Shown: positions 1 through 64,000 of the stretch, in pieces
How the letters are laid out: every line of letters starts with the position of its first letter
Position numbering within the stretch: the stretch's first letter is position 1
From: Minisyncoccota bacterium
GTDB taxonomy: Bacteria; Patescibacteriota; Minisyncoccia; Phycocordibacterales; JBAYGS01
Direction of reading: 5' to 3'
DNA length: 64,000 bases
Assembly (NCBI GenBank): GCA_041666545.1
Contig: JBAYGS010000005.1
Location: forward strand, 18,842 to 82,841
The notes under the pieces: generated by a model
What the model was told of the DNA's origin: nothing
The model's input: the letters and a program-made list of their open reading frames with translations, nothing else
Database searches by the model: none
Translations under genes and position numbers: made by a program

Positions 1-237
1 CGGAAGCCAGTTATAAAAACTCCCGAGGATCACTAAAATGTCGATGTCAAAATTACCGCCTTGCTTGGGCTGGATGCGCGTCTGACGTTGCAATGAACCA
101 ATCAGCTTTGTATTTACTGTGCCCATGTTGTTTTCGATAACGCTACGTACCGCATTGTGGCGTTGCTGAATAAGCACATTAAAAGTGTCGTTCAACTCGA
201 GGTTTGTTTTTAGCTTTTGGAATGCTTCAGCGATCAT
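1..237 (-). CDS. Pol-beta-superfamily nucleotidyltransferase, N-terminal 79 aa only; the gene runs off the left edge of the window
   Basis: Minus-strand ORF with ATG at 235-237 reads MIAEAFQKLKTNLELNDTF...IGSLQRQTRIQPKQGGNFDIDILVILGSF. It carries the G-S-x(9-13)-D-x-D nucleotidyltransferase core with an N-terminal helix. A cGAS/DncV-like (CD-NTase) or SMODS-like identity is possible but cannot be established from 79 residues. Confidence 0.45.
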   Translation of the reverse strand, partial: MIAEAFQKLKTNLELNDTFNVLIQQRHNAVRSVIENNMGTVNTKLIGSLQRQTRIQPKQGGNFDIDILVILGSFYNWLP

Positions 238-312
238 AATATGAACACATTCTACTCCTCGAGGTATTGTAATGTCAATCAAAGTAAAGTATGATTTAGA
301 GACACAAAAGCC

Positions 313-495
313 ATGAAAAAAGAACCGCAAGCATACTACACGCCAATGGAATTAGCCGAACTCCTGTCGGTCAATGTTATGACTATTTACCGGTACATCA
401 AGGCCGGCCGGCTGGCTGCTCACAAGATCGGCAAAGAGTACCGGATTGATCGCACTGAGTTTGAGAGGTTTATGACGAAAACAAAGACAAAATAA
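313..495 (+). CDS. Small helix-turn-helix DNA-binding protein, excisionase/AlpA-like family
   Basis: 60-aa ORF ...YTPMELAELLSVNVMTIYRYIKAGRLAAHKIGKEYRIDRTEFERF.... This is the typical Xis/MerR-like HTH module found beside recombinases. Confidence 0.65.
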   Translation: MKKEPQAYYTPMELAELLSVNVMTIYRYIKAGRLAAHKIGKEYRIDRTEFERFMTKTKTK

Positions 496-568
496 ATTTT
501 ATGAACGAAGCATATTCACGCGTCATTATCGATAAGAAGCTCTAGAGGGTTATGCTTCGGGAAGATTT

Positions 569-1540
569 ATGGAACAAGAAGATGTCAGAAAGTTTCTAGA
601 AGCAAGAGATATTCAAGAGGGTAAGCCGGTTTATCTTGAGTACGTGAAAAGAATGCTCACAAGACTATTTTATGCGGGTTATATCGAATATATACCCTGG
701 GAGGTTGGTAGGCGAAGAGCACAACACGAAGCCCTGATTGATTTGGTGACATATGAAAAAATACAGGAAAAACTAAAAGGTAGAACGACGACACATACAA
801 AAAATATCCTGAATGAAGACTTTCCACTTCGGAGTTTTGTCCTATGTTGTGTTTGTAAAAAGCCAGTTACCGCGAGTTGGAGTAGAGGTAGTAATGGAAA
901 GTTTCCTTATTACAGATGTAAAACAAAAGGTTGTGCAGAACATAATAAAAGTATTAGAAAAAAGGATATTGAGAGTGAGTTCGAAACTATTCTCGGAAGA
1001 ATAAAACCAAGCGAGCAAGTCTTGAATTTAACCAAGGCAATTGTTACTGACGTGTGGCGCAAGAAAGAAGCTGAAGGTGTTAATCAAAGGTTGGAGGTCG
1101 AAAGAGAGATAGGTAAGATTAAAGATGACAAGGAAAGATTTGTTCAGTTAGTTTCAAGGGCTACTAATGAAAATGTCGTAGCTTCTTACGAACAGAAAAT
1201 CGGTGCTCTTGTTGAAAGTGAGGTAGTTCTAAGAAATTCCTTGATGTCTATGGCTGAACATAAACCAAACATTGAAACTGCTTTAGATATTGTTTTTGAT
1301 TTTCTTAAAAACCCCTTAAAACAATGGCAGAAGGGTAGCATTCATACCAAGAAGTTGGTTTTAAAGTTGGTTTTTGAGCAGAATTTGGCCTACAACAAAA
1401 ATAGCGGGTTTGAAACCGCTATTTTGTCGCTCCCCTTAAGGGTATTTACCCTCCCAGAGGTTCAAAAATCGTCACTAGTGGAGATGGTGGGAGTTGAACC
1501 CACGTGCAAAGAGGATAGAAAGACGGATCTACAAGCTTAG
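569..1540 (+). pseudogene. Large serine recombinase, C-terminal fragment only (zinc-ribbon and coiled-coil part); the N-terminal resolvase catalytic domain is missing and the 3' end reads through into the tmRNA 3' region
   Basis: FVLCCVCKKPVTASWSRGSNGKFPYYRCKTKGCAEHNKSI matches the zinc beta-ribbon of large serine recombinases. An in-frame stop lies 11 codons upstream of the first Met (TAA at 533-535), so no catalytic domain can be fused. The last 20 codons (MVGVEPTCKEDRK...) are the antisense of the tmRNA T-arm. Confidence 0.55.
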
Positions 1541-1859
1541 CTTGTTTGATATTCCACAGACTACATAACAAGCAACATGCCTGTGGCTTTATTCCTAATT
1601 TTCGAACCTAAGGCGGAACGAGCTTAGATTCTATTCCGAATTTATGACACCAAATTTGCCGTATCGGACATCTGGCAGTTGGCGCCGCTTACGATCGAAC
1701 GTAAGCGAAAGCGAAATCCTGTGCTCCGAAAAACGGAGAAACTACAGACTTAGCCTTTGATAGTGCAGTTTTTGCAGTTATCTTTGAGACAGATTAAAGA
1801 GTTATCTCGGCTCTGCTTGCGCGGCTTAATATCTTTCTTCGTCAAAGCCGGTCATCCCC
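1479..1859 (-). ncRNA. ssrA: tmRNA (SsrA), about 381 nt
   Basis: The minus-strand 5' end GGGGATGACCGGCTTTGACG matches the tmRNA 5' consensus GGGGCUGAUUCUGGAUUCGACG. The 3' end GCACGTGGGTTCAACTCCCACCATCTCCA matches the E. coli tmRNA 3' end GGACGCGGGUUCAACUCCCGCCAGCUCCA (tRNA-Ala-like T-arm and acceptor). The 5' GGGGATG pairs with the 3' CATCTCC, including a G-U pair. smpB lies immediately upstream on the same strand. An internal hairpin CGCTTACGttcgatCGTAAGCG carries a TAA in its 3' strand, as in tmRNA helix 5. Confidence 0.75.
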
Positions 1860-1960
1860 ATATTAGTTATAAGTTTTAAAGTTCGCTCGCCGACTCGCTT
1901 AAAGTTTTAAAGTCTTAACTTCAAAACTTCCAAACTTCCAAACTGAAGCGGAGCGCACCT
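1860..1960. repeat. ssrA upstream region holding AAGTTTTAAAG x2 and ACTTCCAAACTTCCAAACT motifs, related to the AAGTTTGGAAGTTTGGAAGTCTTAACT family
   Basis: Shares GTCTTAACT...AACTGAAGCGGAGCG with 27985-28054 and the TTGGAAGTTTGGAAG motif, in inverted arrangement, with 23077-23108, 52884-52907 and 55401-55420. Confidence 0.5.
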
Positions 1961-1962
1961 TC

Positions 1963-2409
1963 TCAACTATTTTTCAAGGTTCGTCTGATTTCTCGCTCGC
2001 CTTCGCGCTTCTTGATTGTCTCGCGCTTGTCGAATTTCTTTTTACCGCGGACCACCGCAATTTCGAGTTTAATCAGGTTCTTACTATTATACACCGAAAG
2101 TGGCACGATTGTCAAACCCTTCTTACTCTCCTTCCCCAAAAGCTCGGCAATCTCTTTTTTCGTGAGCAAAAGCCGGCGGTTTCGGCGTGAATCGTAATCT
2201 TTCGGGGTGTTATTAATCTGATACGGCGGAATATGTGCACCGATGAGATAGGCTTCACCGCCCCTAATTGTAATATGCGAACCTTCAAGCGAGCCTTGGC
2301 CACTACGCAAAGATTTCACTTCCAAACCTAAAAGCTCCATCCCGGCATTGTATTTATCCAGAACTTCATAATTAAAGTGGGCTTTTCGATTTTCGATTAG
2401 ATTTGCCAT
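1963..2409 (-). CDS. smpB: SsrA-binding protein SmpB
   Basis: MANLIENRKAHFNYEVLDKYNAGMELLGLEVKSLR... is the canonical SmpB N-terminus. It lies adjacent to tmRNA. Confidence 0.9.
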   Translation of the reverse strand: MANLIENRKAHFNYEVLDKYNAGMELLGLEVKSLRSGQGSLEGSHITIRGGEAYLIGAHIPPYQINNTPKDYDSRRNRRLLLTKKEIAELLGKESKKGLTIVPLSVYNSKNLIKLEIAVVRGKKKFDKRETIKKREGEREIRRTLKNS

Positions 2410-2500
2410 ATTTGACCAAATAACCCCACTATGTTATCATATTTTTAGAAAGAAGTACTAATTCTGTAGTTCGACAATTCAACTTCAAAAGAAGGGCTGT

Positions 2501-2956
2501 ATGGACAACCTACTCTACTATATCGGGAATGACCAATTTTGGGTCGGCTTGTTTATCGGGGTGCTCACAATCCTTTTTCTGTCTCTTTTCGCCCCGCATC
2601 TTTTTCGGGTGTTGAGCCGGAAATGTTCCGTCTGTGACCACACCGTTTTGAAACGGCCCCGCCGAGTATTCCGGATCAAAGACCGCCCCGGTTGGTACGG
2701 CAACTTCATCTTCAAAAATTGTGAGCGGTGCCACCACATCTCCGGCATCTCCTATGATCGGCCGATGAGCAACTACCGAATTTGGTGGATAAGCTTTTGG
2801 GAGCCGGAAGTGTTTCGTTATGGCGACGACGAGAAGAAGCTTTTCCGGAACGCCGGGCTGGTCCTCCCGAGCAATTTTGAAGTCATCCAGCCGATAGCCA
2901 GACAGCCACGCTTTGTGGCCAAACTGGCCTCGGTCTGCCACGCCCTGTCGTGGTAA
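2501..2956 (+). CDS. Hypothetical protein with an N-terminal TM helix and CxxC...CxxC zinc-ribbon-like motifs
   Basis: 151-aa ORF. An antisense ORF of similar length (2510..2941) exists, so the strand choice rests on the TM plus CSVCDH...CERCHH architecture. Confidence 0.35.
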   Translation: MDNLLYYIGNDQFWVGLFIGVLTILFLSLFAPHLFRVLSRKCSVCDHTVLKRPRRVFRIKDRPGWYGNFIFKNCERCHHISGISYDRPMSNYRIWWISFWEPEVFRYGDDEKKLFRNAGLVLPSNFEVIQPIARQPRFVAKLASVCHALSW

Positions 2957-3050
2957 TCAGTTTCAATCAAACCCCCAAGCGCAAGCGCGGGGGTTTTCTT
3001 TTGACATCCGAGACAGAAGGAGTAGTATCAAAAACAGAAAGGGCTTCATT

Positions 3051-3392
3051 ATGAGTAAATTCAGTGGCATAAATCCGGAACAATTCTTTGATGTTGCAGA
3101 GAAAGTAGCGAGAATCGTGGCCGCCAATAAAGGCCTCGCGGTGTGGCGAGGACGCTGTGCTGGCTTCTTCCAACCAAGACCAGACGAGGCGGAGTGCCTA
3201 CTTGTCGGCCTCCCCGACGAACAGACCCCTCCGCCCAAGTCCTCTGTCGGACTCGCCGTCACCTTCGGCCACAGTGGCAGTATGGAACTGACAGCCACGG
3301 GTTTCTATGAGTTTGTGCCATTCGGTGGTGGCTGGCACCCCTTGGCCGAACTTGAAAAAAAGCTGGAGGAGCTCCCGAACTTTTTAACCTGA
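3051..3392 (+). CDS. Hypothetical protein (113 aa from the internal Met)
   Basis: ATG at 3051 is preceded by a sigma70-like promoter (TTGACA at 3001, 16-nt spacer, TAGTAT) and GAAAGGG. The ORF track begins further upstream at 2913, but that start overlaps the previous gene. Confidence 0.45.
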   Translation: MSKFSGINPEQFFDVAEKVARIVAANKGLAVWRGRCAGFFQPRPDEAECLLVGLPDEQTPPPKSSVGLAVTFGHSGSMELTATGFYEFVPFGGGWHPLAELEKKLEELPNFLT

Positions 3393-3481
3393 TCCAAATC
3401 ACAAATCCCCGATTTCGGGGATTTTTCTTTGACAGAAAGACATGGGAGCGTAGTATATGAACCGGAAAGGAAACTCGTCTC

Positions 3482-3820
3482 ATGAAAAGAATCGAGGCCG
3501 TAATTCAACCGCACACTTTGGATGATGTGAGAAAGGCGCTCATCGCAATCGGCGTGGAAGGCATGACGGTTTTTGAGGCCAAAGGCTTCGGCCGACAACA
3601 CGGCCACACCGAAATCTATCGGGGTAGTGAATACGATTACCATTTCGTGCCGAAAATTTATATCTTGTTGATGGTCAAAAAGTCCCAAGTGAAACAGGTG
3701 GTCGCGACTATTCGCGAAGCAGCCAACACCAAAAAAATCGGCGCCGGCAAAATCTTCGTCTCTCCCCTCGAGGACGCGATCCGAATTCGCACCAACGAAG
3801 ACGGTGAAGGGGCTCTTTAG
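3482..3820 (+). CDS. glnB: Nitrogen regulatory protein P-II (GlnB/GlnK family)
   Basis: MKRIEAVIQPHTLDDVRKALIAIGVEGMTVFEAKGFGRQHGHTEIYRGSEY...GKIFVSPLEDAIRIRTNEDGE matches E. coli GlnB closely. The T-loop GFGRQxGHTExYRG and Tyr51 are conserved. Confidence 0.85.
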   Translation: MKRIEAVIQPHTLDDVRKALIAIGVEGMTVFEAKGFGRQHGHTEIYRGSEYDYHFVPKIYILLMVKKSQVKQVVATIREAANTKKIGAGKIFVSPLEDAIRIRTNEDGEGAL

Positions 3821-3832
3821 AAAGGAAACCTC

Positions 3833-4420
3833 ATGACTGCCGAAAAACTGCTTGAGACAATCGAAATCTATCAGAATTTTTTTGTCGAGTCGGGTTTCAA
3901 AAAGGCCGGGCAACTGCACGACGAGCTCCCGGCCTTCCCACAGGTGAGGACGGCGGAGGCGCCATTTAGAGAGGAAGGAGCGATTCCTGAAGAACTACTT
4001 GAGGCAATCGAAACCTACCGGAAATTCTTCGTCGAATCAGGCTTCAAGAAAACTGAACACCTGCACGACGAACTTCTAACCAGCGACCAGTCCGGGTTCG
4101 AACACTGCCACGGAATGCTGGACCGAATGGTCAAGTTTGTTCAAGAAGGGCGGTTGGAAAAAGCTTTTCGCTGGCTCGGCTTTATCCAAGGTTTCCTCTG
4201 GTCAAGGCGAGTTTTCGCCCTAGCCGAACACAATGACAAGGCCGGATTTGAGCACTGCCACGGCATGCTGGACCCAATGGTTAGATTCGTTCATGAAGGA
4301 AGGTTGGAAAAAACTTTCCGTTGGCTTGGCTTTATCCAGGGTTTCCTCTGGGCCCATCGGATCTACACCTTGGCCGAAATCAAAGACCATAATCGGTCCA
4401 AAGGTCTGCTTGACCCTTAG
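3833..4420 (+). CDS. Hypothetical protein built from two pairs of internal tandem repeats (FFVESGFKK...LHDEL x2; GFEHCHGMLDxMVxFVxEGRLEKxFRWLGFIQGFLW x2)
   Basis: Direct tandem duplication is visible at both the protein and DNA level (3840-3920 vs 3990-4070; 4085-4230 vs 4235-4385). The gene starts 13 nt after the glnB stop. Confidence 0.5.
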   Translation: MTAEKLLETIEIYQNFFVESGFKKAGQLHDELPAFPQVRTAEAPFREEGAIPEELLEAIETYRKFFVESGFKKTEHLHDELLTSDQSGFEHCHGMLDRMVKFVQEGRLEKAFRWLGFIQGFLWSRRVFALAEHNDKAGFEHCHGMLDPMVRFVHEGRLEKTFRWLGFIQGFLWAHRIYTLAEIKDHNRSKGLLDP

Positions 4421-4479
4421 GCAAAGTAAAACCCCTCACCTGCATGCAGGGAGGGGTATTTTCTTGTCCGAAAGAAACG

Positions 4480-4935
4480 CTAGGTGCGCTCTTCGGAGTG
4501 ACGACAATCCGGATTGGTGCATTCGTAATAATGAACTCTCGAACCGCAACCGGGCGAAATGCCACCAGATTTCATCGGAGCCCAACAGACTGCACAAATT
4601 TGAGTAGGACCAGCGAGTGGCTTGGTCACAATCAGCTTACAGTGTTTACACACCTTGGCAGTCAAGACGGACTCGCCAGGCTTCCGAACCCGATGTTCCA
4701 GAAACTGGTGACAGCACTTGCTTTGGATCTCGTGGATCAACTTGAAGATTCGGTGCCAGCGGAGAAACAAACTTTCGGCGGTCCCCCGCAGGAGATCGAG
4801 CTCGCCGCGAATTTGCGAATCAGTCGGAAAATTTTCCGGACCGAGAAAGGCGCGGGTTTGTTCCAACGATTGGAAGTAGGCCCAGACCCATTTAAGTCGT
4901 TCCAGCTGTTCTTCGGAAATTTCAGTTTCATTCAT
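4480..4935 (-). CDS. Hypothetical Cys-rich (zinc-ribbon-like) protein
   Basis: 151 aa with CKHCKL...CAVCW...CTNPDCRH clusters. It was chosen over the overlapping plus-strand ORF 4444..4992 on motif coherence only. Confidence 0.35.
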   Translation of the reverse strand: MNETEISEEQLERLKWVWAYFQSLEQTRAFLGPENFPTDSQIRGELDLLRGTAESLFLRWHRIFKLIHEIQSKCCHQFLEHRVRKPGESVLTAKVCKHCKLIVTKPLAGPTQICAVCWAPMKSGGISPGCGSRVHYYECTNPDCRHSEERT

Positions 4936-5044
4936 GTAAAAAACCTTTCCGCTATAAGAGTACTCCGACTGGCCACAGCGTCAAGCCCTTAGCTTGAAAA
5001 AACTGAGGGTGCATGCTAAACTGAATCCCTAATAAAAATCTCAC

Positions 5045-5554
5045 TTGATTAAAGCCAGAATCAATCACCAAATCCGAGCCAGTGAACTTCGAGTTATCGG
5101 CCCCGAGGGCGAAAATTTAGGCGTCATTACCCTATCCGAAGCCATTAAGAAAGCTTCCGACCTCGGTTTAGACCTAATTGAAATTTCTCCAAACGCCAAT
5201 CCGCCAATCGGCAAGATTATGGATTTCGGAAAATACCAGTACGACGAGAAGAAAAAAGAAAAAGAGGCTAAATCACACGCCCACACCGTCGAAGTCAAAA
5301 CCATCCAAATTAAAATCGGTACTGGTGAACACGACCTTGGCCTGAAAGCCAAGAAAATTTCAGAGTGGCTGAAGGAAGGCAACCGAGTCAAAATCGAATT
5401 GTTCTTGATGGGCCGAGCCAAATATCTAGACAAAAAATTCTTGGAGGAGCGACTGGAAAGAGTACTTAAATTCGTCACTGAAGAGTACAAAATGACCGAA
5501 GCCCCCCAAAAAGGCCTAAAAGGCTTGTCGGTGATGATTGAGAAGAAAAAATAA
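5045..5554 (+). CDS. infC: Translation initiation factor IF-3
   Basis: ...ELRVIGPEGENLGVITLSEAIKKASDLGLDLIEISPNANPPIGKIMDFGKYQY... is canonical IF-3. The first codon appears to be TTG, and IF-3 genes typically use non-AUG starts. Confidence 0.85.
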   Translation: MIKARINHQIRASELRVIGPEGENLGVITLSEAIKKASDLGLDLIEISPNANPPIGKIMDFGKYQYDEKKKEKEAKSHAHTVEVKTIQIKIGTGEHDLGLKAKKISEWLKEGNRVKIELFLMGRAKYLDKKFLEERLERVLKFVTEEYKMTEAPQKGLKGLSVMIEKKK

Positions 5555-5706
5555 TAATACCAATCAACTAATTCAACGCCAATCAACTAATGACGAATAG
5601 TAGAATTAGGATATTCGTAGATTGGAATAAGATTAGTAGATTAGTATTTCACATCTAGACTTTTTTAAGCCAATAGTGTAATATTCCAGTCTGTTATTAA
5701 ACCCGT

Positions 5707-5892
5707 ATGAAAACCAACAAGTCTTACAAAAAGCGGTTAAAAGTGACCAAAAGTGGTAAAATCTTGTCCCGAAAACAGGGCCAAAACCATTTTAATGCCA
5801 AGGAACGCCGAGGTCAGAAATCAACCAAAGGACGAATGTCGTCAGTCGTGATGAGCAACAAATCACGCTCTCGTTTCCTTTCCGGCATCTAA
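5707..5892 (+). CDS. rpmI: 50S ribosomal protein L35
   Basis: MKTNKSYKKRLKVTKSGKILSRKQGQNHFNAKERRGQKSTKG is the L35 signature. It sits in infC-rpmI-rplT order. Confidence 0.85.
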   Translation: MKTNKSYKKRLKVTKSGKILSRKQGQNHFNAKERRGQKSTKGRMSSVVMSNKSRSRFLSGI

Positions 5893-5936
5893 TTTTCCCC
5901 ACTACCCACTACTTACTACTAACTACTAACTAATTC

Positions 5937-6281
5937 ATGACCCGAGTTAAAAAAGCCGTAAACGCTCTAAAATACCGCCGAAACCTTTTGAAGATGACAA
6001 AGGGTTTTCGTTTTCGACGATCCAAGACTGAGCGAGCCGCTCAAGACGCCATCCTCCACGCCGGCGCCTACGCCTTCGCCCACCGACGAGACAAGAAGGG
6101 TGATTTCCGAAGACTTTGGAACATCAAGATTGGCGCCCAAGCTAAAACTCTCGGTACCTCCTACAGCAAATTTATCGGGGCTTTGAAAAAGAAAAATATC
6201 GCTTTGGATAGAAAAATTCTCGCCACCCTGGCCGAGTTTAAGCCGGAGACCTTCAAGAGAGTCGTGGAACAGAGCAAATAG
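5937..6281 (+). CDS. rplT: 50S ribosomal protein L20
   Basis: MTRVKKAVNALKYRRNLLKMTKGFRFRRSKTERAAQDAILHAGAYAFAHRRDKK is canonical L20. Confidence 0.9.
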   Translation: MTRVKKAVNALKYRRNLLKMTKGFRFRRSKTERAAQDAILHAGAYAFAHRRDKKGDFRRLWNIKIGAQAKTLGTSYSKFIGALKKKNIALDRKILATLAEFKPETFKRVVEQSK

Positions 6282-6317
6282 AATTTGGATTCAAGATTCA
6301 TGATTCAGGAATAAGCA

Positions 6318-6352
6318 CCAAAAGACCGCTCGGAAGCGGTTTTTTGGTGCGC
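6318..6352 (+). terminator. Rho-independent terminator after rplT
   Basis: GCACCAAAAGACCGCTCGGAAGCGGTTTTTTGGTGC is a hairpin followed by a T-run. Confidence 0.6.
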
Positions 6353-6480
6353 TCCGTTTTATCTTGACAAGACTAACTAAATGTGTATTTCTGGGACAGA
6401 ACCGTAAGCCTAAAAATAGGCTTTGAAAACAAAGGCCCTAAAGCAGGTCTGACCTGCTCGGGCAAGAAAGTGAGCAAAAA

Positions 6481-7851
6481 ATGCAAACTGAAGCACCAGC
6501 AAAACCGGTACAAACCGGCATGAAGATTGTCTTAAACGGCGGAGGCACCAGAATGGACTCGGCCACCATACCAATCCAGTGGGGCTTTTCCGAAGCTGTC
6601 GCCAAACGCAAGCCGACTCACCTACTCATCATTGAGCAGACCGAGTACGAGGCAAAGTGCGAGGAAAAGACATTTCGGGGAGATTCGGGACGTCGAAGAA
6701 TTGTCCCAGTCTCAAGGGTGATTGAGTACCTCCAGATTTATTCGCCCGGCAAACACCGAATTGCCGTCGTCGCTCTGTCGAACAGCCAGGAAGAAAATTC
6801 CTACGACCCGCCTGAAAAGCAGGCGGCGATATTCCGACAAAATTTGGAAGGCCTGCTCGTAACATGCAGAAACAGTTATGAATACCGCACCAGTCTTACC
6901 TGGCGAGCGATTCTCGAGCTAGCAAACGATGACAGCAAGAGCGAATGGATCTGTGTCGGCGCCGCAGTCGCGGAAATTGAAGTCCCGGAAAATCTCTTCG
7001 CCAAGGTGAGTGAGAATCCGGTCATGAAATTTCTCTACCGGTGCGCCAACCGTTGGTGCTCAAAGGGCCCGCGTGACCAATGTGAATATCGCAAGCGCCT
7101 TTTGTTTTACGCCTTACCGAAAACCCTCATCTGGCTTATCGGCTGGGCCTTCAGTCTCACGGTCGGGACAATTGTGTCTGCAGTTGCGATAAGTCTCCGC
7201 CTACTCGTCCTCTATCTCGGCTGGAGACCGGCCGGAATTTTGGAGAATATCTCAATGTTCTTCTCGAGGCCGATCCTCGATTGGACATTGGGAGATATGA
7301 ACATCAATCGGGGCGATAACTACAAATATCGTGTCTGGGAAGTCGACACGAGTTATCCGTACAAAGTTCAGGCTACGATGCCGGTAACCGGGATCGAGGC
7401 AACCTTGATACTGCTCGCTGGCTTAATAAGCTGGAACATCTTGCGGAATGTTGAGATGTCTCATGTCACCAGGAGCTTCAATCTAAGTTTTGCCACAATT
7501 TTCGTTGTGGCATTCCTGGCCATCATGATCTGGCGGTTTGTGCCAGTAATGCCGGGTTGGGATAAGTTGGGCCGTTGGTACCGAAAATACCGACAAGACC
7601 GCTTGACCATCAAGACCCTACAGAAGGAACAGAAGAAAAAGGCCGCTCAAGAGGCTGCCAAGATGGAACTGGCCAAACCTGATCCTTACACCAACTGGCT
7701 GATGAAAGAGATGTCTCTTAAATCGGTGCCAGCCAAGGTTGACACCAGTCACCTGCCAAAACCGCTGACCATCACTGGCCAAGCGAGCAAGGTGGTGCGT
7801 GTCACCTTCTGGGGCGCCAAAACTCGGGTGTGCAAACCTTACGCGAGGTAG
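6481..7851 (+). CDS. Hypothetical protein: a roughly 200-aa soluble N-terminal region, then four or five TM helices and a charged C-terminal tail
   Basis: 456-aa ORF with no recognisable catalytic motif. A terminator hairpin at about 7875-7905 (GGCGGAAGCTTCGCTTCCGCCGTTTTTT) follows it. Confidence 0.45.
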   Translation: MQTEAPAKPVQTGMKIVLNGGGTRMDSATIPIQWGFSEAVAKRKPTHLLIIEQTEYEAKCEEKTFRGDSGRRRIVPVSRVIEYLQIYSPGKHRIAVVALSNSQEENSYDPPEKQAAIFRQNLEGLLVTCRNSYEYRTSLTWRAILELANDDSKSEWICVGAAVAEIEVPENLFAKVSENPVMKFLYRCANRWCSKGPRDQCEYRKRLLFYALPKTLIWLIGWAFSLTVGTIVSAVAISLRLLVLYLGWRPAGILENISMFFSRPILDWTLGDMNINRGDNYKYRVWEVDTSYPYKVQATMPVTGIEATLILLAGLISWNILRNVEMSHVTRSFNLSFATIFVVAFLAIMIWRFVPVMPGWDKLGRWYRKYRQDRLTIKTLQKEQKKKAAQEAAKMELAKPDPYTNWLMKEMSLKSVPAKVDTSHLPKPLTITGQASKVVRVTFWGAKTRVCKPYAR

Positions 7852-7910
7852 GCACTCAAGGTTCTTCAAAGACCAACGGCGGAAGCTTCGCTTCCGCCGT
7901 TTTTTAATTC

Positions 7911-9278
7911 CTAAAAATCTATTTCGGATCTTTGGTCGACTTCGGGATAAATTGCTTCCACATTTAGATAATCGTGAATCCTTTGAGCCAAGAACATACC
8001 TGCCTTCGGCTCACCCATTACCACAAAAACTTTCTTAAGTGACTCGGCCGTCTCGGCCACGAAATCCAAAAGATGTTCCGAATCTTTGTGTGAAGAAAAG
8101 CCATGAATCTCACGGATTTCCGCTCGCACCGCCACTTTCTCCCCCTCGATTTCCACCTCCTTTTCACCATTCTGCAATTTTCGCCCAAGAGTTCCGACCG
8201 ATTGGTAACCCGGGAGTAGAATCATACTATTCGAATCCGGCAAATAGTCTCTTTCATGCATCAAAACCCGCCCACCCATCGACATGCCGGAGCCGGCAAT
8301 CACCACCTTTGGCCCATCATGCCTTTTAATCGCCAAAGATTCTTGAGTTGTGTGGGCCAATTTCAGAAGCGGAAATTTGAAAATTTCATCACCCAGAGAA
8401 ATGGCCTTTTTTACATCATCATTAAAATTTTCCTGCGAATGGCGATAAACCTCGGTCACCCGAATAGCGAGCGGCGAATCTAAATAAACTGGCACCGGTT
8501 TTAGCTGACCACTTTCAACCATTTTGTTAATCTCATAAATCAAGACCTGGGTTCTTTCCATCGAGAAGGCCGGAATCACCAAGGTTCCTCCCCTTTTGAC
8601 GGTCACCTCAATCGCCTGCTTTAATTTGTTAACCCGTTCTTCCTGTGACTCATGATTACGATCGCCATAGACACTCTCCATTACCAAATAGTCAACACCC
8701 TTGAGCGGTTCGGTATCTTTAAGGAGTGGTGTCGGGGTATTACCCAAATCCCCGGTAAAAACAATTTTCTTGCCATTCTTGGTAAATTCGTACATCGCTG
8801 AACCGAGAATATGGCCCGAGTCTTTCGGGGTGACGCCCAGGCCGTCGCCAAGCTCTTTCGTTTCGTGATAATCAAAAGTCTGCCAAAGATTAAGGGCCTG
8901 GAGCATCTCCGCTTTGCCATAGAGTGGCAAAACGCCTTTCGCCCTCGCTTCTCGGTCCAAAAGATTAACCGTGTCCTCAAGCATCAGAGCCGTCAACTCT
9001 TTAGTTGGCGGCGTGCTAAGAATTTTCCCCCTAAAACCCTCTTTAATTAAAAAAGGAATCCGACCAATATGATCCAAGTGGGCATGGGTGACAAACAAAA
9101 TTTCAATCTCTTTGGGGTCATAATCAAACGGCTGACTATTCCGCGTATCTGAGTCAGGCGTACCTTGAAACATCCCGCAATCAATCAAAAATTTTCGTCC
9201 GCCAGTCTCCAAAAGAAAATTCGCCCCGGTCACTGTCCCCGTCCCGCCGTAGAAAGTAATCGCACTTTTATTAGACAT
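7911..9278 (-). CDS. Beta-CASP family metallo-beta-lactamase-fold ribonuclease (RNase J/CPSF-like)
   Basis: The HxHxDH motif is THAHLDHIG. An MBL domain is followed by beta-CASP and C-terminal RNA-metabolising MBL segments (455 aa). Confidence 0.75.
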   Translation of the reverse strand: MSNKSAITFYGGTGTVTGANFLLETGGRKFLIDCGMFQGTPDSDTRNSQPFDYDPKEIEILFVTHAHLDHIGRIPFLIKEGFRGKILSTPPTKELTALMLEDTVNLLDREARAKGVLPLYGKAEMLQALNLWQTFDYHETKELGDGLGVTPKDSGHILGSAMYEFTKNGKKIVFTGDLGNTPTPLLKDTEPLKGVDYLVMESVYGDRNHESQEERVNKLKQAIEVTVKRGGTLVIPAFSMERTQVLIYEINKMVESGQLKPVPVYLDSPLAIRVTEVYRHSQENFNDDVKKAISLGDEIFKFPLLKLAHTTQESLAIKRHDGPKVVIAGSGMSMGGRVLMHERDYLPDSNSMILLPGYQSVGTLGRKLQNGEKEVEIEGEKVAVRAEIREIHGFSSHKDSEHLLDFVAETAESLKKVFVVMGEPKAGMFLAQRIHDYLNVEAIYPEVDQRSEIDF

Positions 9279-9702
9279 TGTTTTGCTGATTAATTAACAA
9301 ATGATTGGTAAATCTAGAAACCAAATAGTAGCCGATAAACCCGCCCACAATATCCGAAACTAGGTCAAAAGTGGTATCCAAAATATAGCCTTCACCGCCG
9401 TAGGTTGCCCCCAATGCGTATTCATAAATTTCCCAGCCGACGGCAATCAGAAGCACACTACCGAGGACAATCGGCAACAAACGACTCAAGGTTGGCCTCC
9501 ACTTGGTATAACCGGAGTAATAAATAAACCAGATGGTGGCGCCAGATAGCCAAAAACCTCCCAAAAAATGGACGATGTTGTCATACCACCACAGTCGCCA
9601 GTAAAGAAACAAGTTAAGCGCCGAAAGATGTAAGGTTAAAACCAGCCAGATCAGGCTTAATAAAAAAAGCGCCAGTTTTTCGCGTTCTTTCATACTAGTC
9701 AT
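9271..9702 (-). CDS. Hypothetical small membrane protein (four predicted TM helices)
   Basis: 143-aa hydrophobic ORF. The family was not identified. Confidence 0.4.
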   Translation of the reverse strand: MTSMKEREKLALFLLSLIWLVLTLHLSALNLFLYWRLWWYDNIVHFLGGFWLSGATIWFIYYSGYTKWRPTLSRLLPIVLGSVLLIAVGWEIYEYALGATYGGEGYILDTTFDLVSDIVGGFIGYYLVSRFTNHLLINQQNNV

Positions 9703-9933
9703 TATACCAAATACAAACTGCGAGCCGAAGCTCGCAGTCTAAAGTGGGTTACCAAAGATTATTCCCTAGTAAAGCTAGGTGGGTGTCCTGTGGCAAAGAC
9801 CAAGGTAATTGCCAACTCCAGACTCCCTGAAAATTTATTTAGAGAGTTAATCTTCAGTAACCCAACTTATTATAACTCCGTGGGTGTCACGATAGAACAG
9901 TGGATAACAATTTAAAGCACGCGGCCAAGCAGA

Positions 9934-9970
9934 AGTATATAGTATTAGGTATATGGTATATGGTATGGAG
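9934..9970. repeat. GGTATA-rich repeat (AGTATATAGTATTAGGTATATGGTATATGGTATGG)
   Basis: Near-identical copies in inverse orientation at 11733-11775 and 20858-20896. Degenerate relatives at 22292-22325, 26463-26500, 37838-37880, 54366-54392 and 54505-54530. Confidence 0.6.
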
Positions 9971-10299
9971 AAGGGAGACCTTAAAACAAATTCAGAGATT
10001 TGTTCGGGTAAAGAAAAAACCGCATGAGCGGATGTTTAGAAAGTTTCTAATTTAGACAGCAACCACATCGCTGTGGTTGCTGTGTAAGTGGAGGATAGCA
10101 CTGCACAAGGTTAAGTTTAAGTGGGCTTCGCAAAGACAAACATTTGAAGATCCGGAGACGCTCAGCTGTTTGCTTTAGTTTGAATCCCTAAAAATTTTTT
10201 AATATATCTTGGCAGTTAACCATCCTCTTCCCATTATAGCATAAAAAACGATTTGTCAACACTAAAAGTTGATAAACCGGTGTATAAGCTGTGCACAAA

Positions 10300-10340
10300 A
10301 AGTGGATAAAGCCGGTTACGGCTTTATCCACTTTTTATTC
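10300..10340. terminator. Bidirectional rho-independent terminator (perfect 13-bp stem GTGGATAAAGCCG/CGGCTTTATCCAC with T-runs on both sides); it terminates ndk on the minus strand
   Basis: The hairpin is flanked by TTTTTATT on the plus strand and TTTTTGTG on the minus strand. Confidence 0.6.
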
Positions 10341-10378
10341 GTGTCATTCGTCTCCATTCGTGTATTTGTGTCGTGTTC
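10332..10378. repeat. Stop-codon-abutting repeat TTCGTGTCATTCGTCTCcATTCGTGTATTTGTGTCGTGT
   Basis: Four copies, all in one orientation and each ending at the stop codon of a minus-strand gene: 10332-10378 (ndk), 14655-14700, 19294-19335 (rplO) and 23436-23478 (rplN). Confidence 0.6.
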
Positions 10379-10985
10379 ACTCCAAGATTCCCTCCAAATT
10401 AGCATCGTAAAGAATCTGCTCTTGAACCAATTTGTAGTCAATAAGCTCATCTTTTTTAAACCAGTGCATGATTTCATTTTCCGCTTCCTTAACCGAGCCG
10501 GCCGAGTGGACCAAATTGCGGACCGCCCGAACATCATCATCGGACATTTTGTAAGAATCTAAAACAAAATCCCCCCGAATCGTTCCAACATCGGAGGTCA
10601 AAGGTTCGGTCCCGCCGGTAATCTTGCGCACAATTGCAACCGCATGAGCCCCTTGCCAGACCATCGCAATCACCGGGCCGGAAGAAAGATATTTTTTGAG
10701 CTTGGCTAAAATCATCTCCGTCACTTTGAAAGGATTGCCCTCGAAAGGGTGCTTCATCCCCTTGTCCTGGTAGGCTTTAATATTTTTCTCGCCGGTAAGT
10801 CTTCGCCACTCCGGATCAAGAGTATAATGTTTCTCGACAAACTCCGGACTAACCGTCATCATTTTTAGGGCTACCATCTTAAGCCCGGACCTTTCATAAC
10901 GTTTAATAATCTCGCCGATTAGAGTCCGCTGAATACCATCCGGCTTGATAACCACTAGAGTTCTTTCGTTTTTGGGATGAGGCAT
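10377..10985 (-). CDS. ndk: Nucleoside diphosphate kinase, long form (about 200 aa)
   Basis: ERTLVVIKPDGIQRTLIGEIIKRYERSGLKMVALKMM is the canonical NDK N-terminus. Confidence 0.85.
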   Translation of the reverse strand: MPHPKNERTLVVIKPDGIQRTLIGEIIKRYERSGLKMVALKMMTVSPEFVEKHYTLDPEWRRLTGEKNIKAYQDKGMKHPFEGNPFKVTEMILAKLKKYLSSGPVIAMVWQGAHAVAIVRKITGGTEPLTSDVGTIRGDFVLDSYKMSDDDVRAVRNLVHSAGSVKEAENEIMHWFKKDELIDYKLVQEQILYDANLEGILE

Positions 10986-11122
10986 AAGTTAGTGAGTAGT
11001 TAGTAGTAAGTAGTCAGTAGAAACGACATGAAGACATTCTAGCTCAAAATCTACCTCAGGACGAGGGATTGACATCTGATACCTAGTATGTTAGGGTGAC
11101 CAAAGAGAAAGGATAGAATACT

Positions 11123-11680
11123 ATGAATGTTCCTGCAAAAATCAACTTGGCAATGCAGTTGGTAATGACAGCTTTTGCCGAGAAAATCCGGACCGGCCGG
11201 ATGTCGATTCCCGCTTCAACCCATTCGCTCCGAGTCGGGCTTTCCCTAATCACCTACGCTTGCCCCATTGAGGTAGTACTTGCCGGCTTCTGCCATGACC
11301 TACTCGAGGACACTGCGGTCACTGCCGTCGAGATTCACCGACTGTTTGGCGAGCGAGTTTTGGCTCTCACCCAGGCCTGCACCCTCGACCCCGTCCTTGG
11401 AGACACAGAGAGTGGCGAAGACGAGCTTCTCGTTCGGGTTGTAATGTGCGCGAGAAACGGCGACCTTGACCCTCTGAAAATCAAGACTGCCGACCGCCTC
11501 GACAATCTGCGAACCAATTACACCCTAAAACCGGCCTCACAGCTCAAGTCTTATGAGAGGAGCCAGAGGTGGTTAAAGGCCGCTCAGCAGTACCTCAGCA
11601 ACGATGATTTAATCGGAGACTTGAAATCGGTCATGGATTGGGAAACACGACGGCTTACTGTCGCCGGCGTCTTCGAATAG
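11123..11680 (+). CDS. Standalone HD-domain protein resembling the (p)ppGpp hydrolase domain of RelA/SpoT (small alarmone hydrolase-like)
   Basis: HDLLEDT and KTADRLDNLRTN match the HDxxED and KLADRLHNMRT motifs of the SpoT hydrolase domain. The protein is 185 aa. Confidence 0.6.
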   Translation: MNVPAKINLAMQLVMTAFAEKIRTGRMSIPASTHSLRVGLSLITYACPIEVVLAGFCHDLLEDTAVTAVEIHRLFGERVLALTQACTLDPVLGDTESGEDELLVRVVMCARNGDLDPLKIKTADRLDNLRTNYTLKPASQLKSYERSQRWLKAAQQYLSNDDLIGDLKSVMDWETRRLTVAGVFE

Positions 11681-11689
11681 GAATCGTTT

Positions 11690-11730
11690 CAGCACAAACC
11701 GGCGCGCCGCGCGCCGGTTTTTTTAATTCT
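11690..11730. terminator. Bidirectional terminator between two convergent genes (AACCGGCGCGCCGCGCGCCGGTTTTTTT)
   Basis: GC-rich perfect hairpin with flanking T/A runs. Confidence 0.65.
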
Positions 11731-11761
11731 TTTCCCTATACCATATACCCTATACCTAATA

Positions 11762-14500
11762 CTATATACTTCCCTTCTGGTATTTCTTCATAATCTCCGC
11801 TTCCACCTCGGCCCGGTCTTTGCCGTGAGTGAGATAAGAAAGCTCCTTCAATTTTTCCACTTTAGCCAAATCGCCTCTAGCCGGTGGCAAAGTCTCGATG
11901 CTAAAAGGTTTGACGGCCTTCCCGTTTACCAAGAGTTTCAAATAGGCATTGCGGTTGTCCAAATTCATAATGTCGCGAGCCGTAAAAACTGGAGCAAACT
12001 GTTTTTCCAGATACTCGGCATCATCGGCCCCAACCCGAAAGGCAGCAATTGAACCGACGTTACCGAAGACGGCATCTTGAATCTTTTCATCAAGTTGAGC
12101 GATAAACTGATGAGCAATATTTAGGCCAAGTTTGTATTTGCGCGCCTCGGAGAGAATAGTGGCAATCGAATCGGTGGTAATATTCTGAAATTCGTCGATG
12201 TAGAGATAGAAAGGCGGTAAATCTTGACCAAACGAATCTGAACGAGACAAGGCGGCCATTAAGATCTTGCCAACCAAAATGAGGCCGATCAAGTTGGCAT
12301 TGATGTCGCCGAGCCTACCCTTTGAAAGATTGACCAGCATAATCTTTTTCTTATCCATGATTTCCCGGAAATTAAAGGAGGATTTCTCCTGAGCAATCAC
12401 CGGGCGCATGATTTCGTTAGACAAAAAGACATCAAATTTGCTCGTGATGTAAGGCACGATGTTGGCAAGCGAGGCCTCCCCGCCGGCCTTATCGGCAATC
12501 TCGCGCCAGAATTGGACGACAATCGGATTTTTGCAACGGGAAAGTTTCAGCTCACGAAAAGCTTTGTTGGAAAGCACACGCGAAACATCAAGCAAAGTAT
12601 TCCCCGTCTCCGGATCTTCAATGACGAGCATCGTGGCATTTCTAAAATACTGCTCGAACATCGGACCACCGGCCGTTTTCATATCAAACAGCTTATTGAA
12701 AATCGACATCATCTCGTTGACTACAAAAGTTTTTTGCTCCGGAAAGCGGGTATCATATTCAAGCATGTTCAAAGCAATCGGCCTCGCGGTATAGGCCGGA
12801 TCGAAATAGATGACATCTTCGTATCTGTTTGGCGGGACCGTTGCCAGAATATCCTGAATATCAGAGCCGTGCGGGTCAATCACGCAAACACCCTCTCCGT
12901 TTAGAATATCCTGCACCGCCATATTCTTGAGCAAAGTCGATTTACCGGTACCGGTTTGGCCGATAGTGTAGAAATGGCGCAGACGGTCCTCCTTGGCCAT
13001 GAAAACTTTGGTCTCAGCTCCGCGGTGGCGATTAACCCCGATAATCGTGCCGGTTTGAGAAAGCTCGAGTGGTGCCGGAGCTGTGCCAGCCTTAGTCTGT
13101 TTGAGTTGAGGCGAGGCCTTACCACTCGTCGTCGGCAAATGGATGAGAGTAGTAAGCTCTTTTAAGTTGAGAGGCATAATCTGATCTTCGGTAAAAACTC
13201 GGAAGGCGAAATTCCTAAGCAACAATTTCTGAATCGAGCCTTTTTTCTCGATAAACTGGATTTTATTGCCGTGAGTATCTTCCAACTGATTGAAGGCTGA
13301 CTCCAGGTGAGACAAAATTTCTCGGGCCCGCAAAACCGTATCCGCCGAAACAACAATGCGGATAACCACTTCCGCGATTGTACTGCTAGTTTTGGCCGTG
13401 ATGTTGTCGACGGCTTGTTTATCAATTATCGGTGGCGTGCCATCATCTTTTTTCTTCGGCTTCTCCACACCTTTGAAAAATTCAACGAAATGTGTCCCAA
13501 GGCCTTTTGAGCCGACTACCGCCTCACTGACTTTCACCCCTTCTTGAATCTTGGCAATGGCCCGTTTATAGCGCTTAATGTAAAAATCATCAGACGACCT
13601 GATTAAAAACTGGACGGCCGCACCCTCACCACTTTTTCTAATCTTGGAGAAGGCATTTAAAAGAATGTTGAGAGGATCGTAATCAAAATTCTCATAGGTC
13701 TTGAGAGAAAAGGCCGATTCTTTGACCAAATCCGCGTAGGCACCAATCGCCACCCCTTTTTCATTAAAAATATTGTAGTCATCATGCTTCTCGCTGATTT
13801 TGGCATCAGGAAAAACTGAAAGCACTTGTTTTTCAAACAAATCGGCTTTGCTAATCGGCACCGCCGCGTAAATCACTGACTCTTCGCTCTCATTGGAATT
13901 CGCAATTTCAAAAGAAAAGTAATTTTTGTCGGAATCGCCGTCGTTCGTGATTGCCAAAAGTCCGGAGTAAAGTTGCTCCATGCTGGAAATCTGCTCTTTT
14001 AGATTTTTCTTGCCATCCTCGGTGCTGGCCTCAGGTAAAAGAATCTCAAAAAGGGTCAGGTGAAGTGGTCGCCAAAGTGCGCTTTTGGGTTCGAAACCGG
14101 CAATCGGATAACCTGCACGGAGGTACTCGGAAATAAAACGATGAAAGTCGTCTTCGAGGTGGAGATTATCGAGCTTGTCCAAAATCGTGAGCGCATTCTT
14201 CAATCCTTTCTCTTGCAAAATACCCAACAATTCTTCGATTTTCCGATCGTGAGCTTCGGGGGAAAGTTTGAGCACAATCGCCTCGGCCGCTTCAGTGGAA
14301 ATTACCCTTTCCGGTGCAATTACCGCCGTAGCCGGCATTTCTTGGTAAGCACGGATAACTTCTTTTTCTGTCTCCAGCCGCTCAACGGAAGAGGCCTTGG
14401 CCAAACTCTCTTTTTTGGCCAACTCACTGCGCAAAAAGGCAATCTCTTCATGAGGTGAAGAAAAAGGTTTTTCCGGAGATGACAAAAGGCTCTCGGCCAT
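11762..14500 (-). CDS. Large P-loop ATPase of the FtsK/HerA superfamily with a VirB4/VirD4(TraG)-like C-terminal motor domain and a roughly 480-aa N-terminal region of unknown function
   Basis: Walker A HFYTIGQTGTGKSTLL and Walker B LYIDEFQN. A downstream RKYKLGLNIAHQFIAQL...GSIAAFRVGADDAEYL block is typical of type IV secretion and conjugation coupling ATPases. The protein is 912 aa. Confidence 0.6.
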   Translation of the reverse strand: MAESLLSSPEKPFSSPHEEIAFLRSELAKKESLAKASSVERLETEKEVIRAYQEMPATAVIAPERVISTEAAEAIVLKLSPEAHDRKIEELLGILQEKGLKNALTILDKLDNLHLEDDFHRFISEYLRAGYPIAGFEPKSALWRPLHLTLFEILLPEASTEDGKKNLKEQISSMEQLYSGLLAITNDGDSDKNYFSFEIANSNESEESVIYAAVPISKADLFEKQVLSVFPDAKISEKHDDYNIFNEKGVAIGAYADLVKESAFSLKTYENFDYDPLNILLNAFSKIRKSGEGAAVQFLIRSSDDFYIKRYKRAIAKIQEGVKVSEAVVGSKGLGTHFVEFFKGVEKPKKKDDGTPPIIDKQAVDNITAKTSSTIAEVVIRIVVSADTVLRAREILSHLESAFNQLEDTHGNKIQFIEKKGSIQKLLLRNFAFRVFTEDQIMPLNLKELTTLIHLPTTSGKASPQLKQTKAGTAPAPLELSQTGTIIGVNRHRGAETKVFMAKEDRLRHFYTIGQTGTGKSTLLKNMAVQDILNGEGVCVIDPHGSDIQDILATVPPNRYEDVIYFDPAYTARPIALNMLEYDTRFPEQKTFVVNEMMSIFNKLFDMKTAGGPMFEQYFRNATMLVIEDPETGNTLLDVSRVLSNKAFRELKLSRCKNPIVVQFWREIADKAGGEASLANIVPYITSKFDVFLSNEIMRPVIAQEKSSFNFREIMDKKKIMLVNLSKGRLGDINANLIGLILVGKILMAALSRSDSFGQDLPPFYLYIDEFQNITTDSIATILSEARKYKLGLNIAHQFIAQLDEKIQDAVFGNVGSIAAFRVGADDAEYLEKQFAPVFTARDIMNLDNRNAYLKLLVNGKAVKPFSIETLPPARGDLAKVEKLKELSYLTHGKDRAEVEAEIMKKYQKGSI

Positions 14501-14536
14501 AACAAAATTATACCGCGTCTTGGCGCGGATTCAAAA

Positions 14537-14652
14537 GTTGTTAAGAACCTTTACGAATAAGGCACACGAATAAAGTACGCGAATAGCGAAACCACGAATA
14601 CGCACACACGAATAAAAAGACAGTTGAGAACCCTTACGAATAGGTCGTGCGG
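14537..14652. repeat. Two inverted copies of the TTATTCGTGTGCCCTATTCGTAAGGGTTCTCAACT family flanking a phased array of five ACGAATA motifs at about 11-nt spacing
   Basis: acgaataaggc acacgaataaag tacgcgaatagcg aaaccacgaatacgc acacacgaataaaaag. Copy 1 spans 14537-14575 and copy 2 spans 14621-14652. Confidence 0.55.
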
Positions 14653-14711
14653 ATATTCGCGTCATTCGTCTCAATTCGTGTATTTGTGTCGTGTGCCGAA
14701 GTATTAAATAC

Positions 14712-14981
14712 CTAAGGAGTAATGACTTGTTCGTAGTCAGCAATCAATGACTTAACTTGATCTTTCAGTTCTTGATCGGCCTCATCAGTCAGTCTCTCCG
14801 CTCTGGCTTTCGCCTCCGTGAGCATAATCCGAGCTTTAGAAAAATCATCCAGTGAACGGCCTTCAGCAATCGCTTCAGAAATAGCAGCAAAAATCTCCCC
14901 AAATTCAGCTTTGGTCTCCAAACCTTCAGGTTTTACTAAATCGTCAAATCTTTCCATGGGATTATTTTTTAAATCTGCCAA
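14712..14981 (-). CDS. Hypothetical small acidic helical protein overlapping the hicA 3' end
   Basis: 89-aa ORF. An internal Met at 14957 avoids most of the overlap. No family was recognised. Confidence 0.3.
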   Translation of the reverse strand: MADLKNNPMERFDDLVKPEGLETKAEFGEIFAAISEAIAEGRSLDDFSKARIMLTEAKARAERLTDEADQELKDQVKSLIADYEQVITP

Positions 14982-15159
14982 TTTCCAGCCCTAAATCTTT
15001 GCAGATTTTAGAAACTAGAAAATCATTTATTTCTCGATGTCTCGGAACGGTCGAAATCTTATTATTATCCAAGTTTCTAAAGACTGAATGCTTTTTGCCT
15101 TCGCGGACCAAATGGCAATGGCCTTGACGCAAGTACAAAATTAAATCGCGCCGCTTCAT
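14962..15159 (-). CDS. hicA: HicA-family mRNA interferase toxin
   Basis: MKRRDLILYLRQGHCHLVREGKKHSVFRN...TVPRHREINDFLVSKICKDLGL matches the HicA/YcfA-like consensus. Confidence 0.75.
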   Translation of the reverse strand: MKRRDLILYLRQGHCHLVREGKKHSVFRNLDNNKISTVPRHREINDFLVSKICKDLGLEIGRFKK

Positions 15160-15162
15160 TAC

Positions 15163-15387
15163 CTAGCGAGCAAGACTGACAGAGAACAGCTCTCGTGAAA
15201 AACCTCTCGACTTTGATGAAATAATTTTTCTATTTTCAGCCAAAACTAAAAGTGCCGCTTCTTTCAGATTTTCCAAAGCTTCTTTTTTGGTTCGGCCCTG
15301 AGTATTGATGCCCGGGATTTCTTCCACCCATGCAACCACCCACTTACCGCTTTTTTTATAAACAGCTGTAAATTCTCTGTTTGTCAT
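15163..15387 (-). CDS. hicB: HicB-family antitoxin (UPF0150 N-terminal domain only)
   Basis: FTAVYKKSGKWVVAWVEEIPGINTQGRTKKEALENLKEAALLVL matches the HicB N-terminal fold. It is 4 nt upstream of hicA. Confidence 0.7.
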   Translation of the reverse strand: MTNREFTAVYKKSGKWVVAWVEEIPGINTQGRTKKEALENLKEAALLVLAENRKIISSKSRGFSRELFSVSLAR

Positions 15388-15449
15388 GAACAGATGATAT
15401 CAAAAATAAAGCTTTCAATCAAACCGGAATTAGCCGGTTTTGAAGAAGC

Positions 15450-16220
15450 CTATGAAGTCAAAATCTCCGGGCCGTTTTCGGTAATTACCACCGTGTGTTC
15501 AAAGTGAGCGCTCCGCGAGCCGTCAGCAGTTTTGTAGGTATAGCCGTCACGACCAAGCATCACTTCGGCCGTTCCTTCATTCAACATCGGCTCAATCGCA
15601 ATCACGAGACCGGGACGCATAATTGGACCCTGGGCCTGCATCTTAAAGTTCGGCACATAAGGATCTTCGTGGACCTGATAACCGACACCGTGACCGGAAA
15701 GAGTCTCGACAATGCCAAAATGCTTACCTTTCACAAATTTTTCAATCGCGGTACCAATTTCCCCGACTCGCTTGCCTGATTGCGCCGCCGCGATACCGAT
15801 ACTCAAGGCCTGTTCGGTAGTTTTTAACAACCTCTTAGCCGCCGGATCAACTTCTCCTACCGGCACCGTAATCGCCATATCAGTAAAAAGTCCTTTATGT
15901 TTAAGACCGGCATCCAAGCTCACAATATCCCCATCTTCAAGACTTCGGTCTCTTTCATTTGGAATACCATGAACAACTTCGTCATTTACGGAGACACAAA
16001 GAGAAGCCGGGTAAGGTCGACTCGCGCCCCACGGCTGGTAGTTTAGGAAAGCCGGTGAATCACCGTTTTGAACCATCAGTTTGTGAGCAAAGGTGTTTAA
16101 ATCTTTGACTTTGACTCCTGGAGCTACCTGCTTGGCAGTTTCGTGCAGGATAAAAGCCAGGCGCTTCCCACCCTCCCGCAAAATCGCAATTTCAGCCTCG
16201 GTTTTAATCTTAATTCTCAA
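15450..16220 (-). CDS. map: Methionine aminopeptidase type I
   Basis: 256 aa, canonical in sequence and position (secY-adk-map). Confidence 0.9.
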   Translation of the reverse strand: MRIKIKTEAEIAILREGGKRLAFILHETAKQVAPGVKVKDLNTFAHKLMVQNGDSPAFLNYQPWGASRPYPASLCVSVNDEVVHGIPNERDRSLEDGDIVSLDAGLKHKGLFTDMAITVPVGEVDPAAKRLLKTTEQALSIGIAAAQSGKRVGEIGTAIEKFVKGKHFGIVETLSGHGVGYQVHEDPYVPNFKMQAQGPIMRPGLVIAIEPMLNEGTAEVMLGRDGYTYKTADGSRSAHFEHTVVITENGPEILTS

Positions 16221-16229
16221 ATTTTTGAG

Positions 16230-16820
16230 TTAAACTTTTAAGTCAAGCCTATTTACTATCTCCGCCTGAACATCTGCGATCGTCTGCTCGCCATTAATAT
16301 CCAAAAAATTATAGTCTTGGTGACTTTGATAATATTTAACTACCGGCATCACTTCACTTTCAAACCAATCCAAACGAGCTTTGATATCATCGGCATTATC
16401 ATCGATTCTTTTCCTCGCCAAAAGGCGATCTTCGGCCCACTTTCGAGAAACATTGATATAAATCACATAGGGTTTGACCCTTTTATAGAAACCGAAAATC
16501 GAATGAAGTGCGCCAGCCTCATGAAGTCGGCGCGGGGTGCCATCAATCAGCAAGTGTTCGGTGTTTTTAAATTTGGTCGAAAGAATCTTGGCCCACATAT
16601 AGACCGAGAGAAATTCCGGCTGTAAACCGCCATCGTCATAAATCTGCTTGGAAATTTTTTGAGTCGTGGTATCCCCCTTAATAAATTCCCGAAATTCGGC
16701 CCCACTCTCCAAATGAAAAACTTCCGTTTCCGGATTTTGTTTTTTTAAATATTCGCCAAGCAATTCGACTTGAGTACCTTTGCCACAGCCGGAACGGCCG
16801 ATGAAGATGAAGGAATGCAT
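16230..16820 (-). CDS. adk: Adenylate kinase-like nucleoside monophosphate kinase
   Basis: P-loop GRSGCGKGTQ corresponds to GPPGAGKGTQ. It sits in the secY-adk-map position. Confidence 0.75.
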   Translation of the reverse strand: MHSFIFIGRSGCGKGTQVELLGEYLKKQNPETEVFHLESGAEFREFIKGDTTTQKISKQIYDDGGLQPEFLSVYMWAKILSTKFKNTEHLLIDGTPRRLHEAGALHSIFGFYKRVKPYVIYINVSRKWAEDRLLARKRIDDNADDIKARLDWFESEVMPVVKYYQSHQDYNFLDINGEQTIADVQAEIVNRLDLKV

Positions 16821-17017
16821 GAATTAGTTTGTAGTTAGCAGTGGGTAGTGAGTAGTTAATGGAGACATAATAACAAGAAACTGGAGACTTAAATAGGACT
16901 TGACTTTTTGCCGATATTATGATACACTCAAAGGCAGTAAAGTCCTTTAGCATTTTAGTGCACAGAAACTCAACAACCTACCCGCCAAGCGGGTTACAGA
17001 AATCGGAGGAAATCAAT

Positions 17018-17503
17018 ATGACTAACTATGTGGTAATTACGACGATCGTCGGTAAGATCCTAGCACTTATTGGTATCGGCCTCATTTTTAAGGCGGTAAT
17101 CCGCGAAGAGAACAGCATCAGGATGGCCGGCTTGTTCTTTGCTTCTGGGATCATTTTGCTTCTATGCTCGGCGGCCGGGTCCAAAAACGTTAATCTGGCC
17201 AAAAGTGATCTGCCGGCAGATTACAAACTCGAGGTTAACTCGGAGTACCGGGGAGCTGGCAATGTTCTACAATCCCCGACCAACATTGCCGACGGAATCG
17301 GCCTGGGGGTAGTGATCATCCACAGCTCGGACAGAAAGACCGATCTTGGCCAGACACCTGTCCTCATGAACGCCGGACTCAAGGTTGGCGAGCCGATTGT
17401 AATGAAAGCCGTCGAGGTGGTGGTTAATAACCACCCGATATACTTCATGTTCGTGGCGGAAAAGCTCCCCACCAACAATGTCGCTGCGGCTACGGCCAAG
17501 TGA
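17018..17503 (+). CDS. Hypothetical membrane protein on the opposite strand inside the spc operon
   Basis: ATG at 17018 is preceded by the canonical SD GGAGGA. Two TM helices. The terminator CCGCGCGAGCTTCTCCGGAAGCGAGCGCGGTTTTT lies at about 17510-17548. Confidence 0.5.
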   Translation: MTNYVVITTIVGKILALIGIGLIFKAVIREENSIRMAGLFFASGIILLLCSAAGSKNVNLAKSDLPADYKLEVNSEYRGAGNVLQSPTNIADGIGLGVVIIHSSDRKTDLGQTPVLMNAGLKVGEPIVMKAVEVVVNNHPIYFMFVAEKLPTNNVAAATAK

Positions 17504-17600
17504 CCGATTCACATCCCGCGCGAGCTTCTCCGGAAGCGAGCGCGGTTTTTAATTGACCAAAGGCCCCAAATTGGCTAAATTAGTGTGAGAAAGGGCAAAA

Positions 17601-17825
17601 ATGATTGATTATTTGGGAATTGGCTGCTTCCTTGGTTGCTTGATATTCGTCTACAAACTGACCGAGGCCAAAAACCGAAAATGGGAAAGCTTGTACGCGA
17701 GCGTAGCTGGCCTCATGTTCATCCTAACTCTTTTTTTGGTCTTCGAATCAGTGACCGAGCATCAAAAAAGAGATGAGATGAGAGCCAAGGCCAAAACCGC
17801 AAACCATCTCACAATAAAAAGATAG
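17601..17825 (+). CDS. Hypothetical small two-TM protein
   Basis: 74-aa ORF followed by the terminator GCAGTACCGCCGAAGTCCCAAAGGGACTTCGGCGGTTTTTCTC at about 17826-17868. Confidence 0.4.
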   Translation: MIDYLGIGCFLGCLIFVYKLTEAKNRKWESLYASVAGLMFILTLFLVFESVTEHQKRDEMRAKAKTANHLTIKR

Positions 17826-17878
17826 AGCAGTACCGCCGAAGTCCCAAAGGGACTTCGGCGGTTTTTCTCTATCTCAAA

Positions 17879-17960
17879 CTACCCACTACTCACTACTCAC
17901 TACAAATCCCGATGTCAGAAGTCGGGACCCCGACCTTTGTCTGACAAAGCGTCGGGGCTT
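17879..17960. repeat. Composite repeat: an ACTAC-rich leader repeat (CTACCCACTACTCACTACTCACTAC) plus a GC-rich nested palindrome element (CCCGAtgtcaga-aGTCGGGACCCCGAC-c-tttgtctgacaaaGCGTCGGGG)
   Basis: The GC-palindrome family also occurs at 27033-27090, 52843-52885 (inside recJ) and 55350-55400. Confidence 0.6.
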
Positions 17961-17963
17961 CTT

Positions 17964-19250
17964 CTAGTACTCCCTCATCGAAATCTGGGCATCAATTTTC
18001 TTAATCAAATCAAGAGCCACGGAGACCACAATCAAAAGCGCCGTACCTCCAATAGCCAAAGCGGAAATTCCGGTAAAGGCTCGAACAGCAAGTGGTAAAA
18101 CAGCAATTACACCCAAGAAGACAGCACCGACCAGCGTAATTCTGGTGACAATTTTAGCCAAATATTCGGTCGTCGATTGGCCCGGTCTGACACCTGGAAT
18201 AAAAGCTCCACCCTTCTGGAGATTGGTCGCGATTGATTCCGGCTCAAAAGTGACAGCCGTGTAGAAATAAGTGAAAAGAACAACCAAAATAAAATACAGG
18301 AGAGCGTAAAGCCAAACTTGTGAGAGCAGTTGAACCATAAAAGTCGAAATTGAGACGACAATCGGGTTGCCGGTATTAGCCAAGAAGGTGAAAATCATTT
18401 GCGGAAACAAAAGAATTGAAAGGGCAAAAATAATCGGAATCACACCGCCTTGGTTGATTCGCAAAGGCAAGTAAGTGGAAAGCCCGCCGTACATCTTCAT
18501 CCCCCGTACCCGCTTGGCATAGGTAATCGGCACCGGCCGCTCGGCTTCAGTAATAATCACCACACCCACAATCACCAGGAGTCCGATAATTAAGAATGCC
18601 AAATAGACTGGGATTTGTGAGACTTCAAAAGTAAAAGATAGTTGGGAAATTGCGACCGGTACTCTGGCCACGATACCGGCAAAAATGATGAGAGAAACAC
18701 CATTACCGATACCAAATTCAGTAATCAGCTCACCGAGCCAGGTCAAAAGGATTGAGCCACCGACAATTACCATGATGTTAGTCACGAATCCGAAAGTTTC
18801 AAGACCTGGCACAACCCCTTGTTTCTCCAAGAGAAGAAGAAAACCAAAAGCCTGGATTAAAGCCAGAGGCACTGTAAGTAGCCTTGAGTATTGGGCAAAA
18901 CGCTTGCGGCCAGCCTCCCCTTCTTCATGGTAAATCGCCTTCAGCTTCGGTGACATAATCGTCAAAAGCTGCATGATGATTGAAGCGGTAATGTAAGGGC
19001 CGACACCAAGCATCACAATCGACAAAGTCGATAGACCACCGCCAGAAAATACATCCAAAAGACCCAAAAATTGATTGCCCGAGAAGAACTGTTCGAGCTT
19101 CAAAGCATCAACACCCGGGATTGGGATCACGCTAAATAGTCGGAAAACTGCCAAAGCCACCAAAGTAAAAAGAATCCTTTGGCGCAAAATCTTATCTTGG
19201 AGGACTAATTTGGTTTTGGCTAGAAAGTTGTTCATTTTGGCACTCGACAC
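17964..19250 (-). CDS. secY: Preprotein translocase SecY
   Basis: 428-aa ten-TM protein, canonical in sequence and position. Confidence 0.9.
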   Translation of the reverse strand: MSSAKMNNFLAKTKLVLQDKILRQRILFTLVALAVFRLFSVIPIPGVDALKLEQFFSGNQFLGLLDVFSGGGLSTLSIVMLGVGPYITASIIMQLLTIMSPKLKAIYHEEGEAGRKRFAQYSRLLTVPLALIQAFGFLLLLEKQGVVPGLETFGFVTNIMVIVGGSILLTWLGELITEFGIGNGVSLIIFAGIVARVPVAISQLSFTFEVSQIPVYLAFLIIGLLVIVGVVIITEAERPVPITYAKRVRGMKMYGGLSTYLPLRINQGGVIPIIFALSILLFPQMIFTFLANTGNPIVVSISTFMVQLLSQVWLYALLYFILVVLFTYFYTAVTFEPESIATNLQKGGAFIPGVRPGQSTTEYLAKIVTRITLVGAVFLGVIAVLPLAVRAFTGISALAIGGTALLIVVSVALDLIKKIDAQISMREY

Positions 19251-19333
19251 TAATCCACGAATGAGGACGAATTACACGAATTTGGGTTTGAATTTATTTG
19301 TGTCATTCGCTTAAATTCGTAATTGGTGTCGTG

Positions 19334-19774
19334 TTAGACTATTTTGCCTCCCGCCTTTTCAATCTTGGCCTTGGCACTCCCTGAAAAGGCGCAACCGGAA
19401 ATATTCAAGGCTTTGGTCAATTCGCCATCACCTAGGATTTTGATTTTTGGCGACTTGCCGGATTTCAAAGCAATCAAACCAGAGGCTAAAATTTCTTTCG
19501 GAGTAACTGCGACGCCGGCCGAGAAAAACTTATCAAGTGAGCCGACATTGACCGGCACAAAAGCCACTTGGATACCAACATTGCTGTTTCGGCCACGACC
19601 GCGCAGTTTCGGAATACGCTTAATCATATCGCGAATTTCCGGGCGAACCTTGGCGCCGGCGCGGGCGGTCTGACCCTTACCACCGTGGCCGGAAGTCTTG
19701 CCCCGCTTACCGCCTCGGCCGATTTGCTGCCAATTTTTACGCTTAGTATGTCGTTTTAAATTATGGAGTTGCAT
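19334..19774 (-). CDS. rplO: 50S ribosomal protein L15
   Basis: MQLHNLKRHTKRKNWQQIGRGGKRGKTSGHGGKGQ is the L15 signature. Confidence 0.85.
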   Translation of the reverse strand: MQLHNLKRHTKRKNWQQIGRGGKRGKTSGHGGKGQTARAGAKVRPEIRDMIKRIPKLRGRGRNSNVGIQVAFVPVNVGSLDKFFSAGVAVTPKEILASGLIALKSGKSPKIKILGDGELTKALNISGCAFSGSAKAKIEKAGGKIV

Positions 19775-19779
19775 AAAAT

Positions 19780-20428
19780 TTATTTACTGACTTTAGCACT
19801 TTCGAACTTCTTCAAAATCATTTTGCGTCGGCTCAATTCCGACAAAGCTTTCATGGCGGCGCGAGCATTATTCAGTCGATTTTTGCTACCAGAGAGCAAC
19901 TTGGCGTTAACATCTTTCAAACCGCAAAGCTCGATAACATTTCGAATAGAAGTACCGGCAACCATTCCCTTACCTCGAGCCGGCATAATCATCACTCGCG
20001 AGCTTGCATACTTAGCGGCAACTTCAAAAGGAATCGAGGAGCTCTTTGTCATCGGGACAGTAATTAAATTTTTCTTGGCTTCACGATTAGCCTTTTCAAT
20101 CGCCAAGGCAGTATCGCCGCCTTTACCCAATCCGACACCAACCTGACCCTTGCGATTACCGATAACCATGGCAACACTGAAAGCAAAGCGTCTACCACCG
20201 GCCACGGTTCGGGAAACGCGTCTAATATCAATGATTTTCTGATCAAATTCCGGCTTTACTCTCTCCGGCCTGGTACCACCACGGCGCGGACCACCTCGTC
20301 TTTCCGGACGATTACCAAAACCGCCCCTCACCGGTCGAGCATTTCTTGAATCGGCAGCCGGTAGAGCTCCGGGAGTAGTCGGGGCAACTTTCGCCACATC
20401 TGCATTTTGTTTGGTATCGTCTTTCATA
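19780..20428 (-). CDS. rpsE: 30S ribosomal protein S5 (the likely start is the Met at 20428; the ORF track extends it upstream through the intergenic repeat)
   Basis: ...IIDIRRVSRTVAGGRRFAFSVAMVIGNRKGQVGVGLGKG... is canonical S5. No L30 gene lies between S5 and L15. Confidence 0.85.
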
Positions 20429-20430
20429 AT

Positions 20431-20470
20431 GTTTTTATTCGTGTGCCCTATTTGCAAGGGTTCTTAACTT
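20431..20470. repeat. Intergenic repeat TTATTCGTGTGCCCTATTtGcAAGGGTTCTtAACT between rplR and rpsE
   Basis: Six members of this family: 14537, 14621, 20431, 21443, 22241 (inverted) and 25956. Confidence 0.65.
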
Positions 20471-20491
20471 AAAATTTCGATTACAATCTCA

Positions 20492-20839
20492 TTAAAACAC
20501 TAAACCGCCTTCTCTGGCACTATCGGCCAAGACTTTGATTTTGCCGGTGTAAATAAAGCCTCCTCGGTCAAAGACGACAGTCTTAATCTTCTTGGCCATG
20601 GCCAATTTGGCCAACTCTAAACCAACAGCCTTAGCTTTTTCCAAAACGGTTTTACCCGGAGCTTTCATTGAGGAAGCGGCTACCAAAGTCTTACCGGTAG
20701 CATCATCAATCAATTGGGCGTAGATATATTTATTGGAACGAAAAACCGAAAAGCGCGGTCTGGCTTCGGTGCCAAAAATCTTGGCCCTAATTTTCTTATG
20801 GCGTCGATCTCTTTTTAGTTTTGATGTTGGCTTTTTCAT
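20492..20839 (-). CDS. rplR: 50S ribosomal protein L18
   Basis: Position in the spc operon and sequence. Confidence 0.85.
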
Positions 20840-20896
20840 TGAATTTTATCTTTGGCTTTCATACCTTATACCATATACCTAATACTATATACCCCT

Positions 20897-21430
20897 CTAG
20901 GCTGCTTTCTTGCCTTCCTTCCTACGAATGACTTCCTTCTCATATCTCATACCCTTACCCTTATAAGGCTCGGCTTTCTTCAAATCGCGGACTTTGGCGG
21001 CAAACTGACCGACCAATTCCTTATCAATACCTGAAACAGTGATCAAGTTCTTCTCGGCAGTCACTTTTAGACCCTCCGGAATGTCCATCTCCACCGGGTG
21101 AGAAAAACCAAGACTAAAAACCATTTTCTTGCCTTTGACTTCAGATTTGAAACCGATACCTTCCAAAATCAACTTTTTCTCAAAAGCCTTGTTGACGCCG
21201 TTAATCATATTGTTGACATGCGAAGAAGCGGTTCCCCACATCGCACTCACCTCAACGCCGGTGCGCTTTGGAGTAAGGATAACCTGATTATTATCGATAG
21301 CAATGCCGATAATCGGTCGGAAGTTTCTTGAGAGCTCGCCCAAAGGACCCTTGACCTTCACAACATTGTTCAAAACCGACACTGTCGTGCCGTTTGGGAT
21401 TGCAATTGGTTTTTTGCCGATTCTGGACAT
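20897..21430 (-). CDS. rplF: 50S ribosomal protein L6
   Basis: MSRIGKKPIAIPNGTTVSV... is canonical L6. Confidence 0.9.
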   Translation of the reverse strand: MSRIGKKPIAIPNGTTVSVLNNVVKVKGPLGELSRNFRPIIGIAIDNNQVILTPKRTGVEVSAMWGTASSHVNNMINGVNKAFEKKLILEGIGFKSEVKGKKMVFSLGFSHPVEMDIPEGLKVTAEKNLITVSGIDKELVGQFAAKVRDLKKAEPYKGKGMRYEKEVIRRKEGKKAA

Positions 21431-21442
21431 GATGATAATTAA

Positions 21443-21480
21443 TTTATTCGTGTGCCCTATTCGTAAGGGTTCTCAACTAT
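21443..21480. repeat. Intergenic repeat TTATTCGTGTGCCCTATTCGTAAGGGTTCTCAACT between rpsH and rplF
   Basis: Consensus copy of the six-member family. It abuts the rpsH stop and lies 13 nt from the rplF start. Confidence 0.65.
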
Positions 21481-21869
21481 TACCAGATTTTAAATAAAAC
21501 TTCGCCACCGACTTTTTCTTTCTTGGCCTCCTTATCGGTCAAAATTCCTTTTGGGGTCGAGAGCACGATCAAGCCTAAACCGCTCTTGAAAGATCGGATT
21601 TCTTTGGCGCCCTGGTAAACGCGCTTGGACGGTTTGGAGACACGGGCCACATCGTTGATTCGAGGTGTCTTACCTTCGGCATATTCGACTTCAGCCTCCA
21701 AAATCTTGTGGTTATTCTTGCGCTTCTTGGCAATTGATTTGAGAAAACCGTTCTTAACCAAAATATCTGCAATTGACTCCTTAATCGCCGAATGAGGTAC
21801 CACAACACTTCCCCGACCTGCGAGGCCGGCATTCTTAACTTTGATTAGAAAATCAGCGATTGGATCCAT
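21480..21869 (-). CDS. rpsH: 30S ribosomal protein S8
   Basis: MDPIADFLIKVKNAG... is canonical S8. Confidence 0.9.
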   Translation of the reverse strand: MDPIADFLIKVKNAGLAGRGSVVVPHSAIKESIADILVKNGFLKSIAKKRKNNHKILEAEVEYAEGKTPRINDVARVSKPSKRVYQGAKEIRSFKSGLGLIVLSTPKGILTDKEAKKEKVGGEVLFKIW

Positions 21870-21987
21870 AAAATAATTTAAAATTGAAAGGTCAAAATGG
21901 AAAATTGCAATTTAAAATCTAAAATTAGATTCTGAAAATTATTCAATTTTGCATTGTCATTTTTCATTTTGAGATTTACATTTTCCA
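21870..21987. repeat. AT-rich roughly 118-bp repeat between rpsZ and rpsH that ends with the exact 30-mer AATTTTTCATTTTGAGATTTACATTTTCCA
   Basis: The 30-mer is identical at 29349-29378. Related copies lie at 39925-39990, 61842-61897 and in the 5' leader of the four-helix-bundle gene (62264-62290). Confidence 0.6.
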
Positions 21988-22173
21988 CTACCATGATGAC
22001 TTCTTGATTCCCGGAATCATGCCTTCGTTGGCATACTCGCGGAAGCAAATACGGCAAAGGTCGAAGTCTCGCATATAGCCGCGCTTGCGACCACAGCGGA
22101 AACAACGGTTAGTAGCCCGAGTGGAAAATTTCGGTTTCTTTAACGATCTTGCTACTACTGATGTTTTTGCCAT
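21988..22173 (-). CDS. rpsZ: 30S ribosomal protein S14, type Z (zinc-binding)
   Basis: 61 aa with [20 protein letters not shown]. Confidence 0.9.
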
Positions 22174-22240
22174 AATAAATTAAAAAAGCTTGCAAAAGCT
22201 TGTCCGCGTATACTAGCAAACCAAGAAGAAGAATGCAAGG

Positions 22241-22280
22241 CAGGTTGAGAACCCTTACGAATAGGGCACACGAATAGGCC
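22241..22280. repeat. Inverted-orientation copy of the TTATTCGTGTGCCCTATTCGTAAGGGTTCTCAAC family, followed by a GGTATA-rich segment (22292-22325)
   Basis: GGTTGAGAACCCTTACGAATAGGGCACACGAATAGG. Confidence 0.6.
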
Positions 22281-22531
22281 AGCCGGCAAAAGTATAGGTA
22301 TAAGGTATAAGTATAGGTATGGGAAATGGGTCCAAAAGTCAAAAAGCACGGGAGAAGACAAGATAAAAGGCGCGCAACTGCGTTGCGCGCCTTGACTCTC
22401 ACCCTATATTCCTAGAAAGCTCATCAGCAACCAAGGCCTCGATAAATCGGCACAAGCCAAGCAGACAAAAACGGCCTACTGGCCGTTTTTGTCTGTCCTT
22501 ATTCCTAAATCATGAATCTTTATTCCTAATT

Positions 22532-23062
22532 CTATTTCTTGAGAGGAAAACCTAAGTATTCTAGAAAAGCTCTGGTCAATTTTTTGTCGCCGGAAGTGGT
22601 GACGATTGTGATAGCGAGACCGAAAACATCTTTCAACTCTTCATCGGAAGTTTCAGGGAAAATTGTGTGTTCTTTGATGCCGATAGTGTAATTGCCCATA
22701 TCATCAATGGCGGTGGCATTAAGTCCACGAAAGTCTTTGGTTCGAGGCAGGGCCACATTTAAAAGTTTGTCCAAAAAGCCGTACATCCGAGCACCCCGAA
22801 GCGTGATCTGATAACCAACCAAATCGCCTTCTCGAGACTTGAAGGTGGCGATTGATTTCTTGGCAGAACGAGGAGCGGCCTTCTGGCCAGTAATTTTACC
22901 CAAACGATCAGCAATCAATTCCAATTTTTTCTTATCTTTAAGAGAGCCGACGCCGGTCGAAATCACCACCTTGGAGAGGCGTGGCGCTTGCATCGGATTT
23001 TTGAAGCCAAACTGACCTTTCAGCGATTCAAAAGCCTTATTCTGTTTTTCTTTGGTATTCAT
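22532..23062 (-). CDS. rplE: 50S ribosomal protein L5
   Basis: Sequence and position. Confidence 0.9.
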   Translation of the reverse strand: MNTKEKQNKAFESLKGQFGFKNPMQAPRLSKVVISTGVGSLKDKKKLELIADRLGKITGQKAAPRSAKKSIATFKSREGDLVGYQITLRGARMYGFLDKLLNVALPRTKDFRGLNATAIDDMGNYTIGIKEHTIFPETSDEELKDVFGLAITIVTTSGDKKLTRAFLEYLGFPLKK

Positions 23063-23076
23063 AATTAGTTAGTTTA

Positions 23077-23108
23077 GAAGTTGAAAAGTTTGAAAGTTTG
23101 GAAGTCTC
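23077..23108. repeat. AGTTTAGAAGTTGAAAAGTTTGAAAGTTTGGAAGTCTC repeat immediately upstream of the rplE start
   Basis: TTGGAAGTTTGGAAG family (see 1860-1960, 27973-28054, 52884-52907, 55401-55420). Confidence 0.55.
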
Positions 23109-23121
23109 AAGATTACCCAAG

Positions 23122-23421
23122 CTAGATGGCTGAACCGGTTTTTTTACTGACACGAATCAGTTTGCCGTCAATCAACTTCTTACCGGCTCGAACTGGCTTG
23201 CCACCCTCCACCAACTGAACATTGGAAACATGGATCGGCAAGGTCACATCAATAATCTGACCTTTCTCATTGCTCTTCCTCGGTCTCTGGTGTCGCTTTT
23301 TGACATTGACACCCTCAACCAGAATACGGTTTTCGGCAGGTAGCGCCTCAAGCACCTTACCGGTTTTACCCCGGTCTTTGCCAGCAATCACCATTACATT
23401 GTCATTTTTCTTGATTCTCAT
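23122..23421 (-). CDS. rplX: 50S ribosomal protein L24
   Basis: MRIKKNDNVMVIAGKDRGKTGKV... has the KOW motif. Confidence 0.9.
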   Translation of the reverse strand: MRIKKNDNVMVIAGKDRGKTGKVLEALPAENRILVEGVNVKKRHQRPRKSNEKGQIIDVTLPIHVSNVQLVEGGKPVRAGKKLIDGKLIRVSKKTGSAI

Positions 23422-23474
23422 ATATGTATTCTTAGATTCGTGTCATTCGTCTTAATTAGTGAATTGGTGTCGTG

Positions 23475-23846
23475 TTATACGATTTCAGCCGCCAAAGAAG
23501 CGATTTTCTGGTAACCCTTTTCAGCCAATTCTCGAGGAATCGGTCCAAAAACACGGCCGGCAATCGGATCCATCTTGCCTTTTTCCAAAATCACCACAGC
23601 ATTCTCATCGAAACGGACATAGGAACCGTCCAGGCGTCTTAGGGCCTTGGTCTGACGAACCACTACCGCCTGCAAGACATCCTTTTTCTTTACCGCCTTT
23701 CTTGGTTCGGCTTTCTGAACTGACAAAACCACCTGGTCACCGATTGAAGCGTAGCGCTTTTTGGAGGCACCGAGCACCTTGAAAATGCGTCCGATTTTAG
23801 CCCCGGAGTTGTCGACGATTTTCACAATGGTGCGTGGTTGAATCAT
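23475..23846 (-). CDS. rplN: 50S ribosomal protein L14
   Basis: MIQPRTIVKIVDNSGAK... is canonical L14. Confidence 0.9.
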   Translation of the reverse strand: MIQPRTIVKIVDNSGAKIGRIFKVLGASKKRYASIGDQVVLSVQKAEPRKAVKKKDVLQAVVVRQTKALRRLDGSYVRFDENAVVILEKGKMDPIAGRVFGPIPRELAEKGYQKIASLAAEIV

Positions 23847-23908
23847 ATTGGTTAGTTAGTAGTGAGTAGTTGGTAGTTTGTAGTTTGTAGTTGAAGAAAA
23901 GAAAATAC

Positions 23909-24172
23909 CTAGACAATTTTAAAAGATTTGCGTTTGGAAATCGGGCGGCACTCTTCGATGGTCACCTTATCGCCGATTTTCTTGGTATTACCCGGATCGT
24001 GGGCCAAGTACTTCTTAGAAATCTTCATGTACTTGCCGTATTTCGGGTGCTTTTCATAGCGATTGGTCACAACCGAAACAGTGTCTTTCATCTTGTCTGA
24101 AGAGACCACACCTTGAATAACCCGAGGGCGACGGTTAGGAGTTTCTGTTGGTTTGTTGGTTTTTGGCTTCAT
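23909..24172 (-). CDS. rpsQ: 30S ribosomal protein S17
   Basis: Sequence and position. Confidence 0.85.
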   Translation of the reverse strand: MKPKTNKPTETPNRRPRVIQGVVSSDKMKDTVSVVTNRYEKHPKYGKYMKISKKYLAHDPGNTKKIGDKVTIEECRPISKRKSFKIV

Positions 24173-24213
24173 AATAAATGAAAGTGTATCTTAGCTTAAA
24201 GCAGTTAAACTGT

Positions 24214-24405
24214 CTATTTGCTGTTCTTTCTTTGATTCTGCTCGGTCATAATTTTGGCAATCTCTCGCTTCAGGTTTCTCCCCTCTCGCATGTTGCGATT
24301 CTTGCTACCGGCAATACCGAAACGGAAAGCTCGAACAGCTTCGCGCTTCTCTAAAAGCATCGCAACAAGCTCGGCATCAGTTTTGTTTTTAAATTCGTTG
24401 GACAT
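24214..24405 (-). CDS. rpmC: 50S ribosomal protein L29
   Basis: Sequence and position. Confidence 0.8.
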   Translation of the reverse strand: MSNEFKNKTDAELVAMLLEKREAVRAFRFGIAGSKNRNMREGRNLKREIAKIMTEQNQRKNSK

Positions 24406-24416
24406 TTTATTTCAAA

Positions 24417-24839
24417 TTAGACTCGGCTGACAAACTTAGTTTTGACCGGCAACTTGGAACCCGCTTTGCGGAGAGCTTCGGCCGCCTCAACCTCCGGAAT
24501 ACCGTCGACTTCAAAAATCACTCGGCCTGGGCGCACCTCAACACAAAAACCCTGCGGTTCGCCTTTACCTTTACCCATTTTCACTTCGGCCGGCTTTTGA
24601 GTATATGGTCGGTCCGGGAAAACTCGAACCCACATCTTGCCGGATTTGGTGAGTGAGCGAGAAATAACTTTTCGAGCCGATTCCAACTGATTTGACCTGA
24701 TACGAGCGTGGCCCAAAGTTTTCAAACCAAAAGAACCGAAAGACAATTTGAGTCCTCGAGTTTCCGGCCTTAGCCAGTAGTCGGCATTCTTACGAGCAGT
24801 ATGCCATTTTCTAAATTTTACTTTCTTTGGGACAAACAT
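24417..24839 (-). CDS. rplP: 50S ribosomal protein L16
   Basis: MFVPKKVKFRKWH... is canonical L16. Confidence 0.9.
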   Translation of the reverse strand: MFVPKKVKFRKWHTARKNADYWLRPETRGLKLSFGSFGLKTLGHARIRSNQLESARKVISRSLTKSGKMWVRVFPDRPYTQKPAEVKMGKGKGEPQGFCVEVRPGRVIFEVDGIPEVEAAEALRKAGSKLPVKTKFVSRV

Positions 24840-24860
24840 GTTAGTAAATTAAAATGAAAA

Positions 24861-25550
24861 TTATTTCTTGTCGGCAAAAATCTCACCTCGGTAAATCCAA
24901 ACTTTAATGCCGATATCACCGTAGTCCATATGAGCTTTCTCTCTGGCAAAATCGATATCCGCACGCAAAGTCTGAAGTGGGACTTGGCCTTTGCGGAGCT
25001 CTTCTGAGCGGGCCATTTCGGCACCACCCAAACGGCCACCCAAGTAAACCTTAACGCCCTTAACATCTCGGTTAGCCATAACTTTCTCAATCGCCTGCTT
25101 CATCACGCGACGGAAAGGCATTCTTTTTTCAATGCTTTCGGCAATCATTTGAGAGACAATCGCGGCATTTGATTCCGGTGAGCGGATTTCTTCGATATCA
25201 AGCTTGAGCTCTTGATGAGTAATCGGCTTGCCGGTTTTAAGAACCAACTTGGCCAAATCTTCCTTCAACTTGACGGCGCCTTCCCCGCTTCGGCCGATAA
25301 TCATACCCGGACGAGAAGTTTTGATGATAATTCGCAAAGTTTTGGTGCCTCGCTCGATTTCTACCGAGCTAACAAAAAATCCGCGTAGCCGCTTGGCCAA
25401 ATATTCGCGGATCTTGATATCTTCCTTCAGAGACTTCTTGTACATATCACCCACGCCAAACCAGCGTGACTTCCAATCACGAATGATACCTAGACGATGT
25501 GAATATGGGTGAACGGTGTGGGACATAATAGTTAAATAATCAATAATCAA
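24861..25550 (-). CDS. rpsC: 30S ribosomal protein S3
   Basis: Has the KH domain signature. Confidence 0.9.
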   Translation of the reverse strand: MIIDYLTIMSHTVHPYSHRLGIIRDWKSRWFGVGDMYKKSLKEDIKIREYLAKRLRGFFVSSVEIERGTKTLRIIIKTSRPGMIIGRSGEGAVKLKEDLAKLVLKTGKPITHQELKLDIEEIRSPESNAAIVSQMIAESIEKRMPFRRVMKQAIEKVMANRDVKGVKVYLGGRLGGAEMARSEELRKGQVPLQTLRADIDFAREKAHMDYGDIGIKVWIYRGEIFADKK

Positions 25551-25565
25551 GAAACAATCACCAAA

Positions 25566-25955
25566 CTAACTGTTTCCTTTGCTCTTAATTTGTTTCTTGG
25601 TTTTTGGTGTTTGGTTATTCTCCAGTTCGCTTAGAACTAGGGTAATATGGCTAGTTCGCTTATTGATACCGGAAGCGCTACCTCGAGCTCGCGGCATGAT
25701 TCGCTTTAAAATCACCCCAGCATCGACAGTGACACCTTTAACCTTAAGATTCTCGGCGGACAGGTTTTGACTATTCTTGGCATTGGCTACCGCTGACATT
25801 AGCAATTTTTTAATCGGGGCGCTAGCTCGCTTGGCCAAAAAATCCAATTCAGCAATCGCCAAATTAACCGGCTTGCCTTTGATCAAATCGGCAACAAGTC
25901 TAACCTTACGTGGTGATTGTCGGTAATTATTCAGTTTTGCGGTAATTGTTGTCAT
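25566..25955 (-). CDS. rplV: 50S ribosomal protein L22
   Basis: Sequence and position. Confidence 0.85.
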   Translation of the reverse strand: MTTITAKLNNYRQSPRKVRLVADLIKGKPVNLAIAELDFLAKRASAPIKKLLMSAVANAKNSQNLSAENLKVKGVTVDAGVILKRIMPRARGSASGINKRTSHITLVLSELENNQTPKTKKQIKSKGNS

Positions 25956-25992
25956 TGTTTTATTCGCATGCCCTATTCGTAAGGGTTCTTAA
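25956..25992. repeat. Intergenic repeat TTATTCGcaTGCCCTATTCGTAAGGGTTCTtAACT that exactly fills the gap between the rpsS stop and the rplV start codon
   Basis: The start codon of rplV (25953-25955) and the stop of rpsS (25993-25995) directly flank the element. Confidence 0.65.
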
Positions 25993-26334
25993 CTATTTCT
26001 TAGCTTCGGTTGAAGCTTTAGCAGCCTGCGCAGAGGCAATCTCGGCTTGCTTCTTGGCAGCCTCGAGTTCCTTCTGCATCTTACCGCCGTGCTTAACGAA
26101 CTTGCGGGTTAAAGAAAATTCGCCCAATCGATGGCCAACCATGTCTTCAGAAATCAAAACTTCAATAAAATCCTTGCCATTATGAACGGCAAACTTAAAA
26201 CCAACCATTTCTGGAGAAATCTGGCAGGCCCGAGACCAAGTCTTAATTGGTTCAGACTTTTCAGGACGCTTGCCTGCTATCTTCTTTAGCAGCCTTTCGT
26301 CGACATATGGTCCTTTCTTAAGCGATCGTGTCAT
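25993..26334 (-). CDS. rpsS: 30S ribosomal protein S19 with a Lys/Ala-rich C-terminal extension
   Basis: [19 protein letters not shown]... is canonical S19. Confidence 0.9.
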
Positions 26335-26516
26335 AGGTTAGTTGGTAGTGAGTAGTTTGTAGTTATCAGAGACAACACCAAAACTACGCCCTTTATGTAA
26401 AAAGCTCCAAACGAGCTAGACGGATAGCTTAGCATAAGTCATTTTAAAGAGCAACTCTGGGCTGGTATAGGTATAAAGTATAAGTATAGGCTCAAAATAA
26501 GGGAGTTTTCACGCAC

Positions 26517-26550
26517 TTGACAATCTGACATATTGTATGATAAAATACTA
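26517..26550 (+). promoter_or_regulatory. Sigma70-like promoter (TTGACA ... TATGATAAAAT) for the inserted gene 26597..26968
   Basis: A TTGACA hexamer at 26517 is followed by an extended TG-N-TATGAT/ATAAAAT -10 region. A strong SD, AGGAGA, lies 4 nt before the ATG. Confidence 0.45.
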
Positions 26551-26596
26551 ATAGAGTTGGAATTTGGCAACAAACAAAAAACGAATAGGAGACAAC

Positions 26597-26968
26597 ATGA
26601 ACAATGTACACATCGCCCCCGGAAGCGTCGGCGCATCGGTTGGTTTTCGAGCCGGCCTGGCAACAGAAATGGCCGCGAAGATCCTGCAGCAGGACGCGCG
26701 AGACAAGCCTATCAAGGAATACCTTTTGAATACCGCCCCACCTTCAGTTCGCGAATGGATTCACGAAAATGGGGTGATTGATGATCTTTTCCATTATGGT
26801 TTCTCCAGCCGTCAGATGCGATTTGGTGAACCTTTGAACGACTCGGCGCATGTCTTGGGGGTCTGCGCCCAACTGGCAAAGGCCTGGAAAGGCCTGGTCC
26901 GGGTCACGGTGAGCAGCAACCCTGAACCACACCGTGTGGAAATCTTCTTCAGCGCCACACGACTTTAG
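26597..26968 (+). CDS. Hypothetical protein (123 aa) encoded on the opposite strand between rpsS and rplB; GC-rich relative to its surroundings
   Basis: ATG at 26597 has a canonical SD, unlike the neighbouring r-protein genes. It has its own promoter and the terminator GGCCCGCGACAGCAGTCGCGGGCCTTTTTATTT at about 26985-27020. Confidence 0.5.
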   Translation: MNNVHIAPGSVGASVGFRAGLATEMAAKILQQDARDKPIKEYLLNTAPPSVREWIHENGVIDDLFHYGFSSRQMRFGEPLNDSAHVLGVCAQLAKAWKGLVRVTVSSNPEPHRVEIFFSATRL

Positions 26969-27032
26969 GCAGGTGGCGTAGCAAACGGACAGGCCCGCGA
27001 CAGCAGTCGCGGGCCTTTTTATTTCTTCTAAG

Positions 27033-27090
27033 TAAGCCCCGACGCCTTGGTCGGGACCCCGGCCTCGTCCGACGAGCGTCGGGGCTAATG
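27033..27090. repeat. GC-rich nested-palindrome repeat AGCCCCGACGCcttGGTCGGGACCCCGgCCtcgtccgacgaGCGTCGGGGCT
   Basis: Same family as 17905-17960, 52843-52885 and 55350-55400. Confidence 0.6.
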
Positions 27091-27114
27091 AAGCTATCCG
27101 GCTAATCAAGCTAA

Positions 27115-27972
27115 CTAAGACAACTTTTGATTTCGATTCTTCCCCACTTTTCTTCGAGAAACAATGAAAACGTTTGAATACTTCTTTGGAGTTCGGGTCT
27201 TTTGGCCCTTGCCTGACGGCTTGCCCCATCTAGTCTTGGCGCGTCTTAGACCTCGGCCTTGCCTACCTTCACCACCACCGTATGGGTGGTCTACCGGGTT
27301 TTGAGCCGAACCTCGAACAGTCGGTCGAATGCCCAACCAGCGAGATCGTCCCGCCTTACCAATATTCACCAACCAATTTTCATCATTGGAAACAGAACCG
27401 ATTGACGCCCAGGCCTGATCAGAGACCTTTCGGACTTCAGTCGACGGCATCTTAAGGTGAGCTGAACCGGCGTCATGAGCAATCACTTCAGCAAAAATTC
27501 CGGCACTGCGAGCAATTTTACCTCCGCCCCTAGCCTTGAGCTCAACATTGTAAACAAAGGTACCAACTGGGATGTTCTTCAAAGGCAAACGGTTGCCAAG
27601 CTTGATTTCAGCTTTTTCAGAAACGATGAAGGTACTGCCGACTTTCAAATCTTTTGGAGCCAAGATGTAGCGCTTCTCACCGTCAGCATAGACAACGAGG
27701 GCGATGAAACCGGTTCGGTTTGGGTCGTATTCAACGGTCAAAACCTTGGCCGGAATATCGTATTTTTCGTATAGAAAATCCACATCTCGAAGCAGACGCT
27801 TGTGTCCACCACCCTTATGACGAGTGGTAATTCGGCCACGGTTGTTTCGGCCAACCGATCGGAAACTTCCCGAGGTCAAACCTTTATGCGGCTCCGAACT
27901 GGTAATGAACTTTCGATATTCAATCGAAGTCATGTGTCGGCGCGATTTGCTTGTAGGTTTGTAAGTTTTCAT
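27115..27972 (-). CDS. rplB: 50S ribosomal protein L2
   Basis: 285 aa, canonical. Confidence 0.9.
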   Translation of the reverse strand: MKTYKPTSKSRRHMTSIEYRKFITSSEPHKGLTSGSFRSVGRNNRGRITTRHKGGGHKRLLRDVDFLYEKYDIPAKVLTVEYDPNRTGFIALVVYADGEKRYILAPKDLKVGSTFIVSEKAEIKLGNRLPLKNIPVGTFVYNVELKARGGGKIARSAGIFAEVIAHDAGSAHLKMPSTEVRKVSDQAWASIGSVSNDENWLVNIGKAGRSRWLGIRPTVRGSAQNPVDHPYGGGEGRQGRGLRRAKTRWGKPSGKGQKTRTPKKYSNVFIVSRRKVGKNRNQKLS

Positions 27973-28054
27973 GGTTAGTTTTAAGTTTAAAAGTTTGGAA
28001 GTTTGGAAGTCTTAACTCTTAACTTCTGAACTTCAGAACTAAAGCGAAGCGTTA
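27973..28054. repeat. TTAGTTTTAAGTTTAAAAGTTTGGAAGTTTGGAAGTCTTAACTCTTAACTTCTGAACTTCAGAACTAAAGCGAAGCG repeat filling the rplW-rplB gap
   Basis: It abuts the rplB start codon and shares GTCTTAACT...AACTnAAGCGnAGCG with the ssrA upstream copy. Confidence 0.55.
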
Positions 28055-28462
28055 CTATATGATTTCGATCTTATCCCCTTTCTTGAGGAAAACATAGGCC
28101 TTTTTCACACCAGCGATTTCCCCCTTAACACCCCTGGCAATCTTTTGCTTGGCGGGATTTCGGACAATCCGAACTTTCACCGGGTTTACCTTGTACATCT
28201 CGGTAATCGCTCGCTCAACGGCCGGCTTGGTAGCAGTGGTGGTAATCTCAAAAGCGTAGACATTATTAGCACCCAAGAACGAAGCTTTTTCCGTAATGCG
28301 GGGTCGAATAATGACATCAGTCGCGACCGGCGCTTTAACCGCACTTGCCGACTTGGCCTTAACGGCAACTTCCGGCTTAGCTTTTACCGCTAAAGCCTTG
28401 GTCTTAGCGACTTTCTTTGGCTTCTCGGCTCCCTCTTCTTTTTTAAAATTTAAAATTCCCAT
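28055..28462 (-). CDS. rplW: 50S ribosomal protein L23 with a Lys/Ala-rich N-terminal extension
   Basis: C-terminal L23 core; position. Confidence 0.8.
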   Translation of the reverse strand: MGILNFKKEEGAEKPKKVAKTKALAVKAKPEVAVKAKSASAVKAPVATDVIIRPRITEKASFLGANNVYAFEITTTATKPAVERAITEMYKVNPVKVRIVRNPAKQKIARGVKGEIAGVKKAYVFLKKGDKIEII

Positions 28463-28467
28463 GTTAG

Positions 28468-29256
28468 TTATTTGGTTGCGGTTTTAGCTTTCTTGGCTGC
28501 AACTTTCTTGGTTGGCTTAGTTTTGACAGTTTTTGCTTTACCTTTAGTCTCTTTTATTTCTGCAGACTTGGTCTCCGCCTTTTTAGCAGCCTTGCCTTCA
28601 AGTTTGCTTAGAAGAAAAGCCAAACTGTTTTCGGCGCCGACGATTATCAAATGCTTGTAGGAAAGGACATCCACCGGATTGATGTTTCGAACATTATCAA
28701 ACTTGATATTGCTCAAGTTGCTGAAACTCTTGGAAAGATTCTTGTTGGTTTCATCGCTTACAATGTAAGCCGAGTTATTATTCTTTCTCAAGACATTCTC
28801 AAAACCCTTGATTTTGGAGAAATTGGACAAAGTTTCAACAGCCACCCTGGTTTTTGGCTCGCTGATTGAAAGACTTTCGGTAAACAAGACTTCACCTTCC
28901 TTGTTTTTGCGGGACAAGATGGTGAAAAGAGCCTTAACCTTGGCCTTCTTGTTGATTTTACGAGAAAAATTCTTGTCGTTTCGAGGACCGTGAGCCACGC
29001 CACCACCTACCCAAATCGGAGAACGAGTTGAGCCGTGTCGGGCTCGGCCGGTACCCTTCTGTTGCCATGGCTTCTTGCCACCACCACGAACTTCACCTCG
29101 GGTTCTAGTGTGAGCAACCGGAGTTCTTTGGCTGGTCTCAATCGAAGTCACGACTTGATGAACCAAGTCGCCATTCCAAGGCAAGCCGAAGACGCTCTCC
29201 GGAAGTTTCAACTTTCCTGATTCTTTGCCGCTTTGATTGTAAATTGTTGTCTCCAT
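28468..29256 (-). CDS. rplD: 50S ribosomal protein L4
   Basis: [24 protein letters not shown]... is canonical L4, here with a Lys/Ala-rich C-terminal extension. Confidence 0.85.
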
Positions 29257-29261
29257 GATAA

Positions 29262-29386
29262 TAAATCAAAATTAAAATCTCAAAATTTAAAATGACAATG
29301 TAAAAGTCAAAATTGGATTCGGAAAAGTTTTAAATTTTAAATTATAATTTTTCATTTTGAGATTTACATTTTCCATTTAGTTGGAA
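29262..29386. repeat. AT-rich roughly 125-bp repeat between rplC and rplD, homologous to 21870-21987 and ending in the same 30-mer
   Basis: AATTTTTCATTTTGAGATTTACATTTTCCA at 29349-29378. The minus-sense strand contains a TTATAAT box. Confidence 0.6.
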
Positions 29387-29989
29387 TTATCCGATAATTT
29401 CAACTAAAGTTCCTCGTCGTCCTGGGATGGCACCGGAAATCGCGATGACATTTTCGGCCGCATTAACCTCGACAATCTTCAAATTCTTAATGGTGATTCG
29501 ATCGCTACCCATTCGACCGGCCATTCTCATACCTTTTGGAACCTTATTTCGGAGACCACCGCCGATTGAACCCGGCTCGCGCTCGGAGTGCTTCTGGCCG
29601 TGAGATCGAGGACCACCTTTAAAACCGTGTCGCTTCACAACACCCTGAAAGCCCTTACCCTTTGAAACTGCCGAAACGGTGACCAAATCCCCGGCCGCAA
29701 AAGTTTCCGGCTTAATCTCGTCACCAACTTTCAAATCTTTAACGTCTCTAAATTCTTTAAGCAAAGCGAACTTTCCGGAAGTTTTTAGGTGGCCGAGTTC
29801 AGCCTTGGTCAAATTCTTCTCATGCTTGGAACCAAAACCAACCTGAACAGCATCATAACCGTCTTTTTCAGAAGTTTTGACTTGAGTGACGATAACCGGA
29901 CCGGTCGAAATAAGGGTGACAGGGGTCACTTTGCCGGCATCAGACCAAACCTGGGTCATATTTAGTTTTGTACCTAAGATAAATTTCAT
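29387..29989 (-). CDS. rplC: 50S ribosomal protein L3
   Basis: MKFILGTKLNMTQVWSDAGK... is canonical L3. Confidence 0.9.
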   Translation of the reverse strand: MKFILGTKLNMTQVWSDAGKVTPVTLISTGPVIVTQVKTSEKDGYDAVQVGFGSKHEKNLTKAELGHLKTSGKFALLKEFRDVKDLKVGDEIKPETFAAGDLVTVSAVSKGKGFQGVVKRHGFKGGPRSHGQKHSEREPGSIGGGLRNKVPKGMRMAGRMGSDRITIKNLKIVEVNAAENVIAISGAIPGRRGTLVEIIG

Positions 29990-30108
29990 TCCGATTAGAG
30001 ATTGGAAATGGAGGCCATTTCCTAGCCTTTAGCAACTAAAGCCATTCAATAGAGTTTGTCGCGTATAGAGATTAAACTGTAATTCTTAACTGTCTTATCT
30101 CTAACGGA
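29990..30108. mobile_element. MITE-like element of about 119 bp with terminal inverted repeats CCGaTTAGAGAT / ATCTCTAACGG, abutting the rplC start codon
   Basis: Same TIR family (CCCGTTAGAGAT) as 53546-53677, 54391-54508 and the short hairpin at 40036-40094. Confidence 0.6.
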
Positions 30109-30308
30109 ACTTAAATCCTTTCCTTTATTGAACACGGCACATGGCCGGCGGTTCGCGAACTTCCTTAAACATCCTTGCAGAAGAGAATTCCGCAATGGGA
30201 CAAGGTTAGCAAATCCTCCCAAAAAAGTAAAGGGCCCACACGAATCGGATTCGCGTGGGCCGGAAAAACGGCTTCAAGTATGCGAAGGGCAGGATTCTGA
30301 GCCAATAG

Positions 30309-30761
30309 CTAACGGCAAGCCGAAGAAATGGCCTCCTGAGCATAGCGATCAAGATCAACTTCCTTTTTGAGCTTTTCTCCTGGGATTTCCGGGCTCCATC
30401 GAAACATTCTGAACCCCTGTCTCGCCAAAACCAGACACAAGGAATCGAGAACAATAAGCGCTCGTGAGTTTCGCCACATCTTCCACTCTTCACTCAATTC
30501 AGGAACATCGAAGGCCTGGCTGCGTGTCGGATTGACCAGGATCAATTTTTCAACAACTCGAAACTCCTTTCTTGGTAAAAATCGGATAGCCGACCGGACA
30601 TCAGCCTTGCTAAGACACACAAATTCCCGCCACCTGGCGCGACCACGACCAATGTTTACATGAGCCGGCGGACACCAGTTGTGATCAAGACAAATCGAAA
30701 ATCCAGCCATCAACCGCCAACCGTCTAAATCAGACAGACGGATCAATTTATTTGCTTTCAC
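30309..30761 (-). CDS. Hypothetical protein (150 aa), followed on its strand by a terminator hairpin
   Basis: The hairpin GGGCCCACGCGAATCCGATTCGTGTGGGCCC plus a T-run at 30232-30262 lies downstream on the minus strand. No family was recognised. Confidence 0.45.
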   Translation of the reverse strand: MKANKLIRLSDLDGWRLMAGFSICLDHNWCPPAHVNIGRGRARWREFVCLSKADVRSAIRFLPRKEFRVVEKLILVNPTRSQAFDVPELSEEWKMWRNSRALIVLDSLCLVLARQGFRMFRWSPEIPGEKLKKEVDLDRYAQEAISSACR

Positions 30762-30890
30762 ATTTTCCTTTCTCTTTAAGTGAATCCTCTCTCGTCATAC
30801 TATTCATCCATCTTATACTTGTCAAATATAAACCCTGTGGTAGTCTAAAAAAGGACATCCAGTTCTAAAACATCAAATGAAAGGCGAAAT

Positions 30891-31679
30891 GTGAGTAAAG
30901 AAAATGAGGTTGAAAGGAAAGACCGATTCATCGACCTGTCACTCCCCCAATGCGGCCCGGTTCTTTATGGCTACGGCAGTGGCGCCTACCATATCAAATA
31001 TCGCGGAGAAATCCTCGTTGATTTTCTCGGTCGCCTCCGAAAAAAGATGGAGAAACTCGCGTCAGAACTCAACCAAGCCTGGAAAGCGCTCGACAAAGCC
31101 AACCCGGAAAGCCCGAGGAACCGCGACATCATTCAGAAGATGCTCCAAGCCGGTTTTTGGGCCTACGCCCAGACTTTGGAAATCCAAATCTATAACAAGG
31201 AGTGCGTCTACGGAATAACCAGCCCCCTTCACGACATCATCGTCAACCCGCTTGAGAATATCTATATGAGGTGTTTCGCGGCCGCCCACATGTGGGGTGA
31301 CCTGGACGAAAAGATGCTCGGACTCAACGGGCTTTTGACCGACTTCGAGGTCAACGGCGGAATCGATCACAAAACCGGAGACAAGGGCAATGGTTTCGGC
31401 AAATCCTTGCTCGATTACTACATCGCTTACTTCGCTCAAAACCAGCGCGGAACCGAAGCTTACTTGGCCTTCGGCGAACTGATCGATGCCCTGTTTCAAA
31501 TGACAAAAAAACGGTACCCGAAAATTCTGACGGAACTCGCTAAAGCAATCCGCTCGAGAATGACCGAGACTTACTACGGCTTCGGTAACAAGGAGGTCAC
31601 TTCCCCGGCTAAAGTGGCGCTCCTTTCGAAGCTTGAAGCAATCACCCAACCGTACGAGGAAAAGGAAAAGGCCGCCTAG
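30891..31679 (+). CDS. Hypothetical protein (262 aa) with an apparent GTG start, divergent from 30309..30761
   Basis: No family was recognised. It contains an R-x5-H motif (RCFAAAH) that could be HEPN-like, but this is weak. Confidence 0.45.
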   Translation: MSKENEVERKDRFIDLSLPQCGPVLYGYGSGAYHIKYRGEILVDFLGRLRKKMEKLASELNQAWKALDKANPESPRNRDIIQKMLQAGFWAYAQTLEIQIYNKECVYGITSPLHDIIVNPLENIYMRCFAAAHMWGDLDEKMLGLNGLLTDFEVNGGIDHKTGDKGNGFGKSLLDYYIAYFAQNQRGTEAYLAFGELIDALFQMTKKRYPKILTELAKAIRSRMTETYYGFGNKEVTSPAKVALLSKLEAITQPYEEKEKAA

Positions 31680-31785
31680 GCCAACCAAATCCCACCGGTC
31701 GTCACCAGACGACCGGTTTTTTATTGTTAACAAAATTCGAGGAGTAAAATATTGACAATGTAATTACATTGTATATACTGAACTC

Positions 31786-32052
31786 ATGACCACATTACAA
31801 ATTCGCATCGACGAAAACACCAAAAAGAGGGCTAAAAAAACTCTCAAGGACCTCGGGCTGGATATTTCCTCCGGAGTGAAACTATTTTTGGAGCAAGTGA
31901 TAACCACCCAATCTATACCCTTTTCCGCCGTTACTCCGGCAGGCTATAAGCTTCGCAATTGGAAGCAACTAAAAATAGAAATAGCGGAAGCAAAAAAAGG
32001 TAAGGGGTACACGACGGCAGAAAAGATGCATGCTGATATTTTTAAAAAATAG
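31786..32052 (+). CDS. dinJ: RelB/DinJ-family antitoxin (ribbon-helix-helix)
   Basis: MTTLQIRIDENTKKRAKKTLKDLGLDISSGVKLFLEQVITTQSIPF matches the DinJ N-terminal consensus. Confidence 0.7.
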   Translation: MTTLQIRIDENTKKRAKKTLKDLGLDISSGVKLFLEQVITTQSIPFSAVTPAGYKLRNWKQLKIEIAEAKKGKGYTTAEKMHADIFKK

Positions 32053-32061
32053 TGGCATTCA

Positions 32062-32340
32062 ATGTACTCTCTTAAACCCACGGCAAAATACAGAAAATCC
32101 ATTAGGAAACTGGCAATGTCTGGCCGATTTAGGATCGGAGACTTAGACAAAATTCTCAACCTGCTTGCTTCTGGTAAAACACTTGAACCGAAGTATCGAA
32201 GCCACCCGCTTAACGGAGAATATGCCGGTTGTTTTGAGTGTCATGTGAAAAGTGACCTACTGCTTATTTACGAAATCGACAAATCAGAACGAGAATTAAC
32301 TATTATTGATATCGGTAGCCATTCGGATTTATTTGAGTAG
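32062..32340 (+). CDS. yafQ: YafQ-family toxin (RelE/ParE superfamily mRNA interferase)
   Basis: KYRSHPLNGEYAGCFECHVKSDLLLIYEIDKSERELTIIDIGSHSDLF matches YafQ. It lies 9 nt after dinJ. A terminator (AAAAACCGCCGAAAGGCGGTTTTTTG) follows at 32341-32372. Confidence 0.7.
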   Translation: MYSLKPTAKYRKSIRKLAMSGRFRIGDLDKILNLLASGKTLEPKYRSHPLNGEYAGCFECHVKSDLLLIYEIDKSERELTIIDIGSHSDLFE

Positions 32341-32450
32341 CAAAAAACCGCCGAAAGGCGGTTTTTTGATCTTACCGCCCCGACGAAATTAAGAAATTTG
32401 TCGGGGTTAAGAAAATTGGCCCCTTACTTTTCAGTAAGAGGCTCAATTTT

Positions 32451-32843
32451 CTACAACATTTTCACATCAATATTCACGCCAGATGGGAGCGAAAGATTGG
32501 TCAAAGCTTCGATAACTTTCGGAGCCGGATTAATGATATCAATCAATCGCTTGTGAACTCGCATCTCAAATTGTTCTCGCGCATTTTTGTAGACGAAAGC
32601 TGAACGGTTGACCGTGTACTTCTTAATCTCAGTCGGCAATGGTACCGGGCCAAGCATTTCGGCATCGAAACGCAAAGCGGTGTCCATGATTTGTTTAATC
32701 GAGGCATCTAGAACCTTGTGTTCGTAGGCCCTGACCCGAATTCGAAGCTTTCCAATGCCCTCTTCTTTGTCCTTCTTGGCAACTGCCTTTTTGACAGCTT
32801 TAGGCTTGGCGACTTTTTCGGTTGTTTTAGTAGTTTTAGGCAT
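32451..32843 (-). CDS. rpsJ: 30S ribosomal protein S10 with a Lys-rich N-terminal extension
   Basis: ...GKLRIRVRAYEHKVLDASIKQIMDTA...VPLPTEIKKYTVNRS... is the S10 core. Confidence 0.85.
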   Translation of the reverse strand: MPKTTKTTEKVAKPKAVKKAVAKKDKEEGIGKLRIRVRAYEHKVLDASIKQIMDTALRFDAEMLGPVPLPTEIKKYTVNRSAFVYKNAREQFEMRVHKRLIDIINPAPKVIEALTNLSLPSGVNIDVKML

Positions 32844-32879
32844 GATTTTAACTAATAACTTTCGCTATTAGTCCGCTTA

Positions 32880-34067
32880 TTAAGCAATGATCTTGGTGAC
32901 CACGCCGGCGCCGACAGTCTTACCACCCTCGCGGATAGCAAAGCGCTGTTTGGCTTCAAGAGCGACCGGAGCAACCAACTTGACAGTGAAGGTGACAGTG
33001 TCGCCTGGCATAACCATTTCAACACCTTCTTTCAAGGTCACCTCACCGGTGACATCAGTGGTTCGCACATAGAATTGCGGTTTGTAGCCTTTGAAGAAAG
33101 GAGTGTGTCGGCCACCTTCCTCCTTTTTCAAGATGTAAACTTCAGCCTCGAAGTCAGTGTGAGGAGTGACAGAACCCGGCTTGGCCAAGACCTGACCACG
33201 GTGCACATCTTCCTTCTTAGTACCTCGCAAGAGTACTCCGGCGTTGTCGCCAGCCATACCTTCAGCAAGAGATTTGTTGAACATTTCAATACCAGTGACG
33301 GCAGTCTTGGCGGTCGGCTTGATACCGACGATCTCAACTTCCTCACCGACTTTGACCTGGCCTCTTTCGATACGACCGGTGACAACAGTACCTCGGCCTT
33401 CGATTGAGAAGATGTCTTCGATTGGCATCAAGAATGGTTTATCGATTTCTCGAACTGGCAACGGGATGTAGGTATCGAGAGTCTTAACCAATTCCAAGAT
33501 GGCCTTTGACCACTCATCGTCAGTGCCAGTAGCTTCCAAAGCTTTAAGACCGGAACCGCGAATAATTGGTGAGTCATCATAGCCGTGCTTCTTCAAAAGA
33601 TCGCGAACTTCCTCTTCAACCAAGTCGATCAACTCCTTATCAGGAACCATATCGCACTTGTTTAGGAAAACGATGATTTTTGGCACACCGACTTGCTTGG
33701 CCAAAAGAATGTGCTCTCGGGTTTGAGGCATCACGCCGTCAGTTGCGGCTACGACCAAGATAGCGCCGTCCATTTGAGCGGCACCGGTGATCATGTTTTT
33801 AATGTAGTCAGCGTGGCCCGGGGCGTCGATGTGGGCGTAGTGACGAGTTTCTGACTCGTATTCAGAGTGGTGAATCGAAATGGTAATACCGCGAGCCTTT
33901 TCTTCAGGGCTCTTGTCCAAGTCACCGACTGAAAGAGTCTTCTTGGCTAGACCTTTTGCGTGAAGTACGCGACTGATAGCCGCAGTCAAAGTACTTTTGC
34001 CGTGGTCAACGTGGCCGATAGTACCAACGTTAACGTGTGGCTTTGAGCGATCAAATGCTTCTGCCAT
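32880..34067 (-). CDS. tuf: Elongation factor Tu (start taken at [11 protein letters not shown])
   Basis: Canonical EF-Tu throughout: [22 protein letters not shown]. Confidence 0.95.
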
Positions 34068-34264
34068 AATATTTTTAGTTTTGCCTCCCAAAATTAAGCG
34101 CGCGAGAACGTCTACTTAATTTTAAGAATAAAAACCTTAGATTAATAATTAATAAATTTCCCTGTTTGATTAACCTCAAACAAAACAACCGGCGAACCGG
34201 TAAGGATGCGTAAAACGCGTCTGGGTATAATAACAAAGAGCTTAAGAAGATGCAATGGTCGAGC

Positions 34265-35503
34265 TTAAATAGACCCCTTGGAGGTTAAGAGACGCAGAGT
34301 CTCCGGACCGATTCCGCCAAATTCAGCCTTTAAACCGTTGGCTAATTGAAAGGCTACTAGGGCCTTTTCTGTGCAACTCAAGAAATTTCCAGAAATGGGG
34401 CAGTCATGCTTGTCCTTCCCTGCTGGTGGGTAAAAGAGTTTGGTCGCCAGAGCCGCTTGGAGCGAAAGAACAGCCGGACTCCACTTTGTCCCACTCTCGA
34501 CACTCGTAAGCTCTGGAACCAGAAGCACGGAAGGTGGCAGACTGGCAAATCTGTCAGTTTTGAAGAAATCATTGAGCCCTAGATAAGTCTGGTAGGCCAA
34601 ATCCTTGATTGCCAGACTGCGAACCTTAGCATCTAGAAATCTCGGCTCATAGATATAGCCATACTCGATTAAAATTCCGGCCGGATCAAGCGTGTTGAAA
34701 GCACCGACAGCAATCAATTCCTGATCCGAGACAATCCCCCGATCTTCCTTTGGTAAATTGCTCCTCGCATAATAATTATTCAAGTGGTTAAAAATTTTTT
34801 GAGCCACGGCCTGACTGGCTTTTGAATTTGAATATTGACCTTCCGGTACATAGACCGCAAAGCCTTCATATTCACCCGGTGCCGACTTTGGCCGGCCGGC
34901 ATAATCATTGAAATGGATGCTCAAAACCAAATCGGCATAAGATTGATTGGCCCAAAGATTGACACCATAAAGCCTCGTGGCCGTTTCCGAGTCAACCGAA
35001 TTATGATAAACCCCACCTAAATTGCTACTAATTAGACCTTCGTCAACCAGTTGGCCCATTTCAGATTTTTTCCGGTTCAAAAAACCCGAGATGACATCCT
35101 TTTGACTGACTAGAAACTGGGAAAAAGCCGGATTGTAGCCATTTTTGTCTCTGATTAGAATAATTTCAAATTCTTTATCGTCTGCAAACATGGCCGACAA
35201 ATCTTGAGCCAATTCCAAATTCATATCGGCCTCGCGAACACCCTTAAATTCGGTCCCACCAGAATTGTTGTCATGGCCGGGAACAATTATGATTCGAATC
35301 GGCCGGGCGCCCGCCTTAGATTTGTCATACCTAGCAAACAAAGCCTCTTCGGTAATACTGTCCGAGAAAAAAACCGAAGCCAAAAAGTTTTTCGGATTAA
35401 GAGTCGACACTAACTTACCAAAACTGCCGGGCGACAAAGACCAAAACAGAAAAAATAAAGCGGCGGCCATGACCAAAAATGCGACAGACCGTTTTAATTT
35501 CAT
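34265..35503 (-). CDS. Secreted or membrane-anchored N-acetylmuramoyl-L-alanine amidase (Amidase_3-like) with a C-terminal peptidoglycan-binding domain
   Basis: N-terminal signal/TM, then IIVPGHDNNSGG, which is GHGG-like for Amidase_3. A C-terminal ...TEKALVAFQLANGLKAEFGGIGPETLRLL matches the PG_binding_1 motif. Confidence 0.65.
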   Translation of the reverse strand: MKLKRSVAFLVMAAALFFLFWSLSPGSFGKLVSTLNPKNFLASVFFSDSITEEALFARYDKSKAGARPIRIIIVPGHDNNSGGTEFKGVREADMNLELAQDLSAMFADDKEFEIILIRDKNGYNPAFSQFLVSQKDVISGFLNRKKSEMGQLVDEGLISSNLGGVYHNSVDSETATRLYGVNLWANQSYADLVLSIHFNDYAGRPKSAPGEYEGFAVYVPEGQYSNSKASQAVAQKIFNHLNNYYARSNLPKEDRGIVSDQELIAVGAFNTLDPAGILIEYGYIYEPRFLDAKVRSLAIKDLAYQTYLGLNDFFKTDRFASLPPSVLLVPELTSVESGTKWSPAVLSLQAALATKLFYPPAGKDKHDCPISGNFLSCTEKALVAFQLANGLKAEFGGIGPETLRLLTSKGSI

Positions 35504-35611
35504 TTTTAAATGATACCACGCTACCAGAAAGCCAAAAACCGCCTCTCGGCGGCTTTTGGCTTTCTGGATTGTGCGCTTGAATCTTGAATCTAAATTCTTG
35601 AATCATTCGAC

Positions 35612-37753
35612 CTACTTTCTTGACTCCACAATCGTCTTCTCAACGTTTGGAGGTACGACTTCATAATGATCGAATTCCATCATGGCGTTGCCCCTACCTT
35701 CGGTCATCGAGCGAAGTTGAGTCGTATAGCCGAACATTTCAGAAAGTGGCACTTTGGCCTTAATAGCCTTGTTCATTCCCCTCTCCTCGAAGCCTTCAAT
35801 CTGACCTCGTTTGGAATTCAAACTGCCAGTGACATCGCCCATAAATTTCTCCGGAACAATGACTTCAACTTTCATGACTGGCTCAAGAATGACTGGACGA
35901 GCTCGTTTGGCGGCTTCTTGGAAAGCCTGTGAGGCGGCAATCTTGTAAGCAATTTCCGATGAGTCGACATCGTGGTAAGAACCGAAAGTCAGTTCGCAAG
36001 AAATATTGACCATCTTGAAACCGGCCACAATTCCGCGATCCATCGCCTCATGGACACCCTTTTCAACCGCCGGAATAAATTCTTGAGGAATCACACCACC
36101 TTTAATCGAGTCGATAAATTCAAAGTCATCATAGCGTTTAACATTTTTCGGAATCTTCTTACCTTCTGGTACCGGTTCCATCGGCTTGAGAGTAATTTTG
36201 ACATGACCATATTGACCCTTACCACCGGACTGCTTGATGTATTTATGTTCGGCTTCGGCAGTACCCATAATGGTTTCTCGATAAGCTACTTGAGGTTTGC
36301 CGACATTGGCATCGACAGTAAATTCTCGTTTCATTCGATCAACCATGATTTCCAAGTGCAATTCGCCCATTCCCGAGATAATCGTCTCGCCAGTTTCGGT
36401 GTTGGAGCTGATTTTAAAGGTTGGATCTTCATCAGAAAGTTTCTTCAAGGCCATACCCATCTTTTCTTGGTCGGCTTTGGTCTTTGGTTCAATACGAAGT
36501 GAAACCACCGGATCAACGAATTTAATCGGATCAAGAATAATCGGACTATTTTCATCGCAGAAAGTGTGAGAAGTCTTAGCGTTTTTTAGACCGACAGCGG
36601 CGGCAATTTCACCGGCAAAAACTTTTTTAACTTCCTCTCTTTTATCAGCTTGCAAGCGAACGATTCGGCCCAAGCGCTCTTTCTCACCTGTGGTGGAATT
36701 GTAAAGATAGGTACCCGCTTCAATGGTGCCGGAATAGACTCGGAAGAAAGTTAGTTGACCGACGAAAGGATCGTTTTGCAGCTTGAAGGCCAGAGCAGAA
36801 AAAGGCTCAGTGTCAGAGGCATGGCGATAAATCTCCTCGCCAGTATTTGGATCAAGGCCGTGAATCGGCGGCATATCGAGAGGTGAAGGTAGGTAGTCGA
36901 CAACAGCATCAAGTACCAACTGCACACCTTTGTTCTTCAAGGCCGAACCGGTAAGCACCGGCACAAATTTGTTTTCAATCGTGGCCTTGCGGATGACTTT
37001 TTTCAAATCTTCGACTGCCGGAATTTTACCCTCAAGATAGGCGGACATCATGGCATCATCGTGTTCAACCGCCTTTTCAAGCAAAATGTGATGGTATTTT
37101 TCCGCTTCCGCTTTGTACTCCTCTGGAATTTCCGCGATACGAATATCTTTGCCCATTTCGCCTTCGAAATAGTAGGCCTTCATAGTCAAAAGATCGATGA
37201 TACCGGCAAAATGTTCTTCCAAACCGATTGGAATCTGCATCCGAACAGCACTTTTGGTCAGACGGTCGAGAATCGAAGCGTAGGAGCGCTCGAAAGAAGC
37301 GCCCATTCGGTCTAGTTTGTTGATGAAGCAGATTCGAGGCACCTTGCCGTCGTCCGCATAACGCCAGTTGGTCTCTGACTGAGGCTCAACACCGGCCACG
37401 CCGTCAAAAACCACCACGGCACCGTCGAGGACTCGGAGTGAACGCTTAACTTCGACAGTAAAGTCGATGTGTCCAGGGGTGTCGATAATATTGAAACGCT
37501 GTTTTTGAGAAATATCCTTCCCCATGTAGCTCGGGTTCCAAAAACAGGTAATGGCGGCGGCGGTAATCGTGATACCTCGCTCTCTCTCCTGCTCCATCCA
37601 GTCAGTGACAGTGTTGCCTTCGTGCACTTCGCCGATTTTATGGCTTTCGCCGGTGTAGTACAAAACGCGCTCGGAGGTAGTGGTTTTGCCGGCATCAATG
37701 TGGGCAATGATACCGAAATTGCGAACCTTCTCTAATGGATAATCACGATTCAT
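35612..37753 (-). CDS. fusA: Elongation factor G
   Basis: 713 aa, canonical: AHIDAGKTTT, DTPGHIDF. Confidence 0.95.
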   Translation of the reverse strand: MNRDYPLEKVRNFGIIAHIDAGKTTTSERVLYYTGESHKIGEVHEGNTVTDWMEQERERGITITAAAITCFWNPSYMGKDISQKQRFNIIDTPGHIDFTVEVKRSLRVLDGAVVVFDGVAGVEPQSETNWRYADDGKVPRICFINKLDRMGASFERSYASILDRLTKSAVRMQIPIGLEEHFAGIIDLLTMKAYYFEGEMGKDIRIAEIPEEYKAEAEKYHHILLEKAVEHDDAMMSAYLEGKIPAVEDLKKVIRKATIENKFVPVLTGSALKNKGVQLVLDAVVDYLPSPLDMPPIHGLDPNTGEEIYRHASDTEPFSALAFKLQNDPFVGQLTFFRVYSGTIEAGTYLYNSTTGEKERLGRIVRLQADKREEVKKVFAGEIAAAVGLKNAKTSHTFCDENSPIILDPIKFVDPVVSLRIEPKTKADQEKMGMALKKLSDEDPTFKISSNTETGETIISGMGELHLEIMVDRMKREFTVDANVGKPQVAYRETIMGTAEAEHKYIKQSGGKGQYGHVKITLKPMEPVPEGKKIPKNVKRYDDFEFIDSIKGGVIPQEFIPAVEKGVHEAMDRGIVAGFKMVNISCELTFGSYHDVDSSEIAYKIAASQAFQEAAKRARPVILEPVMKVEVIVPEKFMGDVTGSLNSKRGQIEGFEERGMNKAIKAKVPLSEMFGYTTQLRSMTEGRGNAMMEFDHYEVVPPNVEKTIVESRK

Positions 37754-37924
37754 AAATGATAATAATTAAAAAAGCACAAAGGTGCCGTGTTAGACCTATA
37801 GATTACAAGAAAGGCCGGAAAAATGCAAAGTAGCAGATGGTATGGAGTATAAAGTATATGGTAGATGGTATGAAAAAAGCAGATATGTAAAGGCCCGCGG
37901 AATCCGATTCCGCGGGCCAAACTG

Positions 37925-38248
37925 TCACAAATGAACAGCCCGATCCTTGAAGGCTGACTCAAAAATGAGCCGACCTAGACTGCCACCAAACTCGAGCCCC
38001 TCTCCGGCGGTTATCGCCCCAGAAGCAACCAGCTTGTGGAGCTCCTTGGACAGAATCACTGTCACCTCTTCTGCCAAAGTGACAGCACTCTCGGCTTGAC
38101 ACATTTTGCGAACCTTGGCGACCAATCCTTTGACCGGATCAACCGCCTCGGCGCCAAGAACCATCTGCCTCAGAAGTTGGTCCGCGATTTCCTGAAACCT
38201 TTTTCGTTCCATAGCATTCCTTTTGTTTTTGCTTGTCGATGCAGGCAA
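37925..38248 (-). CDS. Hypothetical protein (107 aa), GC-rich
   Basis: ORF only. It sits between fusA and rpsG. Confidence 0.3.
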   Translation of the reverse strand: MPASTSKNKRNAMERKRFQEIADQLLRQMVLGAEAVDPVKGLVAKVRKMCQAESAVTLAEEVTVILSKELHKLVASGAITAGEGLEFGGSLGRLIFESAFKDRAVHL

Positions 38249-38250
38249 CC

Positions 38251-38628
38251 CTAGGAGATGCCCTCGTAGGCCAGTCCGCAGACCATTCTGACATCATCAC
38301 CGCTACCGAGCAGTGTTTTAATGGCGAAACCGACAAGACCTACGGCTGTGCCAAAACACATCGCCGCTACAAGGGCGACCAGTGGCACCGCAAAGGACAC
38401 GGTCCAATCGGCAGATGTCTGACAATTAACGGCAACATACCCGGCGAGCCATCGACTAACGATGAAGAGCGTGCCCGCCGACAGTAGACAGACTGTGGTT
38501 GCCAAGGGTCGCCGCCACCACAGATTGTCCTTTCCGCTCACTACATCGGCCCAGCCGCGAATTATCGCGACCATCACCATAATGCACATGACGGTGACAG
38601 CAACCGGTTTGATCATTTCGATGTTCAT
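38251..38628 (-). CDS. Hypothetical membrane protein (125 aa, three or four TM helices), GC-rich
   Basis: Hydrophobic ORF 2 nt upstream of 37925..38248. Confidence 0.4.
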   Translation of the reverse strand: MNIEMIKPVAVTVMCIMVMVAIIRGWADVVSGKDNLWWRRPLATTVCLLSAGTLFIVSRWLAGYVAVNCQTSADWTVSFAVPLVALVAAMCFGTAVGLVGFAIKTLLGSGDDVRMVCGLAYEGIS

Positions 38629-38744
38629 GCTTTTGCCTTTCTCTTTGTTTTGTTTGTTTTCTGACTTTCTATGTGTATTATATCAAATTTGAGCCGACTT
38701 GTCAATCACTATTCCCGCCTTATTTATAGCCCTAAAATGAGGCC

Positions 38745-38790
38745 ACAAGAGTAAAACCGCCCAGGGGCGGTTTTACTCTGTTTTTATTTA
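38745..38790. terminator. Terminator hairpin AAAACCGCCCAGGGGCGGTTTT with T-runs, downstream of rpsG; it splits the str operon
   Basis: Perfect GC hairpin and T-tract on the minus strand after the rpsG stop. Confidence 0.55.
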
Positions 38791-38952
38791 GTTTTGAGGA
38801 AAGTTCGAGCCGCGTCAGGAATTTTTGCTCAAGCTTCTTATCGATGACGAGTGCCGACTAATTTCAAAAAGACTAGCGAGTGCGACGGCACGAGCTCGAG
38901 GAAAATTTCAGCAGAAATTTATCCGTGCTTTTTGAAATTAGTCAAAGCGAGT

Positions 38953-39423
38953 TTACCAGGCGAAGTGAGCGAAGGCCTTGTTCGCCTCTGCCATCTTGTG
39001 AGTGTTTTCTCTCTTCTTAACCGCCTCACCTTCGTTTTTAGATGCCAAAATGATTTCTTCAGCTAATTTTTCAGCCATTGGTTTGCCCTTTTTGGAGCGA
39101 GCCGCATCAACAATCCATTTCATACCCATGGCCTGTCGTCTCTCCGGACGAACTTCTCGAGGCACTTGGTAGTTGGCACCACCGACTCGTCGTGAGCGAA
39201 CCTCCATCAAAGGTGAAGTATTCTTTAAGGCAACTTCAAAAAGCTCGAGTGGGTTTTCGGTCTTGGCCTTCTCCTTCAAGCTGGCGAGTGCGCCATAAAC
39301 CACCTTGCGGGCGGTCACTTTCTTGCCGTCAAACATCAAATAATTCACCAACTTGGAAACTTTTGGCGAGCTATAAACTAAATCTGGAGCAATAGGCTTT
39401 TTGGTTTTAAGTTTTCTACGCAT
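38953..39423 (-). CDS. rpsG: 30S ribosomal protein S7
   Basis: Canonical S7. Confidence 0.9.
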   Translation of the reverse strand: MRRKLKTKKPIAPDLVYSSPKVSKLVNYLMFDGKKVTARKVVYGALASLKEKAKTENPLELFEVALKNTSPLMEVRSRRVGGANYQVPREVRPERRQAMGMKWIVDAARSKKGKPMAEKLAEEIILASKNEGEAVKKRENTHKMAEANKAFAHFAW

Positions 39424-39507
39424 GTTTTAGATTGATTTAAGAATTATGATTCACGATTCAAGAATTTAAGACTTTTCATTCCTGAATCTTGAATCCTGAA
39501 TCTGACT

Positions 39508-39921
39508 TTAGGCTTTCTTCGGTCTCTTGGTACCGTACTGACTGCGACCCTTGCGACGAGTCTCGACGCCGGTGGTATCGAGGACGCCACGGACAACCTG
39601 ATAGCGCAGACCGACATCCTTAACGCGACCACCACGAAGCATTACCACAGAGTGCTCTTGAAGGGCGTGGCCCATACCTGGAATATAAGCGGTGACCTCC
39701 AAACCGTTGGTCAAGCGAACGCGAGCAATTTTTCGAATAGCGGAGTTAGGCTTTTTCGGAGTCTTGGTGGTCACTTTAGTACAGACACCTCGTTTGAAAG
39801 GCGAAGGGAAAAAGACCGGTCGGTTTTTAACAGTATTGAAAGAACGCAAAAGTGCCACCGACTTTGGTTTGCGGTAGGTCTTGGTCCGTCGTCTTTTAAC
39901 TAGTTGATTGATGGTTGGCAC
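39508..39921 (-). CDS. rpsL: 30S ribosomal protein S12 (apparent GTG start)
   Basis: [11 protein letters not shown]...PNSAIRK... is canonical S12. Confidence 0.9.
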
Positions 39922-39924
39922 GAT

Positions 39925-39990
39925 ATTTAATGGAAAATGGAAATCTCAAAATGAAAAATTATAAGATCTCAAATTAAACTAAAATTAGCC
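39925..39990. repeat. AT-rich repeat (inverted copy of the TTTTCATTTTGAGATTTcCATTTTCC family) upstream of rpsL; contains a TTATAAT box in the rpsL sense
   Basis: GGAAAATGGAAATCTCAAAATGAAAAATTATAAGATCTCAAA. Confidence 0.55.
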
Positions 39991-40035
39991 CAAGGGCTGT
40001 GTAGGCACTAATCTACTATGGTTCAATAATAATTG

Positions 40036-40094
40036 CAACCCCGTTAGAGACAGCTCGTCGCCCCGACGACCTGTCTCTAACGGGGGCAACCCCT
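40036..40094. repeat. Long perfect hairpin GCAACCCCGTTAGAGACAG-ctcgtcgccccgacgac-CTGTCTCTAACGGGGGCAAC, a short member of the CCCGTTAGAGA TIR family; likely terminator of the surface-protein gene
   Basis: 19-bp stem. It lies between the stop of 40122..42662 and the rpsL promoter region. Confidence 0.6.
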
Positions 40095-40121
40095 TGTGTC
40101 AAAATCTCGAGGGTACGCCGT

Positions 40122-42581
40122 CTACGGGGTCGTAGTGGCCGTGGTTAAGCTTTCCGAAGTCAAGTTGAAGCTGGGATTTAACGGCTCGACAACATTAACA
40201 ACTCGCTCGGCAGTTCCCACATTGCCGGCTTGGTCCGTGGCGGTGTAGACAACGGTGTAGGCACCGACAATCGAAGTATCGACTTCGTCCCCAGAAGTAG
40301 TGACTCCCAAATTGTTATTCACATTGTCAGTGACAGTAGCACCTAGATCGGCGTAGCTATTCCCTTTCTCGACAGTGGCCGGATTATTGCCGGCAACCGT
40401 AATAACCGGAGGTTCTGAATCAGTAGGAGAAGCTTCGTTAGCTTGATCAGCTTCATTAGAAGAAGTGGAGGAGGCGACGGAGTTTCCGACAGAGGCGGAT
40501 TGATTGAGACCGTTTTTATTCAAAAGCTCTTGGAGTTCGGTTTTGGTAATACAGACATCCTCAACGCAGAGTTTTTTCACTGTTAGTGTGTCGGCAATAA
40601 TATTTTTGAAAGTCGCCAGACCGGAAGTGATATCAGTGCCCAAATCCCGCAAGGAACCGACAACCGAGTCGAAGGAAATGCCACTTGCATAGCCGCGATT
40701 TTCTAGAGCCTTCACCTTTTCCGAAAGCGCTTGAATACCGATTAGCGCCACGCCGGCCGGGTCAATACTGGAGATTGATTTACCACCCGAAGGTCCCCCA
40801 ACTTGAAAAGTCTGGTAGAAATCTTCCGCAATCGGACCGATATGCGTCACATCAGACGGTTCAGTTTTGTAATTCCAGCGAGTAATATCCAGGGAATTAA
40901 TTTTTCCCAAAACATCTTGTGGGTCGAGCTCGGTAAAATTCTCCTTGAGCCCACGAGAAGAAGCGTTGGTCCAGGATCCACCAGTAGTCACATAGGCCCC
41001 GGAATCCATTGTTAATGGCCCGAGAGTTGGAGTAGTTGTACCGATACCGACATTACCGCTTGAGTTGATTATAAAGTAGGTTCTAGTCGAAGAACCGACT
41101 ACAAAACTAGGAGTACCGGCCGGAGCGTGAACAGAAAGCTGACCCAAAGGAGTCGAAGTGCCGATACCAACCAGACCCTGAACAACTGAACCGGTATACG
41201 CCAAAATTACATTTCCCCCCGTGAGCCCGGAGCCCCCGTAAATTGAAACATTGGCGCCTGCCACACTACCGGTATTACTGTTTCCTCCCCTGATAGTCAC
41301 CGCTCCACCGGCATCTGATGTATTATCGCCACCGCGCAAAACCGCCGTCCCGGCGCCTGCGCCAGTATTATCTCCGCCCTGAAGAGTTGCCGTGCCTCCA
41401 CCGCTTGCACCGGCGCCACCGGCTTTGATTAGTACATCACCCGGGCTACCCGAAAGGCCGTCGCCCGCAGTGATAGTGATTGTTCCACCATTTCCATTTT
41501 GAGCTGAACCGGCAGTTATATTGATCGGACCACCATTGCTACTAGCATCAGTTCCGCCTCCACCAGATTTAAGAGTAAGTGTGCCTCCAGCCCCGGACGA
41601 ACCATCGCCGGCACGAAAAGTGGCCGACCCACCAATATTACTATCTCCGCCGTGGGTCGTTAGCGCACCACCGGTGTATCCGCTACCACCTCGAATCGTC
41701 ACTGAACCACCCGTGCTACCAGTATTGCCACCACCGATACCGGCCATAATCAAAAGTGACCCGCCAAAACCATTACCCGAGGTCGAGACGGCACCACCGG
41801 CCAAAATATCTAGGTCTGTACCGTTAACATCCGTATCCGCCGAGGTCGTTCCAACTTGAAATTTTCTCAACCCCGAACTCAAGCCCGACAGGAAGATATT
41901 TCCGGCTACTTCCAATTTACCTTCCGGCGTAGTCGTCCCTATTCCCACATTGCTCGCGGTCGAAACGAATAAAGTTGAGGTCGCCGTCACCGCATTCGAA
42001 GCCGCGGCATAAAATGGAACTTGACCAATAGAGGTAGCGGCATTCACTGTTCCTGAGCCGCCACCTGCGCCAACACAGGACCCGTTGACTGCAAAACAAC
42101 CACTCAACAAATTGATACCGCCAGTCGAACGAAAAGTTGAAGTGGCCGTACCGAAGTTGGCGACCCCTTGAACACTGAGAAGTGTGCCGGGGGTCGTGGT
42201 CGCCCCGATTCCGACATTGCCGGTATAATCAATATGAAACACGGTGCTAGTGGCTGAATTGGTTGAAGAACTGACAGTAAACAATGGCGAGGTACCCAAG
42301 GATGAGACCCCGGCGACTGAAAGTTTGGCCCATGGGGTACTGGTGCCGATACCATATTTGTTGGTGGTCGTGTCAACGGCAATTTGCAAAACCGTACAAT
42401 TAGCCGAGCCTGGCGTACACCCCGGATCCAGAGTCTCCCCTGGAGCAAAGGGCGCCGCGAACGCCGTACTGACACCAACGACTAGAAAAAGCATCGCTAC
42501 TAACAGAGACGCGAGCAGCGACGGACCGAGTAAATCGAAATAACCACGGGCAACTAAATTTAAGTTCTTCCGCATTGCCAT
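40122..42581 (-). CDS. Large secreted Gly/Thr/Ser-rich beta-helix-like surface protein with an intramolecular-chaperone (endosialidase/tail-fibre Peptidase_S74-like) domain followed by a C-terminal Ig-like domain
   Basis: The signal peptide runs from the Met at about 42581 (MRKNLNLVARGYFDLLGPSLLASLLVAMLFLVVGVSTAFA). The motif NVGIGTTTP recurs and GGxGxxGG tracts are present. LGKINSLDITRWNYKTEPSDVTHIGPIAEDFYQTF...IDPAGVALIGIQALSEKVKALENR matches the tail-spike chaperone domain. It is followed by PPVITVAGNNPATVEKGNSYADLGATVTDN...YTVVYTATDQAGN, which is DUF5011/Ig-like. Confidence 0.55.
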   Translation of the reverse strand: MAMRKNLNLVARGYFDLLGPSLLASLLVAMLFLVVGVSTAFAAPFAPGETLDPGCTPGSANCTVLQIAVDTTTNKYGIGTSTPWAKLSVAGVSSLGTSPLFTVSSSTNSATSTVFHIDYTGNVGIGATTTPGTLLSVQGVANFGTATSTFRSTGGINLLSGCFAVNGSCVGAGGGSGTVNAATSIGQVPFYAAASNAVTATSTLFVSTASNVGIGTTTPEGKLEVAGNIFLSGLSSGLRKFQVGTTSADTDVNGTDLDILAGGAVSTSGNGFGGSLLIMAGIGGGNTGSTGGSVTIRGGSGYTGGALTTHGGDSNIGGSATFRAGDGSSGAGGTLTLKSGGGGTDASSNGGPINITAGSAQNGNGGTITITAGDGLSGSPGDVLIKAGGAGASGGGTATLQGGDNTGAGAGTAVLRGGDNTSDAGGAVTIRGGNSNTGSVAGANVSIYGGSGLTGGNVILAYTGSVVQGLVGIGTSTPLGQLSVHAPAGTPSFVVGSSTRTYFIINSSGNVGIGTTTPTLGPLTMDSGAYVTTGGSWTNASSRGLKENFTELDPQDVLGKINSLDITRWNYKTEPSDVTHIGPIAEDFYQTFQVGGPSGGKSISSIDPAGVALIGIQALSEKVKALENRGYASGISFDSVVGSLRDLGTDITSGLATFKNIIADTLTVKKLCVEDVCITKTELQELLNKNGLNQSASVGNSVASSTSSNEADQANEASPTDSEPPVITVAGNNPATVEKGNSYADLGATVTDNVNNNLGVTTSGDEVDTSIVGAYTVVYTATDQAGNVGTAERVVNVVEPLNPSFNLTSESLTTATTTP

Positions 42582-42683
42582 AATTATACAGCAAAATCCC
42601 AAGCCGGATTTAGCCAAACTGTTGATAGCTCTACCGTGAATTGGTGATTTGCTATTTAACATTTAGAGCGGTATATTATTGGT

Positions 42684-43079
42684 ATGGAAAACACTCCCGC
42701 GGCCAAAGCTAAAGTTTTAATTATCGAGGATGATAAATTTTTTATCGACCTCTTGGCCAAGCGCTTGAGCCAAGCCGGCTTCGCAGTCCTCTTTGCCAAC
42801 GACGGCAAGTCTGGAATTGCTATTATTAAAACCGAGAAGCCAGCCGTAGTACTTCTGGATGTCCTCTTGCCGGAGACTGACGGCTTTGAAGTTTTGAGTC
42901 AGATCAAGGCCGACGAGAGCACCAAAGCCATCCCGGTTATCCTGCTTTCAAATCTCGGCTCAAAAGAAAATCTCGAAAAGTCTCAGAAATTCGGCGCTTA
43001 CAACTTCATGATTAAGGCCACAGTCTCACTCGACCAAATCATCAAAGAGGCAACCAAGGCTATCTCAAGCATTAAGTAG
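42684..43079 (+). CDS. Standalone response-regulator receiver domain (CheY-like)
   Basis: KVLIIEDDKFFIDLL...VVLLDVLLPETDGFEVLSQIK...IPVILLSNLGS is the REC domain with the D-D-K triad. The terminator AAAAACCTCCCTTCGGAGGTTTTTTAG follows at 43092-43125. Confidence 0.8.
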   Translation: MENTPAAKAKVLIIEDDKFFIDLLAKRLSQAGFAVLFANDGKSGIAIIKTEKPAVVLLDVLLPETDGFEVLSQIKADESTKAIPVILLSNLGSKENLEKSQKFGAYNFMIKATVSLDQIIKEATKAISSIK

Positions 43080-43129
43080 AAATCAGAAAACTAAAAAACC
43101 TCCCTTCGGAGGTTTTTTAGTTTTCTGAT

Positions 43130-45016
43130 CTAACCGATTAGGATTTCTCGATCAATAATCCCCTTCTTGGCGGCAATCGGCTCCGAAGTGTAAACCGGCA
43201 AATATGAGCCATCGTCATTTTTCTTCTCAAACTTTAGAATGTAAGTGCCAGTCTTATCGGGAGCTAACAAGAAATACCGCCCAAACTGATCGGTCACCTT
43301 CTGCATCACTTCAATATCGGTGCCAGAGTCAAAAACATGAACCAAGGCAAACGAGAGTGGCAGGCCAGTGTTCTTATCTTTCACCACTCCATAAGGTTTG
43401 TTGCCAAGACCGAAGACACGAAGCAAAAGTAAGACGATATAAAGAGCAAAAATTCCGATATTGTAAGGCTGTGGCGCGGCAAAGAGCGCAATCACAGCAA
43501 CGACAAAACCAAAGACGAAAAGCCAGTCGGTAATCTTGCGAATCAAACGATCATGTCTCGAGTAAAAATTCATCAGACCCTTATCTTTCTTGGCAAATTC
43601 ATTCCAGTCGAATTTTAGTGGGTCAAGCGGAATGTTCCGAGTAATCACCGCCCCCAGATTATCGACGGTAAGTTGTTCGCCGAAATAAAGGTCACCGTAA
43701 AGTTCATCCTTACCTCTTCCGGCCAAACGATCCGACGGAAAGACATAGTTGGTTTTGTTGGCCACGATTCGATAAGTGCCAGGACTTAAAAGAAAACCAT
43801 AGCGACCGTCGAGGTCGGTGATCGAGGTGTCGATTTCTTTACCATTCATATCATAGAGAACTACATAAGCCGGATCGAGCGGTTGTTTGGTGACACTGTC
43901 ATAGACAGTACCCCAAGGCAAGCGCCGTTTTTTCAGATTGAAAGCGGCCAGGAGCAGACCCCAGAGTCGCAAAGGCAAAAGGAAAATCTCCGAAATGGAC
44001 ACCGGGTTTACGAACAGGGCCGAAGCCGTCACCAGACCGCCGCCGATTGCACCGGCGGTTGCCACGGTCTTGGTCACCACCGAACCGGTCGGGGTGTTGA
44101 CGATGGCTTTGACATTTTGCGCCACCGCCGTCGCTGTCTCCACAACAAATCTGGCGCTATCTTGGACTTGAGAAATTAGATCTTGAAAAATCGCCCCTCC
44201 GCCTCCGCCGCCACCTGATGCACCACCCGCACCAACACCAGTACCCTCACCACCACCGGGAGAAGTAATGCCACAGTCCGTGCATGGTGGAGGTGGGGGC
44301 GGAGGAGGTAAAACAACTTCACACCCCACACACTCTTTTGGTGGTGGAGGAGGCAGAGACGGAGGTGGGGGTGGTAGTGAAGGTGGGGGTGGAAGTATTG
44401 TTCCGCCACCACCGCCACCTCCAGCAGGATCCGCTTCATCATTATCACCTGCGGAAGAGCAGCCTGGGTCATTCGGATAATCGATCTTGCTGTCGCTATC
44501 ATTGTCTGCACTATCATTACAGGCTATCCGATTGGCGGGCGGACGCCAGTCAGTATTAACTTTGTAATTGGTCGCCAAACAAGAATTGTCGGTCGAACAA
44601 TTAAAGATAATCCAACCAAGATTTTGACTCCAGGCATAGCCGGAAAAATCACCGGAGGAATTTATCGTGACTCCGCCGTTAGTCGGAGCAAAATTTATCC
44701 AACCGGTCACTTCGCCCCAGGCATAGCCGGAAAGTGTGCCACTGCTGTTTACCACCCCACTACCCGTCGGGGCCAAATTGATCCAACCGACAGTCTCACC
44801 CCAGGCATAGCCGGTTAAAGCCGAGTCAGTAATGTGCACATTCCCGTTAGTAGCGCCAAAATTGATGTAGCCGTATGAAGTATTCTCAAACCGAGCTTTG
44901 TCATTTGCTGAACTGCTCACTGTCCCATCGGTCGTCGATGCCGAAGCCAAAACCGGCAAAAAAATTCCCAGAACAATCGCGATGAGTTTTAATTTTTGAA
45001 TTTTAGTCATAATCAA
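43130..45016 (-). CDS. Secreted modular protein: signal peptide, SGYAWGExxGWINFAPT repeats, a poly-proline/Gly linker with CxxC, a TM segment and two CarboxypepD_reg-like (prealbumin-fold) domains
   Basis: TGYAWGETVGWINLAPT / SGYAWGEVTGWINFAPT / SGYAWSQNLGWIIFNC repeats. PPPPSLPPPPPSLPPPPPKECVGCEVVLPPPPPPPPC linker. WGTVYDSVTKQPLDPAYVVLYDMNGKEIDTSITDLDGRYGF and YGVVKDKNTGLPLSFALVHVFDSG...GRYFL are CarboxypepD_reg-like. Confidence 0.55.
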   Translation of the reverse strand: MIMTKIQKLKLIAIVLGIFLPVLASASTTDGTVSSSANDKARFENTSYGYINFGATNGNVHITDSALTGYAWGETVGWINLAPTGSGVVNSSGTLSGYAWGEVTGWINFAPTNGGVTINSSGDFSGYAWSQNLGWIIFNCSTDNSCLATNYKVNTDWRPPANRIACNDSADNDSDSKIDYPNDPGCSSAGDNDEADPAGGGGGGGTILPPPPSLPPPPPSLPPPPPKECVGCEVVLPPPPPPPPCTDCGITSPGGGEGTGVGAGGASGGGGGGGAIFQDLISQVQDSARFVVETATAVAQNVKAIVNTPTGSVVTKTVATAGAIGGGLVTASALFVNPVSISEIFLLPLRLWGLLLAAFNLKKRRLPWGTVYDSVTKQPLDPAYVVLYDMNGKEIDTSITDLDGRYGFLLSPGTYRIVANKTNYVFPSDRLAGRGKDELYGDLYFGEQLTVDNLGAVITRNIPLDPLKFDWNEFAKKDKGLMNFYSRHDRLIRKITDWLFVFGFVVAVIALFAAPQPYNIGIFALYIVLLLLRVFGLGNKPYGVVKDKNTGLPLSFALVHVFDSGTDIEVMQKVTDQFGRYFLLAPDKTGTYILKFEKKNDDGSYLPVYTSEPIAAKKGIIDREILIG

Positions 45017-45615
45017 AGACCCGTGATTAAGCGAAAAATCAGACCGACAACCGGGATTATTAGCTGCCAGATGAAAAAGACGAAAACCATCACCAAAACC
45101 AAACTGTATTTTTCCAACCAGACTCTAACTTCGCTAAACCGATAAGGAATCAAGCTAAATAAAATCTTGGAACCGTCGAGGGGCGGAATTGGCACCAAAT
45201 TGAAAATCGCCAACATCACATTGATTAGTGTAATCGCAGCAGAAATCTGGACAAGCGAACCTGGCAAACCCCAGACCGGTGCGAAACGAACCACTAAACC
45301 GAAAATCACTGCCAGCACCAGGTTTGAAATTGGACCGGCGATAGCAACCCAGGCCTCACTAAAGCGACCCTTCAGATTATAAGGGTTATACGGAACCGGT
45401 TTGGCCCAGCCGATGATGAAACCGCCGAGGTTGTAGGTCAAAAGAGGGAGAATAATCGAGCCAAACCAGTCCAAATGGTTAATCGGATTTAGAGTCAGGC
45501 GGCCGGCCAGACGCGCGGTCGGGTCGCCCAATCGGTCAGCCATCAGTCCATGAGAAACTTCATGAATGACTACGGAAAATATTAGAATGATGATAGAAAA
45601 AAGGACCTCAATCAT
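45013..45615 (-). CDS. Site-2-protease-family (M50) membrane zinc metalloprotease
   Basis: HExxH is IHEVSH, and NLVPIPPLDG is the LDG motif. Multiple TM helices. Confidence 0.7.
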   Translation of the reverse strand: MIEVLFSIIILIFSVVIHEVSHGLMADRLGDPTARLAGRLTLNPINHLDWFGSIILPLLTYNLGGFIIGWAKPVPYNPYNLKGRFSEAWVAIAGPISNLVLAVIFGLVVRFAPVWGLPGSLVQISAAITLINVMLAIFNLVPIPPLDGSKILFSLIPYRFSEVRVWLEKYSLVLVMVFVFFIWQLIIPVVGLIFRLITGL

Positions 45616-45671
45616 TTAGGATTGCAAATTATTGTCTTTATGATACCATAGCGAGCACCTAATCTAAATAT

Positions 45672-45911
45672 ATGAAAATCTGCCCAGTTACAAAAAGAGG
45701 CTCGAGAATGGCCGGTGGCTACTCAAACCGCACTCGTGCCACCCAATTCAACCCGACCGGAAAAGTTCGGAAGCAAGTTAACCTGCAAAAAAAGACCATC
45801 TACATTCCGGAGCTTAAGAAATCAATCCGCCTTACCCTCTCCACCCGCGCTTTGAAAACTATCCAGAAAAACGGCGCTTTCCAGACTCTCCGCAAAGCCG
45901 GCTTAGTCTAA
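45672..45911 (+). CDS. rpmB: 50S ribosomal protein L28
   Basis: MKICPVTKRGSRMAGGYSNRTRATQFNPTGKVRKQVNLQKK matches L28. The terminator AGCCCCTCACTTGTCCGCAAGTGAGGGGCGATTTGTTTTT follows. Confidence 0.75.
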   Translation: MKICPVTKRGSRMAGGYSNRTRATQFNPTGKVRKQVNLQKKTIYIPELKKSIRLTLSTRALKTIQKNGAFQTLRKAGLV

Positions 45912-45974
45912 GTAAATAAAAAACTAGACAAATTAAAGCCCCTCACTTGTCCGCAAGTGAGGGGCGATTTGTTT

Positions 45975-47540
45975 TTAGCGACTTTTCGGTTCGGCTACTC
46001 GCTTGAGTTTTAGTCGCATAGCTTTTGGCATCATTAATTCCTTAAGTGAGGCCTTGATCAGGAAGACTCCCTCTTTTTTGACCAGGAGCTCGTCCATCTC
46101 TTCGGCCAAATCCGGCCGAGCTTCGCGCAAGGTCACAGTTTTGCCTCGGCGTCTGACCAAGAACTTGTCAGCTCCTGATTTAACATTCGACTTGAAGTCA
46201 TCGAGCAATACCATAGTCCTATCGTCGGCTTTAAACTTGATCGCTTCAGTCAGGGCTGCTGCCTCATTTGGAAAATGCTCGAGCTTATACTGGCCGGTCC
46301 AGCCATATATCGGGATGCAGAAGTTTTTCCCCATATACTTATCGATTTGCCCTTCCAGCCAAGCATCACCATATGTCAACAGTTCCTCCCGAGTCACGAA
46401 ACCGTCGAGAAACATCGCCTTGGTAATCGCTTTCGAAACCAAATACTCCAAGAAACGACTGACAGGATTATGATAAAGCTGGCGAAACATCATGACACGC
46501 AACTTAAGAAAGTTGGCCAAGCGTTCCGGACTGCTAAATACCACATCACCACCAACAATCCGCACCGAATCCCAGACCCCGCAAATATTGCGGTGCGCCG
46601 TGGCATGATCCAGAATTTGGAAAAACCCGGCCGAATAACTTTCCGAGTCCAATTCTTTTCTTTCCGTAAACCGGACAACTGACCGGCCTAAGTAAGCGTA
46701 AAGATCATGATTGGTGTAAGAGAGTTTATCCACGACATCAAGGACCTGGCCCGCCACCCCTTCTCCCTGAATTGTCTGATACAGTTCCGCCTCATCCAAA
46801 TAATATCGGTCGCGCAAACTCGGCCAATCCGGCAACTCAAACAAATCCGGAAAATGCTTGTCTTCATCAAAGAGATCCGGATCAATCAGCTTGGTGGTGT
46901 CCCCACCTGCCGGCGTCAAGGCATCATGACTTAGAGCCGCCACCCTAATCAGATTTGAAATCGGTTTCAGAGTGGGATTGTTTCCAATAATCAGGGTCGC
47001 CATGGCACTCGCCGTCAAAACATGGAGCCAGCGAGTATGGTCAAACGGCATCGCTCCAACCTCCCGATTGTTTTCGCGCAAGACCGGGTCATGAAGCAAT
47101 GCTAATTGCTTGATCCCCTGAAGCCGGAATAACCGTAAGGCGTGCGAGGTGTCAGCAATCAAGCCTTCATCCGAGATGATGTAGCCAAAACCGGCATGAT
47201 CAAGTCTGGGCACAATCGCCAAAGGGTCTGTCCCCTCACCGATCAGCCAATCAAATTGGAGCGATCGCTTTATGGCCGGCTCAAGACTCCGAAGCCAAGC
47301 CGGCTCAACCTGAGACTCCAGGCGTTGCCTTTCGTAGGCCGACTGGAGAGGCGCGTAGACGCCCAGCCAGCTTTGATTAATTGGCCTAATTTGGGCAGTA
47401 CGACAAAACCGACGATTTGAAGCCATTTTAGCCAAACGGCCCAAACAAGCTTTTGAGGGCTTTTGGGTTGGAAGATACCAGGTATCTTCCAAAAGAGTCG
47501 GGCTTACGGCCCGACTTAAAGAAGATGCGGTATATTTCAT
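45975..47540 (-). CDS. HD-domain phosphohydrolase-family protein (521 aa), dNTP-triphosphohydrolase-like core with long unique flanks
   Basis: H...H / HD / D arrangement: FDHTRWLHVLTASAMA...VAALSHDALTPAGGD. The rest of the protein is unrecognised. Confidence 0.45.
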   Translation of the reverse strand: MKYTASSLSRAVSPTLLEDTWYLPTQKPSKACLGRLAKMASNRRFCRTAQIRPINQSWLGVYAPLQSAYERQRLESQVEPAWLRSLEPAIKRSLQFDWLIGEGTDPLAIVPRLDHAGFGYIISDEGLIADTSHALRLFRLQGIKQLALLHDPVLRENNREVGAMPFDHTRWLHVLTASAMATLIIGNNPTLKPISNLIRVAALSHDALTPAGGDTTKLIDPDLFDEDKHFPDLFELPDWPSLRDRYYLDEAELYQTIQGEGVAGQVLDVVDKLSYTNHDLYAYLGRSVVRFTERKELDSESYSAGFFQILDHATAHRNICGVWDSVRIVGGDVVFSSPERLANFLKLRVMMFRQLYHNPVSRFLEYLVSKAITKAMFLDGFVTREELLTYGDAWLEGQIDKYMGKNFCIPIYGWTGQYKLEHFPNEAAALTEAIKFKADDRTMVLLDDFKSNVKSGADKFLVRRRGKTVTLREARPDLAEEMDELLVKKEGVFLIKASLKELMMPKAMRLKLKRVAEPKSR

Positions 47541-47610
47541 TGATAGCCTTTTTAAAGGTTCGTTTCTAAAATTACGCTACCATTAAATATTCACTTTGGC
47601 AAGCAAAACT

Positions 47611-48468
47611 TTAGTCTAGCGACCAGAGTCCCCCATCAGATGAAAATTTAATCATGCCCAGTTCATCAGTCCTTAAAATTTGGACTTGAAATTTCTTAAG
47701 CAAATCCAGGACTTCCTGATGTGGATGTCCATAGCTATTATTTTTACCGGCCGAAATAACAGCGTACTGCGGATTAACAAAGCCGACAAAACTCTGACTA
47801 CTCGAGGTGCGTGAACCGTGGTGTCCGGCCTTCAAAACATCGCTTTGTAGATTTTTGCCATCTAAAATCGTCAGATAATTTTCGATGGCTTGAGGCGAAT
47901 CACCAGTGAGCATTACGGAGTTACCACCGTACACTACGCGGCCGACAATCGAAGCGGTGTTGGTCTCCCAGCCAATCGTATCCCGATCAGGAAAAAGGAT
48001 TTTGAAAACTGCACCACCGCCCAAATCTACAATCATCCCTCTTCTCGCTAAAATTTTAGAAATTTTTTTGTCACCAATTTTCTTCTCCAGATTTTGATAG
48101 ACTGCTGTCTCGGCCGAAACCCCAGGCTCCAAAACCTGATCGACCCGATAACGATCTAAAACATAATTTAAGCCGGCAACATGATCCTGGTCAGGATGGG
48201 TTGCAAGCACCACCTCAATCTTGTGATCATAAAAAGGCAAAACTTTGCCCAACTCACTCAAAACCGATTTGTCCGGCCCGCCATCAATGAGCATTTGGTT
48301 GCCGGACGGAGCATCGATTAAAATTGCGTCACCTTGCCCGATATTTAAAAAATAAACACGTAATTGACCGCCACGATCCTCCTTTAAGACCGCAAACCAA
48401 ATAAAAGCGTTGACTAAAACCAAAATGCCAAGAATCAGCCAGTTCAGATTTTTCCTAATAAATACCAC
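47611..48468 (-). CDS. ComEC/Rec2-type metallo-beta-lactamase domain protein (the C-terminal domain of ComEC encoded as a separate membrane-anchored gene)
   Basis: N-terminal TM, then VYFLNIGQGDAILID..., HPDQDHVAGL and KAGHHGSRTSS, which are ComEC MBL signatures. Confidence 0.7.
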   Translation of the reverse strand: MVFIRKNLNWLILGILVLVNAFIWFAVLKEDRGGQLRVYFLNIGQGDAILIDAPSGNQMLIDGGPDKSVLSELGKVLPFYDHKIEVVLATHPDQDHVAGLNYVLDRYRVDQVLEPGVSAETAVYQNLEKKIGDKKISKILARRGMIVDLGGGAVFKILFPDRDTIGWETNTASIVGRVVYGGNSVMLTGDSPQAIENYLTILDGKNLQSDVLKAGHHGSRTSSSQSFVGFVNPQYAVISAGKNNSYGHPHQEVLDLLKKFQVQILRTDELGMIKFSSDGGLWSLD

Positions 48469-48527
48469 GAAATTCAGTATACCATTTTGTGATATAATCG
48501 ATTTACTAACAGCTAACTCTGTAAAAT

Positions 48528-49130
48528 ATGCTTAAATTTGAAGAACAAAAATTCAATATTCCTGCCCTTAAAGGCATCTCAACTAAAAATATCGAGGAGC
48601 ATCTGAAGCTTTACGCCGGTTATGTAAAAAATGCCAACAATATTTTGGATATGCTCGCGAAATATCATACCGAAGATATGACGGGAAATTCCTACATCAT
48701 CGGGGAATTGCATCGCCGCTTCAGTTTTGAATACAACGGCATTCGTAACCACGAAATGTATTTTTCTGCTTTGGAAGGCGGAGCAAAACCACTATCACCC
48801 GGAAGTGAATTTAGGAAAGCGATAGAGGCCATAGCGGGCTCGTTTGATAATTTCCTAGCCGGATTCAAAAATATGGCGGCGGCGACCCGCGGTATCGGTT
48901 GGGCCGTGCTTTGGTATGACAAGAAAAATAAACAATTTATCGGTTCATGGGTAGACGAACAGCATTTGGGACAACTAAGCGGCGCCACCCCGATTTTGAT
49001 GCTTGATATGTGGGAACACTCCTATGTTGCCGACTATCAACCAAGCGGTAAAAAGCAGTATGTCGAGGACTTTTTCACTAACCTAAACTGGGAGGTCATC
49101 GAAAAAAACTTTTCCATGGCAACTAAATAA
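48528..49130 (+). CDS. Fe/Mn-family superoxide dismutase
   Basis: The metal ligands are conserved: H in EEHLKLY, H in NGIRNHEMYF, and D/H in DMWEHSYVADYQ (the DVWEHAYY motif). Confidence 0.75.
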   Translation: MLKFEEQKFNIPALKGISTKNIEEHLKLYAGYVKNANNILDMLAKYHTEDMTGNSYIIGELHRRFSFEYNGIRNHEMYFSALEGGAKPLSPGSEFRKAIEAIAGSFDNFLAGFKNMAAATRGIGWAVLWYDKKNKQFIGSWVDEQHLGQLSGATPILMLDMWEHSYVADYQPSGKKQYVEDFFTNLNWEVIEKNFSMATK

Positions 49131-49193
49131 TTTCTCCACAAAGACTCGACCTGACTTAAGTAAGGTCGAGTCTTTGCTTTAATAATTCCCAAA

Positions 49194-50670
49194 TTATTTA
49201 ACTTTTAGTCTCTGATATAAGAAAAAGTAACCGACATAAACCAGAATTACTAACCAAAAAGGAAATGCTGGGACGGAGAACGAGGCAAAGGGCAATTTAG
49301 CAAACCAATTTACCACTCCGAGTTCATAAGCCAAAAAAATGTAGGCCCCGAAAGCGAAAGGCGTGGCCAAAAGTAGTGAAACGAAACCAAAAATCCCGGC
49401 AAGAAAACCGAGAAGCATTGTCAAAGGAATTGCTGACAAAATTAAAAGATTGACAGGCAAAGCCACAACCGAAAAAGTGCCCATTTGATAAAGAATGTAG
49501 GGCAAAACGAAAATTTGGGTAGCGAGTGTCGCCACGGCCACCTCGCGCATTTTAAATTTCTCAGGCACAAATTGTAGCCATCTCTCAACAATCGGTGAGA
49601 CAAAAATCAAACCAACCGTAGCCAAAAAAGAAAGTTGGAAAGAAGGATCGAAAACCAAAATCGCCGGATTATTGATAAGCATCACAAGACCGGCAAGCAA
49701 AAGAGCACGAGTAATGTCATAACGCCTAGCGCCGATCTTGGCCACAATCACCAAAAGCGCCATAATCGAGGCCCGCACGACCGTAGCCGAGGCACCGGTC
49801 ATTAAAGCGAAAGCAATTATTGATAATACCCCAAAAGAAGTTGCGAAGACATTCGGCAAAAACACTTTAAAGAAACTCATTAGCGACTCGGCCACGATAG
49901 TAATGTTGTAACCAGAGAGAACCACGATATGAATCACTCCAACTTTGCGAAAATCATCAAGCAGATTTTTACCAAGTGCCTCTTTGGCCCCGACAATCAG
50001 ACCACCCAAAAGCGAGGCCTGCGGTTCAGAGATAAGTTGCGCTAGATTGGCAGTAAAGGCATGCTTAAAGGCCAAGAGTTTTGCCACAACAAAATTCCCT
50101 TTGTTTGAATCAACCTTTTTGAACCTGGCAAAATTAATAATATAGCCGATGCCGTCTTTGGCCAGAAATTTTTCATAATTAAAAGTCCGACCGGTCTCAC
50201 TTGAGAAATTTTTTGCTTTTTCCAATTTCCCACTAACCTCGACCTCGTCACCGTAGTCCAGATTATTAAAATTATCGGTTCTCGCCAAAACCTTACTTAA
50301 AAAATCACCTTTTGAAGTTGGACTACTTTGATCATAGATTGAAAGAGTCACTTGAGAACTTTTCTCCCTGACATCTAACTCATCTGAAACAATTCCGGTA
50401 AGGGTGACTTTCTCGCCTACCAAACGGTCAAGCTTGGGGTTCTGGACGCCGTCAACCTGAAAAGTCATCCGCCAAAATCCAAAGCCGGCTGAGATTAAAA
50501 ATAGTGGGACTAGAAAAAGCGCAAGATTTGCGCGCCACCCCATATTTTCAACCACTGTCAAATAAAAAAATATAATGGCTCCGACTAAAATCAGAGCGAG
50601 AGCTCCAAAGATACCAACCAAAACAAAAGAGCTAAGAGCAATCCCGGTCGCCAAGCCGCCTATTAGAGTA
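49194..50670 (-). CDS. comEC: ComEC/Rec2 competence protein, membrane channel part (DUF4131 plus Competence domain); the start is uncertain because the ORF-track start overlaps rnhA
   Basis: ...LLGGLIVGAKEALGKNLLDDFRKVGVIHIVVLSGYNITIVAESL... is the competence domain. There are many TM helices. The MBL domain is the separate gene 47611..48468. A GTG near 50670 is a possible start. Confidence 0.65.
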
Positions 50671-50715
50671 TAGATAATTTTATTACTCACACCTTTCGAG
50701 CCGAGAGTCCTTACA

Positions 50716-51435
50716 TTAACTGCCCCACTCTTTGACCAGGCTGTCTTCTTCAGATTTACTGAAAACTTTCTGGAAACGCGCCCCCGATTTACCCTTGACT
50801 CGTTTTTCACACTCTGCCCAAGTCTTGTGGACCAACACCTCACCGTCAACAAGACTGACATAACAGAAAGCTTTGGCACGGCTGCGCGATTTACTATCAG
50901 CTCTCTTTTCGGCTTCTGCCGGGTTAGCTGAAATATTTAAAATATCCTTAATCGAATAATTCTCTAGTGCTCCGGAATAAAGTTGCATTTGTTTGCCGTC
51001 AGCAAATAGTGTGGCGATTTCGTCACAGCGGTGGTTGCCAGCCACTCCGACATGGCCCTTAACCAGATACCAATTAATTTTCTTGCTTTTGGTGATATCA
51101 AACAATTCCTCCCAAAGATCCTGATTCTCAACCGGCTGTTTGGTTGAAGTTTTCCAACCATTCTGACGCCAGCCAAAAACCCATTTGGTAATGCCATTTA
51201 AAAGATAAGCTGAATCAGTATAGACAGTAATTGGCAAACGACCTTCAAGATTGGCAATATAAGCCAGAGCCGAGATAGCCGCCTGAATCTCCATGCGGTT
51301 ATTGGTAGTATGCGGATCGCCGCCACCAAGCTCCATCACCTTTCCAGCAACAATAATTACCGCCCCAAAGCCACCCGGGCCGGGATTGCCCTTGGAGGAA
51401 CCGTCAGTAAAAATTATAACGGAATTGGCAGTCAT
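50716..51435 (-). CDS. rnhA: Ribonuclease HI with a C-terminal extension resembling the RNase H1 hybrid-binding (Cauli_VI-like) domain
   Basis: IFTDGSSKGNPGPGGFG...TDSAYLLNGITKWVFGWRQNGWKT...VKGHVGVAGNHRCDEIA is the RNase H core. The C-terminal FCYVSLVDGEVLVHKTWAECEKRVKGKSGARFQKVFS resembles HBD (yYvV..G...Gi...W.ec...v.g..ga.ykkF). Confidence 0.75.
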   Translation of the reverse strand: MTANSVIIFTDGSSKGNPGPGGFGAVIIVAGKVMELGGGDPHTTNNRMEIQAAISALAYIANLEGRLPITVYTDSAYLLNGITKWVFGWRQNGWKTSTKQPVENQDLWEELFDITKSKKINWYLVKGHVGVAGNHRCDEIATLFADGKQMQLYSGALENYSIKDILNISANPAEAEKRADSKSRSRAKAFCYVSLVDGEVLVHKTWAECEKRVKGKSGARFQKVFSKSEEDSLVKEWGS

Positions 51436-51720
51436 AAATTAGGGTCGATAACAAGGATTGTAGCATAAAGCACAAATCCCCTGCGAACCAAACGTTCGCA
51501 GGGGCCATCTTCTCTGTAACACCTTTCTGTATCACCCGCCCGAGAATCGGCAAATGCTTTAGTACAGTCCCAAAACTACCCTCGCCGCCTGGGCTAGCAC
51601 TTCTATATATAATCAAACGAGGGGGCAAAGCTATCGAAAGATTCCAAGTTTTTCACCAAAAACCCGATCCTCCGGGACAATACCAGCCAAAGTACAGTCC
51701 TTCTAGATATTAACACGAAG

Positions 51721-53535
51721 CTATATTATGTCAACAATCCGCAGACGCAGTTCTGGGTACTGCTTGAAAACACTTTTTTCCATTGTCGCCACCAAGTTGA
51801 CCGCCTCACCAATTTCAACCTTAGTTTTAAACTCTTTGGGATTCATAAAAAATCCAATGGCAGAAACTTTATCACCATTTTCTTTTTTAAAAACCAATTC
51901 TAAGTGATTTTTCTCCTTGCCAAATTGTTTTAAATCAAAAATCTTAGCCGATTCAAAAAGAAAAACCGGTTTGGGATTACCAACACCGAACGGCGAGAGC
52001 TTGTCCACCAAATCCCAATTGGACCAATTTACACCATCAAAACTTAGTCTGGCATCAACGAAGACAGTCTGATCCAGAGCCTTGCGATTAGCTCGAGCCT
52101 GATCAAAAGCCTTTTCCAACTCTGTCTCTAAAAGGTGAATCTTTTCTGCTACGACACTGAAACCGCCAGAAAAATCGTGACCGCCATATTCCAAGAATAT
52201 GCCCGGGGCAACTTCTGACATCAGGCCAACTAAACTGGTGACTCCATCTGAACGACAAGATCCTTTGATGACATTTTCGCCATCTCTCCCCCAAAGAAAA
52301 ACAGGGCAAGAATGCTCTTCTGCCAAAGTATTGGCCGCGAGACCCAAAAGTGAAGGGCGCCAGTTTGGATTACCTAAAACAATTACTTTTTTATCTCGAT
52401 TAGCATAGCGCTCTGCGACGGCGTGCTTCATCTCTTTGACCATCGAAGCCACGATTCCTTTCCTCTCGTCATTAATCTTATTCAAATGATCGCTTACTTG
52501 GTCAGCCTCAACCTCATCCGTTGTGGCAAAAAGCCTGAAAGCGTCCATCGGCTCACCCATTCTTGAAGCGGCATTGATTCTGGGAGTAATCATAAAGCCG
52601 ATATCATCCTCGTTTAACGTTCTTTGATTGATTTTCAGCTTTCGCAATAATTTCATTAAGCCGACTCGGGGAGATTTTCTTAAAACTTTCATCCCGTAGT
52701 GAGCGAGCGCTCGATTTTCGCCCACAAGTGGCACCATGTCAGAAAGCGTGGCCAAGCCGGCCATGTCGAGCAACCATTTTTCCCATCCCTTTGGGACGGG
52801 AGAAATGGTTGCTTGATTCAAGTCACAAGTTTCAAGCCCCGACGCTTGCCGCAAGGTCGGGGTCCCGACCGGAGCGTCGGGATTTGGAAGTTTAGAAGTT
52901 TGAAGACGAAAGATCAGAGCCTGCACCAATTTAAACGCCACACCCGCACCACAGAGACTCTTGTTGGGATAATCACAGCCCGGCTGATTTGGGTTAACAA
53001 TAGCAAAAGCCTCTGGCGCGCCGTGACCATTAACTAAGTGATGATCGGTGACAATCACATCTAGACCGTTAGCTTGAGCAAAATTAATTTCGGAAATATT
53101 GGCGATGCCACAATCAACCGTAATTAAAAGTCTGGCCCCCGACTCAACAAATTGTTTGATCGCATTTTCATTCAACCCAAAACCCTCATTGTGCCGATGC
53201 GGAATATAGTTTTCAAAATTAGTGAAACCGATTTTCCGGAAAAAATCATGCAGGATCACTCCGCCTGGAATCCCGTCGGCATCATAGTCACCAAAAATTA
53301 TTATCTTTTCACCCAATTGGAAAGCCTTCAGAATTCGGTCCACCGCCTTCCCCATATCTTTTATCAAGAACGGATCGTGGAGATGCTTCTCATAATTAGG
53401 ATTGAGAAAGGCTTCGGCCTGATCGCCGCCCTTGATCTCCCTATAGGCTAACAACTTCTTAAGCAAAGACGGATATTGGCCGAGCTGTTGGTGTTCCTGA
53501 TCTGAAATTTCCTCCCGGACGGCATATTTTTTCAT
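51721..53535 (-). CDS. recJ: Single-stranded-DNA-specific exonuclease RecJ, carrying an in-frame insertion derived from an intergenic repeat
   Basis: The DHH motif is VIVTDHH, with DHHA1 and a C-terminal OB region. The repeat insertion encodes ...KLPNPDAPVGTPTLRQASGLE... between the VAFKLVQAL and LLDMAGLATLSDMVPL blocks. Confidence 0.85.
   Translation of the reverse strand: MKKYAVREEISDQEHQQLGQYPSLLKKLLAYREIKGGDQAEAFLNPNYEKHLHDPFLIKDMGKAVDRILKAFQLGEKIIIFGDYDADGIPGGVILHDFFRKIGFTNFENYIPHRHNEGFGLNENAIKQFVESGARLLITVDCGIANISEINFAQANGLDVIVTDHHLVNGHGAPEAFAIVNPNQPGCDYPNKSLCGAGVAFKLVQALIFRLQTSKLPNPDAPVGTPTLRQASGLETCDLNQATISPVPKGWEKWLLDMAGLATLSDMVPLVGENRALAHYGMKVLRKSPRVGLMKLLRKLKINQRTLNEDDIGFMITPRINAASRMGEPMDAFRLFATTDEVEADQVSDHLNKINDERKGIVASMVKEMKHAVAERYANRDKKVIVLGNPNWRPSLLGLAANTLAEEHSCPVFLWGRDGENVIKGSCRSDGVTSLVGLMSEVAPGIFLEYGGHDFSGGFSVVAEKIHLLETELEKAFDQARANRKALDQTVFVDARLSFDGVNWSNWDLVDKLSPFGVGNPKPVFLFESAKIFDLKQFGKEKNHLELVFKKENGDKVSAIGFFMNPKEFKTKVEIGEAVNLVATMEKSVFKQYPELRLRIVDII
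52843..52907. repeat. GC-palindrome plus TTGGAAGTTT repeat (CAAGCCCCGACGCTTGCCGCAAGGTCGGGGTCCCGACCGGAGCGTCGGGATTTGGAAGTTTAGAAGTTTGAAGACG) lying inside the recJ coding sequence, in frame
   Basis: Same composite element as the intergenic copies at 17905-17960, 27033-27090 and 55341-55423. The spurious ORF 55285..55518 translates the 55341 copy to LNPDASVGTPTLKQASGLS, matching the recJ insert KLPNPDAPVGTPTLRQASGLE. Confidence 0.7.
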
Positions 53536-53545
53536 TTTTAGATTA

Positions 53546-53677
53546 TATCATCCCGTTAGAGATCTTTTGTTAGGAAGCCTTAGCTGGACGATAAATTCCC
53601 ACCAAATATCGACGGCCAGAGATTCACCGTGAGCAACGGTCATCTTGATGACCTATCTCTAACGGGATATCATCCCG
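53546..53677. mobile_element. MITE-like element of about 130 bp with TIRs ATCATCCCGTTAGAGATC / GATCTCTAACGGGATATCATCCCG, in the recJ upstream region
   Basis: Inverted repeats flank about 100 bp. Same TIR family as 29990-30108 and 54391-54508. Confidence 0.65.
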
Positions 53678-53737
53678 CAACTAGACCAATTGACACATTT
53701 CCAAAATTGACTATCCTTTGCAAAGGAAAGGAACTTT

Positions 53738-54322
53738 ATGAGAAAAAGTTTAGGCTATCGCTTCAGAGAAATTGTCGACCGAAAGACACAAGAACAAACA
53801 GAAAGGCTGAAAGCCAAGAAATTGGCCGAGAGCCGAAAGCAGAAAAAGCAGGAACAGCTCAAGGCGATGGTCCAAAAGGCTATGGCAAAAGCTGAAAAAA
53901 TCCTTAACGGAATCTTTAAGAGGGCGCCGGAAATCAGACAGTATGTCGAAACCAGGTCTGGCGCCCCACTTTACATCTTCGATGCCAACGGAGTTGAAAA
54001 GACTGAGGCTAGACGAATGAAAGTGACTGGAAAAGTCGAAGACGCGCTCGGTCTTGGTATCAGGGGTAAGACTGTTGAACTTCTGGGTGGTGACAATATC
54101 CTAGGTCGGGCCGTTTGGACCACAGACAAAGCCGGCTCAACCCTCTGCCTCGTCCACGACTCACAGAGCAGGCTGTGTATCGCAATTATGAGCACAAAGC
54201 GAACTTACGGGGTGGTCTTCACCGAAACTAACTCTTTCAACACCGATGAGATGCTAACCGTCTTGGCCAAGTTTGGAAACCAAGAAACTGCCATGGAAAT
54301 GCTGGTTGAGCAACTCGGATGA
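53738..54322 (+). CDS. Hypothetical protein (194 aa) flanked on both sides by MITE-like elements
   Basis: Lys/Glu-rich helical N-terminus and an unrecognised C-terminal domain. AAAGGAAAGGAA lies upstream of the ATG. A TTGACA box at about 53689 sits just outside the left MITE. Confidence 0.45.
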   Translation: MRKSLGYRFREIVDRKTQEQTERLKAKKLAESRKQKKQEQLKAMVQKAMAKAEKILNGIFKRAPEIRQYVETRSGAPLYIFDANGVEKTEARRMKVTGKVEDALGLGIRGKTVELLGGDNILGRAVWTTDKAGSTLCLVHDSQSRLCIAIMSTKRTYGVVFTETNSFNTDEMLTVLAKFGNQETAMEMLVEQLG

Positions 54323-54390
54323 AGTAAAATCAATTTGACCCTCGTCCACCTAACGGATGAGGGCTTTTTTCTTCATACCATATACCCTAT

Positions 54391-54508
54391 CCCGTTAGAA
54401 GTCGCGGACGCTAACAACAGTTGTCTGTTTGCGGAAAATGTTTAATACAGATAGCGGAGCGTAGTTTGTTGTATAATGATTGGATGTCCGCGTCCTACTT
54501 CTAACGGG
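54391..54508. mobile_element. MITE-like element of about 118 bp with TIRs CCCGTTAGAAGTCGCGGACGC / GTCCGCGTCCTACTTCTAACGGG; contains an outward-facing TGTTGTATAAT extended -10 box upstream of the HIT gene
   Basis: Inverted repeats flank about 75 bp. TTGTTGTATAATGATTGG sits 60 nt upstream of the HIT start. Confidence 0.65.
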
Positions 54509-54535
54509 ACTTATACTTAATACTATCTACTTTTT

Positions 54536-54925
54536 ATGAATTGCCTCTTCTGCAAAATCGCCAAAAAAGAAATTCCCTCCGATTTAGTTTTTGAAAATGA
54601 CGAGATATTCTCTTTTCTCGATATTCACCCGGTTTCCGATGGTCATATTTTGGTTATCCCAAAAGCTCACTACGAGAAAATGACTGACACTCCTGACGAG
54701 CTTCTGTCCAAACTTTTTGTCGAATGCAAAAAACTGATGATTGCCATCAAAAAGGCTTTGAACGCCGATTATGTCGCTGTCTCGGTAGTTGGCGTTGATA
54801 TCCCCCACTTTCACATCCATTTGGTGCCCAGAAGACACGACGATGGTTTAGCCGGCTTTTGGCCAACCAAAGAATTTGTTGACGGTAAATTGATTTTGGA
54901 GAAAATTAAAAAGGCGCTCGATTAA
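54536..54925 (+). CDS. HIT-family (histidine triad) nucleotide hydrolase
   Basis: The HxHxHxx motif is PHFHIHLVP. Confidence 0.8.
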   Translation: MNCLFCKIAKKEIPSDLVFENDEIFSFLDIHPVSDGHILVIPKAHYEKMTDTPDELLSKLFVECKKLMIAIKKALNADYVAVSVVGVDIPHFHIHLVPRRHDDGLAGFWPTKEFVDGKLILEKIKKALD

Positions 54926-54947
54926 AGCGCCTGTAAACTACAACCAA

Positions 54948-55292
54948 TCAGACCGGTGGCCGACCGTCATCGACGTGCGAAATGTCGTCGAAGGCCTCGC
55001 TTGGGAGATTGGTCGGCATCGGCGTCAGGACCTTGGCCTCGGCCTCAGTAGCCTTGACTGAAGCGTCATGCCGAGCCCGACAAGCTACCAGATGTTCGGA
55101 GACAAAAAGAGTCTTAATCCGCCGACCACAGGTTGGGCAAGGATGGCAGCAGGCCGTAAAATGCATGGCGTTTCCTCTCGGCTGATGACAGATGCAATGA
55201 CACTCATGAGGATCAGCCCAAACAGAATCAACCCGAATTCCCAAATCTGACATACTTATCCTTTCTTTAGAGGATGAACTGACTGTGTTCAA
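54948..55292 (-). CDS. Hypothetical Cys/His-rich small protein, GC-rich
   Basis: CHCICH...CCHPCPTCGRR...HLVACRARH clusters. The start may be the internal Met (MSDLGIRV). Confidence 0.3.
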   Translation of the reverse strand: MNTVSSSSKERISMSDLGIRVDSVWADPHECHCICHQPRGNAMHFTACCHPCPTCGRRIKTLFVSEHLVACRARHDASVKATEAEAKVLTPMPTNLPSEAFDDISHVDDGRPPV

Positions 55293-55340
55293 AATAGCAC
55301 AATCTCACCACGACGTCAACAGGGGCCACTGCCACCTTTT

Positions 55341-55423
55341 TAAACTTCTCAATCCCGACGCTTCGGTCGGGACCCCGACCTTGAAGCAAGCGTCGGGGCT
55401 TTCAAACTTCCAAACTATTCTCA
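55341..55423. repeat. Composite repeat (AAACTTCTC - AATCCCGACGCttcGGTCGGGACCCCGACCttgaagcaaGCGTCGGGGCT - TTCAAACTTCCAAACT) whose 3' portion encodes the last residues and stop codon of pgk
   Basis: The pgk C-terminus ...LENSLEV* is read from GAGAATAGTTTGGAAGTTTGA, which is the revcomp of 55402-55422. The plus-strand ORF 55285..55518 is the repeat translated. Confidence 0.65.
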
Positions 55424-56529
55424 AGTGCCTCAATCCCAGGCAAAGTTCCACTCGAGAGAAAATCGAGCATCGCCCCACCAGCCGTCGAAACAAAAGAAAA
55501 TTTATCAAACAAATTTAATTTCTCCAGGGCCGCCAAAGTATCCCCGCCACCAACAATCGTCTCGGCCCCACATTCAGCAAGTGCCCGAGCCAGATTTTCA
55601 GTACCCTCGACAAAGCCCCTCTCATAATTTCCCAAAGGACCGTTCCAGAGCACAAATTTAGACTTTGAGGCCAAAAAATTAAGTTCAGCAACTGTTTCGA
55701 GACCAGCATCAAGGATTTCATCTTTCTTACCAAGCTCTTCCGGAGCAATCGTGCATTTACCACCCCCTCCATCAATAACCACATCGAGTGGCAACATAAT
55801 TTTCGTCTCGGCCAACAGGTTGGCATCTAATTTAATCTGTGAGACCGCCGAGGCTCCCACCTCAAAACCCTTCGCCTTAAAAAAATCATTGGCCGGAACT
55901 CCACCAACAAAAACCGTATCCGCCTTTGGTAAAAGTTTCTTAATTAATGGCAATTTTGTCTCCACCTTGGCGCCACCCAAAATCAACAAAAATGGCTTTG
56001 GCGGATTAAAGGCCTTGGATAAATTAGAAAATTCGGCCTCGAACACCAAACCGGCAAAACTTGGCAATAGTTTTGGCAAACCAACAATTGAAGCGTGGGG
56101 TCGGTGAGAAACCGAGAAGGCTTCGTTTATATAAATCTCCCCCAGACCTGCAATTTCTTTAGCAAAAGATTGAGAATTTTCTTTTTCGCCTTTGAATCGT
56201 CTCAAATTTTCCAGCAAAACAAACTCGCCAGTCTTCAGACCGGCCATTAAATCCGCCGCCTGGGTTAAATCCGTGGCAAACTTAACCGGTAGTTTGGAAT
56301 TGAAGTAATCAAAAATTGCCTGAAGAGAATCGGTTTCAGAACTCTCGATATGACCAATAATCAAGGTCTTGGCCCCAGCTGACTTTAGATGTTCCAAGGT
56401 TGGCAGAGCTTTTCGTAAACGAAAATCGTCTCGAATATTACCATTAACAATCGGCACATTTACATCTAAACGAATTATGACTTTTTTACCAGACAGATCT
56501 CCGGCAGATTTTAGATTTTTGAAATTCAT
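55402..56529 (-). CDS. pgk: Phosphoglycerate kinase
   Basis: 375 aa, canonical PGK: N-terminal RLDVNVP and C-terminal STAGGAMLDFL. Confidence 0.9.
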   Translation of the reverse strand: MNFKNLKSAGDLSGKKVIIRLDVNVPIVNGNIRDDFRLRKALPTLEHLKSAGAKTLIIGHIESSETDSLQAIFDYFNSKLPVKFATDLTQAADLMAGLKTGEFVLLENLRRFKGEKENSQSFAKEIAGLGEIYINEAFSVSHRPHASIVGLPKLLPSFAGLVFEAEFSNLSKAFNPPKPFLLILGGAKVETKLPLIKKLLPKADTVFVGGVPANDFFKAKGFEVGASAVSQIKLDANLLAETKIMLPLDVVIDGGGGKCTIAPEELGKKDEILDAGLETVAELNFLASKSKFVLWNGPLGNYERGFVEGTENLARALAECGAETIVGGGDTLAALEKLNLFDKFSFVSTAGGAMLDFLSSGTLPGIEALENSLEV

Positions 56530-57302
56530 TTGAATGAATCAGCAATTTTAATCAAAGCGCCAAAAGTTTCCGGATTCAAACTGGCTTTGCCGACCAGAAG
56601 ACCGTCAGCCTCCCCACCCCTAAGCAGGGCCCCGACATTTTCTTCACTAACTGAACCGCCATAAACCACCCGAAGTGACATCGCGGTTTCTCGATCATAA
56701 AGATCAGCGACAACTTTGCGCACAAAAATTATAGCTTCGTGAAGGTCACTTGGGTTAATCGAGCCTTTTTGAAAAGTGCTAATCGCCCAAACCGGTTCAT
56801 AAGCAATTATCAGATTGACCAGCCCTGACTTTTTGACTCCGACAAGCGCCGATTTAATTTGATCTTTGAGAAAATCTAGATAATTAATCTGCGAATCACG
56901 CTCACTCTCACCAACACAAAGTATCGGAATCAAACCGGCCTTAAGAGAGGAGAGAATCTTTTTATTGACCATCACATCAGTCTCACCAAAGCTGCGTCTT
57001 TCTGAATGGCCAACAATCACATATTGGGCTCCCACGGCCTTAACCATCGGAGCACTCACTTGGCCGGTAAACGCCTGACCTGTTGTCTCCCAGAAGACAT
57101 CTTGAGCCCCGATTGAAAATCGGCGACCCGAGACTTTGCTGGCAAAATTTTCGAGATATAGGTAGGACGGACAAATGACAGCCTCGACTCTTTTGGTCCT
57201 AGCCATTTTCCGTTTGATAATTCCAAAAATTTCATGGGCAATTTCCGGAGTCTCGGGAGCCATTTTCCAGTTGGCAATCAAAATCTTGTTGTTTTTCTTC
57301 AT
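56526..57302 (-). CDS. tpiA: Triosephosphate isomerase
   Basis: IAYEPVWAI and GGSVS signatures. It overlaps pgk by 4 nt. Confidence 0.9.
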   Translation of the reverse strand: MKKNNKILIANWKMAPETPEIAHEIFGIIKRKMARTKRVEAVICPSYLYLENFASKVSGRRFSIGAQDVFWETTGQAFTGQVSAPMVKAVGAQYVIVGHSERRSFGETDVMVNKKILSSLKAGLIPILCVGESERDSQINYLDFLKDQIKSALVGVKKSGLVNLIIAYEPVWAISTFQKGSINPSDLHEAIIFVRKVVADLYDRETAMSLRVVYGGSVSEENVGALLRGGEADGLLVGKASLNPETFGALIKIADSFK

Positions 57303-57639
57303 TTATCAATTATAGCAGAACCTGAAACTTGGAGCATGAAACTTGAAACAGTAAAACAAAAAAGGACCCAGTAAAGGGTCCTGAAAGAAAAGGAGGATAT
57401 TGCTCACCCGAAGGTGATCGGCGCGAGCACAAAGTGCTTTGGCGCTATAAGAACGATTTTTTAGGCAATATCCGCCGGTCTAAGGTTATGGTTGCCTTCA
57501 GTGGGCAGCCTACTCGCCAATCAGATTTCCGCGGATTGACACACGGCGGACTAAAATCCGAAGGCCTTGGCTGCTCCACTTACAATTTTACTCCCAAAAA
57601 CAAAAAAGACAAGTGCTTAAAACGGGTCGGAAGAGAGAT

Positions 57640-58971
57640 CTAGTGCTCACGACTTTCTCGCCAGCGTTTGATTTTCCATTGGCCACCCGGACCGGCAGTA
57701 AATAGAGGCTGGGCCAGTCCAATGTTATAAAGAACCTCGGTGTTATTAAACAGAGATAGTTTGTAGCCCGTAACCTCACGCAGAACAACATTGTTATAAA
57801 GCCGAATTTCTCCGTGAGGAGCGTAGAGCAAGAGGTTACCGGCAGTGTTGCTCCCGGCAATAATCGCTATCGCCCCGCTCCCCGATTCAGCACCGGTATT
57901 ACGAGAAACCAGCATTACATAAGAATCTGGATTAGCAACACCATTTGTCTCAGAACCATAGAAGAGCGGGCTGTTTTCCAAGAGAATCCGCCCTTTAGTG
58001 GTAGGACTAGACGCGGAGTGGGCCAGAATTGCAACACTCTTGTTTCCCACACTATCATCGACTTTAAATTTAGGACCATTTTTAATGGTGAGATTGCCAT
58101 TAATCCAAACTGAACCCTTAAGTGTGATTATCGTATTATTGCCACTAATTTCAACATTACAATTTATTTTCTGCGCATTCCAAGTGACGCTCGAGCCAAT
58201 ATATTTAGTCGCGCCGGAACAACTGGTAAGGCCATTCGCAAGTGCATCACTTTCCCACTGGTCAAGAAGCGAGTCGGCAATCGGCATATCAACAGGAAGC
58301 TGGTCGGTGCTACTTGGATACAGAGTGCCGTTTACAGTTGTGCCGGAGATACTGGTGTAATAGGCATCTCTGTCGACAACAGAATTAGAAATGCTGTGCG
58401 CGTAAGCACTTGAGGTGGCATGAACATTAGTGATACTACCTGAGCTTCCTGCCGATACCACATCCCCATAAATCATATTGGTCGACTGGCCCGAGACGGG
58501 ACCATTGGAATAGACATTGCCTCTGATTAGGGCACCCTCACCGTTCAGAAAGAGACCACCTAGCCCGACCTGTACTGCAAAATTGAAAGCAAATCCATCA
58601 GTTACAGTGATGTCCTTATCCACTGTCCTAAAAATATTATTGTTGTAGGCTGTTGAAAGAATTTGCTTTTCGTTGCTACCTGTCACAGTCAGAGTCGAGC
58701 TCGCGGTTGAGCCATCAAGAGTGAGTAATTCGGGGAAATTGGTTGTCTGATTATTCCTGATTCGATAATAGACATCTTCGCTCCCGGATTCAGCCGCAAA
58801 ATAGCTTTGCTTTGAGGTTTGCAAATCCTGTCCGATACTAAATTGTTTGAGTACCGGATTAACCATCCCGTAAACAACCGTCGTGGTGACGATAGTAAAC
58901 AAGAGCGAGATTAGGATAACGGTCTGACCGCCTTCCCGACTTTTTGATCTTTTAGTGCTTAAGAAAGTCAT
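57640..58971 (-). CDS. Large pilus-associated protein (443 aa) with an N-terminal hydrophobic anchor; possibly a minor-pilin or tip-type protein
   Basis: It is first in a run of prepilin-like genes. The N-terminus ...REGGQTVILISLLFTIVTTTVV is pilin-like but atypical, with no Glu at +5. The terminator GGACCCTTTACTGGGTCCTTTTTTG lies downstream on the minus strand at about 57365-57395. Confidence 0.45.
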   Translation of the reverse strand: MTFLSTKRSKSREGGQTVILISLLFTIVTTTVVYGMVNPVLKQFSIGQDLQTSKQSYFAAESGSEDVYYRIRNNQTTNFPELLTLDGSTASSTLTVTGSNEKQILSTAYNNNIFRTVDKDITVTDGFAFNFAVQVGLGGLFLNGEGALIRGNVYSNGPVSGQSTNMIYGDVVSAGSSGSITNVHATSSAYAHSISNSVVDRDAYYTSISGTTVNGTLYPSSTDQLPVDMPIADSLLDQWESDALANGLTSCSGATKYIGSSVTWNAQKINCNVEISGNNTIITLKGSVWINGNLTIKNGPKFKVDDSVGNKSVAILAHSASSPTTKGRILLENSPLFYGSETNGVANPDSYVMLVSRNTGAESGSGAIAIIAGSNTAGNLLLYAPHGEIRLYNNVVLREVTGYKLSLFNNTEVLYNIGLAQPLFTAGPGGQWKIKRWRESREH

Positions 58972-58988
58972 TCAATTTAAATAATTAG

Positions 58989-59537
58989 TCACTGAAGCGG
59001 GTAGGAACCGCGCATTACAACTGTCGAATAAAATGATTTGGAGCGATAATCCGAACCACTGCCACTCTCCGTGGCAAGCTCAATTTTAACAGCCTTAGAT
59101 TTGGTCGCGGTAATCGAGCGAAAAACCAAATTAGTGACTCTCACGGCCGATGAAGTTAGCGGGCCCTGATCTACCCCGTTCTCACTAACATGTAAAACTT
59201 GGCCGGAAAGAAAAAATTTAACGGTAAGCGCCGTGCCGGCATCATCAGTGGTGTTGAGAAACAGGATACCAGGAGACGAACCCAGAGTGCTTTGCGCCGT
59301 GTCAACACTCGTCGCACCCCTGATCTCCCGCGTCAGACGCTCTAGGGCGGTTTCAGCCGACAATTCTACATTTTGAGCCGAATGCATAGAACGATAAGAC
59401 TTCGAGAAGGACTGGACTGCGTTCACAATCAAAATCAAAAACATCGTCATCACTGCCACATAAATGAGAATCTCAACAAGAGAGATTCCCCACTCATTTG
59501 CCACTCCGCCCTTTTTAGATACTCGAGCAAAAATCAT
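58989..59537 (-). CDS. Prepilin-like (pseudopilin or minor pilin) protein
   Basis: The N-terminus ...NEWGISLVEILIYVAVMTMFLIL resembles a class III signal (G|xSLVE). Confidence 0.5.
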   Translation of the reverse strand: MIFARVSKKGGVANEWGISLVEILIYVAVMTMFLILIVNAVQSFSKSYRSMHSAQNVELSAETALERLTREIRGATSVDTAQSTLGSSPGILFLNTTDDAGTALTVKFFLSGQVLHVSENGVDQGPLTSSAVRVTNLVFRSITATKSKAVKIELATESGSGSDYRSKSFYSTVVMRGSYPLQ

Positions 59538-59540
59538 AAG

Positions 59541-60050
59541 CTAGTTATTAAAGATGTTAGCGAGAATTGTGGAGATCGACTTTGTAGTGGTCGCCCCGGC
59601 TGAAAGCCAAGAAACCTCGACGGTTATTTTTTTGGCGTTAGTATCTAAGGTGCCACCGCTCCAGACAATCTTCTTGCTACCATCCCGATAAATTGAAGAC
59701 AGGGTCACTTTGCGCTCAAAAATTCCGTCAACATACTGATTGACCGAGGTAGCCTGCCAGGTCGTACCATTAAAAGACAGGTAAAAAGGTGAGGCTTGGG
59801 AAGCGATATTTGCCGCCCAACCATTATCACGCAAAATTCTGACAGCCTCCACGCCCTCTTCGGCCAAGTAAGCCGCTTGAATTTTCGCCGTATTCGCCGA
59901 AGCAATTTTGATCGCCAAAGTCAGAGCCCCGACTGAACCCAACAAAACTGTCGCCAGAATCGCTGTCGCAATCACAATTTCCAAAAGAGAAAAGCCTCGA
60001 GACTTTTTAAGTGTCGCCGCCCTTTTTTTGTTTAATAAATCAAACATCAA
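59541..60050 (-). CDS. Type IV pilin or pseudopilin with a prepilin-type N-terminal cleavage/methylation signal
   Basis: KKSRG|FSLLEIVIATAILATVLL is the canonical G-F-[ST]-L-[LI]-E motif. Confidence 0.65.
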   Translation of the reverse strand: MMFDLLNKKRAATLKKSRGFSLLEIVIATAILATVLLGSVGALTLAIKIASANTAKIQAAYLAEEGVEAVRILRDNGWAANIASQASPFYLSFNGTTWQATSVNQYVDGIFERKVTLSSIYRDGSKKIVWSGGTLDTNAKKITVEVSWLSAGATTTKSISTILANIFNN

Positions 60051-60077
60051 TGACTACATTATACAACCAAAACCAAA

Positions 60078-60605
60078 CTATTCAGTTAGACCTGTTTGAT
60101 GGATGGTTATTGTTTTAGAATCGGAGGGATCGGTATTAAGTGAGAGTGTGACAGTACCATTCTGTAAGGTGTCCCCGGTCAACCAATCAAACAAAACCTC
60201 CGAACCGCCGCCGGTTAAACTAACGGCACTAATCCCAACTGGCGAACCGATGGCTGTCACAACATTGGAAGCATCAGAAGCGGAGTAAGTTGACCCCTTG
60301 AAGAGCGTGACTGAATCAGCTTCAAAGTGGACACCATACTGACTCGCCCCTTTAGACCCTAAAGTCATTGCTCTGGCCTGGTTCAAAAGTAAAATAACTG
60401 AATTGGTGTCTTTTTCCAAAGCCTGATCACGGTTGAGCGTGACAAACGCACCGTAAGCAAAGGCCGAGAGAATAATTATTATTGAAATAATAACCATTGT
60501 CTCAATAAAGGAAAACCCTCGAGAACGAGAACCTGAAGCCTGAAACTTGAAGCTTGAAACAGCCTGATAAAATTTTACTTTCTTCCTGGGTGTTTCATGT
60601 TTCAT
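60078..60605 (-). CDS. Type IV pilin or pseudopilin with a prepilin-type signal (long leader)
   Basis: SRSRG|FSFIETMVIISIIIILSA. Confidence 0.6.
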   Translation of the reverse strand: MKHETPRKKVKFYQAVSSFKFQASGSRSRGFSFIETMVIISIIIILSAFAYGAFVTLNRDQALEKDTNSVILLLNQARAMTLGSKGASQYGVHFEADSVTLFKGSTYSASDASNVVTAIGSPVGISAVSLTGGGSEVLFDWLTGDTLQNGTVTLSLNTDPSDSKTITIHQTGLTE

Positions 60606-60620
60606 ACTTCACACTTCAGG

Positions 60621-61841
60621 TTAAATTGTATTTACGAGCGAGTACATTGGCGAAATCATCGAGATTGCAAAAAAGCCGACCGCAGCGCCAATGACCACCA
60701 TCAAAAACGGCTCAATGATTGTGGACATATCCTTGGTGCGCTGTTCCACCTCGGCTTCATAATAAGTGGCTAGCTCCAAAAGCATCGGTGCCAATTGACC
60801 GGTTTCTTCACCAACACTCGTCATCTCTGCCACGAAGGTTGGGTAAAGCTTTTCATTTTCGGCAAAAACTGAAGAAATTGTGATACCTTTTTGGATTGCC
60901 TCCTCCGCGTGCTTGAGAACATCGTGGTAGTAAGAATTTTGAGTCACCTCAGCCGTAATGCCCAAAGCCTCAACCACCGAAACACCTGCCGAAAGCAGTG
61001 ACGAGAGGGTTCTTGCGGTCCGGGCCGAGTTGGTTTCTTTGGTGATACTTCCAATAACCGGCAATTTCAAAATGGTCCAATCAAAACCGCGTTTACCAGG
61101 CTTGGTTTTTAGTAAAGTGATGAAACCGACAATGACCGCAATAACGATTACCAGACCTAAGATAGTGTGGTTAATAATAAAATTACTGATATTTAGAATA
61201 AACTGGGTACTGGCCGGCAAAGCCACTTTCAATTCTTTAAAGGTGCCTGTTAAAGTTGGCACCACATAAATCATCATCAGAACACCGATAACCAACATGA
61301 CAGAAAGAATAATTCCAGGATACATCATCGCCCCACGAATCTTCTTTTTGAGCAGATAGGATTGCTCCATCTGCCTCGAAACAACCTTTAAAGAATCGGA
61401 GAGGCTACCGCTTGATTCGCCGGCCCGAACCATTGAAACAAAAAGTGAGGAAAATACTTTTGGGTGTACGGAAAGTGCTTGAGCTAAGGACTGACCGCGA
61501 CCAATTTCGCCTAAAATCGATGTAATGACGGATTGAAAAGCCTTATTTTTGGTCTGCTTCAAAATCACATTGAGCGCCCGAGTAAGCGACAAACCTGAAG
61601 AAATCATTGAACCCAAATTGCGAGCAAAAAGAATCTGCTCATGCGTCCCGACTCGGCCAAACAACTGGTCAAAGGAAAAACGATTACCGGCCTTGCTTTT
61701 AACCTCGTGGATTGAGAGGATCATCTCGCCCCGTCTTTTAAGATCATTATACAGAGCAAAGCGATCTGAAAATTCGGCTGAACTTTCATAAATCTCCCCT
61801 TCGGCTTTTTGTGCTTTGTAGTTAAAAACGGGCATAAGCAA
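60621..61841 (-). CDS. pilC: Type IV pilus assembly platform protein PilC (GspF family)
   Basis: 406 aa with two T2SSF repeats and three TM helices. Confidence 0.85.
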   Translation of the reverse strand: MLMPVFNYKAQKAEGEIYESSAEFSDRFALYNDLKRRGEMILSIHEVKSKAGNRFSFDQLFGRVGTHEQILFARNLGSMISSGLSLTRALNVILKQTKNKAFQSVITSILGEIGRGQSLAQALSVHPKVFSSLFVSMVRAGESSGSLSDSLKVVSRQMEQSYLLKKKIRGAMMYPGIILSVMLVIGVLMMIYVVPTLTGTFKELKVALPASTQFILNISNFIINHTILGLVIVIAVIVGFITLLKTKPGKRGFDWTILKLPVIGSITKETNSARTARTLSSLLSAGVSVVEALGITAEVTQNSYYHDVLKHAEEAIQKGITISSVFAENEKLYPTFVAEMTSVGEETGQLAPMLLELATYYEAEVEQRTKDMSTIIEPFLMVVIGAAVGFFAISMISPMYSLVNTI

Positions 61842-61897
61842 ATTAAAATTGAAATCTAAAAATGGAAAAAGACATATAAAAAGTAAAAAATTACCGT
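61842..61897. repeat. AT-rich repeat (TTCCATTTTTAGATTTCAATTTTAATTTG in pilC sense) related to the 21870/29262 family, abutting the pilC start
   Basis: Compare TTTTCCATTTTGACCTTTCAATTTTAAATTATTTT-ATG upstream of rpsH. Confidence 0.5.
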
Positions 61898-62263
61898 TTA
61901 TGTTTTAGTGTTAAGATACTTGAAGCGATAATATTTGAAATCTCCCCCAAGTTCCTTTAGTAACCATTGTAGCTCATTTTTGGGACCTTTGTCAGTATCT
62001 CTTAACAAAGTCAGCCAGACTTTCGACTCATTCGCAGATTTTAGAGAGTGGGTAAAAAAATTAATGAAATCTTTCCTCGATGATGCGGAGTCAGCCTCCA
62101 CATAATTAGCGAGAACACTGGTACCACTCCTCAAGAGCTGCTTCCCCATGACTGAACCGACCTGGTCCTTTGGCAATCTATCAATAAATTTGACCAAACT
62201 TAAAACCCAAAAATATAGTCTTTTCTTAAATTCATTTTTAAATTTTGCCTTGACATTTTCCAT
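61898..62263 (-). CDS. Four-helix-bundle protein (the family typically encoded in 23S rRNA intervening sequences), inserted between pilB and pilC
   Basis: ...LANYVEADSASSRKDFINFFTHSLKSANESKVWLTLL... matches the four-helix-bundle (TIGR02436-like) consensus. Its 5' leader and start (AATGTAAAATGGAAATCTAAAAATGGAAAATG) are homologous to the dispersed AT-rich repeats. Confidence 0.6.
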   Translation of the reverse strand: MENVKAKFKNEFKKRLYFWVLSLVKFIDRLPKDQVGSVMGKQLLRSGTSVLANYVEADSASSRKDFINFFTHSLKSANESKVWLTLLRDTDKGPKNELQWLLKELGGDFKYYRFKYLNTKT

Positions 62264-62283
62264 TTTTAGATTTCCATTTTACA

Positions 62284-64000
62284 TTATTCCGAGACCACTC
62301 GGAGTACTTCCTCAATCGTCGTCATACCTTGCACGGCTTTGAAAATTCCGTCTTCAAGCATAGTGAGCATCCCCTCTTTACGCGCTTGTGATTCGATTTG
62401 CGCCGAAGTTGCGCCTTTCATAACCAACTCTTTAATTGTCGCCGTCATTTTTAAAACCTCATGAATGCCAACTCGTCCGGAAAAACCGTCGGGACATTCG
62501 GAAGTTTTCTTTGGCCGATAAAACGGCACTTTATCCCAAGTATCGTCTTTGTGAATCACATTTTCTTTTTTGAGTTCAGACAAAAGCCGGTCCATATCGA
62601 TGTTTTTATCAAGCTGTTCAAGCTCGGCTTTGCTCAAAAAGTACCTCTCTTTGTCTTGGCAAAGTCTCCGAACCAGACGCTGGCCAATGACCACATTTAG
62701 AGTCGACACCAAGAGAAACGGCTCGGCGTGCATATCCAGAAGCCGAGGCATCGCGCCGGCTGCCGAGTTGGTGTGCAAGGTTGAAAGCACCAAGTGGCCG
62801 GTAAGTGCCGCGTTAATCGCCAAAGCAGCCGTTTCGTTGTCACGGATTTCACCAACCATAATGATGTCCGGGTCTTGACGAACCAGGGTTCGCAAACCGG
62901 AGGCAAACGAGAAGCCGATTTCTGGCTTAACCTGGGTCTGATTGACCCTAGACATTTGATATTCGATTGGATCCTCGATGGTTGAAATATTCACATCTGG
63001 AGTATTCAAGATTTCCAGCATTGTATACAAGGTGGTTGATTTACCGGAACCGGTTGGGCCGGTCGTAAGCAACATTCCAGTCTTTTGTTTCAAGCCTTCG
63101 TGCACCCGCTCAAGTGACTCGCCATGAAAGCCCATACCTTCCAAGGTAAAACCGGAAACATTTTCTCGCAACAAGCGCATCACAGTTTTTTCACCGTAAT
63201 AAACCGGCAAAATTGAGACACGGAAAGAAACTTTTTCGTTGTTAAGTTCGATTTTAAACCGGCCGTCCTGTGGTAAGCGCTTTTCATCGAGTTTCAGGCT
63301 TGATAAAACTTTGATACGGGCAGTGATACTGGACTCGACATTTTTCGGCAACACCATGGCATCGTGCAAAATACCGTCGATTCGATAACGAACCAGGAGT
63401 TCACTCTCCATCGGCTCAATATGGATATCGGAAGAACCCTGGAGAATGGCATGCTTTAACAGAGTGTCGACAATTCGGACCACCGGCAAATCTTCAGCCA
63501 GTTTTTTGAGATCTTTTTCTGAAGTCTCGCTCACCTCCCCGACCCCGGAAACCATTTTCAGAGTTTGTGCCTCTTTTTGAATGATGTCGCCAAATTCGGC
63601 TTTCAAACTTTTTTGGTACTGAAGCAGAGTGCTTTTAATCGATTCGGTATCGGTCAGTCGAGGCAGAATTTTGAGGCCAACTTTTTTCTTAATGAAGTCG
63701 ATAGCGTTTAAGTCATCGGTATCAAGCATTGCCACCTCGAGGGAGTCGGCGCTCTTTTTGAAAGCCACAATATTATGAGTCCGTGCCACCGGTTCAGGGA
63801 TGGTCGAGAGGATACTGAAATCGATTCTCTGACTCTTGAGGTCAACAAAGGGGATGCCCAAAACATAGGCCTGCATTCGACGCAAATCATCTTCAGTAAT
63901 CTTGCCCTTATTCACCAGAAGTTCGGTGACTTTGACTTTCTTTTTCTTAGCTTCTTCAATCGCCTCTTCAAATTCGGCCTTGGAAACCAGGCCGGAGTCG
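62284..64000 (-). CDS. pilB: Type IV pilus assembly ATPase PilB (GspE family); the N-terminus continues beyond the right edge of the window
   Basis: Walker A GPTGSGKSTT, the Asp and His boxes, and a C-terminal zinc tetracysteine. The reading frame stays open upstream of the first Met, to position 64000. Confidence 0.9.
   Translation of the reverse strand, partial: DSGLVSKAEFEEAIEEAKKKKVKVTELLVNKGKITEDDLRRMQAYVLGIPFVDLKSQRIDFSILSTIPEPVARTHNIVAFKKSADSLEVAMLDTDDLNAIDFIKKKVGLKILPRLTDTESIKSTLLQYQKSLKAEFGDIIQKEAQTLKMVSGVGEVSETSEKDLKKLAEDLPVVRIVDTLLKHAILQGSSDIHIEPMESELLVRYRIDGILHDAMVLPKNVESSITARIKVLSSLKLDEKRLPQDGRFKIELNNEKVSFRVSILPVYYGEKTVMRLLRENVSGFTLEGMGFHGESLERVHEGLKQKTGMLLTTGPTGSGKSTTLYTMLEILNTPDVNISTIEDPIEYQMSRVNQTQVKPEIGFSFASGLRTLVRQDPDIIMVGEIRDNETAALAINAALTGHLVLSTLHTNSAAGAMPRLLDMHAEPFLLVSTLNVVIGQRLVRRLCQDKERYFLSKAELEQLDKNIDMDRLLSELKKENVIHKDDTWDKVPFYRPKKTSECPDGFSGRVGIHEVLKMTATIKELVMKGATSAQIESQARKEGMLTMLEDGIFKAVQGMTTIEEVLRVVSE

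Follow-up and report, generated by a model that had tools for sequence, protein, structure and literature searches.

Genomic islands classically insert at tRNA and tmRNA genes, a behaviour attributed to tyrosine integrases, the enzymes to which IntP of myxophage Mx8 belongs. According to a database paper of 2014, no use of tRNA or tmRNA genes by serine integrases was known. For Mx8, attP is cited as lying inside the int gene (PMC4383910), with integration altering the C-terminal coding end of the integrase, and in 27 of 937 Prochlorococcus tycheposons and cryptic elements the recombinase was described as a large serine recombinase (LSR) and not a tyrosine recombinase (bioRxiv 10.1101/2020.12.28.424599). 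The literature searched contained no description of serine integrases recombining at tDNA ends and, as far as could be found, LSRs that target the ends of tRNA or tmRNA genes are a poorly described group for which no characterisation is available. The locus presented here occupies the start of the window, the whole 64,000-nucleotide stretch of DNA that was analysed, from a member of Candidatus Paceibacterota (CPR). It is very probably an integrated element of 4.39 kb that sits precisely at the tmRNA 3' end and carries a CBASS cargo and an integrase devoid of its catalytic domain.

The locus was extended leftwards with the same contig in public assemblies, and the extended locus was termed L001. 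The same junction is present in three independent assemblies (ENA ERZ27249449, JGI 3300037810 and Logan SRR6484324). Over 11,540 nt, the public sequence does not differ from the window at a single position, and the Logan contig is 100% identical to the window across 1,624 nt. Both junctions were the same in the three samples and no variant was seen. Positions 1-1540 of the window would represent the right-hand third of the 4.39-kb element. Its parent family is proposed to comprise small elements (3.4-6.1 kb) moved by an LSR, the gene of which would be the last of the element and aimed into the convergent tmRNA gene.

The recombinase gene spans positions 536-1540 (+ strand) and, according to profile matches and alignment to intact relatives of 510-535 aa, corresponds to residues ~187-520 of these proteins. 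Full-length relatives, which display 70-73% identity across 97% of the remnant, carry Resolvase, Recombinase and Zn_ribbon domains, and the best PDB match of their catalytic domain is the TP901-1 integrase (PDB code 3BVP). In DNA alignments, homology to the intact genes starts at 524-536, and in protein comparisons it starts at 536. The preliminary description had placed an in-frame stop 11 codons before the first Met, and this is the TAA at 533-535 (+ strand), after which homology begins directly and which, in the alignment, replaces a conserved Lys codon (family sequence ...VKEALEGFASGRF...). The longest ORF of the remnant extends from the ATG at 569 to 1540 (+ strand) and encodes 323 aa. 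Loss of the resolvase domain, also proposed previously, is complete, as the relatives contain PF00239 and the remnant begins at residue ~187. A tblastn search of the whole 64-kb window plus 9.5 kb of left flank (~73 kb) detected no catalytic-domain sequence, in frame upstream of the gene included. The gene is therefore the remnant of an LSR family member and not a functional member.

What is retained is in agreement with the C-terminal part of an LSR. The zinc ribbon is kept (Zn_ribbon_recom, PF13408; 27.9 bits with a cutoff of 25.3, residues 86-139), and Cys-93, Cys-96, Cys-117 and Cys-122 are invariant in the alignment of the remnant with its relatives. The Recombinase domain (PF07508) is cut by the deletion, matching at positions 24-102 of 102 with a sub-threshold score of 19.6 bits (cutoff of 21.1). 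The remnant aligns with positions 283-552 of 651 in the integrase family phrog_95, and the 135-150 N-terminal profile positions that it lacks correspond to the catalytic domains of the TP901-1 integrase and resolvases. Residues ~160-230 form a putative coiled-coil, as judged from their position and heptad-like charged sequence, and the C-terminal extension that follows this region is also retained. An ORF at 501-545 (MNEAYSRV...) was considered as a leftover of the N-terminal integrase sequence (MQKAIIYCRVSS) and rejected, its DNA alignment against seven int 5' ends being no better than shuffles. A deletion would have removed the first ~185 LSR codons, thus the entire catalytic domain including the serine nucleophile, together with the small conserved genes that stand before int in intact copies. 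With its catalytic domain lost, the element is predicted to be no longer self-mobile, capable neither of self-excision nor of self-integration, and would persist as a fixed island, presumably immobile in vivo.

The tmRNA gene (ssrA) is present in full length at positions 1476-1859 (- strand), with a score of 118.9 bits to Rfam RF00023 (gathering score of 47) over model positions 1-374; it was missed by ARAGORN. The gene of the tmRNA partner, smpB (1963-2409, - strand; Pfam SmpB, 172.9 bits), belongs to the host context and lies outside the island. The position of the tmRNA reveals that the LSR ORF overlaps its 3' end. As described previously, the tail of the ORF is antisense to the tmRNA 3' end, with an overlap of 65 nt comprising 21 codons plus the stop and spanning the acceptor 3' strand, the T-arm and ~20 nt further. 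After the discriminator the gene reads CUA instead of CCA. CUA was considered as a general marker of the crossover and discarded: most unoccupied CPR ssrA genes also lack an encoded CCA, and CUA is therefore not diagnostic in general. A conserved motif found downstream of unoccupied ssrA genes has no Rfam match at gathering level, the sub-threshold matches being to tmRNA_permuted only (27-30 bits).

Two segments of conserved DNA are located inside the 3' end of the recombinase gene. The first, at 1396-1431 (- strand), is a perfect 10-bp hairpin (AAAATAGCGG/CCGCTATTTT) followed by a U-rich tract on the tmRNA strand. It is kept in 11 of 11 relatives and sits at a peak of synonymous-codon identity (0.92, compared with a background of ~0.4); it displays no covariation because the sequence is invariant, and it was not flagged by a simple terminator scan. 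Placed within the last ~35 LSR codons, the hairpin and U-tract probably act as a replacement terminator for ssrA. The second is a block of 27 nt (GTATTTACCCTCCCAGAGGTTCAAAAA) at 1442-1468 (+ strand), the int-proximal end of the element, which is near-invariant at synonymous sites and contains 0-3 mismatches in 11 loci in which the int genes are just 69-74% identical at the DNA level. This block is presumed, from its conservation, to constitute the P-arm of the attachment site. No inverted copy of it was identified at the far end with up to 7 mismatches allowed. In the model of the LI integrase, a motif is shifted outward by 5 bp (PMC3783163); the P' arm motif TTGGAACCAAC was examined as a T-loop mimic shifted in this manner, and the 5-bp model found no support as such, the offset here being ~10 bp.

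The preliminary description had proposed an integrative element at the tmRNA 3' end, and this was borne out when both junctions were mapped against intact relatives. Alignment of int-distal ends, motif search and reconstruction of attB and attP define the recombination core as GTGGA, at window positions 1478-1482, with the other copy at L001 6517-6521, ~2.9 kb to the left of the window start. In the sense of the tmRNA the core is TCCAC, in which the three terminal acceptor-strand bases are followed by the discriminator A and C74. A direct repeat of 15-25 nt from the tmRNA end had been expected; it is absent, the common core being just these 5 bp. Direct repeats of the tmRNA 3' end of at least 14 nt were not found in L001 1-12000, and tmRNA/tRNA 3'-end direct repeats within 10 kb were almost absent across 53 loci; a long att repeat was discarded after these searches. 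A short core with no long direct repeat is typical of a serine recombinase. In L067, a 28-nt imperfect repeat of the 3' end of tRNA-Ser lies 9.1 kb upstream; it does not fit a core of 5-11 bp and may be a property of another element.

The int-distal end of L001 was assigned from an exact 13-mer, GTGGAC and a host-like outer flank. Five loci contain a single copy of the left-end motif TTGGAACCAACTA upstream of int and in the same orientation as this gene, exact in L001, L006 and L014 and with 1 mismatch in L005 and L007. These five int-distal ends are alignable inward from GTGGAC, while the outward sequences are unrelated; the end of L001 is 55-59% identical to the other four, which are 74-79% identical among themselves. 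The outward flank of L006 contains the terminator and the conserved motif that usually follow an unoccupied ssrA (nhmmer E-value of 1e-10), and the outer flank of L001 most closely resembles the unoccupied locus L126. Joining the two outer flanks of L001 yields ...CATCTCCACCA, in which an encoded CCA is regained. The attB and attP reconstructed for L001 contain ...CCCACCATCTCCACCACTTCGCTCCGTAGT... and ...TCAAAAATCGTCACTAGTGGACACCCTGTCGAC..., respectively. attB was reconstructed rather than observed because the search for an empty site in the same species gave none, an exact SmpB look-up returning only the same contigs. The crossover is placed no finer than the 5-bp core. Recombination would thus occur within GTGGA at the very end of the tmRNA coding sequence and, because of this position, insertion would leave the body of the tmRNA intact. 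Insertion would replace everything from C75 onwards, including the native ssrA terminator, and the LSR ORF would continue into host DNA and stop antisense in the T-arm region. Both the enzymology and the order of events are what we infer from sequence comparison.

The first 79 codons of the cargo gene at the window edge (MIAEAFQKLK...GSLQRQTRIQPKQGGNFDIDILV) occupy positions 1-237 (- strand) and match Pfam SMODS (38.6 bits with a cutoff of 26.5) and PADLOC CBASS cyclases (E-value of 1.3e-14). The gene runs for a further 690 nt past the left edge, encoding in total 308 aa, and the full-length protein scores above the cutoff with SMODS (50.8 bits) and aligns with profile positions 4-283 of 285 in PADLOC Cyclase PDLC00823 (E-value of 4.6e-38). 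The active-site set of a CD-NTase is present (GS, [DE]xD and a third acidic residue), with Gly-47, Ser-48, Asp-64, Asp-66 and Asp-135 invariant and Glu-128 nearly so in 12 homologues. The nearest solved chains are 6P8U and 6P82, over the full length. With NCBIfam CBASS_cyclase_b the score is 94.9 bits, below the 200-bit equivalog cutoff, and the cyclase is a divergent protein and no equivalog of this family. The protein is not a housekeeping nucleotidyltransferase, the alternative considered previously. The cyclase gene is overlapped by 4 nt by a two-transmembrane gene of the SLATT_4 family (NCBIfam, 68.4 bits with a cutoff of 55; PADLOC 2TM Effector, E-value of 1.6e-16). The earlier suggestion of a CBASS-like enzyme with its effector just left of the window is thus confirmed, and the pair represents a type I CBASS. 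Cap2/Cap3 or HORMA/TRIP13 accessory families have no match among the neighbouring genes.

Past the SLATT gene are three uncharacterised genes encoding two small membrane proteins and a 315-aa protein, and the cargo forms one co-directional cluster of five genes with the cyclase first. The cyclase-SLATT pair constitutes a conserved two-gene cassette in other defence contexts, with restriction-modification, Vsr/MutH and SIR2 neighbours. Upon phage infection the CD-NTase would be expected to produce a cyclic nucleotide signal, and the SLATT effector should then damage the membrane, leading to abortive infection.

The recombinase family was surveyed in 80 genome loci, which span Patescibacteria, Proteobacteria, Nitrospirota and others, and in 61 of these the end of the LSR ORF falls within a convergent tRNA or tmRNA gene. 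In metagenomes, such an LSR was located at 15 of ~109 sampled CPR tmRNA 3' ends with enough flank (~14%). Micavibrio elements display the same design, and an attP-like junction is present in a tandem array (L022). Intact elements have small ORFs in common upstream of int, and a more decayed LSR remnant, of 213 aa, occupies the same position in L014. Free elements were sought in three collections, which returned one distant match in IMG/VR, only Wolbachia WO resolvase-type integrases at 25-27% identity among GenBank phages, and only two partial remnants among plasmids, in megaplasmid-size records (1.2-1.5 Mb) of Tritonibacter and Paracoccus. We tentatively propose, in a joint reading that falls only a little short of an even chance, that the remnant derives from a cross-phylum LSR clade whose chromosomal attachment site is the acceptor/CCA end of tRNA and tmRNA genes. 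The core would comprise just ~5-15 bp and one attB half-site would be the universally conserved acceptor/T-arm sequence, the integrase ORF would terminate within the target gene and the element would bring a terminator to replace that of the RNA gene. In CPR and Micavibrio, the members of this clade would drive miniature cargo shuttles of 3-6 kb, occupying ~1/7 of tmRNA genes.

Although predicted to be unable to move by itself, the island might still be mobile in trans, if an intact LSR from this family were supplied by another genomic locus or by an incoming element. Both junctions survive, as does the 27-nt P-arm block, such that an intact family LSR could excise and re-integrate the island; the family is common in CPR metagenomes, and tandem arrays such as that of L022 imply that cells can hold two elements together. 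This explanation is nevertheless unlikely. No second family member is encoded in the 64-kb window or its left flank, the int-distal arm has diverged further than those of intact elements, the island lacks the small genes (candidate directionality factors) that precede intact int, and the junctions are identical in three samples, with no variant found. An island fixed by deletion of the catalytic domain is preferred.

The gene that directly precedes the LSR remnant on the same strand (313-495, + strand) encodes a 60-aa DNA-binding protein of the HTH_17/"excisionase family" type, as identified by Pfam (HTH_17, 57.1 bits), NCBIfam (TIGR01764, 57.2 bits) and PHROG (excisionase and regulator families). 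The preliminary label of excisionase-like HTH thus stands as a family assignment (HTH_17, TIGR01764) and not as a function, since the gene is linked to neither the LSR family nor the CBASS cassette elsewhere, leaving a role as directionality factor unsupported. That the protein is the excisionase of the element (recombination directionality factor), as its TIGR01764 and PHROG excisionase matches and its location would suggest, is improbable. No homologue is present inside any intact family element, the sole tblastn match in the 80 loci (L037) being outside the element, and the small ORFs upstream of int in intact elements are different and unrelated to HTH_17. The divergent pairing with the CBASS operon over a 75-nt spacer (238-312) fits a regulator instead, although the cassette found elsewhere also lacks a conserved HTH_17 gene. 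The spacer contains sigma-70-like hexamers on both strands (TTGACA-18-TAGAAT at 278-249 on the - strand, 11/12 consensus; a site at 267-295 on the + strand, 9/12 consensus), which are consensus matches only, in number no higher than in shuffled sequence.

Less probable still is that the LSR remnant is retained as a DNA-binding protein, for instance by binding the junction against super-integration or by regulating neighbouring genes. Its 323-codon frame is open, with no internal stops or frameshifts in DNA of 38% G+C, and its sequence is identical in three assemblies; an uninterrupted frame fits a recent deletion as well as a retained function. Isolated LSR C-terminal domains bind att half-sites unaided (PMC3783163), which is consistent with such a role. 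However, the TAA cuts the homologous frame at its start, the first ATG falls inside the recombinase domain and no promoter-like site precedes the remnant. The more decayed 213-aa remnant at the same position in L014 fits ordinary decay, and the overlapping tmRNA and hairpin account for part of the apparent conservation. Finally, it is extremely improbable that the truncation is an assembly or frame artefact of a metagenome-assembled contig whose true LSR gene is intact, as three independent assemblies agree across the junction, the ~30-40 nt between the HTH stop and the first homologous base leave no room for 550 nt, and no catalytic-domain coding sequence exists within 73 kb.

What began as a guess at the edge of the window has become a fully delimited 4.4-kb defence island with a type I CBASS, carried by a CPR genome. 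Novelty resides less in the island, which is ordinary, than in the proposed LSR clade specific for tDNA ends. If this clade is real, it would overturn the rule that reserves tDNA targets for tyrosine integrases, and would offer a view of very small elements moving defence genes among CPR bacteria. With a core of just 5 bp, such elements would be missed by finders that seek displaced tDNA fragments. The clade would also provide serine integrases with a natural target among the most conserved bacterial sequences, attractive for broad-host-range genome engineering.

Comparison with phage- and element-encoded LSRs reveals that the intact relatives display the order of catalytic domain, recombinase domain and zinc ribbon with a putative inserted coiled-coil known from TP901-1, Bxb1, phiC31 and A118/LI, with very short identity between the recombining sites and an integrase gene at the edge of the element. 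They differ from those LSRs in targeting the very 3' end of tRNA or tmRNA genes and not protein-coding genes or intergenic sites, and in having ~90 extra residues after the coiled-coil region; the present copy, in addition, lacks the catalytic domain. The family ORF crosses the junction into the target, and the C-terminal tail thus differs between the integrated and excised states. A change of the integrase C-terminal end upon integration is shared with Mx8 IntP, although the present enzyme is a serine recombinase and the exchange is limited to the last ~20 codons.

Tyrosine-integrase islands (Islander class; "traffic at the tmRNA gene") resemble the present locus in their ssrA target, the adjoining integrase, the accessory or defence cargo and the restoration of a working RNA gene. 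In contrast, the present locus involves another enzyme family, its far end is marked by a core of only 5 bp (5-15 bp in Micavibrio loci) and not by a displaced tDNA fragment of 15-50 nt, and the acceptor/CCA end takes the place of the anticodon loop or T-loop as the crossover site. Tycheposons are likewise, by description, small cargo-carrying elements at tRNA and tmRNA genes; they belong to a different phylum, and the report on them gives no att-site detail for the LSR elements. The cargo is similar to type I CBASS with 2TM/SLATT effectors, sharing a SMODS-family CD-NTase with GS...DxD and the 4-nt overlap with SLATT_4, and is distinguished from other type I CBASS by its CPR host, a cyclase scoring below the NCBIfam cutoff and three extra genes in the cluster.

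Window positions 1-2409 open with the start of a CD-NTase gene (237 to 1, minus strand), the first 79 codons of which (translation MIAEAFQKLK...GSLQRQTRIQPKQGGNFDIDILV) match SMODS/CD-NTase in Pfam (38.6 bits, cutoff 26.5) and PADLOC CBASS cyclases (E 1.3e-14). The plus strand carries an HTH_17 gene (313-495, 60 aa; TIGR01764 'excisionase family') and a recombinase ORF of 323 codons (569-1540), while the full-length tmRNA gene (1476-1859; Rfam RF00023, 118.9 bits, model positions 1-374) and smpB (1963-2409, from domain search) lie on the minus strand. Domain searches of the recombinase ORF revealed a zinc-ribbon recombinase domain and part of the Recombinase domain, and no Resolvase domain. 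The ORF overlaps the tmRNA gene, which ARAGORN misses despite its Rfam score, by 65 nt. The preliminary description of this edge was accurate in every particular. The tmRNA displays CUA instead of CCA 3' of the discriminator because of the insertion. Its tag, with the frame read by eye from an alignment (A2), is AKTALSKAKSVVSPFFGAQDFAFAYVRS followed by a stop and ends in VRS, in contrast with the A-x-A end of relatives (e.g. ...FAYAIA in locus L014).

The recombinase gene is a remnant that has lost its catalytic domain. A database search yielded 154 relatives, mostly of 510-535 aa with Resolvase, Recombinase and Zn_ribbon domains, and these align with the remnant at 70-73% identity across 97% of its length. 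The remnant starts at about residue 187-200 of intact relatives, and DNA-level homology to intact genes begins at window 524-536, equivalent to gene nt ~549-560. Family homology extends 11 codons 5' of the ATG (EALEGYASGRF) and ends at an in-frame TAA (533-535), as had been described for a C-terminal part of a large serine recombinase (LSR). The missing positions are exactly those matching the TP901-1 integrase/resolvase catalytic domains in the PDB, and no catalytic-domain coding sequence was identified in the 64-kb window or in the 9.5 kb to its left. The truncation is not an artefact of assembly or frame: an ENA contig (L001, 83.7 kb), retrieved by exact look-up of the window's own proteins, matches with 0 mismatches over 11,540 nt, a JGI assembly (L004) is 99.97% identical, and a Logan assembly (L002) spanning the truncation point is 100% identical over 1,624 nt. 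One source assigns the organism to Candidatus Paceibacterota. A short ORF (501-545) was considered as a relic of the family N-terminus and its resemblance failed a shuffle control. Small ORFs (48-65 aa, ~100 aa) directly upstream of the recombinase gene (int) are shared by intact elements and absent from the window copy. A shorter remnant, of 213 aa, occupies the same position in L014. A deletion that removed the 5' half of int and the genes upstream probably froze the island.

Left of the window, the minus strand of L001 encodes the remainder of the cyclase (308 aa in total), a 158-aa protein whose gene overlaps that of the cyclase by 4 nt, and island proteins of 100 aa (hydrophobic, 7944-8246), 95 aa (hydrophobic, 7644-7931) and 315 aa (6692-7639), followed further left by a GIY-YIG gene, a 151-aa gene, ftsH and tRNA-Ile. 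The full-length cyclase matches the PADLOC cyclase profile end to end (E 4.6e-38), with the GS and DxD motifs invariant and the third acidic position conserved among homologues; the nearest solved chains are 6P8U/6P82 ('Nucleotidyltransferase', full-length alignment). The 158-aa protein matches the PADLOC 2TM Effector (E 1.6e-16) and NCBIfam SLATT_4 (68.4 bits, cutoff 55). On these profile matches the pair is assigned to type I CBASS, and the earlier suggestion of a CBASS-like nucleotidyltransferase with its effector left of the window is borne out, the full-length protein being a SMODS/CD-NTase and not a housekeeping enzyme. The pair is predicted to work by abortive infection, in which a nucleotide activates the membrane effector. 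This two-gene cassette recurs beside Vsr/MutH/Dcm genes, a type III-like methylase/helicase pair, and LexA-like/SIR2 genes, and neither the HTH gene nor the three downstream genes are conserved with it at other loci. The HTH protein may be an operon regulator or a relic of another element. The 315-, 95- and 100-aa genes follow the CBASS pair in tight succession, spaced 4-23 nt apart, and their products have no Pfam, NCBIfam, PADLOC or PHROG match. Within the 315-aa protein, LRNQLAH forms an Rx4H pattern that recalls HEPN nucleases.

The preliminary description had proposed looking for a 15-25-nt direct repeat of the tmRNA end at the far end of the island. Upstream there is no long repeat of this kind, and the common core is only GTGGA, since one junction reads GTGGAC and the other GTGGAG. 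Unoccupied CPR ssrA genes have a terminator hairpin directly 3', followed in many by a conserved motif GTGGAGATG, a covarying hairpin and GCGGGAATCGAAAG. In L006, an intact relative, this terminator-motif pair is found 5.3 kb to the left of ssrA and oriented like it (nhmmer E 1e-10). The 13-mer TTGGAACCAACTA, just inside this point, has a single exact copy upstream of int, on the int strand, in each of L001 (6537), L006 and L014 (exact match by chance ~3e-4 per locus, our estimate), and a copy with one mismatch in L005 and L007. When aligned, the five int-distal regions are similar for ~100 nt inward from GTGGAC and unrelated outward, and the int-proximal junction reads ...CAAAAAnnnnnCTA-GTGGAG-ATG... 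on the plus strand. In tmRNA sense GTGGA is TCCAC, comprising the last three acceptor-strand bases, discriminator A and C74. With core copies at L001 6517-6521 and window 1478-1482, the island measures 4,393 bp. These boundaries leave the GIY-YIG and 151-aa genes to the host and place inside the island the recombinase remnant, the HTH gene, the CBASS pair and the genes for the 315-, 95- and 100-aa proteins. Joining the outer flanks gives ...CCCACCATCTCCACCACTTCGCTCCGTAGT... with an encoded CCA, and the downstream flank is closest to L126 among the sampled unoccupied sites. Related elements range from 3.4 kb (L014) through 4.8 kb (L005) and 5.2 kb (L006) to 6.1 kb (L007).

Micavibrio loci display the same design. 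The int-distal junctions of L023 and L039 have cores of 11-15 bp across the CCA end and, after these, a GGTTCCAACC / TTGGAACCAA motif. In L022, a Micavibrio MAG, a second int 3' end, the core TGGTGGAC and an element left end meet at about 4700-4880; this junction is attP-like, resembling a free-element site, and lies where two elements sit in tandem at one tRNA-Ala gene. Unlike this short-core design, L067 contains a 28-nt direct repeat of a tRNA-Ser 3' end (1706-1733 and 10833-10860, 89% identical), 9.1 kb upstream of the recombinase-occupied tRNA gene, a possible sign of a different (tyrosine-integrase) island in tandem or of another crossover position in that lineage.

The motif of unoccupied ssrA genes, 40-50 nt past the tmRNA 3' end (L095, L096, L099, L101, L121, L149, L152, L164, L181, L190, L197, L199, L202, L206; also L006 5536-5630, minus strand), comprises GTGGAGATG(A/G)G, a 9-bp hairpin and CGTGCGG(G)AATCGAAAG. 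Compensatory changes affect 9/9 hairpin pairs, and the motif resembles the tmRNA acceptor/T-arm copied in inverted orientation, with a hairpin inserted. It has no Rfam match at gathering level, only sub-threshold tmRNA_permuted (27-30 bits), and may be an undescribed structured RNA. Elsewhere in the window, the 195-aa ORF at 3833-4420 (plus strand) has an internal duplication (segments ETIEIYQNFFVESGFKK... and EAIETYRKFFVESGFKK...), each segment followed by a GFEHCHGMLD...EGRLEK.FRWLGFIQGFLW repeat. The Cys-rich 151-aa protein adjoining smpB (2501-2956, plus strand) resembles, by eye, a 191-aa protein adjoining ftsH in L012 (4808-5383, minus strand), and Paceibacterota loci differ in the side of the ssrA-smpB pair that ftsH occupies, which suggests rearrangements around this locus.

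Alignment revealed a C-terminal tail ...LVEMxGIEPxC common to the relatives. Protein conservation was rejected as its explanation: the tail arises from reading the acceptor strand and T-arm of the tmRNA in antisense, as first noted for the T-arm at the last codons of the remnant. Among 80 genome loci encoding relatives 30-73% identical, ARAGORN placed the 3' end of a convergent tRNA/tmRNA gene inside the recombinase ORF end in 61; the other 19 are mostly cut by contig ends or have a tmRNA that ARAGORN misses, as in the window. Relatives in Patescibacteria, Margulisiibacteriota and Peribacteria use tmRNA as target; those in Alpha-, Beta- and Gammaproteobacteria, Nitrospirota and others use tRNA-Arg, -Ala, -Tyr, -Leu, -Ser, -Thr, -Val or -Met. 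A recombinase-independent metagenome scan for the CPR-type tmRNA 3' end gave 120 loci, and 15 of the ~109 with enough flank carry a recombinase of this kind antisense, with at least 3 junction types. A second subfamily (38-43% identical; L093, L103, L119, L151, L167, L168, L203, L209), likewise antisense at CPR tmRNA ends, has, just past the tmRNA 3' end, a hairpin with arms that vary by locus yet remain complementary, then TCAAA(A/T)A. L110, L163, L207 and L212 carry a third and more remote type (23-25% identical), with ATTAGTGAACTTTTTGCATAG at the junction.

Synonymous-codon identity among eight CPR int genes is 0.3-0.5 over most of the gene and climbs to 0.67-0.92 over the ~35 codons nearest the tmRNA gene, a rise attributable to a 27-nt block and a perfect hairpin. 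The block, GTATTTACCCTCCCAGAGGCTCAAAAA (window 1442-1468), shows 0-3 mismatches among 11 loci and presumably forms the arm of the attachment site on the element side. The hairpin (1396-1431), followed by a U-rich tract on the tmRNA strand, is kept in 11/11 loci, its invariance precluding covariation. As insertion removes the native terminator, this hairpin, although not called by a simple terminator scan, is proposed to end ssrA transcription, with the terminator supplied by the element.

Serine integrases synapse an attP-bound dimer with an attB-bound dimer, and strand exchange follows cleavage at a central dinucleotide; their sites are typically 40-50 bp and their cores short (PMC3783163). 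Here, one half of attB, the empty target site, would be the tDNA acceptor/T-arm and the other the variable downstream flank, and the integrase C-terminal tail would differ between integrated and excised states. What the analysis shows is the composition of the island, its junctions, an integrase stripped of its catalytic domain and a target used family-wide; the finding is real and supports the original reading of a decayed element at the tmRNA 3' end. No description of serine-integrase recombination at the acceptor/CCA end was found in the literature searched; calls of this sort may already be present in the TIGER database. Islander holds tyrosine integrases to be the only ones known to target tDNAs (PMC4383910), a Prochlorococcus study lists a large serine recombinase in 27/937 tRNA/tmRNA-proximal elements without site detail (bioRxiv 10.1101/2020.12.28.424599), and a large LSR survey nowhere mentions tRNA (PMC10083194). 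The island combines the behaviour of a classical tDNA genomic island with that of a serine-integrase element. The decayed defence island is itself ordinary; what seems new, as a variant on known systems, is the recombinase clade with its attachment-site design.

Follow-up and report, generated by a model that had tools for sequence, protein, structure and literature searches.

Gene order and inserted genes

The stretch of DNA analysed here (the window, 64,000 nucleotides) carries a str-S10-spc cluster of 26 translation genes, identified with Pfam, which run from rpsL (39921) to map (15450) on the minus strand in the canonical and originally predicted order rpsL-rpsG-fusA-tuf-rpsJ-rplC…secY-adk-map (Table 1). 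The rpsN gene encodes the 61-aa form, rpmD (L30) is absent because rpsE and rplO are spaced by only 5 bp, and infA, rpmJ, rpsM and rpsK are found nowhere in the 64 kb. The minus-strand order is interrupted at five internal junctions, rpsG/fusA, fusA/tuf, rpsJ/rplC, rplB/rpsS and secY/adk, by a DinJ-YafQ pair, an amidase, a protein from an all-alpha family that is uncharacterised, and five small orphan genes, three of which are membrane-type; six ORFs in all count as orphans or near-orphans. Three samples, each assembled independently and by three pipelines in all, yielded this DNA at 99.98-100% identity, with a coverage that includes the inserts at rplB/rpsS, fusA/tuf and rpsG/fusA, and the interrupted cluster is therefore not an assembly artefact.

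Table 1. Features of the cluster, with modules as proposed in the text
Feature	Coordinates	Strand	Evidence and signals
hicB-like antitoxin (74 aa, 15163-15387), then hicA (65 aa, 14962-15159)	14962-15422	-	ORFs; promoter TTGATT-17-TATCAT with TG (15422-15394), ending 6 nt before ATG
Module 7: adk, map	15450-16820	-	Pfam ADK, Peptidase_M24
Insert secY/adk: two small membrane-type ORFs (span 16919-17825)	16900-17862	+	promoter TTGACT-17-TACACT (16900-16928); second promoter-like site 17553-17581; closing bidirectional terminator 17832-17862
161-aa orphan, N-terminal hydrophobic segments	17018-17503	+	SD GGAGG; hairpin after it, 17511-17548
74-aa ORF, two hydrophobic segments	17601-17825	+	secY/adk insert
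Module 6: rpsN, rpsH, rplF, rplR, rpsE, rplO, secY	17964-22173	-	Pfam
Expanded empty junction rplE/rpsN, 359 bp	22174-22531		two strong hairpin terminators, 22461-22496 and 22393-22367
Module 5: rpsS, rplV, rpsC, rplP, rpmC, rpsQ, rplN, rplX, rplE	22532-26334	-	Pfam
Insert rplB/rpsS: 123-aa orphan ORF (26597-26968)	26517-27016	+	promoter TTGACA-18-TAAAAT with TG (26517-26546), 11/12; SD GGAG; terminator 26991-27016, 11 pairs, 9 GC
Module 4: rplC, rplD, rplW, rplB	27115-29989	-	Pfam
Spacer upstream of rplC	29990-30336		single 20-nt imperfect inverted repeat
150-aa orphan ORF (30309-30761)	30233-30825	-	promoter TTGACA-17-TAGTAT (30825-30797), 10/12; SD AAAGGAAA; terminator 30261-30233
262-aa protein, uncharacterised all-alpha family	30891-31717	+	SD AAAGG; terminator 31694-31717
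Type II TA module: dinJ (31786-32052), yafQ (32062-32340)	31742-32340	+	Pfam RelB/DinJ 1.4e-12, 48 bits; YafQ_toxin 1.4e-27, 96 bits; promoter TTGACA-16-TATACT (31752-31779), 11/12
Convergent terminators between yafQ and rpsJ 3' ends	32339-32442		32339-32368 palindromic; 32442-32419 minus
Module 3: tuf (32880-34067 or 34091), rpsJ (32451-32843)	32451-34091	-	Pfam
Insert fusA/tuf: N-acetylmuramoyl-L-alanine amidase	34265-35503	-	Pfam Amidase_3 1.4e-16, PG_binding_1 1.7e-05; -10-like TGgTATCAT, ending 6 nt before ATG; terminator-like hairpin, 34201-34188
Hairpin terminator after fusA	35531-35557		AAAAACCGCCTCTCGGCGGCTTTT
Module 2: fusA	35612-37753	-	Pfam EF-G domains
Insert rpsG/fusA: two ORFs (37925-38628) and promoter	37925-38705	-	promoter TTGACA-17-TATAAT with TG (38705-38677), 12/12
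107-aa (or 95-aa) ORF	37925-38248	-	rpsG/fusA insert
125-aa (or 121-aa) ORF, several hydrophobic stretches	38251-38628	-	rpsG/fusA insert
Bidirectional palindromic hairpin terminator after rpsG	38748-38779		14-pair stem, AAAACCGCCC…GGGCGGTTTT
Module 1: rpsL (39508-39921), rpsG (38953-39423)	38953-39921	-	Pfam Ribosom_S12_S23, Ribosomal_S7

At least six insertions had been predicted, including a HicAB pair after map. The pair is present, in the order hicB then hicA, but it is an end-of-cluster neighbour and not an internal interruption, which leaves five internal interruptions and one terminal neighbour. HicA matches the Pfam HicA_toxin family (7e-08, 32.9 bits against a cut-off of 27 bits), and the evidence for HicB is weak (PHROG HicB-like 3.8e-05, PDB HicB E = 0.06, NCBI name 'HicB family antitoxin'). 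The rplE/rpsN gap is a seventh expanded junction, missed by the prediction; two repeat families are represented in it (at 22244-22276 and 22292-22317), and its sole ORF (97 aa) has no Pfam match or gene call and is not credible.

The two ORFs at rpsG/fusA are present as predicted; Pfam, PHROGs and NCBIfam assign them to no family, their 90%-identity clusters are confined to their own population, and they show a coding-like GC1>GC2<GC3 pattern. The predicted amidase at fusA/tuf begins with a hydrophobic segment, carries PG_binding_1 at its C-terminus and is likely to be a secreted or membrane-anchored cell-wall enzyme. At rpsJ/rplC the predicted two unknown genes and DinJ-YafQ are likewise found (30309-32340). 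Among PDB sequences YafQ matches HP0892 (4nrn, 7.7e-17) and E. coli YafQ (6.6e-06). The dinJ promoter lies within a 22-nt inverted repeat (31742-31785) and the end of its -10 box is 6 nt upstream of the start codon, and therefore the dinJ-yafQ mRNA is probably leaderless. The 262-aa protein belongs to a family of 37 cluster representatives (exhaustive HMMER) whose homologues elsewhere occupy unrelated contexts, adjoining murG/M23 or PilM; its AF2 model has a pLDDT of 92 and a PDB fold search gave no match at E ≤ 0.001. The 150-aa ORF has no match in Pfam, PHROGs or NCBIfam and its 90%-identity cluster is confined to its own population. A MITE predicted on the rplC side of this insert (29990-30309) is rejected, as the element is a single imperfect inverted repeat (30010-30029 and 30317-30336, 17 of 20 positions paired, bracketing 287 bp) and does not recur within the 64 kb; no target-site duplication is seen at 29990-30340.

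The opposite-strand genes between adk and secY and the gene with its own promoter and SD between rpsS and rplB also hold up. The better start of the first secY/adk ORF is 17018, and neither the resulting 161-aa orphan nor the 123-aa ORF at rplB/rpsS has a homologue besides itself among 5.8 billion proteins; the AF2 model of the latter, run on a single sequence, has a pLDDT of 45 and is uninformative. Altogether five cargo ORFs have no homologues beyond their own population (some searched at the level of 90%-identity clusters), and the case for these putative genes consists of their signals, the length of the ORFs and codon-position GC.

Expression signals

Consensus and hairpin scans agree with the prediction that the inserted genes carry promoters, SD-like motifs and strong hairpin terminators whereas the r-protein genes lack SD motifs; in rpsL and rpsG the SD-less leaders are G-free. 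The four best promoter matches of the region (10-12 of 12) are all upstream of inserted genes and hairpins of at least 10 pairs are all located at module boundaries, while the same scan upstream of fusA, tuf, rplC, rpsS, rpsN and adk gave nothing above 9 of 12 and no convincing match. The SD contrast is no evidence of foreign origin, because SD-less r-protein leaders are a lineage-wide trait (an SD-like motif precedes 4% of the relatives' genes versus 89% in non-CPR bacteria) and weak SD motifs are found at other resident genes of the window too. As a sign of foreign origin composition is equivocal, with GC3 of 0.47-0.65 in orphans (five of six at least 0.54), 0.35-0.45 in TA genes, about 0.49 in r-protein genes and 0.34-0.70 across the window.

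Junctions and cargo in related loci

The window derives from an uncultured Candidatus Paceibacterota (CPR/Patescibacteria) bacterium: its closest L2 proteins (61-73% identical) come from Nomura-, Taylor- and Kaiserbacteria and Paceibacterota MAGs, its own proteins bear the NCBI label 'Candidatus Paceibacterota bacterium', and it lacks L30. The comparison comprises 35 non-redundant Paceibacteria-like loci, sampled via L2 alone, and a gap of at least 400 bp was taken as an interruption. Relatives with long loci have one to four interruptions each, 43 of 403 junctions in all, and these concentrate on the five junctions interrupted in the window (32 of 64, against 11 of 339 elsewhere; Fisher p = 1.6e-20, the loci not being phylogenetically independent). 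Such gaps are present at fusA/tuf in 7 of 9 relatives, rplB/rpsS in 14 of 23, rplE/rpsN in 7 of 14, rpsG/fusA in 3 of 7, secY/adk in 3 of 8, rpsJ/rplC in 5 of 17 and adk/map in 1 of 3. The other 19 junctions yield three gaps in 305 observations, one of them across a run of N; tuf/rpsJ is never interrupted (0 of 16) and the junctions of module 4 are intact save for one rplW/rplB gap in 31. Full breaks follow a similar distribution (rplB/rpsS six, rpsJ/rplC three, fusA/tuf three, rplE/rpsN and rplD/rplW one each), with adk directly after rplE in L017 and rpsL directly after rplB in L092. A recognisable intrinsic terminator is found at 3 of 40 unoccupied permissive junctions, so that transcription may not have stopped at these boundaries beforehand, and the cargo may bring its terminators along.

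A tblastn search of 36 related loci (E < 0.01) gave no match to any of the 12 cargo proteins of the window, and the inserts are specific to the window's lineage. The relatives carry instead PemK/MazF (twice), MazE, YafQ, ParE, RelE/ParE-type pairs and DUF2283 as well as DAG kinase, pyrD/E/F, pilin, sortase and others, with TA modules at permissive junctions in at least five of them (L003, L009 twice, L016, L084, L099). With an L2 identity of only about 70%, even the nearest relatives allow no fine dating of any insertion, and the direction of change (gain here as opposed to loss elsewhere) is inferred.

A probable modular reading of the cluster

As gaps and breaks in relatives recur at the same junctions, it is reasonably probable that the str-S10-spc array of this lineage consists of about seven modules, linked at boundaries that are permissive, and is not one superoperon. 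Interruption at a few shared junctions is a lineage trait and not a one-off burst of insertion. Junctions within the proposed modules are tight and almost never disturbed, whereas those between them are tight, expanded by unrelated genes or fully broken, relative by relative. Five of the six internal boundaries here seem to hold self-contained cassettes, each with a predicted sigma-70-type promoter, an SD or leaderless start and an intrinsic terminator. It is proposed that the module-first genes fusA, tuf, rplC, rpsS, rpsN and adk can be transcribed from their own promoters, so that a terminator-bearing cassette upstream would not be lethal. Cargo would be acquired through illegitimate recombination or horizontal transfer of the ordinary kind and would persist because these junctions are among the places that tolerate insertion, TA modules perhaps additionally through addiction.

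The prediction held instead that intergenic repeats act as insertion hot-spots. The secY/adk insert is indeed flanked by inverted copies of an ACTAC-type repeat (16825-16849 and 17878-17902), and a GTATAGGTATAA element is found both upstream of the rplB/rpsS insert promoter and within the empty rplE/rpsN gap. That these repeats, or the supposed MITE with its 20-nt inverted repeat, served as recombination or transposition substrates steering foreign DNA into the cluster is nevertheless improbable. The repeat families do not mark hot-spots but form SD-less, G-poor leaders throughout the window, directly upstream of starts at uninterrupted junctions (rplD, rpsH, rpsE, rplF, rplV, rplN, rplE, rplB) and also at sites beyond the cluster that include those preceding L20 and NDK. 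They may be leaders from which highly expressed genes are translated independently of an SD, and not mobile elements. No transposase, integrase or recombinase is present in or beside any insert, and an inverted repeat of 17/20 quality is expected by chance about 0.1 times per 2.6 kb (a rough estimate), which leaves the single instance here unconvincing.

It is similarly doubtful that cargo is kept for acting on translation, for example by tuning ribosome production through YafQ, HicA and MazF-type mRNA interferases or through antisense read-through into rplB, secY and rpsJ. YafQ is described as a ribosome-dependent mRNase, TA modules recur at permissive junctions in the relatives and occur twice in the window, and three cassettes converge on r-protein genes; yet TA modules are common across bacterial genomes generally, the convergent units are separated by strong bidirectional terminators, and most cargo (amidase, membrane orphans, pyr genes, pilin, sortase, DAG kinase) is unrelated to translation. 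Little probability also attaches to the orphan ORFs being chance ORFs in regulatory spacers or non-coding RNA loci. The self-only matches of two orphans, the population-limited clusters of three others, the missing family matches, the low pLDDT of the 123-aa ORF and the relatively GC-rich inserts would fit such loci, but each ORF is precisely framed by promoter, SD and terminator, most are predicted by independent gene callers, Rfam finds nothing in the cluster, and the 262-aa ORF has its family and confident fold. Their codon-position GC also shows the coding pattern seen in resident genes. An ancient architecture with inserts universal in the lineage, or a chimeric contig, is hardly credible given the cargo comparison and the three assemblies; nothing in favour was found, although some relatives' cargo is common to sublineages (gmk, encoding guanylate kinase, three times at secY/adk in L007, L010 and L015; a homologous 150/175-aa ORF at rplE/rpsN in L010 and L015; two DUF3298 proteins read as rplB/rpsS cargo of L007 and L091).

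The modular chain also qualifies the predicted unusual traffic in this cluster, which is shared by relatives at the same junctions but is rare outside the lineage. Across 124 other loci, nearly all non-CPR, gaps of at least 400 bp occur at 20 of 1889 junctions: none at rplE/rpsN, one each at rplB/rpsS and rpsJ/rplC, both in L031, which is titled Saccharibacteria (also CPR), and 14 of the 20 at tuf/rpsJ, the known str/S10 boundary.

Gene order, cargo and lineage of the interrupted cluster

The str-S10-spc cluster of the window comprises 26 translation genes, which all lie on the minus strand and, according to the ORF listing and Pfam, retain the canonical order rpsL, rpsG, fusA, tuf, rpsJ, rplC, rplD, rplW, rplB, rpsS, rplV, rpsC, rplP, rpmC, rpsQ, rplN, rplX, rplE, rpsN, rpsH, rplF, rplR, rpsE, rplO, secY, adk and map. 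The rpmD gene (L30) is absent, as the 5 bp spacing between rpsE and rplO leaves no room for it, and loss of L30 is a trait of the Candidate Phyla Radiation (CPR). In GTDB genomes and JGI metagenomes the top L2 matches are all Patescibacteria MAGs (Nomura-, Taylor- and Kaiserbacteria, Paceibacterota) with 61-73% identity, and NCBI labels the window's own proteins 'Candidatus Paceibacterota bacterium'. The closest marker relatives and the missing L30 thus place the organism within the CPR and the Paceibacteria. The genome and metagenome scans made to date the insertions returned no L2 relative above 73% identity, and exact-sequence look-ups for closer relatives recovered the same population only. 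The ENA, Logan and JGI assemblies of three samples contain the same DNA (99.98-100% identical), which excludes faulty assembly as the source of the architecture; samples with this population include SRR6484324 and JGI 3300037810.

Five internal junctions carry foreign-looking genes in interruptions of 0.8-2.5 kb (see table). The original prediction of an interrupted cluster was thus essentially right, except that it also counted the hicBA pair behind map: the alpha-operon genes infA, rpmJ, rpsM and rpsK are absent from the whole 64 kb, so that hicBA lies at the cluster's end and interrupts nothing. These genes were not found in the relatives either, of which one (L017) has sequence beyond map. 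A seventh junction, rplE/rpsN, is enlarged to 359 bp; it has two strong terminators but lacks a credible gene. The spacer may have been left behind by a lost cassette, or may encode a small plus-strand transcript. Within it lie a copy of the GTTGAGAACCC… leader element in reverse orientation and a GTATAGGTATAAGG element that likewise precedes the promoter of the 123-aa ORF. The order expected of a superoperon is kept by 26/26 genes on one strand, but the short spacers and lack of terminators expected inside canonical operons are disrupted by the five interruptions, the 359-bp gap and strong internal hairpins.

Features of the cluster and its surroundings (window coordinates)
Feature	Position	Strand	Evidence or remark
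rpsL	39921-39508	-	Pfam
rpsG/fusA, two ORFs	38251-38628 and 37925-38248	-	
fusA/tuf, Amidase_3 + PG_binding_1 protein	34265-35503	-	Pfam
rpsJ/rplC, yafQ	32062-32340	+	96 bits; PDB HP0892 at 7.7e-17
rpsJ/rplC, dinJ	31786-32052	+	RelB/DinJ, 48 bits
rpsJ/rplC, 262-aa ORF	30891-31679	+	
rpsJ/rplC, 150-aa ORF	30309-30761	-	
rplB/rpsS, 123-aa ORF	26597-26968	+	
rplE/rpsN spacer	22174-22531		
rpsN, 61 aa	21988-22173	-	Pfam
secY/adk, 74-aa ORF	17601-17825	+	hydrophobic segments
secY/adk, 161-aa ORF	17018-17503	+	hydrophobic segments
map	16220-15450	-	Pfam
after map, HicB-like gene	15163-15387	-	
after map, hicA, 65 aa	14962-15159	-	HicA, 33 bits (cut-off 27 bits)
912-aa ATPase gene	11762-14500		
smpB	1963-2340		
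tmRNA gene	1476-1859		Rfam, 119 bits
Promoter	38705-38677	-	12/12, with TG
Promoters	26517-26546 and 31752-31779	+	11/12 each
Promoter	30825-30797	-	10/12
Inverted repeat at dinJ promoter	31742-31785		
-10-like hexamer ahead of dinJ	31774-31788		
-10-like hexamer ahead of hicB	15394-15390		
-10-like hexamer ahead of amidase gene	35503-35515		
-10-like hexamer ahead of 912-aa gene	14500-14512		
GTATAGGTATAAGG element before 123-aa ORF promoter	26465-26490		
CCCCGAC…GTCGGGG hairpin	27038-27086		after rplB
CCCCGAC…GTCGGGG hairpin	17920-17956		after secY
CCCCGAC…GTCGGGG hairpin	52827-52897 and 55338-55409		
Genes without SD and with almost G-free leaders	19780-29989, 5937-6281 and 10377-10985		

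The predicted identities of YafQ, RelB/DinJ, HicA and the amidase are solid and that of HicB is weak. The putative YafQ carries the YafQ/RelE signature (PF15738 at 1.4e-27) and retains the conserved His residues together with the GSHS-LF motif at its C terminus (HPL, ECH and GSHS(D/E)LF in alignment to 4nrn/HP0892), and its partner matches the antitoxin family PF04221 at 1.4e-12. Like DinJ-YafQ of E. coli and HP0892/HP0894 of H. pylori, with which it shares strong profile and PDB sequence matches, the pair consists of a RelB/DinJ antitoxin gene and, 9 nt downstream, the gene for a 92-aa YafQ-family toxin, a spacing that points to one operon, and the dinJ promoter lies within an inverted repeat that covers its -35 and -10 boxes as a putative palindromic operator. 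Unlike those systems it lies within the ribosomal protein cluster, convergent against rpsJ, and its transcript is probably leaderless. Judged by sequence, the pair belongs to the type II toxin-antitoxin (TA) systems of the RelE/ParE superfamily, with toxicity and neutralisation as predictions. The second pair resembles type II HicAB systems in that a HicA_toxin domain (PF07927, 32.9 bits) adjoins a small HicB-like gene, but differs in that the antitoxin precedes the toxin and the HicB-like protein matches HicB weakly, all of its matches being sub-threshold (DUF7387 at 23 bits, UPF0150 at 17 bits, a PHROG HicB-like family at 3.8e-05 and PDB HicB at E = 0.06). With only 74 aa it has no room for a C-terminal DNA-binding domain.

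The remaining cargo is largely orphan. Seven ORFs have no match in PHROGs, NCBIfam or Pfam, and in a word-indexed homologue search the 123-aa and 161-aa ORFs matched themselves only, with no homologue outside this population. As GGAGG lies ahead of position 17018, a 194-aa reading of the latter from 16919 is less probable. Single-sequence AF2 gave an uninformative model of the 123-aa protein. The AF2 model of the 262-aa protein is confident and all-alpha (pLDDT 92), but its fold has no match in the PDB, and the protein has no Pfam family. The word-indexed search found one homologue of the 262-aa protein and exhaustive HMMER placed it in a family with 37 cluster representatives. Its homologues adjoin murG/M23 or PilM genes and not ribosomal protein clusters. 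Together these proteins (P0002, P0005-P0041) define an uncharacterised family of ~250-290 aa with a conserved LLTDF..NGGI motif. Composition, proposed as a check, is equivocal as to foreign origin: GC3 is 0.47-0.65 in the six orphans (5/6 at least 0.54), 0.35-0.45 in the TA genes, ~0.49 in the ribosomal protein genes and 0.34-0.70 in other genes of the window. These values are compatible with a foreign origin but are no evidence for it.

Automatic gene calls on the source contig omit rpsN and hicA, both of which are supported by Pfam. Directly downstream of the cluster lies a gene for a 912-aa DUF8128/HerA-DUF87/TraG-D_C-like ATPase that resembles a coupling protein or a HerA-type NTPase. Further along, a tmRNA gene adjoins smpB; it is the only Rfam match at the gathering threshold in the whole window, with none in the cluster, and ARAGORN reported nothing, this tmRNA included.

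Expression signals and leader repeats

The inserted genes carry their own expression signals, as originally predicted. The four best sigma-70 matches of the region in a consensus scan all belong to them, and their ORFs carry GGAG(G) or AAAGG 5-10 nt ahead of the start codon. Hairpin terminators with stems of 10 or more pairs are confined to interrupted junctions and the rplE/rpsN gap; strong ones follow rpsG, fusA, rpsJ, rplE and secY, and rplB is followed by a palindromic hairpin whose T tract is weak on the strand of rplB. A -10-like hexamer ends 6 nt before the ATG of dinJ, hicB, the amidase gene and the 912-aa ATPase gene, which are therefore probably leaderless. A GC-rich CCCCGAC…GTCGGGG hairpin recurs downstream of genes inside and outside the cluster and looks like a REP-like 3'-end element.

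The ribosomal protein genes of the window lack a Shine-Dalgarno (SD) motif, again as predicted, and the 20 nt that precede their start codons contain 0-2 G. The adk, NDK and L20 genes also lack it, and the leaders are almost free of G and drawn from a few reused repeat families. Only 4% of 383 cluster genes in the relatives have an upstream SD-like 4-mer, compared to 89% of 1017 genes in non-CPR loci, and the last 20 nt ahead of the start contain on average 2.7 and 6.8 G, respectively. Insertion has therefore not created a contrast here; lack of an SD characterises the lineage. Taken from sequence data, this suggests SD-independent initiation of highly expressed genes across these Paceibacteria (relatives L003-L018 and L083-L100), and the same data indicate that ribosomal protein genes of these organisms would be translated without SD sequences. 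SD-poor initiation is known from lineages such as Bacteroidota and Cyanobacteria, where highly expressed genes including those for ribosomal proteins likewise lack SD and have unstructured, G-poor leaders. The window differs in that a few repeat families of 25-120 nt are reused upstream of many genes and in that its accessory genes retain weak SD motifs.

The intergenic repeats had been suggested to act as insertion hot-spots, and the rpsJ/rplC insert had been described as containing a MITE. The repeats are real and form families of 25-120 nt directly upstream of start codons (on the coding strand AACTAC(C/T)…, CTTCCAAACTT…, CATTTTGAGATTT… and GTTGAGAACCCTTACGAATAGGGCACACGAATA), but uninterrupted junctions have them too (ahead of rplD, rpsH, rpsE, rplF, rplV, rplN, rplE and rplB), and further copies lie beyond the cluster, among them those in front of L20 and NDK. 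Their behaviour is that of SD-less leaders rather than of insertion targets. The region 29990-30340 contains one 20-nt inverted-repeat pair (17/20 matches) with one arm inside the 150-aa ORF; self-BLAST of the 64-kb window found no second copy, and no direct repeat indicative of a target-site duplication was seen beside the arms. Its single copy in the window and the missing duplication speak against a MITE, and the hot-spot explanation was not supported.

Recurrent interruption in related genomes

The 26 genes were mapped in 160 loci fetched through L2, with 35 non-redundant Paceibacteria-like loci as relatives, 124 other loci for comparison and a gap of at least 400 bp as an interruption. 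In the relatives 43/403 consecutive junctions are interrupted and these are sharply clustered, at fusA/tuf (7/9), rplB/rpsS (14/23), rplE/rpsN (7/14), rpsG/fusA (3/7), secY/adk (3/8), rpsJ/rplC (5/17) and adk/map (1/3), with 3/305 in the remaining 19 junctions pooled, one of them across a run of N. With the five interrupted junctions of the window as the prior set, the relatives show 32/64 compared to 11/339 elsewhere (Fisher p = 1.6e-20). The cluster is completely broken at rplB/rpsS six times, at rpsJ/rplC and fusA/tuf three times each, at rplE/rpsN once and once elsewhere; in one relative (L017) rplE is directly followed by adk and in another (L092) rplB by rpsL. Among the 124 other loci 20/1889 junctions are expanded, 14 of the 20 at tuf/rpsJ, and the single rplB/rpsS and rpsJ/rplC cases both occur in one locus (L031) which, being titled Saccharibacteria, is also CPR. 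Interruptions thus affect ~11% of junction observations in the relatives and ~1% in the non-CPR loci sampled, a ~10-fold difference, so that the gene traffic originally described as unusual is indeed rare among bacteria but typical for this lineage.

The sites recur, but the window's own occupants do not. A tblastn search with its 12 cargo proteins gave no match at E < 0.01 to the 36 related loci, which answers in the negative whether the same inserts are universal in the lineage. The relatives instead carry guanylate kinase (three times, always at secY/adk), PemK/MazF (twice), MazE, YafQ, ParE, DUF2283, DAG kinase, pyrD/E/F, a pilin, a sortase, a T2SS ATPase, a response regulator and many unknowns, and a reading of their ORFs gives at least six TA-like pairs in five relatives. 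Three relatives (L007, L010 and L015) have guanylate kinase beside adk, two of them (L010 and L015) share a homologous 150/175-aa ORF at rplE/rpsN, and two DUF3298 proteins appear to occupy rplB/rpsS in L007 and L091. As such occupants are common to several relatives, some insertions are older and conserved within sublineages.

A probable modular cluster and its known parallels

The best-supported interpretation is a modular cluster with permissive boundaries at which cargo turns over and the cluster occasionally splits. The modules, ~7 in number, are rpsL-rpsG, fusA, tuf-rpsJ, rplC-rplB, rpsS-rplE, rpsN-secY and adk-map. Tolerance of insertion rather than targeting would explain why the same junctions recur, and each module would have its own promoter. 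The latter step is weakened because unoccupied permissive junctions of the relatives seldom show intrinsic terminators (3/40 compared to 0/~330 at others in a scan for pre-existing operon boundaries, a signal too weak for a decision) and a consensus scan found no strong promoters for module-leading genes. A more far-reaching reading holds that the ~7 modules are independently expressed, that their boundaries are lineage-wide landing sites for autonomous cassettes with non-neutral cargo, notably mRNA-interferase TA pairs and orphan membrane proteins, and that the core genes have switched to SD-independent leaders built from repeats; convergent or antisense cassettes and translation-acting toxins would be retained as modulators of ribosome production in slow-growing, host-dependent cells. 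Taken as a whole, this combination is improbable.

The ribosomal protein cluster is a textbook case of gene order frozen by selection and also serves as a block for phylogenies of uncultured bacteria. A few reproducible junctions for breaks and cargo in a large CPR class, some of them inside S10, spc and str, chart which parts of the cluster need co-transcription in these minimal genomes and which do not, and lend themselves to testing whether inserted genes loosen synteny and so prepare a later split. They are also a warning that binning and marker-extraction pipelines which assume a contiguous block may split or partly overlook it in CPR.

The literature searched contains no description of such modular interruption in CPR. 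The closest parallel are insertions between the operons of the cluster in Gammaproteobacteria and Bacilli, where small unrelated gene sets (tusDCB, bfd-bfr, nrdHEF, ilv-leu) occupy few junctions of an otherwise rigid cluster and the flanks have become fully separated in some descendants (Brandis 2021, PMC8046335). The same pattern of insertion followed by breakage is seen in the Paceibacteria-like relatives. The examples read there are mostly found at operon boundaries (rpoBC/str, str/S10), whereas the Paceibacteria junctions lie inside the canonical str (rpsG/fusA/tuf), S10 (rplB/rpsS) and spc (rplE/rpsN, secY/adk) operons, and the Paceibacteria cargo includes TA modules and orphan genes, while the word 'toxin' does not occur in the text of PMC8046335.

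Follow-up and report, generated by a model that had tools for sequence, protein, structure and literature searches.

A modular hairpin repeat between ribosomal-protein cistrons of a Paceibacterota (Parcubacteria) bacterium

How have copies of a 35-nt and a 45-nt repeat come to occupy the gaps between cistrons of an spc/S10 ribosomal-protein operon, and do they act there as mobile DNA, as signals in the messenger, or as both? An earlier note on this locus had counted six 35-mers and four 45-mers and took them to be probably mobile or recombining at the level of DNA, not signals in the mRNA. We analysed the 64,000-nt stretch that holds them (the window), which belongs to a Paceibacterota (Parcubacteria, CPR) bacterium and is identical in three independent assemblies (ENA, JGI and Logan), together with 43 element loci from outside it, namely four named Parcubacteria MAGs and 39 metagenome contigs; these loci were fished with the 35-mer pattern, and the counts of apex types and gene contexts drawn from them are accordingly a biased census. 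Flank and polarity statistics cover 22 hairpin elements and gene-context statistics 23 downstream genes outside the window, while gaps were compared with those of three relatives (L047, L049 and L050) and of three more distant genomes (L051-L053). Pfam assignments on an identical contig (L044) and on S14 support the gene names around the elements as originally given. Low-complexity intergenic sequence of several kinds is abundant in the window, and other, unrelated repeat families occupy most of its ribosomal-protein gaps.

Anatomy and spread of the repeat modules

The covariance model R1 recovers six 35-mers, and none further, in the 64 kb (E <= 2e-5); a pattern search allowing up to three mismatches returns four copies where none is expected by chance, and the + strand carries two diverged copies, at about 14539-14573 and 14622-14655. 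For the 45-mer, a search with one mismatch yields two copies (10338-10376 and 14656-14694; no matches expected in shuffled sequence), and two diverged ones lie at 23435-23475 and 19293-19333, the full inventory being four sense copies, one inverted arm and one degenerate arm (Table 1). The six and four copies counted previously are thus real, but the inverted arm at 19244-19281 and the degenerate arm at about 14575-14615 had been missed, the 45-mer had been quoted with 39 letters, and most elements fall outside the span 20431-25992 to which they had been assigned, all of them lying within 10.3-26 kb. Not one but three of the six 35-mers (22243, 14539 and 14622) run opposite to the flanking genes.

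Table 1. Repeat elements in the window, with positions, strand, and location or supporting evidence
Element	Position	Strand	Location and evidence
35-mer apex module, solo, sense	25960..25994	-	rpsS-rplV gap; R1 65.3 bits
35-mer apex module, solo, sense	21444..21478	-	rpsH-rplF gap; R1 67.6 bits
35-mer apex module, solo, sense	20435..20469	-	rplR-rpsE gap; R1 58.8 bits
35-mer apex module, solo, inverted relative to the operon	22243..22277	+	355-nt rplE-rpsZ gap; pattern match and R1
35-mer apex module, CCTT/AAGG stem variant, inverted	14539..14573	+	R1 57.5 bits
Composite hairpin element	14575..14694	-	R1 46.2 bits and arm matches
Apex-less hairpin element	19242..19333	-	rplO-secY; arm matches and folding
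Solo 45-mer (left arm)	23435..23475	-	bulk of the rplN-rplX spacer, from the rplN TAA onward
Solo 45-mer (left arm)	10336..10376	-	directly 3' of the ndk TGA stop codon

Most of the 39 metagenome loci present the two repeats as parts of one structure, in which a 45-mer arm, a 35-mer apex and an inverted 45-mer arm follow each other, and arm pairs elsewhere also carry other apexes or none. Both arms are made of imperfect 8-10-nt sub-repeats based on CGAAT, with C(A/G)CGACAC-CAAT-CACGAAT-...-GACACGAATA on the left and, on the right, an imperfect inverse of it that closes with GTGTCGAG; an apex made of the 35-mer, GTTRAGAACCCTTACRAATAGGGCACACGAAT, is optional, and this module is also found alone. 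Stop codons interrupt every frame of the 35-mer, G is scarce in the 45-mer arm, and Rfam has no family that matches the elements. The 39 metagenome contigs and at least four further named MAGs, from different Parcubacteria groups, carry the same modules at unrelated sites, and the 35-mer and 45-mer are modules of one non-coding, dispersed intergenic repeat family of Paceibacterota.

Composite hairpins of 100-135 nt are predicted to fold with free energies of -30 to -49 kcal/mol (z -3.9 to -9.3), and a compensated change distinguishes L008 (TTTATGCGAATG/CATTCGCATAAA) from L010 (TTGATGCGAATG/CATTCGCATCAA). The window's own composite, built of a sense 45-mer arm (14654-14694), an inverted 35-mer apex (14622-14655) and the degenerate right arm, reaches about -48 kcal/mol on both strands (z -3.4 to -4.8), and the 91-nt rplO-secY hairpin (left arm 19293-19333, a loop of ~12 nt, right arm 19244-19281) folds at -26.1 kcal/mol (z -4.5). 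Solo modules are predicted to be unstructured, as exemplified by the arm at 23435-23475, with a minimum free energy of 0 and 200 of 200 shuffles folding equally well or better. RNAalifold did not recover the arms from the alignment, and the 4-bp apex hairpin shows minimal covariation (three double-change cells). In 15 composites the strand antisense to the gene folds better than the mRNA strand, with the reverse in six, a difference that could mean that structure in the messenger is selected against rather than used.

Insertion marks and turnover among relatives

In the sampled relatives (L6 74-89% identical), the corresponding gaps contain none of the three intercistronic 35-mers, and R1 finds six hits in the window versus none in L047-L053. 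The S19-L22 (rpsS-rplV) gap measures 37 nt in the window versus 3 nt in L050; the S8-L6 (rpsH-rplF) gap measures 49 nt versus 8 nt in L047, whose L6 is 89% identical, and holds an unrelated 113 nt in L050; the L18-S5 (rplR-rpsE) 35-mer is absent from that gap in L047, L049 and L050; and the x81-DUF8128 gap spans 211 nt in the window versus 53 nt in L050.

The flanks bear marks of their own. The left end directly follows a stop codon in 20 of the 22 hairpin elements; the right flank has TA at position 0 or 1 in 13 (p = 7e-5; absent in the other nine) and begins with a leftover stop triplet in nine (p = 0.002), which would amount to a statistical rather than a clean target duplication. The 35-mer itself shows neither terminal inverted repeats nor a consistent flank duplication, and Pfam detects no transposase, and no parent IS with matching ends, among the ORFs next to the window elements. 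Within the window, the rplO-secY hairpin starts directly 3' of the rplO TAA and ends 7 nt upstream of the secY ATG, and at ndk an intrinsic terminator (about 10296-10335) comes after the left arm, a layout of stop, left arm and terminator that recurs in L028 and L050. The 45-mer had been said always to end at a stop codon, which is true of three of the four sense copies, the composite's arm lying 17 nt after the stop; likewise, the rpsS-rplV 35-mer, described as exactly bounded by stop and start, is nearly so, since it overlaps the rpsS TAG by 2 nt, supplying its G, and ends 4 nt short of the rplV ATG.

Because copies are present or absent among relatives and because of the stop and TA flanks, these comparisons of sequence strongly indicate that the elements arrive as DNA insertions. 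The DNA-level mobility put forward in the earlier note is thereby supported by the absences in relatives, the copies at unrelated sites and the TA or leftover-stop flanks, but not by the argument originally made from an inverted copy.

Polarity, selection and competing explanations

The hairpins share one polarity in 21 of 22 cases (p = 5e-6), namely stop codon, C(A/G)CGACAC...GTGTCGAG, 3-12 nt (median 7 nt) and ATG. The rplO-secY hairpin retains its locus-specific spacers, its position and the 98-nt gap length in the window, L049 and L050, and is 94% and 88% identical in the latter two, versus 52% and 47% at secY third codon positions; the rplN-rplX arm is 87% identical in L047 and not kept in L050; and a 35-mer in the leader of an antitoxin-like gene keeps 26-30 of 32 nt versus about 40-59% at third positions. 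These rates suggest that some copies are under purifying selection. Among the 23 downstream genes elsewhere, 11 encode translation machinery or GroES (L11, S12, L24, L5 twice, L18, L10, S7, EF-G, EF-P and GroES; p about 4e-6, assuming 10% of genes in the translation class), and others include MurG, FolD, RpiB, pilus and antitoxin-like genes. Fixed polarity, two orthologous copies that outlast synonymous sites and translation-gene enrichment speak against setting the mRNA aside, as had been done when the elements were called mobile rather than a messenger signal. Nor does the inverted copy on which that view relied, at 22243, occupy a spacer between two cistrons; it follows two terminator-like hairpins and precedes a putative rpsZ promoter by 5 nt. 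Purely selfish DNA would not predict enrichment in essential ribosomal-protein operons together with strong orthologous conservation.

We favour, with slightly better than even confidence, the reading that this is a new modular hairpin repeat of the BOX/Correia/MITE kind, which inserts at stop codons, is co-transcribed and in some of its copies has come under selection. In packed operons the elements sit at the TA of a stop codon, with a stop directly at their left end and TA or a leftover TAA at the right, and they would thereafter be transcribed as part of the operon mRNA. Only expression-compatible insertions would survive, which would give the fixed polarity. The composite hairpin may fold the insert of ~100 nt away and bring the upstream stop and the downstream ATG to within ~7 nt of each other at the stem base, a proximity that would preserve Shine-Dalgarno-independent coupling or re-initiation, and solo modules would amount to mostly unstructured added spacer. 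In mRNAs of the translation machinery, selected copies probably tune coupling, processing or stability, and a role at the RNA level, in cistron coupling, processing or factor binding, is what the sequence features would suggest. None of the 26 genes of the cluster has a Shine-Dalgarno match of at least 5 nt, whatever fills the gap; that the 35-mer must serve as the translation-initiation region, as the earlier note held, is therefore only trivially true of its place between cistrons, and ribosome recruitment by the 35-mer finds no support.

A different account, to which we give appreciable but clearly minor weight, makes the family a cis-regulatory RNA signal, its mobility being secondary or only apparent. 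A conserved trans-acting protein or RNA would recognise ACGAAU boxes, one in the 7-nt hairpin loop of the 35-mer and a second, single-stranded, ~13 nt downstream, the arms being box arrays, and would co-ordinate the translation or stability of ribosomal-protein, elongation-factor and chaperone mRNAs. Across unrelated sites and genomes the 35-mer is near-invariant in primary sequence, far beyond the needs of a 4-bp stem, and this account would also draw on the slow change of orthologous copies, the downstream gene classes and the polarity. The closing CGAAT box falls 0-15 nt before the ATG in eight solo sense copies (15 nt in the rpsH-rplF gap, 9 nt before the rpsE ATG at 20427), the right arm as close as noted above, and single CACNCGAATAA boxes precede the L18, S5 and L15 genes in L050. 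However, the three ribosomal-protein copies missing in relatives are dispensable there, inverted copies make up half of the window's 35-mers and about a quarter elsewhere, copies also stand in 3' UTRs ahead of terminators (L001), most ribosomal-protein gaps of the window hold unrelated families, and the account has no candidate trans-acting factor.

We regard as improbable a DNA-level site, in which CGAAT boxes about one helical turn apart and the CCCT-N7-AGGG palindrome of the 35-mer would bind a transcription factor or nucleoid protein or form a promoter element. The 8-10-bp spacing of the boxes in the arms fits, as does the placement of two inverted 35-mers (22243 and 14539), which stop exactly 5 nt short of the -35 hexamers of a putative rpsZ promoter (TTGCAT-N17-TAGTAT) and of the DUF8128 ATPase promoter (TTGAAT-N16-TATAAT, then 6 nt to the ATG); in L002, L024 and L033, a conserved promoter-like block immediately precedes the 35-mer. 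Yet L050 conserves both the putative rpsZ block and the ATPase promoter without the element, inverted solo copies in L015, L029 and L041 have no promoter at that spacing, and a sigma-70 scan flags no element as a promoter, the rpsZ block itself being too weak for listing. Moreover, such a site would need neither fixed polarity relative to transcription nor placement between stop and start, and the CACGAAT heptamer is not dispersed in the window, 12 of its 17 occurrences lying inside elements.

Very unlikely, in turn, is an ancient ribosomal-protein autoregulatory leader or attenuator specific to spc/S10 operons. It would fit the shared position of the rplO-secY hairpin and the rplN-rplX arm common to the window and L047, but the 35-mers are absent from orthologous gaps of the sampled relatives and hence no ancient operon leader, the operons of L051-L053 are tightly packed (gaps mostly of a few to ~40 nt, or overlaps) and hold no elements, the same modules elsewhere precede the MurG, FolD, RpiB, pilus and antitoxin-like genes named above, and Rfam, whether at its gathering thresholds or with E allowed up to 10, gives no ribosomal-protein leader family for this locus. 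Confinement to the operon and positional conservation in distant relatives, which the earlier note had named as pointing to such a leader, are not seen for the 35-mer; of the elements, only the rplO-secY hairpin keeps its position, and that within a narrow clade. Finally, chance similarity of low-complexity spacers, plentiful as these are, or an assembly artefact is scarcely credible given the zero matches expected in shuffled sequence, the three identical assemblies and the near-identical 32-mers in the 43 other loci.

Comparison with known systems

One close likeness is to BOX elements of Streptococcus pneumoniae, which are organised as boxA-boxB(n)-boxC with pairing end modules and a central module that is absent, single or repeated, and which are intergenic, co-transcribed and thought to affect neighbouring expression in an orientation-dependent manner (PMC3049150). 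Both are modular non-coding composites with paired end modules and a central module that folds largely alone, the present apex being one that can be absent, replaced or flipped, and the present family too would be co-transcribed from intergenic sites with a putatively orientation-dependent effect on its neighbours. It differs in its unrelated sequence and host phylum, its arms of 8-10-nt CGAAT sub-repeats, the occurrence of modules alone as complete intercistronic spacers, the left end that abuts a stop codon with fixed polarity, its concentration in ribosomal-protein operons, and an apex near sequence-invariant across several candidate groups of Parcubacteria.

Correia elements of Neisseria (CREE/NEMIS) and other MITEs share with it a hairpin of ~100-150 bp, inverted-repeat ends, a characteristic core, target-sequence duplication and presence or absence between strains, and co-transcribed Correia elements give rise to mRNA hairpins open to cleavage or protection by RNase III (PMC2649163). 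In the present family, by contrast, the TA duplication is statistical only (13 of 22), neither an IHF site nor a promoter created at the element ends was found, there is no known parent IS, and the polarity rule and stop-codon abutment are not described in the cited Correia literature (PMC2649163). REP/BIME elements resemble it in their ~35-40-nt modules, their intercistronic and 3'-UTR sites and their mosaics of alternating orientation near stop codons; however, the 35-mer stem has only 4 bp, neither module ends in the GTAG or CGTC tetranucleotide that at one end defines the two REP superfamilies (PMC3733652), and the scanned ORFs next to window elements include no Y1-transposase (RAYT) gene. 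Enterobacterial ERIC/IRU elements are imperfect palindromes of ~127 bp with an orientation-dependent effect on the transcript (summarised in PMC3049150). They too lie inside operons, and are unrelated in sequence and host.

Intercistronic RNase III hairpins punctuate the early mRNA of phage T7, and ribosomes shunt across a hairpin in the CaMV 35S leader. With these the present elements would share a long imperfect hairpin whose stem base is flanked, at a distance of a few nucleotides, by a stop codon on the upstream side and a start codon on the downstream side, a likeness that we take as an analogy of mechanism only.

Modular architecture and predicted fold of the ACGAAT family

In the mRNA sense, with the ribosomal protein genes lying on the minus strand, the 35-mer reads AGTTGAGAACCCTTACGAATAGGGCACACGAATAA and the 45-mer reads ACACGACACAAATACACGAATTGAGACGAATGACACGAATA. 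A pattern search of the window at no more than three mismatches recovers four copies of the 35-mer, with none expected in shuffled sequence; a repeat finder adds two further, diverged copies near 14.5 kb, and a covariance model built on 23 copies returns exactly these six and no others in the 64 kb. Three copies stand in the sense orientation in the cistron-to-cistron gaps rpsS-rplV, rpsH-rplF and rplR-rpsE. The other three are inverted. One stands 5 nt ahead of a putative promoter in the rplE-rpsZ gap (355 nt), where two terminator-like hairpins precede it; the second ends 5 nt short of the -35 box in the promoter of the DUF8128 ATPase gene; and the third forms the apex of a composite element (arm, apex and inverted arm) just upstream of the second. 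Four sense copies of the 45-mer are joined by inverted arms listed in the table, and all ACGAAT-family elements of the window fall within 10.3 to 26 kb; genes were identified by our own scans and by the Pfam calls for L044, a contig of 83.7 kb with identical sequence. The CACGAAT heptamer occurs 17 times in the window, with 12 occurrences inside elements and only five elsewhere versus 8.4 expected, a concentration on which we rejected a DNA uptake sequence (DUS/USS), a type of short motif that is over-represented across the whole genome, coding DNA included. As read from the sequence, each of the three frames of the 35-mer contains a stop codon, and a 29-codon plus-strand ORF downstream of the inverted copy at 22243 was discarded as it is not conserved in L050, a relative with the same operon.

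The 35-mer core was found once each in four different Parcubacteria MAGs in a scan of one genome per species, and a metagenome scan yielded 39 further 35-mer loci. At most of these loci a 45-mer-like arm lies to the left of the 35-mer and the inverse of such an arm to its right, and an arm HMM recovers additional arm pairs with a variant apex, unrelated short loops or no apex at all. The arms are runs of CGAAT boxes at 8-10-nt spacing in which C(A/G)CGACAC... pairs with ...GTGTCGAG, giving elements of 80-164 nt. Composite RNAs are predicted to form long imperfect hairpins (-31 to -49 kcal/mol, z -3.9 to -9.3); the solo 35-mers of the window are predicted to be essentially unstructured except for a 4-bp CCCU/AGGG stem (z near 0), and for the solo 45-mer that precedes rplX the predicted MFE is 0. 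Apex orientation matches arm orientation in about 18 of 23 composites, so that the apex behaves as a separate module. Together, these comparisons demonstrate the modularity of the family and its predicted hairpin potential.

RNAalifold failed to recover the arms from 17 composites, whose sub-repeats fall out of register when aligned, and arm covariation therefore rests on individual folds and one worked example; the apex hairpin is too invariant in sequence to inform on covariation. Across the composites of the compared loci L004-L050 and that at 19242-19333 in the window, the gene-antisense strand is predicted to be the more stable, with more G.U pairs, in 15 cases versus six for the mRNA strand, and the sense RNA carries a recurrent C.A mismatch (CCAAT versus ATTAG) and an A.A mismatch (CACGACAC versus GTGTCGAG). 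The better antisense fold could reflect inheritance from a master copy, selection against excess mRNA structure or a single-strand DNA intermediate.

Turnover, polarity and flanks of the elements

The same operon was compared gap by gap in three relatives, with L6 identities of 89% (L047), 85% (L049) and 74% (L050). The S19-L22 gap, which spans 37 nt with the 35-mer in the window, is 3 nt in L050; the S8-L6 gap (49 nt, 35-mer) is 8 nt in L047 and an unrelated 113 nt in L050; the 35-mer of the L18-S5 gap is absent in L047, L049 and L050; and the gap upstream of the DUF8128 ATPase gene (x81-DUF8128) measures 211 nt in the window and 53 nt in L050, with the promoter conserved. The L6-L18 gap carries a GGTATA-type repeat in the window (57 nt), is similar in L047, and holds a 95-nt arm-pair element in L049 and a single CACGCGAATTCGTG mini-palindrome in L050. 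In the more distant relatives L051-L053, gaps are mostly a few to about 40 nt, or genes overlap, and no elements are found. Presence/absence among relatives is thereby demonstrated, and since the window copies are missing from the relatives' gaps and L051-L053 carry no elements, the ancient regulatory leader specific to this operon, which the earlier note had entertained as the alternative to a dispersed repeat, is ruled out for the 35-mer. Three assemblies of the same sequence are identical and thus uninformative on within-species polymorphism.

Polarity was determined for 22 independent arm-pair elements oriented by their flanking genes, and in 21 of them the order is stop codon, C(A/G)CGACAC...GTGTCGAG, spacer and ATG (one-sided p = 5e-6). 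The left end abuts the stop codon, at its TA, within 0-1 nt in 20 of the 22, so that both a fixed polarity and stop-codon abutment are demonstrated for the family. On the right flank, TA stands at position 0 or 1 in 13 of 22 elements (background 0.10 per position; p = 7e-5) and a stop triplet, mostly TAA, opens the flank in nine (p = 0.002), the median distance from the right end to the ATG being 7 nt. The typical right junction, ...GTGTCGAGA followed directly by TAATTTATG, resembles an earlier 'TAA-few nt-ATG' junction that an insert has pushed aside. Judged from sequence, the flanks would fit insertion at the stop-codon TA with TA(A) duplication, as in TA-targeting MITEs, the duplication being a statistical signal across the 22 elements, short of a clean demonstration.

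Several other repeats and inserts occupy the window. Immediately ahead of the start codons of rplT, ndk, adk, rplN and rpsS stands a G-free leader of tandem heptamers, the 'ACTAC type' (..AACTACAAACTACTCACTAC..), whose position but not length is kept in L047 and L050. AT-rich 'AAAATG/CATTTT' palindromes make up a family that fills the gaps rpsZ-rpsH and rplC-rplD (130 nt in the window as in L050) and the region upstream of rpsL; like the ACGAAT elements it is laid out as a hairpin running from stop to start, in an unrelated sequence. Nearly every ribosomal protein intercistronic gap in the window's lineage carries some repeat family, where most corresponding gaps in L051-L053 have only those few to about 40 nt. 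The spc operon is broken after rplE by two terminator-like hairpins, downstream of which, ahead of rpsZ, stand a conserved block TTGCAT-N17-TAGTAT and an AAGCTT hairpin; this layout recurs in L050, and the L047 gap has an extra 229-aa gene. The 780-nt rplB-rpsS gap, 356 nt with different content in L050, contains an opposite-strand 134-aa ORF without Pfam match that has a strong TTGACA-18-TAAAAT promoter and a terminator. An insert of about 2.4 kb separates rpsJ from rplC; it includes two ORFs that have no Pfam match and, on the opposite strand, a RelB/YafQ toxin-antitoxin pair. Further away, the two arms of a 64-nt inverted repeat (91% complementary) lie 2.4 kb apart, one in a recJ-like gene and the other in intergenic DNA, and a region without a clean long ORF call contains direct repeats of 147-150 nt in tandem (75-77% identical).

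Coordinates of repeats, signals and inserts in the window
Feature	Positions	Remark
Inverted 45-mer arm	19244-19281	
Degenerate inverted 45-mer arm	near 14575-14615	
TATAAT-like boxes near starts	14500-14534; others e.g. 51721-53535, 56526-57302, 59541-60050	
ACTAC-type leader	5901-5939, 10984-11020, 16819-16856, 17862-17906, 23847-23900, 26333-26364	always sense
AAAATG/CATTTT family	21872-21990, 29260-29377, 39928-39978, 61840-61891, 62210-62288	
GGTATA-type intergenic repeat	9932-9972, 11732-11772, 20860-20893, 22290-22325, 37839-37875, 54367-54393	
CCAAACTT-type intergenic repeat	1902-1944, 23070-23110, 27975-28040	
GATTCAGGAAT-type intergenic repeat	6276-6318, 22495-22537, 39424-39507	
rpsE, first ATG/GTG/TTG ORF call	19780-20457	start inside repeat, TTG 20457; pipeline on identical contig, ATG 20427
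secY, first ATG/GTG/TTG ORF call	17964-19250	start inside repeat, GTG 19250; pipeline on identical contig, ATG 19235
Break of the spc operon after rplE	22176-22531	hairpins 22461-22496, 22367-22393
rplB-rpsS gap	26335-27114	134-aa ORF 26564-26968 (+)
rpsJ-rplC insert	30309-32340	RelB/YafQ pair 31786-32340
64-nt inverted repeat	52834-52897, 55338-55401	
Tandem direct repeats	3835-4384	

Constraint, gene context and absence of Shine-Dalgarno matches

Constraint is demonstrated at two orthologous sites. The hairpin between rplO and secY fills a gap of 98 nt in the window and in both L049 and L050, with 94% (L049) and 88% (L050) identity, and the third codon positions of secY are 52% and 47% identical to the window in the same two relatives; the few changes either affect the loop or internal-loop spacers or produce G.U pairs, and the retention of locus-specific spacers argues against homogenisation by other copies. 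Similarly, 26-30 of 32 nt of a 35-mer in the leader of an antitoxin-like gene are kept across three genomes in which the gene's third positions are about 40-59% identical.

A bias towards translation operons is likewise demonstrated, with translation or chaperone genes accounting for 11 of the 23 genes that immediately follow sense-oriented elements in other genomes (L11, S12, L24, L5 twice, L18, L10, S7, EF-G, EF-P and GroES; ten assigned by Pfam and EF-G read from sequence). The enrichment has p of about 4e-6 if the class is assumed to make up 10% of genes, and the loci were fished with the 35-mer pattern, which is not a census and should not favour any gene class. This bias, together with the near-invariant apex sequence, favours the main rival to our reading of the elements, namely an ACGAAU-box signal recognised by a factor, which is weakened by the inverted copies and because relatives do without the copies seen in the window. 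In a further reading that takes in both the composite hairpin and module turnover, the ACGAAU-box modules would be a shared cis-signal of a translation-machinery regulon in a Paceibacterota clade, with the ribosome itself or a conserved factor as the reader, a proposal we consider unlikely. Under that proposal the composite hairpin would serve as a 'structural splice' that restores the stop-to-start distance to about 7 nt, and Shine-Dalgarno-independent re-initiation could continue across the folded insert; its logic would have a counterpart in the eukaryotic 5'TOP motif and, if it is true, module insertion, exaptation and turnover would be how these reduced genomes tune ribosomal protein stoichiometry.

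Shine-Dalgarno sites pair over at least 4-5 nt with the 3' end of 16S rRNA, 5-10 nt ahead of the start codon. Over the stretch rplC to ndk, no match of at least 5 nt to AGAAAGGAGGTGATC, the canonical anti-Shine-Dalgarno complement, stands at positions -20 to -3 of any of the 26 genes, those behind elements included; the host's own 16S 3' end may carry an altered anti-Shine-Dalgarno sequence, and a search of all gathered loci for a 16S rRNA with which to test this found none. In other parts of the window a TATAAT or TATAAT-like box precedes the start codon of many genes by 5-8 nt, which suggests that leaderless mRNAs may be common in this host, and a few genes have a GAAAGG motif. Neither module is flagged by a sigma-70 consensus scan (-35/-10 at 16-18-nt spacing), and an ECF-type or sigma-70 promoter inside the 35-mer was rejected on that result and on its poor spacing and hexamers. 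Because the 26 genes lack a Shine-Dalgarno match, the proposition that the 35-mer must serve as the initiation region between cistrons holds for any sequence that fills a gap, and as such it stands, without singling out the 35-mer.

In our preferred model of insertion and folding, the arm element would insert at stop-codon TAs and be co-transcribed with the operon, and the composite stem would fold the insert away, bringing the stop codon again to about 7 nt from the next start. The restored distance would preserve Shine-Dalgarno-independent coupling, with solo modules serving as probable unstructured spacers and those copies that are kept possibly modulating coupling, processing or stability.

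Bacteria of the CPR have tiny genomes, most of their lineages are without cultured models, and their translation initiation is poorly understood. The present cluster combines 26 genes lacking a Shine-Dalgarno match with inter-cistron spacers occupied by several repeat families, and the ACGAAT family, with its defined modular anatomy, fixed polarity, plausible stop-codon insertion mechanism and signs of selection, offers a concrete handle on cistron coupling in such a setting. It also raises the question of how selfish DNA could spread into the most essential operons that a minimal genome has and leave its host alive. Covariance and HMM models of the family would improve intergenic annotation in Paceibacterota, could mark lineages and would flag mis-placed start codons such as those of rpsE and secY.

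Relation to known repeat classes

Covariance-model searches with Rfam returned only tmRNA at gathering thresholds over the whole window, with no ribosomal protein leader, and only tmRNA and two irrelevant weak matches up to E = 10 over 10200-26500; an autoregulatory leader of an Rfam family was rejected on this ground and because 35-mers are missing from orthologous gaps. Integron attC sites, imperfect palindromes with RYYYAAC...GTTRRRY cores that follow each ORF of a cassette array beside an integrase, were dismissed as the termini here are CACGACAC/GTGTCGAG, an integron cassette array as the flanking genes are essential ribosomal protein genes in conserved order, and TIGR-Tas arrays as the elements are dispersed singly and do not form tandem guide arrays. 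Viral contigs gave no match to the 35-mer, and their four matches to the arm pattern, in coding DNA of different G+C content, were attributed to chance.

Like MITEs, the arm element is short and non-coding, ends in inverted repeats and is predicted to fold by base pairing (z about -4 to -9), and the family occurs in multiple dispersed copies with presence/absence between related genomes; the 35-mer has no inverted ends, so that the MITE structure holds for the arm element only. Pfam searches of the unassigned ORFs near elements found no transposase domain and no Y1-transposase (RAYT). REP sequences are by definition imperfect palindromes of 20-40 bp, one end of which carries the tetranucleotide GTAG or CGTC (PMC3733652), and the 35-mer differs from REP/BIME in having neither tetranucleotide on either strand, CGTC being only internal in some arms.

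The elements are not described in the literature that we searched on Parcubacteria/CPR repeats, MITEs, leaderless and Shine-Dalgarno usage and RNA motifs, nor is the family in Rfam. Pneumococcal BOX elements have a modular A-B-C design (PMC3049150), and the likeness is one of modular architecture only, the family being set apart by its host (Paceibacterota, not Streptococcus). Correia elements (CREE) of Neisseria consist of inverted repeats and a characteristic core; their long forms contain an IHF site, and they show target duplication and mRNA hairpins that are RNase III-sensitive (PMC2649163). The present host is not Neisseria, and by eye the 35-mer has no IHF consensus. The closest analogues are BOX for the modular design and Correia for the inverted ends and core, and also for the target duplication and mRNA hairpins, of which the family shows a statistical signal and a predicted fold, respectively.
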